NCBI GenBank assembly: GCA_017958015.1
Contig: JAGDDM010000181.1
Location: forward strand, 1-31,049
Direction of reading: 5' to 3'
Length of the DNA: 31,049 nucleotides
Source of the DNA: Abditibacteriota bacterium
Lineage (GTDB): Bacteria; Armatimonadota; UBA5829
Shown here: positions 1-31,049 of the stretch, one piece after another
Numbering within the stretch: position 1 is the first letter of the stretch
Layout of the letters: every line of letters begins with the position of its first letter
The notes under the pieces: model-generated
What the model was told of the DNA's origin: nothing
What the model saw: only the letters and a program-made list of their open reading frames with translations
Database searches by the model: none
Position numbers and translations under genes: made by a program

Positions 1-177
1 GTGGACGTATTCTACAAAGTGCAATACAATTACAACGACGACTTGGTATGCGGCACCTACTATACCAAGAGCGTCATAGACATTCACATGGGCATGAGAT
101 TGTTCGATTCCCAGACACTCAAACCTTATCCGGTCAACCTCAATACCAGCGTGAAAGTAAGGAACGCGATAAGATAA
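1..177 (+). CDS. 3' end of an upstream gene, truncated by the window edge; by context probably a minor pilin/pilus accessory protein
   Basis: Frame 1 is open from base 1 (VDVFYKVQYNYNDDLVCGTYYTKSVIDIHMGMRLFDSQTLKPYPVNLNTSVKVRNAIR) to TAA 175-177. The stop overlaps the next ATG (TAATG), which implies translational coupling. Not in the ORF track. The product is inferred from position only. Confidence 0.7.
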   Translation: MDVFYKVQYNYNDDLVCGTYYTKSVIDIHMGMRLFDSQTLKPYPVNLNTSVKVRNAIR

Positions 178-2342
178 TGAAGAGCTACGAAAGACGCGAC
201 AGACGAGGCGGTCAGACTCTGATCATCTCCATAATGATTATGTTTATCTTGGCTATTATCGCCACTTTGTTCGTGGCGATAGTGGCGCGGAACCTTATTC
301 AGTCCGGCAGATCGGCCCAGTCCGACGCTGTGGCGCAGATTGCCGCCGCCGGTATCAACTACGCCGACCGGATGCTCACCTCCAGCGAGGACGGCGCCGA
401 CTGGCGTCCCGTTCCGGACAACCTCGGCTGCAGCGATGGCGGAAACTTCTACGATGGCGTCGAGCCGGTGCCGGAAAACGGTTGGCAGGATATGCGGGCG
501 GATTACCCGGACTTCAAATGGCTCAGACCCTACTGGCCGGAAGAGTTGGGCGAACTTGACGACGAGGGAATAGGCTACGCCGGACCCACGGGCGGTTTCA
601 CCTGCTTCAACGCCGGCAGGGGCAGATATCTCCTCCGGGTAAGCTACAACCCCAACATGAGCGACCCCCTGTCCAAGTATATCAAGATTGAGTCCATCGG
701 CCGCTGGGGCATCTTCGATCCCGAGGACCCCACAACCTATAAAGACACCACCGACTACAAGATGAAGCGTGAGCTGACGGCCTACAAGCCCATCGGCATC
801 ACCGACTACGTCCGGTTTGTCACCAACAAGAACAATAAGCCCATGGCGGCGTCTCTGGGTGTTCCCAATTTCGCCACCGATTACGGCAGAAGCAATAATT
901 CCCGCTACGGTCTCCGGGGCGCTCCCATCAGAGTGAACGGCGACCTGAAGTGGTACGGCAATTACACGGGCAACGGCGTGAACGTGTACCTCAGAGGTCT
1001 CGAAAGCGACGACGGCGGCGATCCTCTTCCTCTCGACAGAGTTGAGGTCTCCGGCGAGATAAGCGCCGACGCGGACACCTCCGGCAACAACAAAGTTCCG
1101 GTCACAATCAACACGATTGTGGGCAACAGAACCCGGGCCGTGGCCGCCGCCGACAGTGACACCGGCGATTTCACCACCGCCTCCGGTTTCTACAGAGACG
1201 GCGATTCCGGCACCGACGCTTACAGATACGCCAGAGGCGTAAAGCGCATTGAGCCCCCGAGCATAACGAAGAAGGACCTCACCAACACCTCCACCCGGTA
1301 CAGAATGCTCACCCTGAGTTCCGGCGAGTACGTCAACGTGGGCGGCAAGAACGTCAACCTGGGCAGATACGGATGGGGCAGAGGCATCTACATCGACAAC
1401 GAAAAGGACGACCAGTCCGACTCCTTCAGTCTTTACGGCCGCTACACCGTCCGCGAGGACTGGCTCAACCCCAACAACAATATGACCAAGAGCGCCTGGC
1501 TGGGTCCCTACTACATTCCGCCGGCAGTCATCATCACCCTGGTTCCCGACGATTCCGAGGTGATTAACGTGGGCGGCAAGAACATCACCCAGTACTATTT
1601 CTACATCACCAAGGACACCTCCGACGGCAGCGTGTGGCACGACGCCGCCGGCAACGAGCGGCCCGACTGGGGCAAGACAATCAGAATGCCCTATCCGGAC
1701 CCCAAGCAGGGCAGAGTCCTTACCCGGGCCGTGGGCGCCAACGGAAACGTGCGCATCGACGGCAACGGCGTCATCTACGCCGAGGGCAACGTGAGAGTTC
1801 GGGGTATGCTTCCTCCCGGAATGAACCTCACCATCGTCTCCGGCAAGACCATCTACATCGACGGCAACATTCTGAAGTACCGCGAGGACAACCCCACGGC
1901 CAACGATCCTTACAGAGGCGCGGATCCCACCTGCGGCATCGCTCTTCTGGCCAAGGACAACATCTGCGTGAACACCACCCAGTTCCTGTCCCCGGACAAC
2001 ATCACCGTGGACGAGATCGATTCCTCCGCCGGCGACGCCACCTCACCGGTGCTGGTGCTCAACCAGAATTCGAGATTTATTTCCAAGTTCGAGTTCGGTC
2101 CCTACGAGTCCGAAAACGGCAGAGACAACAAAACCGCAACCTCATGCTCCGCCACGCGGGGCAGGGCGGCGCCTCCTACATCAACGGCTTCATCAACAGA
2201 GAGGCCATCGAGTGGAACACCAAGGTCAGCGACATGTATCCCCTCATTTGGGGCGTGGGCGACCCCAGATTTGACGGCGTTTACGGCTACGGCAGCGATT
2301 CCGCCATGCTGGGACAGGTGTTCGACATCACCGACGACATAA
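177..2342 (+). CDS. Large PilX/GspK-like minor pilin, N-terminal part (reading authentic to about 2132; the last ~70 codons appear to be out-of-frame run-on)
   Basis: ATG 177 is coupled to the upstream stop. The N-terminus is a class III-like leader: basic MKSYERRDRRGG, then hydrophobic QTLIISIMIMFILAIIATLFVAIVA with no Glu5, as in the PilX/GspK type, then ARNL...AAQIAAAGINYA. Later beta-rich motifs GNGVIYAEGNVRVRG, LTIVSGKTIYIDGNI and IALLAKDNICVN. Sequence turns Ser/Thr/Pro junk after ...ENGRDNK. Confidence 0.7.
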   Translation: MKSYERRDRRGGQTLIISIMIMFILAIIATLFVAIVARNLIQSGRSAQSDAVAQIAAAGINYADRMLTSSEDGADWRPVPDNLGCSDGGNFYDGVEPVPENGWQDMRADYPDFKWLRPYWPEELGELDDEGIGYAGPTGGFTCFNAGRGRYLLRVSYNPNMSDPLSKYIKIESIGRWGIFDPEDPTTYKDTTDYKMKRELTAYKPIGITDYVRFVTNKNNKPMAASLGVPNFATDYGRSNNSRYGLRGAPIRVNGDLKWYGNYTGNGVNVYLRGLESDDGGDPLPLDRVEVSGEISADADTSGNNKVPVTINTIVGNRTRAVAAADSDTGDFTTASGFYRDGDSGTDAYRYARGVKRIEPPSITKKDLTNTSTRYRMLTLSSGEYVNVGGKNVNLGRYGWGRGIYIDNEKDDQSDSFSLYGRYTVREDWLNPNNNMTKSAWLGPYYIPPAVIITLVPDDSEVINVGGKNITQYYFYITKDTSDGSVWHDAAGNERPDWGKTIRMPYPDPKQGRVLTRAVGANGNVRIDGNGVIYAEGNVRVRGMLPPGMNLTIVSGKTIYIDGNILKYREDNPTANDPYRGADPTCGIALLAKDNICVNTTQFLSPDNITVDEIDSSAGDATSPVLVLNQNSRFISKFEFGPYESENGRDNKTATSCSATRGRAAPPTSTASSTERPSSGTPRSATCIPSFGAWATPDLTAFTATAAIPPCWDRCSTSPTT

Positions 2343-2902
2343 AGGCCAACCTCTACGAGCTTGTGGGCAAGACCAACACCTTCGAGATAGCTCTGGACAA
2401 GGTCTACACCAGAGAGAACTACGTTTTGAGCTCCGCCGCCATCGTGCCCAACGATGTGCGAATCGAGGCGATTATGTACGCCCAGGACGGCAGTTTCTTC
2501 GTCATTCCGGGCAGATGGTTCAACAACGACAGCTCCGACATTCCCGGAAGAGACAGACCCGCCGGCACCGACGACATGTTCCCCTACTACGGCGAGCCTC
2601 TGGACATCAAGATTACAATCGACGGCGCCGTGGCCGAAAACGCCACCGCCTCCATCGGCGACGTGACCCAGTGGTCCGAAAAGTGGTGCGGAATCCCGAG
2701 TCACTACGGCTCCAGCAGCACCACAACGGCCCACGCCGGCGACGGCATCACGTTCCTCTACGACGACCACGCGGGTTGGCCTCTTGAGGACCTGAACGAC
2801 CCCACCAGCGCGGTGAGATTTGACTACTACGGCAGAGTTCTGCCCCTGGCTCCGAAGCTCCCGGTTTGCGGCAGCCTGATATATTCCGGCGACATAATGT
2901 AG
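2132..2902 (+). CDS. C-terminal part of the same PilX-like protein, in the -1 frame (joined product 177-2902, about 908 aa)
   Basis: From about 2132 this frame has the same C-ending codon style and a plausible sequence (NRNLMLRHAGQGGASYINGFINR...LPLAPKLPVCGSLIYSGDIM*). Adding one A to AAAA at 2130-2133 gives continuous GRDNKNRNLMLRH. TAG 2900-2902 is followed by the RBS of the next gene. Confidence 0.7.
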   Translation, partial: NRNLMLRHAGQGGASYINGFINREAIEWNTKVSDMYPLIWGVGDPRFDGVYGYGSDSAMLGQVFDITDDIKANLYELVGKTNTFEIALDKVYTRENYVLSSAAIVPNDVRIEAIMYAQDGSFFVIPGRWFNNDSSDIPGRDRPAGTDDMFPYYGEPLDIKITIDGAVAENATASIGDVTQWSEKWCGIPSHYGSSSTTTAHAGDGITFLYDDHAGWPLEDLNDPTSAVRFDYYGRVLPLAPKLPVCGSLIYSGDIM

Positions 2903-2913
2903 CGGAGGTAATT

Positions 2914-5900
2914 ATGAGAAATCGTATTTTGACCCTTTTGATTTCGGCGGTTATGATTTCGTCGATAGCTTTATCGGCGGCGGACGCCGGCGCGTTCAGC
3001 TACTCCACGAAGCGCCGGAGAATCAACTGCGCCGTCATTATGATCCCCGGCGTGAACGGTTCCGAGATGGCCAATCATCAACTGAGCGGTCTCGTGGCCC
3101 CCAGCTACAACATCGACACCGGCAAGCTTCTTTCCGACCCGGGCACCGCCCACATTTTCTGGAAGCTGGACAATGACAGCCTCCTGAAACCCGCGGGCTG
3201 GTCTCTTCAGAACCCCCTGTCCAACATAACCGTGGCCACGGACTACGGCAAGTTCAACGACAGATACTGGGTGCTGAACCTTGACAGCATCACCGACCTC
3301 ACGGGTCTGGACGTGGCCTATCTGCCCCTGAGCGGCTATGTGAAGCTCACGGACATGGAGCGGGAAAAACTGAGAAGATTCGTTGACACCGGCGGCGTCC
3401 TTTGGATTGACTTCGCCGGCGGCAGTATGCTGGATTTCGACAACACTTTCTTCATCAGAGATATGACGACGGTTCGGGCCGGCGGCACCTCCATGTATCC
3501 CGCCGGAAACAGATACCATCCGATTCTCTCCAGCCCCAATTGGCTTGACGAGAGAGAGATTCCCTACATCGGTTGGAACGCGGGAAGCTATTCCTGCAAC
3601 CCGGGCTTCGACATCAAGAACATGGGAGCCCTCAGAGAGGGTAATTTCAACTTCGATTCCCTCCTTCCCATCACCGTGAACTCCGCCGACGGCAGAGCCT
3701 CCATTGCCGGCAACACCTACGGCAGCGGCAAGGTGGTTATGACCGCCGACTTTGTGGGTATGGGCATCATAAAGAAAAACGACTTTTTCTCCGCCATAGA
3801 CATGAAGCTGGGCTACAACATTCTGGCATGGTCCTCCTCCTGGACCGAGTTCAGAAAGGGCGCCCGCAGAACCGCCTCCGGCATCGACAGCGTGGGCGGC
3901 GGCAAACTTGTGGAAACATGGACTCTCCCGGCTCCCGCGTTGAGCCGCAGCGAAGTCTCTCCGGTTGTCTACAAGGGCGTTGCTTTCTACACCGCCGACA
4001 ACGGTCTTTACGCCGTTGATTTGCTGCCCAACAGAGACCTTGACGGCGACGGCGACGTTGACGACGGCGTCAAAGACAGCACCCTGGGCATGGAAAACAA
4101 GGGCCAGGACGTAATTTGGTACCTTCAATCTCCGCCCGGTATAAAAATTTCCGCTCCCACTGTGGTTTCAATGCTCAATGTGAGTACTTTTAATGGCGGA
4201 ACCGGAAATCCGGTCATTGACGCTGTTCTGATTACCATGAACGTCAACGGCAGTACTCTTCTGCGAGGTTTATTCGCTTTCCCCACCGACGGCAACGGTC
4301 ATTTAGCCGGAAATTACGAACAGATACCTTATATTCAGGATGCGCCCTTGTTTACGAGCGGCGGTTCGGAGGATTTTGCTCCCAGAGCGCCCATTTACCA
4401 AAACGGCTGGATATACTATGTCAGCTCAGAAGGTAAGCTCAATGCCTTTAACCCCGTGATTGTCGCGGCTGCGGGTTATAGCGATTATGCCAAATACAGC
4501 GTTCCCTTCACGTCCATAGGTTCAACTTACCTTGGCGCGGTCAAGAGCGCTCCTTTCTTCGGCTACGTGAAGAACGAGACCACCGGCGCCACCTTGGGTA
4601 TGGTATATTGGGTCACTCCCGATTTGAAGCCCTCCGGCGTTCAGAGAGACACGGACAACGACTGTATCTACGGCATTCCGGTTTCCGTGGCGGGTGATAA
4701 GCTGAAAGTTACTCAGAGAGAGACAAACACCTGGTATCTGGAGACATCTTACAAGACCGCTTTCATAAGCGAAAATCCGGCCATATCCATTTGGTTCAGA
4801 GACAGAGACGGCGACCCCCACAGCATCGACGATTACTGCACCGTGGATATCAACGAGCCCATTTCCGGAACTCAGCCTCAGCCCGGCAGAATCAAACTTA
4901 CCTTCAAGAGCGGTATGGCCGATAAGATTGATTACGACGCCACAATCTACGCTTCCTATTCCATGTATTACAGGGATAAGCAGGGTCAAGGCGGTATTGT
5001 CTACATGTCTTCGCCCACCCGCACCGTTCTCACTCCTTCCTCTTCCACGGGAGAGCATGAGAGCACCAGAGTTCCCAAGACCGAGGTTGTGGGCACTCCT
5101 TCCATGGGTCCGGACAACACCATTTACATCTCCGGCCACAGATCCGACGGTTACGCCAACTCCGTCTACGCCGTAAAGAATATGGGCACCGGCGAGCAGA
5201 TTACCCGCTGGAACTACATGATTCACAACGGTGTTTCCGCCGGTGACGCCAACGGCGTGGAACTTCCTCCGGTGATTATCCACAAGGACACCGAAACGGG
5301 CAACGTCTACCGCATGGAGAACCCGCAACTTACATCCTCCCCGACTTACGCCGGCGGTAAGGTATTCGTAACCGTCAGCGGCGACACCAACGGCAACGCT
5401 CCCAGAGGCGCGCTCCTCTGCCTGAACGCCAACCACAACTTCACAATCAGAGTCACCAAAAACGCGGGTACCCACCTCGGCGGCAGCAATGCCAGCCAGG
5501 GCGCCAGCTTTATTGACGAGACCACCGGCAGACATAAACAGGTCCGCATTTGGCAGCCCAACATTTTGGAGAACCGCAACACTCCCGGACAGCAGCTCCA
5601 GCCCGCTCAGGCGGCGGTGGGCGTGCCCAGCGACATGATTGACTACAACAACGGTATCATAACGATTACCAACTTCGAGCGGATTAAGCTTCGGGGCACC
5701 ATGAGCGCCAACGGCAGACTCACCCCGTCGTTGCCGGTTCACATCTTCATTGACAACGTGGAAGTGCCGGTGGACTACTCCACCTGGGCGCCCACGGTTG
5801 CGGCGGAGACATACGGCTACGGCGGTTACGCCGGTCAGAAGAGCTCCGCCCACAGCTCCGACTGCGTGGATCTCAGCGGTTGGAACAATTTGCTTTGGTA

Positions 5901-7485
5901 CTACGTCATACCGGATAGCACCATATCCTCCCCGCCGGTTGTGATAGGCAACACGGTTTACGTCATGGCTGACAACGGCGATATGTACGCCCTGAACGCC
6001 GAGACCGGCGAATCCAACGCCACCGAGACCACCAACAAGCCCGTGTGGCAGTGGAACTCCGGTTCAACGTCCGGCTCCGGCGATCAGTACATGCTTTCCC
6101 CGGCGGCCTCCGACGGCGTTCTCTTGGTTCCCACCAAGAACGGCCTCACGGCCTTCGGCAATTCCTACACCCTGGTTGCCGACGACACCAGAGTGGCGGA
6201 GATCGACGGCGGCGGCGATTTGGCTTGGATGGCGGACACCGTGCGTGTTCCCGCCACGATTCCCGCCTCCAAATCCGACAGCACCTCCACAGTTGACCTC
6301 AATATCACCGGCGCCAACATGGCCAAGTATCTCGAGGGCAACGATATGCTCCTGGTTTGCACCGGCGGCAACTACGTTTGCAGAATCGACAAGTCCGCGG
6401 AAGTTTCCATGCTTTCCGCTCCCGACTCCAAGAGTAACAACGTAACCCGCTACATCCGCTGGTTCTACGACAAGTTCACCGATCCCAAGAACCTGCTGGC
6501 ATCCGGCGGCGACACGGCTCTGCGGCATCCCACGGACGCTCAGATTTGGTCCGAGACGGAAACAGCCGGCGGCAAGCAGAGAATCGTTGTTCACTGCCTC
6601 ATTGCCGACAGCGGCAACTACAGAATAGTTGACCTTGTGTACAGATTCGACACGAGCGGCAACATCATCACAAGCGGCGAGTATTCCGTGGATCCCTCCA
6701 CCGGCTTCGTGCTTCCGGAGCTCAACTGGGTCACCAAGACCGACGCCACGGATCAGAAGTTCACCTTCAACAGCGTGCAGCTGGGCGAGGACAACACTTC
6801 CGTTTGGGCCGCGGCTTCCAACTACCGCACCGGCACCGATACGGACATTACCGGCAATTACAGCGTCACGGATCCCATGTACAATTCCGCCCTTGGCGGC
6901 GCCATCGTGGCGGTTAAGTACAGAGAGGGAACAAACGGCGCTTGGAACTACAACGCCAAGGGCTGCGGCGAGATTTTCGCCAGATGCGACGCTCTCGTTT
7001 GGAGCGGCAACAAAGAAACGCCCATTCTGAACCCGCGATTCTTTAAGGTTGTGAACAAGACCGACGGCACCCACCTTCTGGTCTGCGACAACAACGGCAT
7101 ACATTACACCGCGGCTCTTGCCGGCGGAACTTCTCTCCGGGTAACGGATTCTCTCACCGACGAGAGATACCGCTCCATGTACAGAGAGATTATCGACGAG
7201 AAAACCGGCGTGGCGTCGGACACCACTCTGACGCTGGGTATTCCTCTCCGGGCCTCCTGCGTTGAGCTTTTGCCCAACGGCAACTGGCTGGTGACAAACG
7301 GCTACGTGGGCGTCGCCCCCGACGGCGGCAACTTCTCCGGCGAGGTTTTCGAGTATGACCCGGAAAGTAAAAAGATTGTCTGGACGACGCCGGAGCTTAT
7401 GTGCCCCGACAACACGCCCGAAGATTGGTATCAGGCGACGGGCGGAACGAAACTGAACCACCCGCGGTCCGCACTCAGGAGATAA
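2914..7485 (+). CDS. Giant secreted protein (about 1523 aa): signal peptide, DUF4159-like domain, PQQ-type beta-propeller repeats, C-terminal NHL-like propeller; PilY1-like pilus accessory/adhesin candidate
   Basis: RBS GGAGG 2904-2908 and ATG 2914 (track start 2866 is too early). Signal peptide MRNRILTLLISAVMISSIALSAADA. DUF4159-like motif LTDMEREKLRRFVDTGGVLWIDF. PQQ-family motifs WTEFRKGARRT, SPVVYKGVAFY, SSPTYAGGKVFV and SSPPVVIGNTVYVMADNGDMYALNAETG. NHL-like motifs LRHPTDAQ, LIADSGNYRIV, ELLPNGNWLVTNG and LNHPRSA. Ca-loop DLDGDGDVDDG. Confidence 0.75.
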   Translation: MRNRILTLLISAVMISSIALSAADAGAFSYSTKRRRINCAVIMIPGVNGSEMANHQLSGLVAPSYNIDTGKLLSDPGTAHIFWKLDNDSLLKPAGWSLQNPLSNITVATDYGKFNDRYWVLNLDSITDLTGLDVAYLPLSGYVKLTDMEREKLRRFVDTGGVLWIDFAGGSMLDFDNTFFIRDMTTVRAGGTSMYPAGNRYHPILSSPNWLDEREIPYIGWNAGSYSCNPGFDIKNMGALREGNFNFDSLLPITVNSADGRASIAGNTYGSGKVVMTADFVGMGIIKKNDFFSAIDMKLGYNILAWSSSWTEFRKGARRTASGIDSVGGGKLVETWTLPAPALSRSEVSPVVYKGVAFYTADNGLYAVDLLPNRDLDGDGDVDDGVKDSTLGMENKGQDVIWYLQSPPGIKISAPTVVSMLNVSTFNGGTGNPVIDAVLITMNVNGSTLLRGLFAFPTDGNGHLAGNYEQIPYIQDAPLFTSGGSEDFAPRAPIYQNGWIYYVSSEGKLNAFNPVIVAAAGYSDYAKYSVPFTSIGSTYLGAVKSAPFFGYVKNETTGATLGMVYWVTPDLKPSGVQRDTDNDCIYGIPVSVAGDKLKVTQRETNTWYLETSYKTAFISENPAISIWFRDRDGDPHSIDDYCTVDINEPISGTQPQPGRIKLTFKSGMADKIDYDATIYASYSMYYRDKQGQGGIVYMSSPTRTVLTPSSSTGEHESTRVPKTEVVGTPSMGPDNTIYISGHRSDGYANSVYAVKNMGTGEQITRWNYMIHNGVSAGDANGVELPPVIIHKDTETGNVYRMENPQLTSSPTYAGGKVFVTVSGDTNGNAPRGALLCLNANHNFTIRVTKNAGTHLGGSNASQGASFIDETTGRHKQVRIWQPNILENRNTPGQQLQPAQAAVGVPSDMIDYNNGIITITNFERIKLRGTMSANGRLTPSLPVHIFIDNVEVPVDYSTWAPTVAAETYGYGGYAGQKSSAHSSDCVDLSGWNNLLWYYVIPDSTISSPPVVIGNTVYVMADNGDMYALNAETGESNATETTNKPVWQWNSGSTSGSGDQYMLSPAASDGVLLVPTKNGLTAFGNSYTLVADDTRVAEIDGGGDLAWMADTVRVPATIPASKSDSTSTVDLNITGANMAKYLEGNDMLLVCTGGNYVCRIDKSAEVSMLSAPDSKSNNVTRYIRWFYDKFTDPKNLLASGGDTALRHPTDAQIWSETETAGGKQRIVVHCLIADSGNYRIVDLVYRFDTSGNIITSGEYSVDPSTGFVLPELNWVTKTDATDQKFTFNSVQLGEDNTSVWAAASNYRTGTDTDITGNYSVTDPMYNSALGGAIVAVKYREGTNGAWNYNAKGCGEIFARCDALVWSGNKETPILNPRFFKVVNKTDGTHLLVCDNNGIHYTAALAGGTSLRVTDSLTDERYRSMYREIIDEKTGVASDTTLTLGIPLRASCVELLPNGNWLVTNGYVGVAPDGGNFSGEVFEYDPESKKIVWTTPELMCPDNTPEDWYQATGGTKLNHPRSALRR

Positions 7486-7489
7486 TGAA

Positions 7490-10400
7490 ATGGCAGTAAA
7501 ATCGAAAAAAACCCTTTACACGGCAATAAGCGTGTTGGCCCTCGCGGGGCTTATCGTCTCCGGCGCTTTTACCGATACCTTCTGGCAGTCCTATTGTTTC
7601 GACCGGTTCCACACCGGCCAGAACAACGACGCCAACCATATCAAAAATCCCGAGACTTTGGACCTTGTGTGGGTGTTTCCCCGGGACGTGAGCACCAAGA
7701 GCTCCCAGGTGGTGGATAACGTGAACGGACGCGCCACCGGCAGCTGGACCGTCAGGGACAGCGAAGGCGCCTACATAAGCGACGAGGACGCCGAGGCCCA
7801 GGAAGCGGAAGGAATCGAAAATCCCATCGGCAACTTCAGCTACACCGCGGCCTTGCCCAGCGACAGTACCAATCCCGACAAGCCCTTCACCTGGACTTTC
7901 AGCGTCACCGCCGACATGCTGGCCAACACCCACTTCTATAAGATTCAGGTTTGGATTCCCGCTCTCACCGAGGAAGAACAGCTGGATTTGGGTTACACTT
8001 TTTCCCAAAACGCGGTCTACACCGTGAGAGACGACTACGGCGAAAAAACCTATTCTTTCAATCAGCGTGACACCGGCGGTTGGCAGGAGCTTACCTACGA
8101 AGCTCTCCGCATAACGAGACCGGGCGCGTACAAAGTGACTCTTTCCGCCATTACCGGCGATAACTTCAATCCCGAGGCCGACAGCGGCGAATCCCCCTCC
8201 ATAGCGGTTGCCGCCGACGCGGTTCGCCTCGTTCCCGTCACCGGCATGGAGGTTTATTCTTCTCCCGCCAGCGGCTCCATTCCCTGGTCCACCACCGTCA
8301 CCTACGGTTTGGGCGACGGGGAGGGCAACGCTCAGCAGACGGAAACATACAGCACGGACGCTTTGCCGGTTGTCTGTGTGGGCACCGTTGAGCCGCCCTT
8401 CGGCAACGGCATGGCCTCCATCAACTCCGGCGCGATTTACTGCGTCAACAGCGTAACTCCCATCAACCAGACCGCCGCGAGCAGCTCCAAGAAAGGCTTC
8501 TTCGACGCTCTCTCGGAAAATCTGGGCACATATATATGGCGTTATCCCGCGGCTAACCCCGACGACAGAGACGAACTTGACGGTCCCGTTATGAACGGCG
8601 TCTATTCCTCTCCTCTCGTTGACACCAGCCACCCCGGCAGCCCGGTTGTGTACGTATCCGCTCAGGACGGCCAGATTTACTGTTTGGACGCCGTAACGGG
8701 CGAGCGGATTTGGTCCGGCCCCGGCATCACCATGGGCGAAAACTCCGCCTCCACCAACTACGAAGGCACCTGGGAAACCGTCAGCGGCGTTGACGAGTGC
8801 TTCGGCGGATCTTATAAGTGGGCCGCCGGTACCACGGAAAACGACAACGTGGCTTCCGTAACCTGGAACTTCGCGGAAAAACTGGACACGAGCATGGTGA
8901 GACAGCCCGGCGACGCCGGCGTCGCCTATGAGGTCTACGTGTGGATTCCCAGCAATAACGGCACCGGCGTGACCCAGTCCGCCAACTATACCGTCACCTA
9001 TCAGGACGCCCAGGGCAATCCCGCCACCGACAACGTGAAGCTGGATATGAGCACCTACAACTTCTCCGGTAAATGGCAGCAGTTGGGCGGCTCCTATTTC
9101 AACGTTCAGAGCGTAAAACTCACCAACAAAACATCCGACGGCGGCAAGGTTTTCGCCGACGCGGTTAAGATTGTTCCCGCCGAGTGCGGCGTCTTCGGAT
9201 ATTCCTCTCCCATTACCGATGTAAGGGACGACGGCACCGGTGTTTCCACCAAGGTATTTGCCTGCACGGCCTCCGGCAGAGTCATCTGCATGTCCGCCAA
9301 CGCGGCTGAAGAGGGCATCGGCAAAACGGAATGGGCCTGCCCCAAACTGAGAACGAAAGCCGTCATCGAGGAAGAGGATGACTACACCGAACGGGGCTTC
9401 GGCTCCGTGGGCGGCAGTTTGGCCTACACCTCCAACGGCAACTACATCATCGGCAGCGCCATACAGGTGGGCGCGTATGAGGATGTCAGCCTCTTCTGTA
9501 TCGACACCGAGGGCAACCTCAAGTGGAAAGTGGGCGGCGACTACGGATTTACATCATCGCCCACCATCGGCGCCGACGGCAACATCTATATCGGCGACAT
9601 CGGCGGTTATTACAGGTGCTTCAGAATGGCGGACGGCAGTGAACTGTGGTCCAACCCCGGCACATCGGGTTATGCCGAAGGTCTCAGCCCCATTCCTCTG
9701 GGCGCTTTCAGATATTCCACCAGCGCTTTCGGCATCGCCAAGTCCCCCGCTTACAGCGGCGGAGATTTCCGCACGTGGATAGGCTCTTCCGACGGCAAGA
9801 TTTATTCCTTCAAGATAAATGAGGGCCTCTCCGAGCACAGAATGTACACGGAATACAACGACGAGGGCGAACAGAAATCGGTTCACAACGCTCCCCCGAG
9901 ATACGTCGAACCCAACTTCTATTCCGCCATCGAGGGTTCCGTGGCCGTGACGGGTCTCAATCCCGGAAACGTCACTACCATGTACGTGGGCGACATGAAC
10001 GGCGTTCTCCAATGGAGAAACGCCGCCCACGGCACATCTTCCGATACGGTTGATGTTATAAACAATGTGGGCAAGTGGAAATACGACGGCTATCAGACCG
10101 ACGGATTCCTCTTCTCCTCCCCGAACCTTACCACCGTTACCGCCGATATGGCGGCGGCCAATGTGGACTGGGTCTACATCGGCGGCTCCGACGGCAGAGT
10201 CTACGCCTTCTCCGACGAGGAGGGCGCCTGGGGCGGACACTGGCACGGCGGCCAGTGGCCCTTCGACGGCGAGCCCGGCGACAGAAAAGTTTCCTCCCGC
10301 TCCGCGGTGGAGACGGACATTCAGTTCGACATATTCAGCAAAGACTTTGCCCGGGCTTCCGAGTACGGCGACCCGGATCCTCATACAAATGACTGCTATC

Positions 10401-13400
10401 AGCTTCCCGGCAAGACCGTTACCACCCAGTTCGGCAACACTTACAACGACTGGATTCTTTCCCAGAAGATGAAGCAGCCCGACGTAACGATTAAAGAGGG
10501 CGGCGAGTATGAGCTCGAAAACGCTCAGGCCATCAACAGGGCTCTGAAGGAAGCGGCCACCGAACGGAGAACAAAGAACAACGTCTTCGGCGAGGCCAAG
10601 AGAACTCCCAACGGCGGTCAGGTGTACTTCGAGTGGGGCGAAAGGATTAACGTTATCCTTTGGAACATGCCCGCTCTGGAGGATCTTTACGGCGATAACA
10701 ACGCCTCCAGACGGAACGCCATAAGATTCCTTATGACCAACGGCAGCGGCGGCACCAGCGCCGGTTCCCAGCTCTCCTTCGCGGGCAACATCAGACAGCT
10801 TAAAGAATATCACATTCTTTCCAAGGAAACCGCCTCCGCCCAGAACGGAGAGGGCGGAACCACCGTAAGCGGATTCAAGAGACTTACGTATAAGAAATCC
10901 GACGGCGAAAACGTCTATGTGAAGCGGTCCTACGCCGTGGGCGAGATTGAGATCAACGCCACCGGCAGCAAGCCGCCCACTCCCGGTCCCGGCTGGGTTT
11001 TGGTGGCGGAAGTCCGCCAGCGCAGAACCGGCACAAGCAGCCAGAGCAGCAGCTTCGAGTTCGTGCGCATTCCCATCGCCAGGCTCAAATACAGCGGCGG
11101 CAAACTCATTCCGGTTGCCATAGACAACGACGGCGACGGTGCCGATGACGTGTTCAAAGAGGCCAACTTGGGTATCAACAACCCGCTGGCCATCAGACCG
11201 GACAGCACCGTCAAGAAAGACTGGATCGCTTGGCCCGACGACCTGAAAAAGCCCAACAGAGACGACGACGAAGCCCACTACAACGGCAACTCCGTTGAGG
11301 AGACCCTCAGCGACAACCGCAGAGCCCTCCGCACGGACAAACTGCCGGTGGTTGACCTGGGCGACGTTCAGCACGGAACCACCTCCGGCGAGGGACTCCT
11401 GGGCGTTATGGACAGAAGCGCCGTGGGCTGCAAGATTACCCGCCACACCGGCGGCTATCCCATTACCGAAAAACTCAACAACTTCAGAATCGGCAGATAC
11501 GACTTGGAGTGGGGCGGCGGCGCCGACGCCATCACCGCCTGCGGCGGAATCAGATTCCCCTGGGAACAGGGACCCGGTTCCGACGACTACCCGGACATCT
11601 ACGTCACCGCTCAGAACTACCGGAAGATGACCGACGACGCCAATCCTTCCGTGGGTGCCACCACACTGCCTTCCGTGCTCCTCAGGAGAGCCACCGGCAG
11701 CGGTTGGGACACCCAGTATCCGGAAGCGGTCAACAAGGTCACCGGTACATCTCCGGTTCTCCGCTCCGAGAAGGTGCTTGTCACCGTTGATGTGCCCAAG
11801 TATCAGCCCGCCAACCAGACCGGTTACGCCCACAAGATGCCCGCCTTCATCGACTCCAACAAGAACGGCAAGTTCGAGGACGGCAACACCATCCTGGGCA
11901 GACCCGGCACATATCAGGAAGCTTACAGACGGTTCAGAGTCTACCTCACCGTTCCCGCGGACCCGAGAATGGAAGTCGAGGAGCAGACCGTGGACATCGG
12001 CAGAGTTCCCCACGGTTTGGGCCTTGAGCTGGACAACTTCGACGCCTTCTGCTCCGACCCGGACGTTCAGCAGTGGTTCAAGACAATCACCGTCAAGAAC
12101 ACCGGCAACGTGAACCTTCGGAATCTGAAGGTGGCCGGTACGGATTTGTACGCCACTTCCACCAATACCGTTTTCCCGCTTTCCGGCAAGGGTATTACCA
12201 GTTCCCTGGATAAGGGCGACAGATATATGAACGCCGGCAAGTTCCCCTTCCGCTCTCAGGACGGTCGGGGCGCCGACATCGGCTACACTCTCACCAAAGC
12301 CAGAGTGAACAGCCCGGATCCCTCGGTTATGTCCATTCCGGACAGACGGCGCTGGGATATGAACTTCAACGGCACCGTGGATCGGTCCAAGAATATTCTT
12401 TCCGATTTGGGTTGGGCCTGGGACGCTCCGCTGCCCATTAAGGTCAGCGTCAAGGTTCCGCTGGGTCAGTCCACCGGCTCCTACATGGCTCCCTTCCTCA
12501 CCGTCTTTTCCGACATCGACGGCGACGGAGTTGTGGACAGAACCGAGCCCTACGCCAATCCCAGCTTCGACCTCAAGGTGAACGTTCGGGAATCCCGCCT
12601 CACCGGCGGCGTATCTCCCATTACGCTCCCTCAGATCGATCAGGAACTGACGCCTCTCAAGGTAAACGACACGGCTCCCGCGGCCTTCAAGGACGCCAAG
12701 ACCGGCGACGTTCACCTGTTCTGGTCCGGCAACAGACAGCCGGGCGGCAACTATCCGGACTTCACCGACGCGAACAGCGAGGCGCTGAAGAAGTTCGCCT
12801 CCGCGCCTTGGTTCATCAACCACGCCAGACTCCATTGGGTTTCCGGCACCGGTTGGTCTCCCTACAAGAAGACCGGCGACGATGCCTCCTGGTGGGCTCC
12901 CCACAAGACGAACGGCAACACCGTATTCGACTTCGGTTCTCAGTGGCCGGATCTGCTTATCGACAACGACAACCTGTCCATCCTCAAGTACGAGGGCGAG
13001 AACATGGTTCACCATACGGACCCCTACATCACCGTCAGCGAATCCAACGAAAAGGAAGCGTGGATGACCTGGACCGGCAGCATCGCGCTGGAAGATGAGG
13101 ACCTGGACACCGTAACAAACGAAAACAGAATATTCTACGGCAACATAAGCGACATATCGTCGAACACCACCATTCCGGTGCGCTCCATTCTTCAGGACCC
13201 GTATTCCCTGAAGAAGTCGCCCACCTTGGCGGTTTACGACAACACCATGTGGGCTATGTGGCAGAGCGGCAACGGCAGCAGATGGTCTCTGCAGTATTCC
13301 GTGAATCCCGTAAACGGCCACCCGGAGAAGAATTGGACCACCGCCAAGACTCTCCGCACCCCGGACACACTCACCTCCGTGGGTTCGCCTTCCGCCATAT

Positions 13401-14740
13401 ACCACAGATATACCGACAACAAGGGCATGATGGACGTTGTCTATTCCGGCATCGCCGCCAGAACGAACAACTCCGACGTAATGCTCACCAGGTATTACAC
13501 CGACTATAACAACAACGATTGGGCGCCGGACAAGATCGCGCTGCCCATGCCCAGAATCTTCGCCGAGCGGCTCACCAGAGACACCAAGTACGGCTTCTTC
13601 ACTTCCAAGCATATCGCCTGGAAGCGGCCCGGATTGGGCAACGACGCCGTGGTGGACAACAGAGGCGGTTACGACGTAACATCCGATACCGCGGACTATC
13701 CCTACGTCTACGTGAAGTTCCCCGCGGGCTATCCGAAGCCCGGCGGCGGCAAGCTCAACGCGGAAACTTGGATCAGCGCCACCGACGGCACCGTTAAAGG
13801 CGCTTCCAACGAAAACGGCAAACCCATAGATCCCACCTTCGACAACGAAGCCGGCGTCTATGTGTACAAGTACGACGAGAAGAGCCTCGCCACGGACCTC
13901 CTTGGCGAAATGCTCATCGACTACGCCGCGGGCATCCTCCGGTTCACGGAACCCTTCCACGAGGTTCGCTCCGACGACGAAGTTCTGGCGCCGGAAGTCT
14001 ACGCGGACTACACGCCTCAGACTTGGCGGCTCACCACCGGTCTGGGCGCCGACAACTCGCCTATGGCCTTCATAGAGCGGGGCGGTCCCTACACCAGCAA
14101 GTACTCCGTGGTACGCCCGGGTCTGGGTTCCGGCTTCAGAAGCGGCGACCCCGACGTTGACAGACTTTGGGTCCTGTGGAGACGGGCCGACAGAGCCGGC
14201 GACAACGGCAGCATCTACTATACCTCTTACAGAATGGGTATAGACCTGGCCGAAGTCTTTATCGGACAGTCCGGCAACTCATTCTACGTGAACAAGGGCG
14301 TTCCCGCCATTCCCATGAACGAGGACGGCACCGTATCCGACGCGGCCAACCTCACGATAAGCGGCAACAGCATGTCCTGGGAAGTGGACCGCACCGGCCG
14401 GAAGATCTTCTTCACCACCGCCGACGAGCGGGTACTCTCCATGCGGGAGACTCCCTACCAAACTCCCACCGACGGCATAAGAGTCAGCTACAAGGACATC
14501 GACGGCAAAACCGTGTCCTTCACCGCCCGCGACATCAGCTGGATTAAGGAACTGCCGGAGCAGGCAATGCCCACCGAAGGCAACGTGAACGAGGGAAGCA
14601 TCTACGGCTTCGCCGACTTCGACTACGAGGGCGCGAGCGCCTCCGATCCGCTGCTCTCCTCCAAGATATGGATTTTCTGGACCAGCACCCGGAGCGGCAC
14701 CTCCGACCTCTATTGGCAGACTCTGAGTCCGAGATTCTGA
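7490..14740 (+). CDS. Giant secreted protein (2416 aa): PQQ-type propeller with two golvesin/xanthan-lyase CBM-like inserts, Ca-binding loops, Ig-like segment and C-terminal TolB/BNR-like propeller; PilY1-like adhesin candidate
   Basis: RBS AGGAG 7477-7481 and ATG 7490. Signal peptide MAVKSKKTLYTAISVLALAGLIVSGAFT. PQQ motifs WQSYCFDRFHTG, VYVSAQDGQIYCLDAVTGERIW, SSPTIGADGNIYIGD and VYIGGSDGRVYAF. Two inserts of the form YxVxVWIP...A.YTV...W..L...ADAV.xVP (about 7710-8236 and 8730-9179). ITVKNTGNVNL Ig-like strand. C-terminal FWTSTRSGTSDLYW. Confidence 0.8.
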   Translation: MAVKSKKTLYTAISVLALAGLIVSGAFTDTFWQSYCFDRFHTGQNNDANHIKNPETLDLVWVFPRDVSTKSSQVVDNVNGRATGSWTVRDSEGAYISDEDAEAQEAEGIENPIGNFSYTAALPSDSTNPDKPFTWTFSVTADMLANTHFYKIQVWIPALTEEEQLDLGYTFSQNAVYTVRDDYGEKTYSFNQRDTGGWQELTYEALRITRPGAYKVTLSAITGDNFNPEADSGESPSIAVAADAVRLVPVTGMEVYSSPASGSIPWSTTVTYGLGDGEGNAQQTETYSTDALPVVCVGTVEPPFGNGMASINSGAIYCVNSVTPINQTAASSSKKGFFDALSENLGTYIWRYPAANPDDRDELDGPVMNGVYSSPLVDTSHPGSPVVYVSAQDGQIYCLDAVTGERIWSGPGITMGENSASTNYEGTWETVSGVDECFGGSYKWAAGTTENDNVASVTWNFAEKLDTSMVRQPGDAGVAYEVYVWIPSNNGTGVTQSANYTVTYQDAQGNPATDNVKLDMSTYNFSGKWQQLGGSYFNVQSVKLTNKTSDGGKVFADAVKIVPAECGVFGYSSPITDVRDDGTGVSTKVFACTASGRVICMSANAAEEGIGKTEWACPKLRTKAVIEEEDDYTERGFGSVGGSLAYTSNGNYIIGSAIQVGAYEDVSLFCIDTEGNLKWKVGGDYGFTSSPTIGADGNIYIGDIGGYYRCFRMADGSELWSNPGTSGYAEGLSPIPLGAFRYSTSAFGIAKSPAYSGGDFRTWIGSSDGKIYSFKINEGLSEHRMYTEYNDEGEQKSVHNAPPRYVEPNFYSAIEGSVAVTGLNPGNVTTMYVGDMNGVLQWRNAAHGTSSDTVDVINNVGKWKYDGYQTDGFLFSSPNLTTVTADMAAANVDWVYIGGSDGRVYAFSDEEGAWGGHWHGGQWPFDGEPGDRKVSSRSAVETDIQFDIFSKDFARASEYGDPDPHTNDCYQLPGKTVTTQFGNTYNDWILSQKMKQPDVTIKEGGEYELENAQAINRALKEAATERRTKNNVFGEAKRTPNGGQVYFEWGERINVILWNMPALEDLYGDNNASRRNAIRFLMTNGSGGTSAGSQLSFAGNIRQLKEYHILSKETASAQNGEGGTTVSGFKRLTYKKSDGENVYVKRSYAVGEIEINATGSKPPTPGPGWVLVAEVRQRRTGTSSQSSSFEFVRIPIARLKYSGGKLIPVAIDNDGDGADDVFKEANLGINNPLAIRPDSTVKKDWIAWPDDLKKPNRDDDEAHYNGNSVEETLSDNRRALRTDKLPVVDLGDVQHGTTSGEGLLGVMDRSAVGCKITRHTGGYPITEKLNNFRIGRYDLEWGGGADAITACGGIRFPWEQGPGSDDYPDIYVTAQNYRKMTDDANPSVGATTLPSVLLRRATGSGWDTQYPEAVNKVTGTSPVLRSEKVLVTVDVPKYQPANQTGYAHKMPAFIDSNKNGKFEDGNTILGRPGTYQEAYRRFRVYLTVPADPRMEVEEQTVDIGRVPHGLGLELDNFDAFCSDPDVQQWFKTITVKNTGNVNLRNLKVAGTDLYATSTNTVFPLSGKGITSSLDKGDRYMNAGKFPFRSQDGRGADIGYTLTKARVNSPDPSVMSIPDRRRWDMNFNGTVDRSKNILSDLGWAWDAPLPIKVSVKVPLGQSTGSYMAPFLTVFSDIDGDGVVDRTEPYANPSFDLKVNVRESRLTGGVSPITLPQIDQELTPLKVNDTAPAAFKDAKTGDVHLFWSGNRQPGGNYPDFTDANSEALKKFASAPWFINHARLHWVSGTGWSPYKKTGDDASWWAPHKTNGNTVFDFGSQWPDLLIDNDNLSILKYEGENMVHHTDPYITVSESNEKEAWMTWTGSIALEDEDLDTVTNENRIFYGNISDISSNTTIPVRSILQDPYSLKKSPTLAVYDNTMWAMWQSGNGSRWSLQYSVNPVNGHPEKNWTTAKTLRTPDTLTSVGSPSAIYHRYTDNKGMMDVVYSGIAARTNNSDVMLTRYYTDYNNNDWAPDKIALPMPRIFAERLTRDTKYGFFTSKHIAWKRPGLGNDAVVDNRGGYDVTSDTADYPYVYVKFPAGYPKPGGGKLNAETWISATDGTVKGASNENGKPIDPTFDNEAGVYVYKYDEKSLATDLLGEMLIDYAAGILRFTEPFHEVRSDDEVLAPEVYADYTPQTWRLTTGLGADNSPMAFIERGGPYTSKYSVVRPGLGSGFRSGDPDVDRLWVLWRRADRAGDNGSIYYTSYRMGIDLAEVFIGQSGNSFYVNKGVPAIPMNEDGTVSDAANLTISGNSMSWEVDRTGRKIFFTTADERVLSMRETPYQTPTDGIRVSYKDIDGKTVSFTARDISWIKELPEQAMPTEGNVNEGSIYGFADFDYEGASASDPLLSSKIWIFWTSTRSGTSDLYWQTLSPRF

Positions 14741-14891
14741 TTGTGAAAAGCGAGCTCTGAGCTCAAGGTTCCGATAGAGTCGGCTTTTCGCCGCGGATTC
14801 TATGCTCTCCTCCAAGATTCGGATTTTCCGGACGAGCACCCGGAGCGGCACCTCCGACCTCTACTGGCAGACTCTCAGCCCTCGGTTCTGA
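14652..14891 (+). repeat. Diverged direct repeat: 14652-14740 (gene 3' end including stop) repeated at 14803-14891
   Basis: Ungapped manual alignment of 89 nt shows 10 mismatches. Copy 2 reads in frame from ATG 14802 as MLSSKIRIFRTSTRSGTSDLYWQTLSPRF*, against LLSSKIWIFWTSTRSGTSDLYWQTLSPRF* in the gene. Confidence 0.95.
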
Positions 14892-14942
14892 GGTGAAAAT
14901 CGGGGAAAGAAACAGGGGATAAAACCGAAAAAATGAATACCG

Positions 14943-14976
14943 AACCGGCCGTCCGCAAGCCGCGGAAGGCCGGTTT
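14943..14976 (+). terminator. GC-rich hairpin downstream of the giant-protein operon; possible terminator
   Basis: AACCGGCC-g-TCCGC-aagcc-GCGGA-a-GGCCGGTT. The U-tail is only about 3 nt, so the terminator call is weak. Confidence 0.4.
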
Positions 14977-15031
14977 AGGGGCATTTTCACGAAATTTTCC
15001 GAAAAAAAGCCGATTTTTTTTCGAAAAGGGC

Positions 15032-15070
15032 CGTTTTGCAATAGCGTTTTTGCGCGTTTTGCGTTATAAT
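15032..15070 (+). promoter_or_regulatory. Probable pilM promoter region: consensus -10 with three upstream CGTTTT(T)GC direct repeats
   Basis: TATAAT at 15065-15070, about 60 nt before ATG 15130. No good -35 at 17-nt spacing (TTGCAA lies 23 nt away). Repeats start at 15032, 15045 and 15055. Confidence 0.45.
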
Positions 15071-15129
15071 ATATTGTGTGGCAAGAAATGTGTCGCATTT
15101 CACTAAAAGTGTGAATAGGATATCTGATT

Positions 15130-16551
15130 ATGGCTTCCAAAAAAATACCTTCCGCGGTTCTCGGTCTTGACATAGGCACCACCGCGATTAAAGCCGTTGA
15201 AGTCAAGTACATCAAAGGCAAGCCCGTTGTTACCGGAATCGTTTCGGCGGATTTGCCCGAGGGCACTTTTGACAGCGAGCTCATCGTAAACCCCGAGGAG
15301 CTGGGCAAGACGGTTAAGGAGCTTTTGGCATCCAACAACATAAAGACGAAAAACGTTGTGTGCGCTCTTTCGGGTCAGACAAAGGTTATCGTGCGCGTCG
15401 TGGAAGTTCCCAAGATGACGAAGAAGGAGCTGGACGACACCATGAAGTTCCAGGTGGAATCCAACGTTCCTTTCCCCGCCAACGAGATTGTGAAGGATTA
15501 CGAGATAATCGAAAATCCCGACGCGGACGTGAACGATCCCAACTACGATGTCCTCTTCGCCGCCGCGCAGCAGGACCTTGTTAACTCCTACATGGCCATG
15601 CTCAAGTTCGCCGGTCTCAAGATTGCCGCTCTGGACGTGAACACTCTCGCCGTGGGCAGAGCCGTTCTCGAATCGGAAAAGAACGAAGAGGGCAAAACCG
15701 GCATTATCGGCGTTGTGGACCTGGGCGCCTCTTTCAGCAGCTTCGGCGTCTTCGAAAACGGCGACCTTAAATATCCCAATCCTCCTCTTTCCGTGGGCGG
15801 CAACAGCCTCACCGCGGAAGTGGCTCAGATTTTGGGCGTGGAGAAGGACGAGGCGGAGGAATCCAAGAAGCAGTACGGCTACGCCGACGCGGAAGTTTTC
15901 AATATGCTCCTGGGCATCGCTCAGGAAGCGGAGAACGAGGAAGAGGACTTCGACTTCAACGACGCTTTCTCCACCTTCGAGGAACAGACTCAGGCCGTGT
16001 CGGAAGCCCATGACGACGAGTTCGGCGACTTGCCGGGTCTCGGCGGAGGTCTGGGCGACATTCTGGGCGGTTCCGTGGATGTTGCGGAATCCGAAGAAGA
16101 AGCCGCTCCCGCGGTGGACAATCCTCTGGATTTGGACGCCGGCGAGACCGAGGCGGAGCCTCTCTTTGATTTGGGCGACAAGCCCTTCGGCAACGACAAC
16201 GATACGCCCTTTGCCACCGACGATATAGATCCCAATTCCCTTCAGGGCAAAGTGCTTACGGCCATTGCCACTCCTCTTATCGATTTGGCCAACGAAATAA
16301 GACGCTCTCTTGAGTATTACAATACCCGCTACAACAAAGACATCGACAAGCTGGTCCTCTGCGGAGGCGGCGCCAATCTCGGCAAGATTGCCGATTTCCT
16401 GGTGGGTGAGCTGGGTGTGGAAACCGAAGTGGTGAAGCCCATGGCGGGTTTTGCCGTTGAGATTCCCGACCTTACCGAGCAGTACATAAACGAGATTTCA
16501 CCTTCCCTTACCGCCGCCTTGGGGCTCGCGGTTCGCGATATGGTTGAATAA
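15130..16551 (+). CDS. pilM: Type IV pilus assembly protein PilM (actin-like fold) with a large acidic insertion
   Basis: VLGLDIGTTAIKAVE phosphate-1 motif, VIVRVVEVPKM, FQVESNVPFP, VLFAAA, LVLCGGGANL and C-terminal AALGLAVR; first gene of an MNOP-secretin order. Confidence 0.93.
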   Translation: MASKKIPSAVLGLDIGTTAIKAVEVKYIKGKPVVTGIVSADLPEGTFDSELIVNPEELGKTVKELLASNNIKTKNVVCALSGQTKVIVRVVEVPKMTKKELDDTMKFQVESNVPFPANEIVKDYEIIENPDADVNDPNYDVLFAAAQQDLVNSYMAMLKFAGLKIAALDVNTLAVGRAVLESEKNEEGKTGIIGVVDLGASFSSFGVFENGDLKYPNPPLSVGGNSLTAEVAQILGVEKDEAEESKKQYGYADAEVFNMLLGIAQEAENEEEDFDFNDAFSTFEEQTQAVSEAHDDEFGDLPGLGGGLGDILGGSVDVAESEEEAAPAVDNPLDLDAGETEAEPLFDLGDKPFGNDNDTPFATDDIDPNSLQGKVLTAIATPLIDLANEIRRSLEYYNTRYNKDIDKLVLCGGGANLGKIADFLVGELGVETEVVKPMAGFAVEIPDLTEQYINEISPSLTAALGLAVRDMVE

Positions 16552-16571
16552 ATCCGGAGTAGTAAACAGCA

Positions 16572-17432
16572 ATGATAAAACTTAACCTGTTGCCTAAAGT
16601 CGTGGACGAGAAAAAGGATATCCGCAACATGATTATTCTTTTCTCCGTTCTGCTTCTCGCTGTTCTCGCCGGCTGTTTTGCCTATATCCACCAGCTGGAC
16701 GTGAACATTGCCGATATGAAGGCGAAAGAAGCCGAAGCTCGTATGCGCAAGGAAAACGTGGACAGAATCAAGGCCGAGGCCGAAAGCTGGGAAGGCAAGA
16801 TTCCGCCCGTCAAGGCTAAGGTTGACTTCTTCGACAGCGTTATGGCCTACACCGACGCCTATCCCAAACTCTACGAGGAAATCGCCCGCTGGACCTACAA
16901 CAGAGTTCAGTACAACGCCATCTCCACGCCGGCTCCGGACGCGGTGGTTATGGCCGCCAAGGCGAAGAATCTGGACGATGTGGGCAGATATCTGCTGAAT
17001 ATGTATAAAGCCACGAACCTCTTTACCGAGGTTACCATAAGCGGCGTTCCCGGATACGGCCAGATGGAAGGCGGCGACGTGGGATTCGACTTCGGCGCGC
17101 TCAACGAGCAGGCTGCGGCCGAATCGACTCCGCCCCCGGCTTCCGGCGGTATGACCCAGGAACAGCTGGCCGCCAGCTTCCCGGGCAGAGACGTATCCGG
17201 CGTAACCAACGTGGGAACCGGCGGAGCGGCCGCTCCCGCCCCCGCGGCGCCCGCCCAGTCCTATCAGGCTCCCAGCCTCGCGGGACTCGGCGCCATCGAT
17301 ACCGGTGTGCTCAGAGCCCCCGGTGCCGGCGTACCCAAAGAAATCAATTTTACGGTTAATTGCAAGCTCAAAGAGCCCATCAATGTTCCCACACCTCCGG
17401 GAACACAGAACCCCGATGAGCAGCCGATGTAA
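16572..17432 (+). CDS. pilN: PilN-like assembly protein
   Basis: N-terminal MIKLNLLP (PilM-binding INLLP motif), one TM helix, coiled coil, ferredoxin-like C-terminal region ending INFTVNCKL; directly after pilM. Confidence 0.85.
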   Translation: MIKLNLLPKVVDEKKDIRNMIILFSVLLLAVLAGCFAYIHQLDVNIADMKAKEAEARMRKENVDRIKAEAESWEGKIPPVKAKVDFFDSVMAYTDAYPKLYEEIARWTYNRVQYNAISTPAPDAVVMAAKAKNLDDVGRYLLNMYKATNLFTEVTISGVPGYGQMEGGDVGFDFGALNEQAAAESTPPPASGGMTQEQLAASFPGRDVSGVTNVGTGGAAAPAPAAPAQSYQAPSLAGLGAIDTGVLRAPGAGVPKEINFTVNCKLKEPINVPTPPGTQNPDEQPM

Positions 17433-17459
17433 AGGCAAGTGAAATAAAAAGGATTTGCG

Positions 17460-18131
17460 ATGAAACTCAAAAAATGGCATGTGGCGGCGATTGGTTCCTT
17501 CCTTTGTATAGCCGCGGCCGGAGCTCTCTATTGGTTTATGATGAAGCCCCGCCAGGAAGAGTTGGCGGCGGTTACCGCCAGCTACGAGCAGCTTGACAAC
17601 GAAGGCAGTGAGTCCAACAGACAGGCCGCCGAAAGACGGCTTCTGAAGGCTCAGAACGACCTGAACAACAACACCCACAAGCTTGACGTTTACATGAACA
17701 AATATATGCCGAACCTTCAGTTCGAAAAGCGGGACAAGGGTATGATCGCTCTGTGGAACGAGCAGATTTACAACCTGGTTCCCACGGTTGAGCGGTTCTC
17801 CAGAGACCCCAACCCCAACGTGAAGGTTATCACCGGTACCTTTACGGCTCCGCCTCCGCCGGCGAACCCCAACGATCCGCTCTTCTCTCAGGAATGGATA
17901 AGATACGACATGGGTCCCTATGCCGTGAGGGGCGATTTCAAGGCTTTGATGAAGAACATCAGACGCTGGAAAGACTGCAACAGACTCATCGTTATTTCTC
18001 CTCCCATTTTGGCGGGAACTTCTCCCAACTTGGTGTCGAGTTACAACCTCACCTGCTATGTCGCGCCCAGATCCGTGGGCGGCGCGCCGCTTCCCATGGC
18101 GGGAAACGTAGGCGGAGACCAGCCGCAGTAA
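17460..18131 (+). CDS. pilO: PilO-like assembly protein
   Basis: N-terminal TM helix (VAAIGSFLCIAAAGALYWFMM) followed by KPRQEE, coiled coil, then VRGDFKALMKNIRRWKDCNRLIVI resembling PilO G.F..L..F...l....R; position after pilN. Confidence 0.7.
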   Translation: MKLKKWHVAAIGSFLCIAAAGALYWFMMKPRQEELAAVTASYEQLDNEGSESNRQAAERRLLKAQNDLNNNTHKLDVYMNKYMPNLQFEKRDKGMIALWNEQIYNLVPTVERFSRDPNPNVKVITGTFTAPPPPANPNDPLFSQEWIRYDMGPYAVRGDFKALMKNIRRWKDCNRLIVISPPILAGTSPNLVSSYNLTCYVAPRSVGGAPLPMAGNVGGDQPQ

Positions 18132-18140
18132 GGAGCAATT

Positions 18141-18917
18141 ATGGATTGGCTTAACGACAAGAAAAATCAACCTATAATAATCGGCGTAGTCGTGGCTCTT
18201 CTCTTGGGCGTGGGCGCGTTCTACTACTTCATGCTCAGTCCCAAAGACGAGGGCGACATGGGCGGCGAAGAATACGTGGCCGAGGAGACCATGGAGAATC
18301 CCGACGAGGGAATGACGGAAGAACAGCCCGCCGAGCAGCCGGCTCAGCCCGCGGCGAACAACAATCAGGTTGCGGCAGCTCCCGGCGAGCCCTCGAGAGA
18401 CGATCCGTTCCTGCCCATAGGCTACAAGCCTCCCAAGGCCCAGAAGAAGATTAAGCTTCCCGAGCGGCTTACGGACTTCCCCTTCGCTCCCATTCCCAAC
18501 AGATACGTTCCGGGAAAGGAAAAGGCGGAAAAGGCCATCAAGACTCCCGAGCCTCAGCAGCCGGTTCGCAGAATGGCGGGTCTTATGATTAACGACAGAG
18601 TTTTCGCCATTATCGAGACAAACGGGGAATCCCAGATTGTGCAGCCCGGCGACATGCTGAAGGACAGGCTGGCCACAGTGGAACGGATTGAGTCCGACAG
18701 GGTTATTCTGAAGACCACCTCCAAGAACCCGAGACTCATCACCGTGAGAATGGCGGCGGCGCCGCAGTCGGAAACGGAAGATTTCTACGACGCGGCCAAC
18801 AACGCTTCTTCTTCCTCCGGCAACTCCGGCGGCGCGGCAAACAACAGACTCCTCCGCAACTCCGGAATCAATATGAACGCCCCGGGCATGGCGGGATCCT
18901 TCCCGGGAAGAATGTAA
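18141..18917 (+). CDS. PilP/GspC-like assembly protein (TM anchor, RDDPF motif, beta-sandwich)
   Basis: RBS AGGAG. TM helix IIIGVVVALLLGVGAFYYFML, RDDPFLP (PilP RDPF-like motif), RMAGLMINDRVFAIIETNGESQIVQPGDML (PilP/GspC HR-like); position after pilO. Confidence 0.65.
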   Translation: MDWLNDKKNQPIIIGVVVALLLGVGAFYYFMLSPKDEGDMGGEEYVAEETMENPDEGMTEEQPAEQPAQPAANNNQVAAAPGEPSRDDPFLPIGYKPPKAQKKIKLPERLTDFPFAPIPNRYVPGKEKAEKAIKTPEPQQPVRRMAGLMINDRVFAIIETNGESQIVQPGDMLKDRLATVERIESDRVILKTTSKNPRLITVRMAAAPQSETEDFYDAANNASSSSGNSGGAANNRLLRNSGINMNAPGMAGSFPGRM

Positions 18918-18964
18918 TCACTTTATCGACTATTATACTACCATCACTTTTAGGGGGTAATACA

Positions 18965-19648
18965 ATGTTTAACGGAAAACGATGCTTCTCGCTTATTATG
19001 GCGGCCTGCGTTATGGGCGCGGCGGCCTGCGGAGCGGTTTACGCTCAGGCGGCAAAGACCACCGACGACACTCCGGTGACGCTGGATCTCAAGGACGTTG
19101 ACGTCAGAGCGGCCATCGAGTCTCTTTTCAGGGGCACCGGCAAGAACTTCTCCATCGGCCAGGATGTCAGCGGTAAGATTCCCAGCCTTTCTTTCCGCTC
19201 CATTCCTTTCAGCCAGGCTCTGAAGAACCTGCTGAAGACCGCCGGTCTGGTTTACCGTGTGGAAAACGGCATCTACATGATAAGTAAGAAGCCGGACACC
19301 TCCGCTACGGCCTACGCCACTCCGGATGTCACCGCTGCGGTTGCGGGCGTTGAGGAAACCGCCACCGAGGAGAAAATCATCGACAAAATCCCTCTCAATC
19401 ACATGGGCGCCACGGAGCTTTTGTCCATCATGAACAAGGACAGCCACGACTACGGCGACTATGATCCCTTCGATGCTTTCGGCTCCCTCATGGGTAACAG
19501 CAGCGGCAGCAGAGGCGGCGGCAGCTACGGCGGCGGCAGCAGAGGCGGCGGCTACGGCGGAAGCAGCAGAGGCGGAAGTTACGGCGGAAGCAGCAGAGGC
19601 AGTTACGGCAGCAGCCGGAGCAGCGGCAGAAGCAGCAGAAGTTGGTAA
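18965..19648 (+). CDS. Stand-alone STN (secretin/TonB N0) domain protein with Gly/Ser/Arg/Tyr repeat tail
   Basis: Signal peptide, then VTLDLKDVDVRAAIESLFRGTGKNFSIGQDVSGKIPSLSFRSIPFSQALKNLLKTAGLVYRVENGIYMISK (N0 pattern), then IDKIPLNHMGATELLSIM (start of a secretin N-domain), then a low-complexity tail. Confidence 0.8.
   Translation: MFNGKRCFSLIMAACVMGAAACGAVYAQAAKTTDDTPVTLDLKDVDVRAAIESLFRGTGKNFSIGQDVSGKIPSLSFRSIPFSQALKNLLKTAGLVYRVENGIYMISKKPDTSATAYATPDVTAAVAGVEETATEEKIIDKIPLNHMGATELLSIMNKDSHDYGDYDPFDAFGSLMGNSSGSRGGGSYGGGSRGGGYGGSSRGGSYGGSSRGSYGSSRSSGRSSRSW
19508..19612 (+). repeat. Four imperfect tandem coding repeats, SRG(G)(G/S)YG(G)(G/S)
   Basis: Units 19508-19537, 19538-19564, 19565-19591 and 19592-19612, each starting AGCAGAGGC and containing TACGGC. 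Confidence 0.9.
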
Positions 19649-19704
19649 AGAGAAAGAATACAATGTTTGGTGAAACAACTATGTTAAACTGCAGGAGGAA
19701 ACCT

Positions 19705-21456
19705 ATGCATATGGCACTCAAGGATTGGTGTAATTCACGCTTTACCGCTAAGAGTGTATTGGGCGGCGCGGTTATAACCGCCGTTCTCGCGGCCGGTCTT
19801 GTGAGCGGCGCGATGGCGGCCGGCGATAACGTTGTGCTTCAGATTCAGGACCGCCCCCTCAAGGAAGTTGTGATGCTTCTGAGTAAGCAGAGCGGCATCA
19901 ACATCATTCTGGCGGATGAAGCGAGCCTTCAGAAGAAGGTTACCGTATCCCTTAAGGATGTTTCTTTGGACACGGCTCTCGATTACGTGGTTAAGGCCGC
20001 GGGCATTACCTACTCCAAGATGGAGGACGGAACAATCATCATCGGCGGCGCCGACTCCGCGGAGCCCGTCTTTTCCGCCGACGAATTGGACGCCATAATC
20101 CCGGGCGCCGAGCCGGTTTACACCCCTGACTTCGGGGTTTCCGAGCCCATCACCACAAGCAAGATTGCTCTCACCCACTCCAAGCCCAGCGAGATTTTGA
20201 GACTCCTCGGCTGGAACGGCGAGAATCCCACCACCAACGCCGATGTTCGGCTTCCCGAGAGACTTCGCAAGCCTCAGACCGAGAGACAGCATCCTCAGAC
20301 CGGCGCCAAGGTGATAAGCGGCGGCAACGTTGTTAGCGAAGGTACCATGAACGCCCAGCCCGTTATCCCCACCATGGACCCCAGAGCCATGGATATGGGT
20401 AGCGGCAGAACCGCCGACATCTCCGCCGGCGCGGGCCAGATGGCTCCTCCTCCCGGTTACGCCAGACCCGGCGGCACCGGCACCTACGGCACTCCCGGCC
20501 AGCCCTATACCGGCGGCGCCTATTTGGGTCCCGGCGCGGCGGGCGCGACCAACAGAAACAACGCCAACAACGCCGGCAGCAACGCTTCCGGCACGGGCAG
20601 CGACAAGGAACAGTTCCTCTGGCCGGACGGCATCGACAACGCCATTCCTTTCGACCTTGACAACTCCATCATCGTCAAGGGCACCGAGAAGGGTATCGCC
20701 GAGTTCAAGAACATCATCAGAATGCTGGACATTCCTCCCAAGCAGGTTCTTATCAAGGCGGAGTTCGTTGAGGTCAGCACCCAGGACGTTAAGAGTTTCG
20801 GTATCGACTGGTCCCTTAACAGACTGAACGAGTCCTTCAGCACCGGTTTCAACCCCACCGGCAACGTTACCGTGGGCGTGACCAGCGGCAACCTTACGGC
20901 GGCCCTGAAAGCCGAGCTGACTCAGACCGTGGGCAGAACCATCAACTCCCCGATTGTTTCCACCATCAACAACCAGTACGCTTACATATCCATCAACAAC
21001 ATCATACCGTTCTTCACCAGTTCCACCTACGTGTCCGACGGTACCGCCATCAGCAACAGTGTTGTTGACTACATCGAAGTGGATACTTACCTGGAGATCC
21101 TCCCCAGAGTTAACGGCGACGGCAGTATCACCATGATGCTCCAGCCCAGAATCTCCGACGTGGGCAACTACGTTGTGGGTCCCGACGGAACCTCCGTTCC
21201 GGAAGAGAAGTATCAGGAACTCTACACCCAGCGGCGCGTTGCCAACGGTGAGACCATGGTTGTGGGCGGCTTCATCAGAAAGACCGATGCCAACAGCTAC
21301 AAGAAGATTCCGCTTCTTGCCGATCTTCCCCTCATCGGCCGCATCTTCAAGACTTACTCCAAGTCCTCCGAAGAGAGAGAATTGCTGATTTTCGTCACCC
21401 CGACGATTATCCCCGATTCCACCTACGGTACCGTGGGTTCCGGCATAGTTCCCTAA
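19705..21456 (+). CDS. pilQ: Outer-membrane secretin (PilQ/GspD family)
   Basis: RBS AGGAGG 19693-19698 favours ATG 19705 (in-frame alternatives at 19663, 19681 and 19711). N0 domain, N-domain ending DNSIIVKGTEKGIAEFKNIIRMLD, secretin core PPKQVLIKAEFVEV...SPIVSTINNQ...ILPRVNGDGSI...GETMVVGG...KIPLLADLPLIGRIFK...RELLIFVTPTII. PilQ versus GspD cannot be settled from sequence alone; pilMNOP context favours PilQ. Confidence 0.88.
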   Translation: MHMALKDWCNSRFTAKSVLGGAVITAVLAAGLVSGAMAAGDNVVLQIQDRPLKEVVMLLSKQSGINIILADEASLQKKVTVSLKDVSLDTALDYVVKAAGITYSKMEDGTIIIGGADSAEPVFSADELDAIIPGAEPVYTPDFGVSEPITTSKIALTHSKPSEILRLLGWNGENPTTNADVRLPERLRKPQTERQHPQTGAKVISGGNVVSEGTMNAQPVIPTMDPRAMDMGSGRTADISAGAGQMAPPPGYARPGGTGTYGTPGQPYTGGAYLGPGAAGATNRNNANNAGSNASGTGSDKEQFLWPDGIDNAIPFDLDNSIIVKGTEKGIAEFKNIIRMLDIPPKQVLIKAEFVEVSTQDVKSFGIDWSLNRLNESFSTGFNPTGNVTVGVTSGNLTAALKAELTQTVGRTINSPIVSTINNQYAYISINNIIPFFTSSTYVSDGTAISNSVVDYIEVDTYLEILPRVNGDGSITMMLQPRISDVGNYVVGPDGTSVPEEKYQELYTQRRVANGETMVVGGFIRKTDANSYKKIPLLADLPLIGRIFKTYSKSSEERELLIFVTPTIIPDSTYGTVGSGIVP

Positions 21457-21477
21457 ACACAGTTAACCAAACAAATC

Positions 21478-21505
21478 AAACGGCTCCCGCAAGGGGGCCG
21501 TTTTT
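21478..21505 (+). terminator. Rho-independent terminator closing the pilus locus
   Basis: AAACGGCTCCC-GCAA-GGGGGCCGTTT followed by TT: GNRA loop, one G-U pair, U tract; 21 nt after the secretin stop. Confidence 0.85.
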
Positions 21506-21579
21506 AATCGATACATAATATGACGCGTCGCCTTTCGGCGGAAACGAAGTCCCGTCGGCGCCGGAATTTCGCTTCGGGC

Positions 21580-21608
21580 TTGTAAAATTGCGAAAATAGG
21601 CGTAAAAT
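21580..21608 (+). promoter_or_regulatory. Sigma70-type promoter for the aroB operon
   Basis: TTGTAA (21580-21585), 17-nt spacer, TAAAAT (21603-21608), followed by RBS GGAGG and TTG start at 21637. Confidence 0.65.
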
Positions 21609-21636
21609 TATATATACAATTTTTCGGAGGAATCAA

Positions 21637-22728
21637 TTGGCTGATATATACGTAAATTCATCCGGCGGTGCCTACGACGTTGTTGTGGAGTCCGGCGCTT
21701 GGGACAGGGCGGCGTCCGTTATTGCCGAAAAAACCGCTCCCTCCAAGGTCATGATTATAACCGACACCAATGTTGCATCGGCCCAAGGAGCGCGGATAGA
21801 CGCTCTCAAAGAGTCAATGCTCTGCGATACATCGTCTTTCGTCATGCCCGCCGGCGAGCGATACAAAACCCTGACCACCTTGGGCGGCATAATGAGCGCC
21901 ATGGTGGAAGCGGGTCTGGATCGCCGCAGCGCCGTTTTGGCCGTGGGCGGCGGCGTGGTGGGGGACGTTGCGGGTTTCGCGGCGGCTGTCTACATGCGGG
22001 GCATCGACGTGTACCAATTCCCCACGACTTTGCTTGCCATGGTTGACTCAAGCGTGGGCGGCAAGACGGCGGTGGATTTGCCGGAGGGCAAAAACCTTGT
22101 GGGCGCCTTCAAATCTCCCCGGGGCGTTTTCGCCGACACCACCGTTTTGGAGACTCTGAACGAGCGTGAAATCCTCTGCGGGTTGGCGGAGTCCGCAAAG
22201 TATGGTATAATTTTGGATAAGGGGTACTTTGAGTACCTGAAAGCAAATGCCGGCGTGGCCACGGAAAAGGAGTGTCTCGATCGGCAGGTTTGCCGGTGCG
22301 TTGAGCTGAAGCGGGACATCGTTGCCCGGGACGAGTTCGAGGGGGGCGTAAGGGCTCTTCTCAACTACGGCCACACCGTGGGCCACGCCCTTGAGGTCCT
22401 CGGGGGCTTCGAGCGGTTCCGCCACGGCGAGGCGGTTTCCGTGGGAATGGTCACCGCGGCCCTGGTCGCCGAGGAAATCGGATTCGGCGAAAAGGGGCTG
22501 GCTTCGGAGGCCGCGGAATATCTTTCCGCGTTGAATCTTCCCACGGCCATGGGTTCGGACATGGATGCCGGCGATATAATCGACGTTATGCGCCGTGACA
22601 AAAAGAATCTCGGCGGCAGTCTGCGCATGGCTCTCCCTCGGGCGATAGGCGAGGGTGAGGTTGTGTCGGACGTGCCGGTTTCCGCCGTCAAATCGGCTAT
22701 AATGAAGCATAAATCGCTGTACGGATAA
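21637..22728 (+). CDS. aroB: 3-dehydroquinate synthase
   Basis: PAGERYKTL, LDRRSAVLAVGGGVVGDVAGFAAAVYMRGI, PTTLLAMVDSSVGGKTAVD, KNLVGAF, LNYGHTVGHALE, HGEAVSVGM and DKKN motifs; TTG start with GGAGG RBS. Confidence 0.96.
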   Translation: MADIYVNSSGGAYDVVVESGAWDRAASVIAEKTAPSKVMIITDTNVASAQGARIDALKESMLCDTSSFVMPAGERYKTLTTLGGIMSAMVEAGLDRRSAVLAVGGGVVGDVAGFAAAVYMRGIDVYQFPTTLLAMVDSSVGGKTAVDLPEGKNLVGAFKSPRGVFADTTVLETLNEREILCGLAESAKYGIILDKGYFEYLKANAGVATEKECLDRQVCRCVELKRDIVARDEFEGGVRALLNYGHTVGHALEVLGGFERFRHGEAVSVGMVTAALVAEEIGFGEKGLASEAAEYLSALNLPTAMGSDMDAGDIIDVMRRDKKNLGGSLRMALPRAIGEGEVVSDVPVSAVKSAIMKHKSLYG

Positions 22729-22746
22729 TCCTTTACGGGGTGTTTA

Positions 22747-24441
22747 ATGGAACAATCTAACAGTCATCAATACAGACTCTTGGAGCGGATAGGATCCGGT
22801 GATCTCTTCACCGTGTCCAAAGCTCGGGACAACGCGCAGAACAGGCTTGTGGCCCTCAAAATGCTCCGTCCGGAGATGCGGGGCGACAGCGTGTTCGTCA
22901 GCAACGTGCGCCGGGGCTACAACAGAGCCAAGGAACTGCGGCACCCCTGCATCGCCTCCGTTTACGGCGTCTCCGGCGAAAGCCACGAGTTTTTGGCGGT
23001 TTCGGAGTACGTTCCCGGCGGTAACATAAAGACGTATTTGCGCCACGGCGGCGCCTTCGGCATAACTCCCGCGGTGGACATCGCCTGTTCCGTGCTGGAC
23101 GCTCTGTCCTACGCCCATTCCTTGGACATTGTCCACGGCGATTTGCGGCCCCAGGACATTCTCGTCACCGCCGACGGAGATATAAAAGTTACCGACTTCG
23201 GTCTGGCGGAGGCCATCCGCAAGTCCTCCACGGTTAAGCAGCGCTACGGAATGCGCTCCGTGTACTATCAGGCTCCGGAGCTGGCCGCGGGAAATGTGGC
23301 GGACAAACGGGCGGACGTCTATTCCGTGGGCGCCATACTGTACGAGATGCTCACCGGCGTTGTGCCCTTCCCGGGGGATACGGCGGTCAGCGTTGTGCTG
23401 AAGCAGGTGGCTTCCGAGGCGGTGGAGCCCAGAGCCGTAAACGCCGCCATACCCAAGTCCCTTTCCGACGCGGTTATGAAAGCCCTGTCGAAGAACCCTG
23501 AGGACCGGTATTTCTCCGCCGGCGCCATGCTGTCGGATTTGCGGGCAATTCAGCGCTCCATGCGGGGCGGCAGGTCCGCGGATATGCCCAAGCCCACCTC
23601 CGCGCCCAAACAGTCCTCCTCCGCCCGAAGCGTCAGCGTTGAGGAAGAGGAAGAGTACTATCCCGAAAACGGCCTGAAGGCTTCCCTTTTCGGCCTCATA
23701 GCCCTCTTTGTGCTGGTGACGGTGGTAATGTTTTTTATCAGTATGAAGATGATGAACAAAACCGACGACATTATCATTCCGGACGTCATGGGCATGACAA
23801 GGGAGGAGGCCCGCAAAGCGGCGGCGGAAAAGGGCATCCAGTTCATCGACGAGGGCGAGGAGCCCAGCGAGAACTACGAGATAGGCAGAGTCTGTTCCGA
23901 GGTTCCTCCCGGGGGCACCAAGGTTGAAAAGAACAAAGCCAAGATTCAGGTGAAGTTCAGCAGCGGCGTTGACAGACGTGTGGTGCCCGACCTGGTGGGT
24001 CTCGGTTTACGGGACGCCAAGGACAACGCCGAGAGCGAAGGCTTTGAGGTGGAGGTCAAAACCCGCTACGACGACGACGTGAAGAAGGGCATGGTTATAA
24101 CCCAGACTCCGGCGGCGGACACAAGGGTGAAGCCGGACACCAAGATGACGATTTTCGTGAGCAAAGGTCCCAAGCCGGAGGAACGCCATTCTTCCTACGA
24201 CTACGACGAGGAGGAAGAGGACGATACGGCGCCGGGTCTGAAGATAGTTCACACCTCCGTGCCCTCAAGCGTGGAGGAAGCCCAGGAAGTGCGGATTGAG
24301 GTTGAGGACGCCCGGGGCACCCGTGACGAGTACAACCGCTACCACGAGCCCGGCGAGGACGTCCGTGTGGAAGTGCCCACATACGGCAAGAATCCCAAGA
24401 TAAGAGTTTACGTAGGCGGCACGCTTCAGGAACAAAACTGA
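22747..24441 (+). CDS. pknB: PknB/PrkC-like membrane Ser/Thr kinase with two PASTA domains; catalytic loop atypical
   Basis: Hanks motifs VALKML, HPCIASVY, EYVPG, HGDLRPQDILV, KVTDFGLA, YQAPE and DVYSVGAILYEMLTG; TM helix; PASTA repeats IPDVMGMTREEA and VPDLVGLGLRDA...GMVITQTPAADTRV. Confidence 0.85.
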   Translation: MEQSNSHQYRLLERIGSGDLFTVSKARDNAQNRLVALKMLRPEMRGDSVFVSNVRRGYNRAKELRHPCIASVYGVSGESHEFLAVSEYVPGGNIKTYLRHGGAFGITPAVDIACSVLDALSYAHSLDIVHGDLRPQDILVTADGDIKVTDFGLAEAIRKSSTVKQRYGMRSVYYQAPELAAGNVADKRADVYSVGAILYEMLTGVVPFPGDTAVSVVLKQVASEAVEPRAVNAAIPKSLSDAVMKALSKNPEDRYFSAGAMLSDLRAIQRSMRGGRSADMPKPTSAPKQSSSARSVSVEEEEEYYPENGLKASLFGLIALFVLVTVVMFFISMKMMNKTDDIIIPDVMGMTREEARKAAAEKGIQFIDEGEEPSENYEIGRVCSEVPPGGTKVEKNKAKIQVKFSSGVDRRVVPDLVGLGLRDAKDNAESEGFEVEVKTRYDDDVKKGMVITQTPAADTRVKPDTKMTIFVSKGPKPEERHSSYDYDEEEEDDTAPGLKIVHTSVPSSVEEAQEVRIEVEDARGTRDEYNRYHEPGEDVRVEVPTYGKNPKIRVYVGGTLQEQN

Positions 24442-24462
24442 GCGCCGCCGGGAAGGATATAA

Positions 24463-25134
24463 ATGAAACCCATAGAAATTCACCCGTCTCTTTTGGCGGC
24501 CGACTTCTCCGATTTGCGGGGAGCCATGAAAATGGCGGAGGCCGCGGGAGCGGACGCCATCCACTGCGACGTTATGGACGGCCACTACGTCCCCAATATC
24601 AGCTTCGGAGCCCCCATTATCAAGGCCATTAAGAAGCATACGGGTCTGCCTCTGCGCACCCACCTTATGATCGAGCACCCGGAGCTTTACGTGGACGATT
24701 TCGTAAACGCCGGTTCCTATGAGGTGACGGTTCACGCCGAGGCCTGCATCCACCTGAACAGGGTGGTGAACCTCATTAAGTCCAAAGGCGTCCAGGCGGG
24801 AGTCTCCCTCAATCCTTCCACGCCCCTTTGCATGATTAAACACGTGCTGAAGGATATCGACGTTCTGCTGCTTATGTCCGTGAACCCCGGTTTCGGCGGT
24901 CAGTCTTTCATTCCCGAGACCGTCGCCAAGATTCGGGAAGCCGCGGAGATGAGAGCGGCGGCGGGAGCCGATTTTTCCATCGCCGTCGACGGCGGCGTTG
25001 ACCTCAAAACCGCGCCTCTGGTGGCGGAAGCGGGAGCGGAACAACTCATCGTGGGCACCGCCTCCTTCGGCGCTCCCGACATGACCGAAGCCGTAAAGAA
25101 CATAAGAGCGGCGGCGGAAGACGCGAGAAAATAA
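24463..25134 (+). CDS. rpe: Ribulose-phosphate 3-epimerase
   Basis: PSLLAADF, IHCDVMDGHYVPNISFG, HLMI, VTVHAE, LLMSVNPGFGGQSF and VDGGV motifs. Confidence 0.97.
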   Translation: MKPIEIHPSLLAADFSDLRGAMKMAEAAGADAIHCDVMDGHYVPNISFGAPIIKAIKKHTGLPLRTHLMIEHPELYVDDFVNAGSYEVTVHAEACIHLNRVVNLIKSKGVQAGVSLNPSTPLCMIKHVLKDIDVLLLMSVNPGFGGQSFIPETVAKIREAAEMRAAAGADFSIAVDGGVDLKTAPLVAEAGAEQLIVGTASFGAPDMTEAVKNIRAAAEDARK

Positions 25135-25478
25135 TGAACGCCGGGGCTTTCTTCAACTTCTCCGCCGTGTGCGCCGGGCTTTTCGCCGCCTATTTTATAT
25201 ATGAGATTTTGAGAAAACCCCTCTACGGCACCCAGCGGCTCACCAGAACAGTCATATTCATCCTCATGGAGTCCGTATTCGGGCTGTGGATGGCCGCCGC
25301 CAAATTTCACACCGTTGAGGAGTACATGAAAATGTTCCTGTGCTTCCTGCTTTCCGTGACATTCTCCATCGCCGTGCTGATTTTGGCCGTAACCGACCTC
25401 CGGAAAGTAACGAGCGCCTACATAAGCGGCGCCAAGGAAATCTCCGACAACCTTCGGGGAAGGGGGAAACGTCAGTGA
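25134..25478 (+). CDS. Small hypothetical membrane protein (about 3 TM helices)
   Basis: Fills the rpe-ribD gap exactly, with TAATG overlap at the start and GTGA overlap at the end; three hydrophobic stretches. No family recognised. Confidence 0.7.
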   Translation: MNAGAFFNFSAVCAGLFAAYFIYEILRKPLYGTQRLTRTVIFILMESVFGLWMAAAKFHTVEEYMKMFLCFLLSVTFSIAVLILAVTDLRKVTSAYISGAKEISDNLRGRGKRQ

Positions 25479-26503
25479 GCCGGTATATGGAACGGGCGCT
25501 GGAGCTGGCCGCGAAGGGCAGAACTTCCCCGAATCCAAAGGTGGGCTGCGTCATCGTCCGGGACGATGTCGTTGTGGGCGAGGGCTTCCACCCGAAGGCC
25601 GGAATGCCCCACGCGGAGGTTTACGCTCTCCGGGACGCCGGGGATAAGGCGAAGGGGGCGGAGATGTACGTCACCCTTGAGCCCTGCTCCCACTACGGCA
25701 AAACACCGCCCTGCGCGAACGCGGTTGTGGCCGCGGGAATAAGAAACGTTTACGTCGCCATGACGGACCCGGACGAAAAGGTCTCCGGCAGGGGTATAAA
25801 GATTCTCCGGGACGCGGGAATCGAGGTGGAAATCGGCGATTGCGGGGATAAGGCCCGGAAACTCAACGAGTCTTACATCAAGCACCGCACGACCGGAATG
25901 CCCTTCGTGATTTTGAAATCCGCCATGACCCTTGACGGCAGAATCGCCACCGCGACAGGGGACTCCAAGTGGATATCCTGCGACAAGTCCCGGAAGTTCG
26001 TCCACGAAATGCGGGCGGAGGTTGACGCCGTGCTGGTGGGCGCCGGAACGGCCCGAATCGACGACCCCATGCTGAACGCCAGACTCGAAAACGAGACCCT
26101 TTATCCCAGGAGGGTTGTTGTCACAAAGTCCGGAAATCTGCCGGATTTGAAGATGTTTCATGAACCCGGCGAGACAATCGTGGCGGTAACGGGCGGCGCC
26201 TTGCCGTCGCTGAACTGCCGTGTTTTGAGGGCGGAAAACCTCAAAGATCTTTTCCGCAGGCTGGGGGAAGAGGGCGTGCTGTCCGTCCTTATTGAGGGCG
26301 GCGGCGAAACCGCCTGGTCGGCCTTAAATGAGGGCTTGGTGGACAAAGTGGTGTATTTCTATTCTCCCCGGCTCAGGGGGGGCAGAGACGCCGTTCCCGC
26401 TCTGGGAGGCGAGGGCGTCGGGAAAGTAAAGGACGCGCCGAGGCTTAAGAATATCGAGGTTTCGCGCTTCGACGATGATATTTGCGTGACGGGGTATTTG
26501 TGA
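25475..26503 (+). CDS. ribD: Bifunctional riboflavin biosynthesis deaminase/reductase RibD
   Basis: GTG 25475 overlaps the previous stop (track start 25340 is too early). TSPNPKVGCVIV, HAE, VTLEPCSHYGKTPPC zinc motifs, KSAMTLDGRIAT...SKWIS and VLIEGGG. Confidence 0.95.
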   Translation: MSRYMERALELAAKGRTSPNPKVGCVIVRDDVVVGEGFHPKAGMPHAEVYALRDAGDKAKGAEMYVTLEPCSHYGKTPPCANAVVAAGIRNVYVAMTDPDEKVSGRGIKILRDAGIEVEIGDCGDKARKLNESYIKHRTTGMPFVILKSAMTLDGRIATATGDSKWISCDKSRKFVHEMRAEVDAVLVGAGTARIDDPMLNARLENETLYPRRVVVTKSGNLPDLKMFHEPGETIVAVTGGALPSLNCRVLRAENLKDLFRRLGEEGVLSVLIEGGGETAWSALNEGLVDKVVYFYSPRLRGGRDAVPALGGEGVGKVKDAPRLKNIEVSRFDDDICVTGYL

Positions 26504-27135
26504 TGTTTACCGGAATAATCCGCGAAGTGGGGGTTCTGAAATCCCTGCGCCGGGGCAGTGTTTGCCGAACGGAGATTGACGCTCCGAAAACCGCCCCCGG
26601 AGTCGATATAGGCGACTCGGTGGCGGTAAACGGTGTGTGTCTCACGGTAACGGGTAAAGAAGGCTCCCTCCTGCGTTTCGACGCGGTGCCGGAGACCCTT
26701 TCCCGCTCCACTCTGGGCGGTCTCAAAATCGGCGACGGTGTGAACATCGAGCCGGCGCTCCGTGTGGGTGAGATGCTTGGCGGCCACATCGTTCAGGGCC
26801 ACGTTGACGGCGTGGGCAGAGTGAGCAAAATCACGGACCTGGGCGAAAGCGTTGTGATAGACATCGACGCTCCGGCGGAACTTATGAATCAGATTGTGGA
26901 GAAAGGCTCCGTGGCGCTGGACGGCGTCAGTTTAACCGTCAGCCGCTGCGGGGAGCGAAACTTTTCCGTGGCGGTGATTCCCCACACCCTTGCGGAAACA
27001 ACTCTTAAAGAGAAGAAACCGGGCTCGGAAATCAACATCGAGACGGACATAATAGGGAAATATTTGGAAAAACTTGTTCGGGGCAAAAAGCCCGGACTCA
27101 CCGCCGATTTTTTGGCGGAAAACGGATTTATGTGA
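26503..27135 (+). CDS. ribE: Riboflavin synthase (alpha chain)
   Basis: Canonical MFTGII N-terminus at ATG 26503 (TGATG overlap with ribD); GDSVAVNGVCLTV, GGHIVQGHVDG, KGSVALDGVSLTV, IPHTL and NIETDIIGKY. Called ribC in E. coli nomenclature. Confidence 0.96.
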   Translation: MFTGIIREVGVLKSLRRGSVCRTEIDAPKTAPGVDIGDSVAVNGVCLTVTGKEGSLLRFDAVPETLSRSTLGGLKIGDGVNIEPALRVGEMLGGHIVQGHVDGVGRVSKITDLGESVVIDIDAPAELMNQIVEKGSVALDGVSLTVSRCGERNFSVAVIPHTLAETTLKEKKPGSEINIETDIIGKYLEKLVRGKKPGLTADFLAENGFM

Positions 27136-27142
27136 GGATGCG

Positions 27143-28399
27143 ATGAGCGATGTTTTCGCCACCGTTCAGGAAGCGGTGGAAGACCTTAAAAAAGGCAAAA
27201 TGATAATCGTCACCGACGACGAGGACAGGGAGAATGAGGGCGACTTCATCATGGCGGCCCAGTTCACCACCCCGGAGGATATTAACTTCATAACGAAGCA
27301 CGGCAGAGGCCTTGTGTGCGTTCCCATGACCGCCGCCCGGTGCGACGAGTTGGATCTGCCCATGATGGTGGACCGCAACACCGCCCGATTGGGCACCGCC
27401 TTCACCGTCAGCGTGGACGCCCTTGAGGACACCACTACCGGCATCTCCGCCGCGGACAGAGCAAAGACAATTCAAGTCCTCGCGGACCCCGGCGCCAAGC
27501 CTTCGGACCTTGCCAGACCCGGCCACATAAGCCCTCTGCGGGCCCAGGACGGCGGCGTTCTCGTTCGCACCGGCCACACGGAGGCCACCGTTGACCTTTT
27601 GCGGATAGCCGGTCTGAGGGACGTGGGTGTTCTCTGCGAGATTCTCAATGAGGACGGCACCATGGCGAGAATGCCCCAGCTGCGGGCTATCGCCGAGGAG
27701 TTCGACCTGAAGATTGTCACCATCGCCGAGCTCATCGCCTACCGCCGCCACAACGAGACTCTGGTTCGCAAGTTCGCCACCTGCCGCATTCCCACCAAGT
27801 ACGGCGAGTTCACCGCCCACGGCTACCAGTCGGAGGTTGACGAGACAAGTCCTTACATCGCCCTTGTCATGGGCGACATCACCGACGGCGAGCCCACTTT
27901 GGTGCGCGTCCACTCCGGCTGTTTCACCGGCGACGTGCTGGGTTCTCTGCGCTGCGAGTGCGGCGACCAGCTCCACAAGTCAATGGAGATGATAGCCGAG
28001 GAAGGCAAGGGCGTTCTGCTCTACATCTACCACCAGGAGGGCAGGGGCATCGGCCTTGTGAACAAACTGAAGGCCTACGTCCTGCAGGACGAGGGGGCGG
28101 ACACTCTGGACGCCAACCACATGCTGGGCTTCCCGGGGGATATGCGGGATTACAGTTTGGGCGCTCAGGTGCTTGTGGATTTGGGACTCAAGAAGATTAG
28201 GCTCCTCACCAACAATCCGGGCAAGTGCAAGGGCCTTTCCGGTTACGGTTTGGAGATTGTCGAACAGGTGCCCATCGTCTGCGGCATCGGTCCCGACAAC
28301 GAAAGATATATGCGGACGAAGAAAGACCGCATGGGACACATTCTCAACGAGGATATGTTCTGCGATTGCGAAGAATGCTCAAAAAAGGAGAATAAATAA
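27143..28399 (+). CDS. ribBA: Bifunctional 3,4-dihydroxy-2-butanone-4-phosphate synthase / GTP cyclohydrolase II
   Basis: DDEDRENEGD, FTVSVDA, TTGISAADRA, RPGHI, RTGHTEA, LVRVHSGCFTGDVLGSLRCECGDQL, QEGRGIGL and LLTNNP motifs. ATG 27143 is the likely start. Confidence 0.96.
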   Translation: MSDVFATVQEAVEDLKKGKMIIVTDDEDRENEGDFIMAAQFTTPEDINFITKHGRGLVCVPMTAARCDELDLPMMVDRNTARLGTAFTVSVDALEDTTTGISAADRAKTIQVLADPGAKPSDLARPGHISPLRAQDGGVLVRTGHTEATVDLLRIAGLRDVGVLCEILNEDGTMARMPQLRAIAEEFDLKIVTIAELIAYRRHNETLVRKFATCRIPTKYGEFTAHGYQSEVDETSPYIALVMGDITDGEPTLVRVHSGCFTGDVLGSLRCECGDQLHKSMEMIAEEGKGVLLYIYHQEGRGIGLVNKLKAYVLQDEGADTLDANHMLGFPGDMRDYSLGAQVLVDLGLKKIRLLTNNPGKCKGLSGYGLEIVEQVPIVCGIGPDNERYMRTKKDRMGHILNEDMFCDCEECSKKENK

Positions 28400-28867
28400 A
28401 TGAAACTTTACGAAGGAATGCTCAAAGCCGACAGCCTGAAGATAGGCGTGGTCGTCAGCAGATTTAACGAGTTCATCACATCCAAGCTCCTGGCCGGCGC
28501 CGAGGACGCTTTTGTGCGCCACGGCGGCAAGCCGGACAATATGCACGTGGCTTGGGTTCCCGGAGCTTTCGAGATTCCCCTTATTGCCGAGAAAATGGCC
28601 GTCAGCGGCAAGTACGACGCTGTGGTGTGCCTGGGCGCCGTCATAAGAGGCTCCACCTCCCACTACGACCTTGTTTGCAACGAGGTAGCCAAGGGCACCG
28701 CTCAGGTTTCCCTTTCCACCGGCGTTCCCACTCTCTTTGGCGTTGTCACCACCGACACCATCGAGCAGGCCGTCGAGCGGGCCGGCACCAAAGCCGGCAA
28801 CAAGGGCGCCGACGCCATGGTATCCGCCATTGAGATGGCGAATCTCGCGAAGGAAATCGGCAAATGA
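28400..28867 (+). CDS. ribH: 6,7-dimethyl-8-ribityllumazine synthase
   Basis: [55 protein letters not shown] motifs. Confidence 0.97.
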
Positions 28868-30075
28868 ACAAAACCCTGTCTCATGTTTTGGCGGTGGTTT
28901 TGGGCTTTGCCGCCTGCGCCGGAATATACAATTACAACTTCAACCGTCCCACCGGCGACAACGCCGTTAAGATTGTGTCCTCCCGCAGCGGAGGCCCCGG
29001 AATCGTGGGCAAGGACGCCAACGCCGTTCGCAACGCCGCCTCGGTCATAAGCGAATACGTTGTGAACATCGACACCGTGGGCACCCCCATCTTCGAGCGC
29101 ATTCCCTTCGGGGACATCTTCGGTTCCATGGGCGGCAGAGAAACGGTTCCCCGGGGTCAGGCCTCCGGCATCGTCTTCAGCGAAAACGGCTACGTTCTCA
29201 CCAACAACCACGTGGTGGAGAACACCTCCAAGCTGAAGGTGACTCTGAACGACGGCTCTTCCTACGACGCCACCCTTGTGGGCAGAGACCCCCAGACGGA
29301 TCTGGCCGTGATAAAGATTAACCCCAAGGGCAAGATTAAGTACGCCGAGTTCGGCGATTCCGACGCCATTCAGCCCGGCGACTGGGTCATAGCCGTGGGG
29401 AACGCTCTGGGTCTGGGTACCACCGTCACCGTGGGCGTCGTCAGCGCCAAGCGCGAGGAGTTCGAGATTAACGGCAAAGTCTTTTCCGCTCTCATTCAGA
29501 CCGACGCGGCCATCAACCACGGCAACAGCGGCGGCGCGCTGGCGGATTTGAACGGCAAAGTCATCGGCATAAACACCGCCATTATGTCCACCTCCGAAAA
29601 CGGGGGCAGCATAGGCGTGGGTTTCGCCGTCCCCACAAAGACAATAAAGAACATCGCCGACCAAATCATCAAAAGAGGCAAAGTCAGCAGACCCTATCTG
29701 GGTATCCGCTACGTGGGCCTCACCGACGGCGTGCGCAAAACGTTGGAGTCCAAGGGCATAAGCGGGCTTCCCAAAAACGGCGCCATCGTCATGGAAGTTT
29801 ACGACGGCTCTCCCGCCATCACCTCCGGAATGCAGCCCGGGGACGTTATTCTGAAGATTAACGGACAGGAGATAACCGGCGAGGACAAGTCCACCAAGAA
29901 GGCCAAGACCGTGGCGGACACCGTGAACGGTTTGAAGCCCGGCGACACCGTCAAGATAGAGCTGTGGCACAGCGAAACCGGCAACAAGGGCGTCGTCTCC
30001 GTGAAGATAGGCGAGATGCCCACGGATATGCGCGAACGGGAACAGCGCCGAGTCGCTCCCTTCATGGGCAGATAA
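28864..30075 (+). CDS. htrA: HtrA/DegP-family trypsin-like serine protease with one PDZ domain and an N-terminal membrane anchor
   Basis: Catalytic triad motifs TNNHVV, DLAVIK and [15 protein letters not shown]; PDZ region RPYLGI...VYDGSPA...GDVILKING; ATGA overlap with ribH. Confidence 0.92.
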
Positions 30076-30076
30076 G

Positions 30077-30643
30077 ATGAAAATAGGCATCATAAGCGAC
30101 ACCCACGGCAACGCCGCCGCCTTCGACAGGGCGCTGGAGATTTTCGGCGAAGCGGATCTCATCGTCCACGCCGGCGACGTTCTCTACCACCCGCCGAGAA
30201 TGACCTGCGGCGAAGGCTACGACATCCCGGCTCTGGTTGAGCGGATAAACACTCTGGATATTCCCATGCTCATCGCGGAAGGGAACTGCGACGCCCAAGT
30301 CTACGAGGAGCTGCTGACCATACCCCTCCAGTCTCCCTACTTCGAGACCTGCCGAGGCAATATCGTCATCGCCGCCACCCACGGTCATCTTATGTCAAAT
30401 AACGCAATGATTAACCTGGCCCACCGGAACGGCATTCGGTTCTTCGTGAGCGGCCACACCCACGTGCCGGTGATTCGGGAGGAGGACGGTGTGGTTCTCA
30501 TTAATCCCGGCTCCCCGTCAATACCGAAAGCCGCCTTTGAGGGCGTTTTGACCCCCACGGTGGCAACGCTGGACGACACGGGAACGGTGAAATTGATTGC
30601 CCTTGACGGGCGTGTGCTGATTGAGAAGAAGTTTGAGGTTTGA
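30077..30643 (+). CDS. YfcE/MJ0936-type metallophosphoesterase
   Basis: Calcineurin-like motifs IISDTHGN, HAGDV, GNCD, THGH, GHTH and INPGS. Confidence 0.92.
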   Translation: MKIGIISDTHGNAAAFDRALEIFGEADLIVHAGDVLYHPPRMTCGEGYDIPALVERINTLDIPMLIAEGNCDAQVYEELLTIPLQSPYFETCRGNIVIAATHGHLMSNNAMINLAHRNGIRFFVSGHTHVPVIREEDGVVLINPGSPSIPKAAFEGVLTPTVATLDDTGTVKLIALDGRVLIEKKFEV

Positions 30644-30699
30644 TGATAGGGTATCGCGGGCGGCGCCGCCCGAACGACACTAACGGGAGAAACAAAGAT

Positions 30700-31049
30700 A
30701 TGATGAAAAAAGTTCTGATTATAACCGGCAGCCCTCGGGCTAACGGAAACAGCAATACTCTGGCAAAGGCCTTCGCCAAGGGCGCGGAGGAAGCGGGTTG
30801 TCATGTGGCCTTTTTCGACGCCGCCAAGGCGAACATCGGCGCCTGCAACGCCTGCAACGCTTGCTACAAAAACGGCAAGGCCTGCGCCTTCAGCGAGGAT
30901 TTCTCCGCGCTGGCGGATATGATGGCCACTACGGATGTTCTGGTTTTCGCCACGCCGGTCTACTGGTTCAACTGCTCCGCTCAGCTGAAGTGCGTCATAG
31001 ACAAGTTCTACTCCTTCTGCGTGGCGGAAAAGGTGCCTCCGATTAAGGA
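30700..31049 (+). CDS. Iron-sulfur flavoprotein / NADPH-dependent FMN reductase (flavodoxin-like fold), truncated by the window end
   Basis: Not in the ORF track. RBS GGGAG, then MMKKVLIITGSPRANGNSNTLA (FMN phosphate loop), CNACNACYKNGKAC (Isf-type CX2CX2CX6C), FATPVYW and QLKCVIDK; open to the end of the window. Confidence 0.9.
   Translation, partial: MMKKVLIITGSPRANGNSNTLAKAFAKGAEEAGCHVAFFDAAKANIGACNACNACYKNGKACAFSEDFSALADMMATTDVLVFATPVYWFNCSAQLKCVIDKFYSFCVAEKVPPIK

Follow-up and report, generated by a model that had tools for sequence, protein, structure and literature searches.

We wondered what three very large genes, here called g1, g2 and g3, do in a type IV pilus locus. They come from a ruminant-gut MAG of the Armatimonadota, a little-studied phylum, and the window (the whole 31,049-nucleotide stretch that we analysed) holds the distal two thirds (the right-hand part) of a super-cluster for a retractile type IVa pilus.

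A conventional pilus machine surrounds three large genes

In relatives, the full gene order is pilB-T-C-D, three pilins, g1, g2, g3, pilMNOP, an N0/STN protein, the secretin and aroB. The genes from g1 to the secretin are all present in the window, on the + strand (Table 1). The window begins at a contig end, and its first bases carry the close of a large minor pilin whose remainder falls in an assembly gap. The relatives' counterparts of this pilin hold the PilW position and measure about 570-625 aa; the 625-aa protein of G004, which served as the tblastn query, carries an N_methyl motif. The two minor pilins before g1 are themselves 540-640 aa long. Another contig of the genome, C37, carries aroE, PilB (T2SSE + MshEN), a PilT-like gene, PilC (T2SSF), PilD (A24) and a pilin with N_methyl, after which the run goes off the contig end.

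This is a conventional machine, with PilB, PilT, PilC, PilD and a first pilin on C37 and with PilM, the N/O/P-position genes, the N0/STN protein and the secretin encoded in the window. Because these parts make up the normal T4aP set, the locus is not the undescribed filament subtype that an earlier note on this DNA had proposed. PilM is indeed acidic, as that note had remarked, with a pI of 4.1 and an acidic insertion of about 110 aa; PilM of other Armatimonadota (ORFs of 505-546 aa) also fits the family model in two pieces. HMM searches gave no match for pilN and pilO, so we named both from their position and their conservation in relatives. The N0/STN protein, also conserved in relatives, ends in a Ser/Gly/Arg/Tyr-rich tail. 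The true start of the secretin is probably a Met codon downstream of the listed TTG. Across the class, aroB stays at the right-hand border of the cluster.

The intergenic gaps are 11 nt between g1 and g2, only 4 nt between g2 and g3, and 389 nt between g3 and pilM. The three large genes thus form a coupled run, as the earlier note had described, but the run stops there: pilM adjoins g3 and is uncoupled. Contigs of a bovine RNA library hold pieces of g1, g3, pilM, pilN and pilP/STN at 90-95% identity. The locus is possibly transcribed, although DNA carry-over could also give such contigs.

Table 1. Features of the pilus locus in the window.
Feature	Position	Strand	Basis
Large minor pilin, last 58 codons	1..174	+	tblastn with G004 625-aa pilin: 53% identity, residues 568-625
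g1, ComZ/PilX(GspK)-type cap pilin, 908 aa with frameshift read through	177..2902	+	predicted structure and orthologs
g2, Sec-exported, 1523 aa	2914..7485	+	counted from the Met that starts the signal peptide
g3, Sec-exported, 2416 aa with signal peptide	7490..14740	+	Pfam Golvesin_C 1.6e-11, PQQ_2 1.3e-8
Orphan second copy of last 29 codons of g3	14803..14891	+	82% identity to g3 residues 2383-2416
pilM, 473 aa, acidic insertion	15130..16551	+	PF11104 9.5e-50; TIGR01175 204.8 bits (cut-off 133)
pilN-position gene, 286 aa, N-terminal membrane anchor	16572..17432	+	position; relatives at 31-44% identity
pilO-position gene, 223 aa	17460..18131	+	position conserved in relatives
pilP/GspC-like gene, 258 aa	18141..18917	+	weak PF11356 T2SSC 3.6e-5, GspC_delta 1.6e-4; conserved position
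Small N0/STN protein, 227 aa	18965..19648	+	PF07660 4.3e-14; TIGR02515, N-terminal part, 4e-11
Secretin, PilQ type	19642..21456	+	PF00263 2.4e-37; STN 3e-9; TIGR02515 2e-53 (score below NCBIfam cut-off)
aroB, context only	21637..22728	+	PF01761, PF24621; same position in relatives

g1 encodes a predicted cap pilin with known precedents

As given, g1 consists of two overlapping frames, 3..2342 and 1634..2902, with the switch at about 2129-2135; a 1-base deletion in an A-run at 2129/2130 splits the gene. The large genes do precede pilMNOP, the STN gene and the secretin gene as the earlier note had placed them, but the 908-aa pilin exists only if this frameshift is read through. The gene is intact in G004, G039 and G035, whose orthologs each form one ORF of 852-942 aa. 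The N-terminus is prepilin-like: a G-Q-T-L-I motif without Glu5 is followed by a hydrophobic helix (helix 13-69 in the AF2 model). Gly12-Gln13 is invariant and Glu5 absent.

Neither Pfam nor NCBIfam gave a sequence-level family match for g1. The AF2 model (pLDDT 84, pTM 0.87) has Thermus ComZ as its top structural match (6qvi_A, Z 12.7, over model 44-908). It also matches ice-binding beta-solenoids (Z about 11), GspK (3ci0_K, Z 7.2, over 41-908) and, with residues 604-758, CBM36/35-like jelly rolls (Z about 8). Thus, the model identifies g1 as a cap pilin of the ComZ/GspK kind, its predicted pilin fold interrupted by an ice-binding-type beta-solenoid and a CBM-like jelly roll. The ComZ and GspK matches extend to the final residue of g1, and its closing beta-strand may be supplied in cis, as in those two proteins.

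An oversized PilX has precedents: Thermus thermophilus ComZ, which works with PilA1-PilA3 (PDB 6QVI; PMC6561018), is likewise a Glu5-less pilin with a large ice-binding-type beta-solenoid, and the same solenoid insertion has been described in PilX proteins of cyanobacteria, some of them over 1280 aa (PMC13759059, PMC6561018) and including the HpsA-like PilX-EPS (PMC13759059). As in these systems, g1 comes after the other minor pilins in its operon. Thermus, cyanobacteria and Armatimonadota are all diderm Terrabacteria without a recognisable PilY1, which the cyanobacterial solenoid has been proposed to replace (PMC13759059). On the other hand, g1 differs from both in having no family match at sequence level, in its extra jelly roll and in the size of the two minor pilins before it, and no giant secreted propeller proteins are reported downstream of the Thermus and cyanobacterial genes in PMC6561018 and PMC13759059. 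CpaL/TadG of Tad pili (PMC13533445, PMC12607857) follow the same design principle: a large insertion of about 470 residues in the middle makes the pilin-like tip protein oversized, and its C-terminal strand returns in cis to the pilin domain. They belong to another filament class (Tad, T4c), carry other inserted domains and have no companion giant propeller proteins.

g2 and g3 appear to occupy the slot of PilY1

The sizes given earlier for g2 and g3 proved correct, and both proteins carry a signal peptide. In g2, a weak ThuA/DUF4159-like N-terminal domain is followed by a BamB/PQQ-type propeller with insertions and then by a C-terminal six-bladed propeller of NHL/YWTD type; the two Pfam matches of the protein, PQQ_2 (3.6e-5) and DUF4159 (1.7e-4), are both below cut-off. 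VIA-align of an AF2 model of residues 335-1523 (pLDDT 82) matched NHL/YWTD propellers over model 748-1189 (Z 20-22) and BamB over model 1-750 (Z 17-18). Residues 375-383, DLDGDGDVD, fit exactly the EF-hand-like consensus Dx[DN]xDGxxD given for PilY1 (PMC8833165), and 12 of 24 orthologs have the motif at the equivalent alignment position. Its place directly after the cap pilin, its type I signal peptide, its C-terminal propeller and this motif make g2 resemble PilY1. However, the PilY1 family model PF05567 has no match in the genome, even at E up to 1, and the 50 top structural matches of g2 are generic NHL/YWTD and BamB propellers and do not include the solved PilY1 domain.

g3 contains two Golvesin_C-type beta-sandwich domains inserted in a PQQ-type propeller, followed by about 1500 aa that match nothing in Pfam or the PDB; it ends in repeated W-rich blade-like motifs. 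Sequence and profile searches of the PDB with g3 returned PQQ-type propellers only. A search of 1.84 billion representatives with its middle and C-terminal part yielded only about 150 matching clusters, nearly all of 2100-2850 aa. The multi-propeller proteins g2 and g3 lie in the slot that PilY1 holds in other bacteria, neither being recognisably a relative of PilY1.

A close parallel is the FimU-PilV-PilW-PilX-PilY1 priming and tip complex of type IVa pili (P. aeruginosa, M. xanthus, Neisseria PilC; PMC7541494, PMC8833165, PMC13533445), whose genes also run from three pilins through a cap pilin to a large Sec-exported propeller protein, and g2 is of PilY1 size. The differences are that the calcium-type loop of g2 lies in the first propeller and not the last, that the last propeller is six-bladed and of NHL/YWTD type, that the cap pilin g1 seems to supply its own closing strand, and that the second, larger protein g3 has no counterpart. 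In the MSHA pilus of Vibrio cholerae (mshD-O-P-Q), MshQ is likewise a large protein (about 1200 aa), not a PilY1 homolog, encoded directly after PilI/J/K-type minor pilins, and has been proposed as a tip subunit from synteny and modelling (PMC13533445). The PilK homolog is predicted to be completed by the C-terminal strand of MshQ, whereas g1 appears complete alone.

Most of the phylum keeps the triad next to pilus genes

The order from pilBTCD through the three pilins, g1, g2, g3, pilMNOP, STN and secretin to aroB recurs both within the family of this MAG and in further families of its class. Followed only up to g2 or g3, it extends to 38 Armatimonadota loci, including Chthonomonadia, Capsulimonadaceae and Armatimonadales. 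A g1 profile matched 149 of 151 sampled genomes of the phylum and a profile of the g3 C-terminus 98; by reading of the profile matches, g3 and g1 share a contig in about 75 of these 98, no more than about 15 kb apart. Of the sampled genomes that keep a g1-like gene, about a third gave no match to the g3 family. Within the class, orthologs of g2 and of g3 are 24-42% identical, versus 64-80% for PilB, PilT and PilC.

Rearranged clusters tell which neighbours are kept. In G015, G009 and G011 the cluster is split between g2 and g3, and g3 remains directly upstream of pilM. In G060 and G134 it is split between g3 and pilM, and g3 remains with g1-g2. G163 has two complete pilins-g1-g2-g3 cassettes with 65-80% aa identity; multiple minor-pilin/PilY1 sets are also known from Myxococcus (PMC7541494). 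In some relatives, 0.7-2.2 Mb separate g1-g2 from pilMNOP and the secretin. To the letter, this is the separation that the earlier note had named as counting against its reading, yet the genes still sit beside pilBTCD and the pilins. Taken together, synteny and rearrangements bear out the view that the large genes are part of a type IV pilus locus and that the layout is lineage-wide: g1, g2 and g3 are a conserved triad, kept together next to pilus genes across most of the Armatimonadota. Our literature search found no paper describing this giant g1-g2-g3 layout in the phylum, and the locus is an uncharacterised, scaled-up variant of a known design, its presumed tip genes being several times as large as is usual.

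A possible role at the pilus tip

We infer that g2 and g3 act at the tip or as adhesins. As in Thermus and cyanobacteria, priming of the filament would fall to the three large minor pilins and g1, which would then sit at the filament tip. Sec would export g2, in the PilY1 position, and g3 to the periplasm, where both could join the priming complex and ride the growing pilus out through the secretin. Adhesion (probably to polysaccharide-rich surfaces) or surface sensing at the tip may then be the work of their propellers, beta-sandwich domains and calcium-loop motifs. We put the chances of the whole explanation (a conventional T4aP, a g1 cap pilin, a conserved triad, and g2 and g3 carried to the tip) a little above even.

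g2 and g3 would probably not be attached in the PilY1 manner, in which a C-terminal strand is donated to the cap pilin. PilY1 uses an acceptor site on the cap pilin in other systems (PMC13533445); the closing strand of g1, if in cis, would already fill it. The conserved C-terminal motif of g2 falls within the part that aligns, up to the last residue, to complete six-bladed propellers, so it is more likely the predicted propeller's closing strand than a free docking tail. MshQ, which is not a PilY1 but is encoded in its place, offers a precedent, as it is predicted to become part of the tip (PMC13533445).

Some observations speak against a tip role. In cyanobacteria and Thermus, the solenoid cap pilin suffices by itself (PMC13759059). 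The large proteins sum to about 4800 aa, upstream pilins excluded, and would need an elongated shape to pass the secretin. The lack of a PF05567 match and the g1-bearing genomes in which the g3 family was not found belong here as well.

We consider it unlikely that g2 and g3 are cargo, that is, exoproteins (enzymes or free adhesins) pushed through the secretin in a T2SS-piston-like manner or released at the surface. Their ordinary Sec signal peptides without a pilin-like N-terminus would suit cargo, as would the weak GspC matches of the PilP-position protein and the enzyme-like folds (ThuA/DUF4159-like, a PQQ-type propeller, an NHL-type propeller as in lactonases, sulfotransferases). However, no catalytic family scored above its cut-off in either protein, the presence of PilT and of PilM as a protein of its own points to a T4aP and not to a T2SS, and secretion substrates rarely hold a fixed order beside pseudopilins phylum-wide or duplicate with minor pilins as one cassette.

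Less probable still, g2, g3 or both could be periplasmic or outer-membrane accessories of the machine, such as a secretin assembly or alignment factor replacing missing pilotin, TsaP or FimV-type parts. The clusters in which g3 keeps its place upstream of pilM fit such a role; both proteins have BamB-like propellers, BamB being an outer-membrane assembly factor, and the Pfam scan of the locus ORFs revealed no pilotin-type gene. Against this, g2 and g3 are very large, lack a lipobox and diverge fast compared with PilB, PilT and PilC; g3 can part from pilM and stay with the pilins, and the G163 duplication includes the minor pilins and not pilMNOPQ.

The g1 deletion is present in the window sequence, and at 2.1 Mb this gut genome is small by the standards of the phylum (2.1-9 Mb for most sampled genomes), which would suit a reduced genome with a decaying system and a cap-pilin pseudogene. 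We regard this as improbable: Logan contigs X1 and X6, from two independent studies, have one more A behind 2129 at full depth, which restores the frame. A-runs are typical sites of assembly or sequencing errors, all other genes of the locus are unbroken, and both halves of g1 align to orthologs over their whole length without excess divergence.

Least credible is that g2 and g3 are large surface or periplasmic proteins left beside pilus genes by operon inertia: they have no recognisable pilus-related domain and g3 gave no match in part of the phylum, but after independent breaks on one or the other side of it, g3 always has pilus genes as neighbours, translational coupling is tight and the cassette was duplicated as a unit.

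The end of g3 is duplicated in the window's strain

The orphan copy of the g3 end (Table 1) is a tandem duplication that varies between strains. It was not found after g3 in 9 relatives, and a contig of run X5 skips from 14683 to 14835, leaving a single copy of the g3 end.

A conventional pilus machine around three very large genes

On its plus strand, the window carries an uninterrupted series of genes. The end of a large minor-pilin gene is followed by g1, which encodes a cap pilin, and by g2 and g3, which encode two exported propeller proteins. A spacer of 389 nt, in which a scan for promoters and terminators found none on the plus strand, leads to pilM, the genes in the pilN and pilO positions, a PilP/GspC-like gene, a gene for an N0/STN protein, and the secretin gene. 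Next come aroB, a PASTA kinase gene, rpe, and riboflavin genes.

Features of the window, in nucleotide positions
Feature	Position	Strand	Remark
Third large minor pilin	1-174	+	last 58 codons
g1	177-2902	+	read through the frame switch
g2	2914-7485	+	1523 aa, counted from the Met that opens the predicted signal peptide
g3	7490-14740	+	2416 aa, putative signal peptide
Orphan copy of the g3 tail	14803-14891		copy of 14652-14740, the last 29 codons of g3; begins with ATG
pilM	15130-16551	+	
N0/STN gene	18965-19648	+	227 aa; overlaps the listed start of the secretin gene
aroB	21637-22728	+	

PilM scored above the Pfam and NCBIfam cut-offs and the secretin above the Pfam cut-off; the P gene gave only a weak GspC-type match, and pilN and pilO owe their names solely to position and conservation. 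The window therefore holds the alignment complex PilM-N-O-P (N and O by position) and the outer-membrane secretin PilQ, as expected of a type IVa pilus. The left part of the locus lies elsewhere. Contig C146, which begins with the window, belongs to a metagenome-assembled genome (MAG; 2.09 Mb, 299 contigs, 97% complete), and a second contig of this genome, C37, carries aroE, the genes for PilB, a PilT-type ATPase, PilC and PilD, and a pilin start at which the contig ends. Missing in the assembly gap between C37 and the window are the second pilin and the greater part of the third. By domain content, the C37 proteins are T2SSE with MshEN (606 aa), T2SSE (378 aa), T2SSF, and Peptidase_A24, and after them a pilin with N_methyl; they are 45-76% identical to those of the cluster in G004, a genome of the same family. 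From its size and family, the 378-aa ATPase is the putative retraction ATPase, so that PilB, PilT, PilC, and PilD, all expected of a type IVa pilus, are found on C37. The pilus machine is a conventional, retractile one.

PilM contains an acidic low-complexity insertion of ~110 aa (pI 4.1); in other Armatimonadota, PilM also matches the family model in two pieces (ORFs of 505-546 aa), and the insertion is therefore a trait of the phylum. The N0/STN protein ends in a Ser/Gly/Arg/Tyr-rich tail; relatives throughout the class have it too, as does at least one lineage besides (locus L073). More pilin-like genes that resemble the first pilin of the cluster occur on contigs C155, C168, C244, C270, and C77, with a second PilT/PilB-like ATPase gene on C77.

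g1 is a cap pilin of the ComZ type

In the window, g1 is spread over two reading frames, 3-2342 and 1634-2902; a one-base deletion in the A-run at 2129-2133 makes the frame change at ~2129-2135, within 'aacaaaacc'. Read through, the protein can be aligned over its full length with orthologs of 852-942 aa that are intact. Matching contigs from two other studies (runs X1 and X6) carry an extra A behind 2129 at full depth, which restores the 908-aa frame. Because the orthologs are intact and these contigs carry the extra A, the break is an assembly error or a strain variant and not a trait of the family; an error in the assembly of the MAG is likely. The gene sizes read in the earlier note are correct, with the proviso that g1 reaches 908 aa only when the frameshift is read through.

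At the N-terminus of g1, an invariant Gly12-Gln13 precedes T-L-I-I/A and a stretch of hydrophobic residues; Glu5 is lacking. This predicts a prepilin-type N-terminus with a hydrophobic alpha-1 helix, as expected of a cap pilin. No Pfam or NCBIfam family (e.g., PilX_N or the HpsA-type models) matched g1 or its 25 orthologs, phmmer found no match to PDB sequences for either g1 or g2, and Foldseek returned nothing from the PDB for g1 at E <= 0.001; relatives in AlphaFold DB bear the label DUF4900. An AlphaFold2 model of g1 (pLDDT 84, pTM 0.87) has an N-terminal helix of 57 residues (13-69) and beta structure beyond it. An exhaustive VIA-align search, the only one in which the ComZ match surfaced, compared this prediction with solved structures. 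Over model residues 44-908, g1 resembled ComZ of Thermus thermophilus (6qvi_A; Z 12.7, 329 residues); ice-binding beta-solenoids scored Z 10.7-11.5, GspK (3ci0_K) Z 7.2 over model residues 41-908, and CBM36/35-type jelly rolls Z about 8 for residues 604-758. The model thus predicts a pilin fold interrupted by a beta-solenoid ahead of the final strand, akin to ComZ and GspK, and we assign g1 to the ComZ-type cap pilins.

In ComZ itself, a triangular solenoid interrupts the pilin fold ahead of its last strand (PMC6561018), and all cyanobacterial PilX proteins share this arrangement, among them an enlarged HpsA-like subfamily of >1280 aa (PMC13759059). Because ComZ and cyanobacterial PilX have the same architecture, the oversized PilX is of a kind already described; its novelty is confined to this phylum, and no sequence family matches it.

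g2 and g3 are propeller proteins without a sequence match to PilY1

The N-terminal 330 residues of g2 gave only weak ThuA/DUF4159 signals. In a model of residues 335-1523 (pLDDT 82), a BamB/PQQ-type propeller with insertions is followed by a six-bladed NHL/YWTD-type propeller, which matched NHL/YWTD domains with Z 20-22. In g3, the first 900 residues comprise two Golvesin_C-type beta-sandwich domains within a PQQ-type propeller. The remaining 1500 residues have no match in Pfam or the PDB and match only ~150 clusters among 1.84 billion representative proteins; nearly all of these are 2100-2850 aa long and match at the same relative position. Searched against the PDB, alone or as a 25-sequence profile, g3 found only designer and BamB PQQ-type propellers. 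A feature search of the ESM Atlas with g2 and the C-terminal part of g3 yielded generic leads only (PQQ, ThuA, NHL; NPCBM_assoc 0.76).

We compared both proteins with PilY1. The model of its C-terminal domain, PF05567, had no match anywhere in the genome with E values up to 1, and matched neither g2 nor g3 in the Pfam search; PilY1 (3HX6) was absent from the 50 best structural matches of g2. Three traits of g2 nevertheless recall PilY1. The g2 gene occupies the slot directly after the cap pilin and its product has a predicted type I signal peptide, both as expected of a PilY1-type protein, and g2 contains an exact Dx[DN]xDGxxD motif, the consensus of the EF-hand-like calcium motif in the PilY1 propeller domain (PMC8833165). 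This motif lies at residues 375-383, in the first propeller and not in the C-terminal one, and alignment puts it at the same position in 12 of 24 orthologs. Two motifs of this form also occur in g3 of this genome, where they are unconserved. Signal-peptide-like N-termini can be read by eye in g2 as well as g3. Alternatively, g2 and g3 may be cargo, an explanation that we consider unlikely.

We wondered how g2 and g3 might be attached. The extreme C-terminal peptide of PilY1 completes the beta-sheet of the PilK/PilX pilin; such strand donation has been shown for PilC/PilY1 and predicted for MshQ (PMC13533445). g2 ends in a motif, Q-P-x-x-A-x-R plus two or three residues, that is kept across the phylum. 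A role as a free docking tail is weakened because the propeller alignments run to the last residue, and the motif is probably the closing strand of the modelled propeller. On the pilin side, the g1 model seems to be complete in cis, and strand donation is unlikely at this site because g1 seems to supply its own closing strand. Modelling of a complex between g1 (residues 20-931) and the last 85 residues of g2, both from G004, gave no answer (score 0.00), which bears neither way on binding.

The orphan copy of the g3 tail was a further candidate for a strand-donor peptide. It is absent 3' of g3 in nine relatives, and a contig from run X5 jumps from 14683 to 14835, that is, it lacks the second copy; the duplication is therefore a strain-level tandem repeat polymorphism. 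Restricted to this genome and missing from another strain, the copy is ruled out as a functional donor and probably has no function. Nor is the extreme C-terminus of g3 conserved: its last blade-like motif is highly conserved, the residues beyond are not.

The triad travels with minor pilins

We examined the locus across Armatimonadota. In G004 and in two genomes from other families of the class (G039 and G035), the full order is kept: pilB-T-C-D, three pilins, g1, g2, g3, pilMNOP, the STN gene, the secretin gene, aroB, the kinase gene, rpe, and ribD. The three pilins there measure 250-290, 540-640, and 570-625 aa. As far as g2 or g3, the order holds in 38 loci, including those of Chthonomonadia, Capsulimonadaceae, and Armatimonadales. 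In an even sample of 151 genomes from the phylum, a g1 profile matched 149, and a g3 profile, built from the C-terminal alignment as the full-length alignment was too wide, matched 98, always in open frames of ~2000-3800 aa. By our reading of both tables of matches, g1 and g3 lie on one contig within ~15 kb in about 75 of these 98 genomes.

Spacing between g2 and g3 varies: in the window the gap is 4 nt, and in G004 ~1.5 kb with a 409-aa opposite-strand ORF (17698-18927 of locus L018) stand between them, as in several other relatives with similar spacing.

Split and duplicated loci show which genes move together. In three genomes (G015, G009, and G011), g1-g2 lies beside pilBTCD and the pilins and g3 lies with pilM, 0.7-2.2 Mb away. 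In two others (G060 and G134), g1-g2-g3 stay together with unrelated genes 3' of g3, and pilM is elsewhere. G163 has two complete cassettes of pilins and g1-g2-g3 with 65-80% amino acid identity (loci L072 and L084 on contig 1, L082 and L083 on contig 4), which recalls Myxococcus xanthus with its three minor-pilin/PilY1 sets; the duplicated unit is pilins plus g1-g2-g3. That g2 and g3 are accessories of the machine appears quite improbable to us: in its favour, g3 keeps company with pilM in the first three genomes; against it, the pilins accompany the triad in the duplicated unit. The earlier note had linked the large genes to pilMNOP and the secretin. To the letter, this link is broken in some relatives, an outcome that the note had named as refuting its reading, yet the large genes always stand beside pilus genes, even in split loci, and g2 is directly 3' of g1 in every locus examined; we therefore give very little credence to g2 and g3 being unrelated neighbours of the pilus genes. 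The synteny across relatives upholds g1-g2-g3 as a conserved triad that travels with minor pilins.

A probable scaled-up pilus tip

To our knowledge, type IV pilus tips are understood in detail only in a few Proteobacteria, Thermus, and cyanobacteria. In the recent view, the tip is closed either by PilY1-type adhesins or by a solenoid-bearing cap pilin. In Armatimonadota, a cap pilin with a solenoid seems to be paired with two exported propeller proteins of much larger size. Among known systems, g1 comes closest to ComZ with PilA1-3 of Thermus and to the PilX sets of cyanobacteria; the layout of the locus is closest to the FimU-PilVWX-PilY1 order, and a protein other than PilY1 in the slot of PilY1 has a precedent in MshQ. 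What sets the Armatimonadota locus apart is that a cap pilin of this type occurs alongside two giant propeller proteins that are exported, and that every part is larger. We found no description of this locus in the Armatimonadota literature. It is real, conserved, and uncharacterised, and with a conventional type IVa machine it represents a known design on a larger scale; the new kind of filament that had been proposed is not borne out.

On balance, we lean towards a tip function. The large minor pilins and g1 would prime assembly and cap the filament; g2 and g3 would be exported by Sec, join the priming complex in the periplasm, and be displayed at the tip as adhesins or sensors. Much more tentatively, g2 and g3 may form a new class of pilus-tip proteins unrelated to PilY1. 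Joined by three giant minor pilins, they would then make up an organelle of ~6000 residues at the tip of a retractile pilus and be attached otherwise than by C-terminal strand donation. Were this so, type IV pili could carry and pull cargo-sized adhesin complexes, and tip adhesins would have arisen independently in Terrabacteria.

Most of the phylum keeps the arrangement, soil and hot-spring lineages as well as a reduced rumen genome. If g2 and g3 ride on the tip, the known size limit for a pilus load passing through the secretin would rise, tip adhesins would have a second, independent origin, and both proteins would be candidate determinants of how these poorly known bacteria cling to plant fibre or to other surfaces of polysaccharide. 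Should they have no such place, the gene set would remain of use as a marker for this phylum's pilus locus.

Habitat, possible expression, and flanking genes

Bovine, sheep, and other gut metagenomes of several studies (runs X1-X20) contain DNA nearly identical to that of the window, and contigs from a bovine RNA library match pieces of g1, g3, pilM, pilN, and pilP/STN at 90-95% identity. The genome is at the small end of the phylum sample.

Shikimate-pathway genes flank the super-cluster: aroE precedes pilB (5605-6432 of C37, locus L085) and aroB follows the secretin gene. In Proteobacteria, pilQ is linked to aro genes, and this linkage seems to hold at the Armatimonadota locus too. In G035, an ORF between the secretin gene and aroB reads, from its N-terminus only, like a chorismate synthase.

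Follow-up and report, generated by a model that had tools for sequence, protein, structure and literature searches.

Displacement of gene ends has been described for rhs, CdiA and T6SS effector genes, in which a new 3′ end is acquired via recombination in a conserved stretch, the old end is left silent just downstream, and the resulting relics can stack (Jackson et al., 2009, PMC2935791; Poole et al., 2011, PMC3150448; Kirchberger et al., 2017, PMC5361080). Integration of e14 at icd restores the gene and leaves icdC, a C-terminal pseudogene (Hill et al., 1989, as cited in PMC13626634). Two further processes relevant to repeated gene ends are homology-facilitated illegitimate recombination in natural transformation (PMC3240628) and insertion with a long target duplication (Furuta, Abe and Kobayashi, 2010, PMC2853133).

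Here we compare these systems with a junction found in the window (the whole analyzed stretch of 31,049 nt) from an uncultured rumen bacterium whose genome is a MAG of 299 contigs. The junction lies at the 3′ end of a giant gene, the third and last large gene 5′ of a set of pilMNOPQ-like genes; homologs of its product (2350-2780 aa) are annotated as Armatimonadota. The features of the locus are as follows.

7490-14740, + strand: giant gene encoding 2416 aa; signal-peptide-like N-terminus, PQQ-type propeller and Golvesin_C (Pfam)
14639-14740, + strand: copy 1 ("alpha"), the functional last 33 codons of the giant gene plus TGA
14684-14712 (partner 14835-14863), + strand: identical core, 29 nt, no mismatch between 14683 and 14713
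14741-14789, + strand: spacer, 49 nt between copies 1 and 2
14755-14774, + strand: possible third copy ("gamma"), much decayed, of the final 20 nt of the gene, 15/20 identical, stop now CGA
14790-14891, + strand: copy 2 ("beta"), a putative untranslated relic of 33 codons and a TGA, shifted by +1 from the frame of the giant gene
14945-14973, + strand: GC-rich hairpin followed by TTT
15130-16551, + strand: pilM-like gene (Pfam PilM_2, 9.5e-50), the first gene downstream

An earlier note, made from the letters of this DNA, had described copy 2 as an orphan repeat of the gene's last codons, and a direct codon-by-codon comparison bears this out: 14652-14740 and 14803-14891 are identical at 79 of 89 nt, ungapped and with the TGA stop inside the match. 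Nine codons are unequal, seven of them synonymously (8 nt; ATA/ATT, ACC/ACG, TAT/TAC, CTG/CTC, AGT/AGC, CCG/CCT and AGA/CGG in copy 1/copy 2) and two by TGG>CGG (W>R), exactly as had been reported. The similarity claimed further upstream (ASDPL vs. AADSM) also holds and is somewhat longer, since full homology starts at 14639 and 14790, respectively (GCC ... GAT ... xTG), and covers ~102-103 nt; over the full 102 nt, the copies differ at 15 positions (15%). In addition to the two W>R changes copy 2 carries one P>S; an ATG stands at 14802-14804, and reading of the sequence agrees with the earlier note on an in-frame TAG 5′ of copy 2 (14775-14777). The synonymous bias between the copies is significant (P ~3e-4), the probability of at most two amino-acid changes from 10 random substitutions in 29 codons being 1.5e-4 to 5e-4. 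The core is the longest identical stretch between them, and on both of its sides copy 1 is of the copy-1 type and copy 2 of the copy-2 type. Copy 1 encodes a C-terminal motif common across the phylum, SKIWxFWTSTRxGxSDLxWxTxSP.

Within the 2.09-Mb assembly the copies number two and no more, and a survey of 3568 stop-to-stop ORFs of at least 150 aa from the same genome found this to be the single case of a strong downstream gene-tail repeat (53/60 nt; the runner-up reached 42/60). A same-genome paralog as the source of copy 1 was dismissed, as neither DNA nor tblastn searches returned one. A diversity-generating retroelement was likewise rejected because the mismatches are not adenine-specific (among the 10 differing positions, adenine occurs at only 3 in copy 1 and at none in copy 2); no reverse transcriptase domain was found in the proteins scanned across the window, the small ORFs being scanned in part.

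The two-copy form is not an artifact of one assembly. Using the pilM-like protein cluster (10 members) as a handle for retrieving the junction from other assemblies, we found the arrangement identical base for base across 14639-14891, with both copies spanned by single contigs in five other assemblies (L012, L014, L016, L021 and L022), while a further contig (L020) begins inside copy 1 and covers the spacer and copy 2. Each of the 12 31-mers sampled from 14705-14845 is present in runs of three different studies, and at least 0.75 of them occur in eight further runs, for at least eight studies in total. Misassembly, which the earlier note had named as a way for the repeat to be spurious, is thus excluded as far as contigs, as distinct from raw reads, can show. 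It is true that the MAG consists of many contigs, that the 151-nt spacing of the copies is near a read length, and that Logan contigs of four runs end inside the repeat, with none bridging 14744-14775. Nevertheless, the five other assemblies, including k=141 MEGAHIT contigs, cross both copies with identical sequence, the longest identical stretch of 29 nt is shorter than any k used, and every sampled 31-mer over the spacer and both junctions occurs in three runs of three studies, making a strain chimera extremely improbable.

The comparison that bears most directly on the origin of the repeat is with a sister clade (contigs L010, L011 and L019; ~95% identical, with ~5% of flank positions differing), against which the gene body shows a dS of 0.226. 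The functional gene end of this clade is copy-2-like, with TGG TGG intact, which answers positively the question of whether copy 2 matches a functional 3′ end elsewhere; both share GCG, ATG, ATT, ACG, AGC and CGG. Copy 2 differs from it by 5-9 synonymous changes (depending on the contig) over ~23 synonymous sites, and copy 1 by 11. Synonymous differences per 33 codons of the gene body average 4.3 with a maximum of 10 (764 sliding windows over the last 2.5 kb), so that none of the 764 windows reaches the value of copy 1 (binomial P = 0.002). Judged by these counts, every one of which rests on 33 codons, copy 2 is at an ordinary orthologous distance from the sister functional end, and copy 1 emerges as the probable intruder. 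The excess divergence, restricted to the 151-nt patch described below, starts at 14642, with only 2 mismatches in 14530-14641.

Overall, among the origins proposed in the earlier note, displacement of a former allele's 3′ end has the best support, copy 2 being orthologous-like and copy 1 over-diverged relative to the sister clade. We therefore somewhat favor the interpretation that copy 2 (14790-14891) is the earlier, orthologous and now non-functional end of the giant gene, displaced by a patch of 151 nt. The patch (14639-14789) would have been spliced in directly 5′ of the old gene end and would have supplied the same 33 codons in a more diverged form, together with a stop codon and, as its own downstream flank, a further 49 nt. 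The giant gene would now terminate within the patch, leaving the old end untranslated in the 3′ UTR ahead of a terminator-like hairpin, where it would then have decayed (W>R twice, P>S). The putative source is one-sided homologous plus illegitimate recombination with DNA of a related strain; an alternative route, a single crossover with a small circular intermediate, may give the same junction pattern.

The junctions themselves agree with such a history. The left one is seamless within homology and the left crossover invisible, while at the right the 3′ end of the spacer (TTTTCGCC) joins copy 2 at a 4-nt microhomology, CGCC (TTTTCGCC/GCGGAT; by reading, CGCC is common to AGCGCC/TCC and TTCGCC/GCG). 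Together, they make up the pattern expected of one-sided homologous/illegitimate recombination. By analogy, the locus may resemble homology-facilitated illegitimate recombination in transformation, in which one junction is seamless, the other lies at a microhomology (here CGCC) and short foreign-looking DNA is added. Copy 1 is unusually diverged, yet copy-1-type sequence also occurs in the sister clade (see below). With regard to DNA uptake, this uncultured organism has type IV pilus genes. Insertion with a long target duplication is similar in placing an insert between direct repeats of ~100 nt of target; however, the insert here is 49 nt and gene-free, and the repeats differ at 15/102 nt, the coding copy carrying the excess, and therefore do not represent halves of one target.

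Could the repeat have arisen in place, by a tandem duplication across the stop that was neutral because the first copy retains its stop, with copy 1 staying under selection and copy 2 drifting? Direct repeats at a 151-nt distance would fit such an origin, and the sister clade shows a 32-nt tandem arrangement of tail and flank that resembles such a duplication. When the core changes are polarized with the sister clade, 5 of 10, every one synonymous, fall on the coding copy-1 branch; those on the copy-2 branch (3 synonymous, 2 non-synonymous) are consistent with neutral decay (P = 0.10-0.24), as this origin would also predict. The same polarization qualifies the proposal of the earlier note that copy 2 diverged under protein-level selection: the all-synonymous branch is that of copy 1, whereas copy 2 itself looks neutral. 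A plain tandem duplication is contradicted by the spacer, which beyond its first ~12 nt (right ~36 nt) has no homology to the flank 3′ of copy 2; the possible homology of ~10 nt 3′ of the stop (GTGAAAAGCG, 14743-14752, vs. GTGAAAATCG) is not significant alone (117/500 shuffles). Moreover, it is the constrained copy that has the longer branch (6-8 synonymous changes over ~23 sites vs. ~2 expected, with 2-4 for copy 2), and the copy-1 states AGT and AGA recur in the sister relic, so that they predate or cross the clade split. On balance, we find an origin in situ rather improbable.

The sister clade also complicates any simple account of displacement. After its own stop, it carries TGAAAA and a 26-nt relic, 25/26 identical to the copy-1 tail of the window, so the copy-1 type is not simply foreign to the species complex. 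In each clade, one type is thus functional and part of the other survives as a relic, a reciprocal state which cannot be explained by one displacement event. Unequal crossing-over alone cannot swap the version that adjoins the downstream flank, and excision with re-integration, gene conversion or two independent events each require extra assumptions. In the spacer, the local alignment of the possible third copy (14755-14774) ends exactly at the stop position and is equaled in 10-15 of 500 shuffles; its position corresponds to the site of the sister clade's 26-nt relic.

These observations give some weight to recombination in the opposite direction, by which copy 1 and the spacer would be native and copy 2, never a functional end on this chromosome, would be the ragged left end of incoming DNA whose anchoring homology lay in the pil genes and the downstream flank. 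The possible relic in the spacer and its junction (AAAAG-CGAGCTCTGAG) are similar to AAAAGGCGGACTCTGAG of the sister clade, suggesting that copy 1 and the spacer are positionally equivalent to the sister locus (they may be its counterpart if the third copy is indeed a decayed relic); a copy-1-type relic is retained in the sister clade; and the one-sided junction pattern, being symmetric, fits both directions. On the other hand, copy 1 would then be the true ortholog and yet the most diverged 33-codon window (11 vs. a mean of 4.3), divergence from the sister clade is ordinary in the pil genes and the downstream flank, and a second replacement would be needed in that clade. We consider this reversed direction unlikely, and infer from the distances that the displaced end is copy 2.

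As to the donor, protein and C-terminal searches found no lineage with the copy-1 type and this spacer: the nearest match to the full-length giant protein is 53% identical, the best match to a C-terminal fragment is 46% identical, exact look-ups of the window's giant protein and PilM returned no record, and 40 related GTDB genomes held nothing beyond the distant conserved motif. The ends of the spacer form a 7-nt inverted repeat (GAAAAGC...GCTTTTC). A small mobile hairpin element was considered and rejected, as the spacer folds no more stably than shuffled sequence (z = -1.06) and is absent elsewhere in the genome. Scattered 13-mer matches in the genome to GGCTTTTCGCCG look like ordinary coding composition.

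Copy 2 is lost by a 151-nt deletion in wild contigs L013, L017 and L018 as well as in one Logan contig (run X4). The crossover of all observed deletions lies inside the 29-nt identical core, the joint of the Logan contig being 14683>14835 with 29 letters in common, and all four hybrids encode the unchanged peptide. They occur on at least two flanking haplotypes (L013 and L017 differ at 23 sites, and L017 differs from the two-copy contigs at 9-11). Run X1 seems to contain the deletion and the two-copy form together. Copy 2 is therefore dispensable. Following displacement, recombination across the core would in some wild strains have removed 151 nt and left a single chimeric functional end.

This chimeric form invites comparison with e14/icd. 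In both, the functional gene would owe its 3′ end to an imported copy, with an orphan C-terminal fragment downstream, and deletion between the copies yields a chimeric functional gene with several synonymous changes. Unlike e14/icd, only 49 nt and no element separate the copies here, an integrase is absent among the 14 neighboring proteins scanned (as is a reverse transcriptase), and the two-copy form did not arise by crossing over within the core, each copy keeping its own type on either side of it. A prophage or island integration scar was rejected on the lack of an integrase and the mere 49 nt between the copies.

Whether copy 2 has a function of its own was approached from several sides. 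The earlier note had suggested a translated 29-aa peptide from ATG 14802, and there is indeed an open frame of 29 codons with ATG and stop, the sequence of which is identical in seven contigs (the window and all six other two-copy contigs covering copy 2). Such identity is uninformative, however, as local diversity is low throughout: among the two-copy contigs, only 2 of 198 upstream and 1 of 238 downstream positions vary, and low repeat diversity as a sign of constraint was rejected on account of these equally invariant flanks. The ATG is the in-frame Met codon of the copy-2-type end, as in the sister clade; reading of the sequence before it revealed no Shine-Dalgarno-like ribosome-binding site; the two W>R sites hold tryptophan in 50/51 and 51/51 motif-bearing distant homologs; and copy 2 is missing from the deletion strains and the sister clade. 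Neither stop-codon read-through nor an extended frame would reach copy 2, given its +1 frame and the intervening stops. The hairpin at 14945-14973 (fold of 14930-14990, -31.2 kcal/mol, z = -4.8), which a simple terminator scan did not flag on the + strand, is probably where the giant gene's transcript ends, with termination predicted from the fold. Since this hairpin lies 3′ of copy 2, copy 2 would belong to the 3′ untranslated region; Rfam gave nothing near gathering score, and no match over copy 2 at that score. The peptide is thus disfavored, and a function for copy 2, whether as peptide or as 3′ UTR RNA element, appears very improbable.

Quite different is the possibility that two end versions are maintained as a cassette or anchor for swapping alleles of the giant surface protein. 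In its favor, each clade retains the two versions with their roles exchanged, recombination between the copies is repeated in the wild, type IV pilus genes adjoin the locus, and L022 carries a sister-clade-like patch within the gene body. Nevertheless, a swap changes nothing as both versions encode the same peptide, the relic decays at invariant residues and is lost without replacement in deletion strains, no recombinase was found among the neighboring proteins scanned, and L022 may be a chimeric metagenome contig. A maintained cassette is accordingly quite improbable. Thus, the recombination anchor envisaged in the earlier note stands insofar as the copies do recombine in nature (deletion hybrids, 29-nt core), but there is no sign of a maintained swapping system. 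There is a slim chance that the terminal block is a landing pad for recombinational exchange of alleles of the giant, pilus-associated surface protein, with two old versions kept across a speciation-level split, the copy-1 type functional in the clade of the window and the copy-2 type in the sister clade.

Under the favored displacement of copy 2, a close parallel is provided by rhs/CdiA. As in those systems, the attached and the displaced pieces share a conserved block (here ~103 nt with its 29-nt identical core), and the displaced copy 2 lies 3′ of the stop, out of frame and with an upstream TAG, accompanied by possible relics (14755-14774 and the sister clade's 26 nt). Unlike them, both pieces encode the same conserved 33-residue peptide instead of different toxin tips, an immunity gene is lacking (pilM comes next), the patch is only 151 nt, and no functional diversification results.

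Overall, the repeat is real but ordinary, and the junction is a small, probably neutral scar in the predicted 3′ untranslated region. It matters little alone; its value is that of a well-documented natural example, as wild rumen populations carry this junction as three structural alleles: with two copies, as a chimera left by the 151-nt deletion, and in the 32-nt form of the sister clade. As such, it would illustrate how a gene end is replaced by a recoded copy of itself, the original decaying and the scar being erased across 29 identical bases. The landing-pad reading, if true, would mean that C-terminal displacement operates outside polymorphic toxins. For annotators and population geneticists, the example carries a warning, in line with the same lesson drawn from icd/icdC in E. 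coli (PMC13626634), that clusters of synonymous differences at the 3′ end of a gene can stem from recombination with a neighboring relic and not from point mutation.

The product of the giant ORF ends in ...LLSSKIWIFWTSTRSGTSDLYWQTLSPRF*, and a second copy of the gene end begins to match 62 nt past its stop, in the following layout:

7490-14740, giant ORF (2416 aa)
14639-14740, copy 1, the functional gene end
14741-14789, spacer (49 nt)
14790-14891, copy 2
14684-14712 and 14835-14863, the 29-nt core identical in both copies
14945-14973, hairpin between the giant gene and pilM, 3' of copy 2 (-31.2 kcal/mol; z = -4.8 over 14930-14990)

Positions 14803-14891 match 14652-14740 at 79/89 nt, and a codon-by-codon comparison yields seven synonymous codons (8 nt) and two TGG>CGG changes; for ten random substitutions, P of no more than two amino-acid changes is ~1.5e-4 to 5e-4, confirming the real, synonymously biased match described in the earlier note. 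The homology truly starts at 14639/14790 (33 codons) and may run ~10 nt further beyond the stop. Copy 2 lies in frame +1 relative to the giant gene, with an in-frame TAG at 14775-14777. No further copies of the repeat were found in the 2.09-Mb assembly, and no other of its 3568 ORFs showed a comparable downstream repeat of the gene tail. Three unrelated ORF tails (C12:159-681, C99:2386-3358 and C147:702-1245) share an offset of 138 nt for their best downstream self-match (36-42/60 nt), which may be a dispersed repeat of that period.

The window is the entire longest contig of a MAG of 299 contigs and 2.09 Mb, is present in bovine and other gut metagenome runs, and encodes a giant protein whose distant homologs carry Armatimonadota annotation. 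Two further large propeller proteins lie 5' of the giant gene, while pilM, more pilus-assembly-like genes, a secretin and then housekeeping genes lie 3'; no integrase, transposase or reverse transcriptase occurs among 14 proteins scanned. Directly 5' of the full secretin, 18965-19648 encodes a 227-aa protein that combines STN and secretin N0 domains with a repeat tail rich in Gly, Ser, Arg and Tyr. Of 52 homologs of 1930-2776 aa, 51 have the C-terminal motif SKIWVFWTSTRxGxSDLFWETxSP, its first Trp being retained in 50/51 and its second in 51/51, and this conservation is strong enough that DNA identity between families is still 76-80%. The last ~25 residues (14651-14737; C-termini of homologs P0003-P0053) are near-invariant in 51/52 giant Armatimonadota homologs, and the block looks like a PD40-type propeller strand.

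The same junction was retrieved from twelve other contigs via the PilM protein cluster and aligned, with L010 added by a metagenome pattern scan. Both copies stand on one contig in L012, L014, L016, L021 and L022, and L020 begins within copy 1; across the covered part of 14639-14891, all six show no differences from the window. These two-copy contigs come from NCBI MAGs and from ENA assemblies made with k = 141. Three runs, each from a different study, contain all 12 of the 31-mers sampled across 14705-14845, and eight further runs contain at least 0.75 of them. Logan contigs of four runs are broken within the repeat, none bridging 14744-14775. The identical contigs and the 31-mers from several studies lead us to reject an assembly artefact. 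Three structural alleles are distinguished:

Form T, two copies: the window and these six contigs, structured as in the window
Form H, 151-nt deletion: L013, L017, L018 and one Logan contig of run X4; copy-1 sequence left of the 29-nt core, copy-2 sequence right of it, then the downstream flank
Form L, sister clade: L010, L011 and L019; copy-2-like functional end, TGAAAA and a 26-nt copy-1-type relic

(L015 starts within the core and is uninformative on form.) Between the sister clade and that of the window, ~5% of compared flank positions differ, and gene-body dS is 0.226. Its functional end is copy-2-like (GCG, ATG, ATT, ACG, AGC, CGG) with both TGG present; past the stop come TGAAAA, the relic GGCGGACTCTGAGTCCGAGATTCTGA, which matches the copy-1 tail of the window at 25/26 nt, and the same downstream flank as in the window. 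Directly past the stop, the three contigs carry a 32-nt tandem, tail plus short flank twice. Within the clade, the relic's ACT CTG / ACC TTG states vary together with those of the functional tail in L010; there are hints of short-patch conversion between sister-clade copies 32 nt apart.

Comparison with the sister functional end separates the two copies: copy 2 differs by 5 (L011), 7 (L010) and 9 (L019) synonymous changes, and copy 1 by 11 in each case. Over the preceding 2.5 kb, sliding 33-codon windows show a mean of 4.3 synonymous differences, with 11 not reached in any of the 764 (binomial P 0.002). The excess divergence sets in at 14642, with two mismatches in 14530-14641. Three-way arithmetic assigns 6-8 synonymous changes to the copy-1 branch and 2-4 to the copy-2 branch, although copy 1 is the constrained copy, and the right ~36 nt of the spacer have no counterpart after copy 2. 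Combined, these observations suggest that copy 1 plus spacer (14639-14789) is an odd piece within an otherwise orthologous backbone, and thus that copy 2 would be the former gene end, a direction we hold with moderate confidence. Among the readings offered earlier, a displaced former 3' end is therefore the best supported, the sister end being nearer copy 2 than copy 1. The piece has a seamless left junction and a right one with CGCC microhomology only, a pattern that would fit joining by one-sided homologous plus illegitimate recombination (PMC3240628). The same junctions would also be expected if a circular intermediate had recombined by a single crossover, the route suggested for rhs tips (PMC2935791).

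One displacement does not explain everything. The sister relic has the copy-1-specific states AGT and AGA, so each end version is either old or exchanged, and their roles are reciprocal in the two clades. Within the spacer, 14755-14774 matches the last 20 nt of the gene at 15/20 (equalled in 10-15/500 shuffles) and is possibly a decayed third copy; its position matches the sister relic, with a similar junction in front. Deriving both arrangements from one ancestor goes beyond unequal crossing-over alone and requires gene conversion, excision and re-integration, or independent events. Because of these three points, confidence in the direction is only moderate, and the mirror scenario of the displacement stays as a rival, as does in-situ duplication. 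A DGR was rejected from comparison of the two copies, and insertion with long target duplication as defined in PMC2853133 was rejected too.

The ten differences partition cleanly left and right in form H, which shows that it arose from form T through recombination within the core and that T did not arise from H; the encoded peptide end is unchanged. The flanks of form H belong to two or more haplotypes (L013 and L017 have 23 differences, L017 and several T contigs 9-11), so the deletion is either recurrent or spread by recombination. Run X1 seems to contain both T and H, judging by its contig breaks. In the two-copy contig L022 (1-1258), ~350 nt of the giant gene body, lying between ~1174 and 817 nt 5' of the repeat, carry sister-clade-like bases, and the gene call is split into two ORFs; either the clades have recombined within the gene or the metagenome contig is chimeric.

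Nothing suggests a function for copy 2, for which Rfam gave no finding; a test of the spacer for a hairpin element was negative, with no significant folding and no recurrence in the genome. The proposed 29-aa peptide is disfavoured: ATG 14802 is the in-frame Met codon inherited from a copy-2-type end, no ribosome-binding site was seen for it, the conserved tryptophans are lost, and copy 2 is absent from form H and from the sister clade. A role as recombination anchor is weakly favoured at most, and the lack of variation in copy 2 across T contigs carries no information, since the flanks vary just as little. Since the strong hairpin follows it, copy 2 probably lies in the 3' UTR of the giant gene. 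This hairpin is kept in the sister clade, with changes in its loop; on the + strand it was missed by a simple terminator scan.

Two known systems come closest and share this geometry: C-terminal displacement, seen at rhs and related toxin loci (PMC2935791, PMC3150448, PMC5361080), and the icd/icdC pair produced by e14, whose excision gives a chimeric icd bearing several synonymous changes (PMC13626634). Unlike rhs-type loci, the present case has neither alternative tips nor immunity genes, and unlike e14 at icd it has neither element nor integrase. A displaced gene end is an already known kind of arrangement, of which this would be a further example; what makes it unusually valuable is that wild populations show the scar being formed, decaying and being erased.
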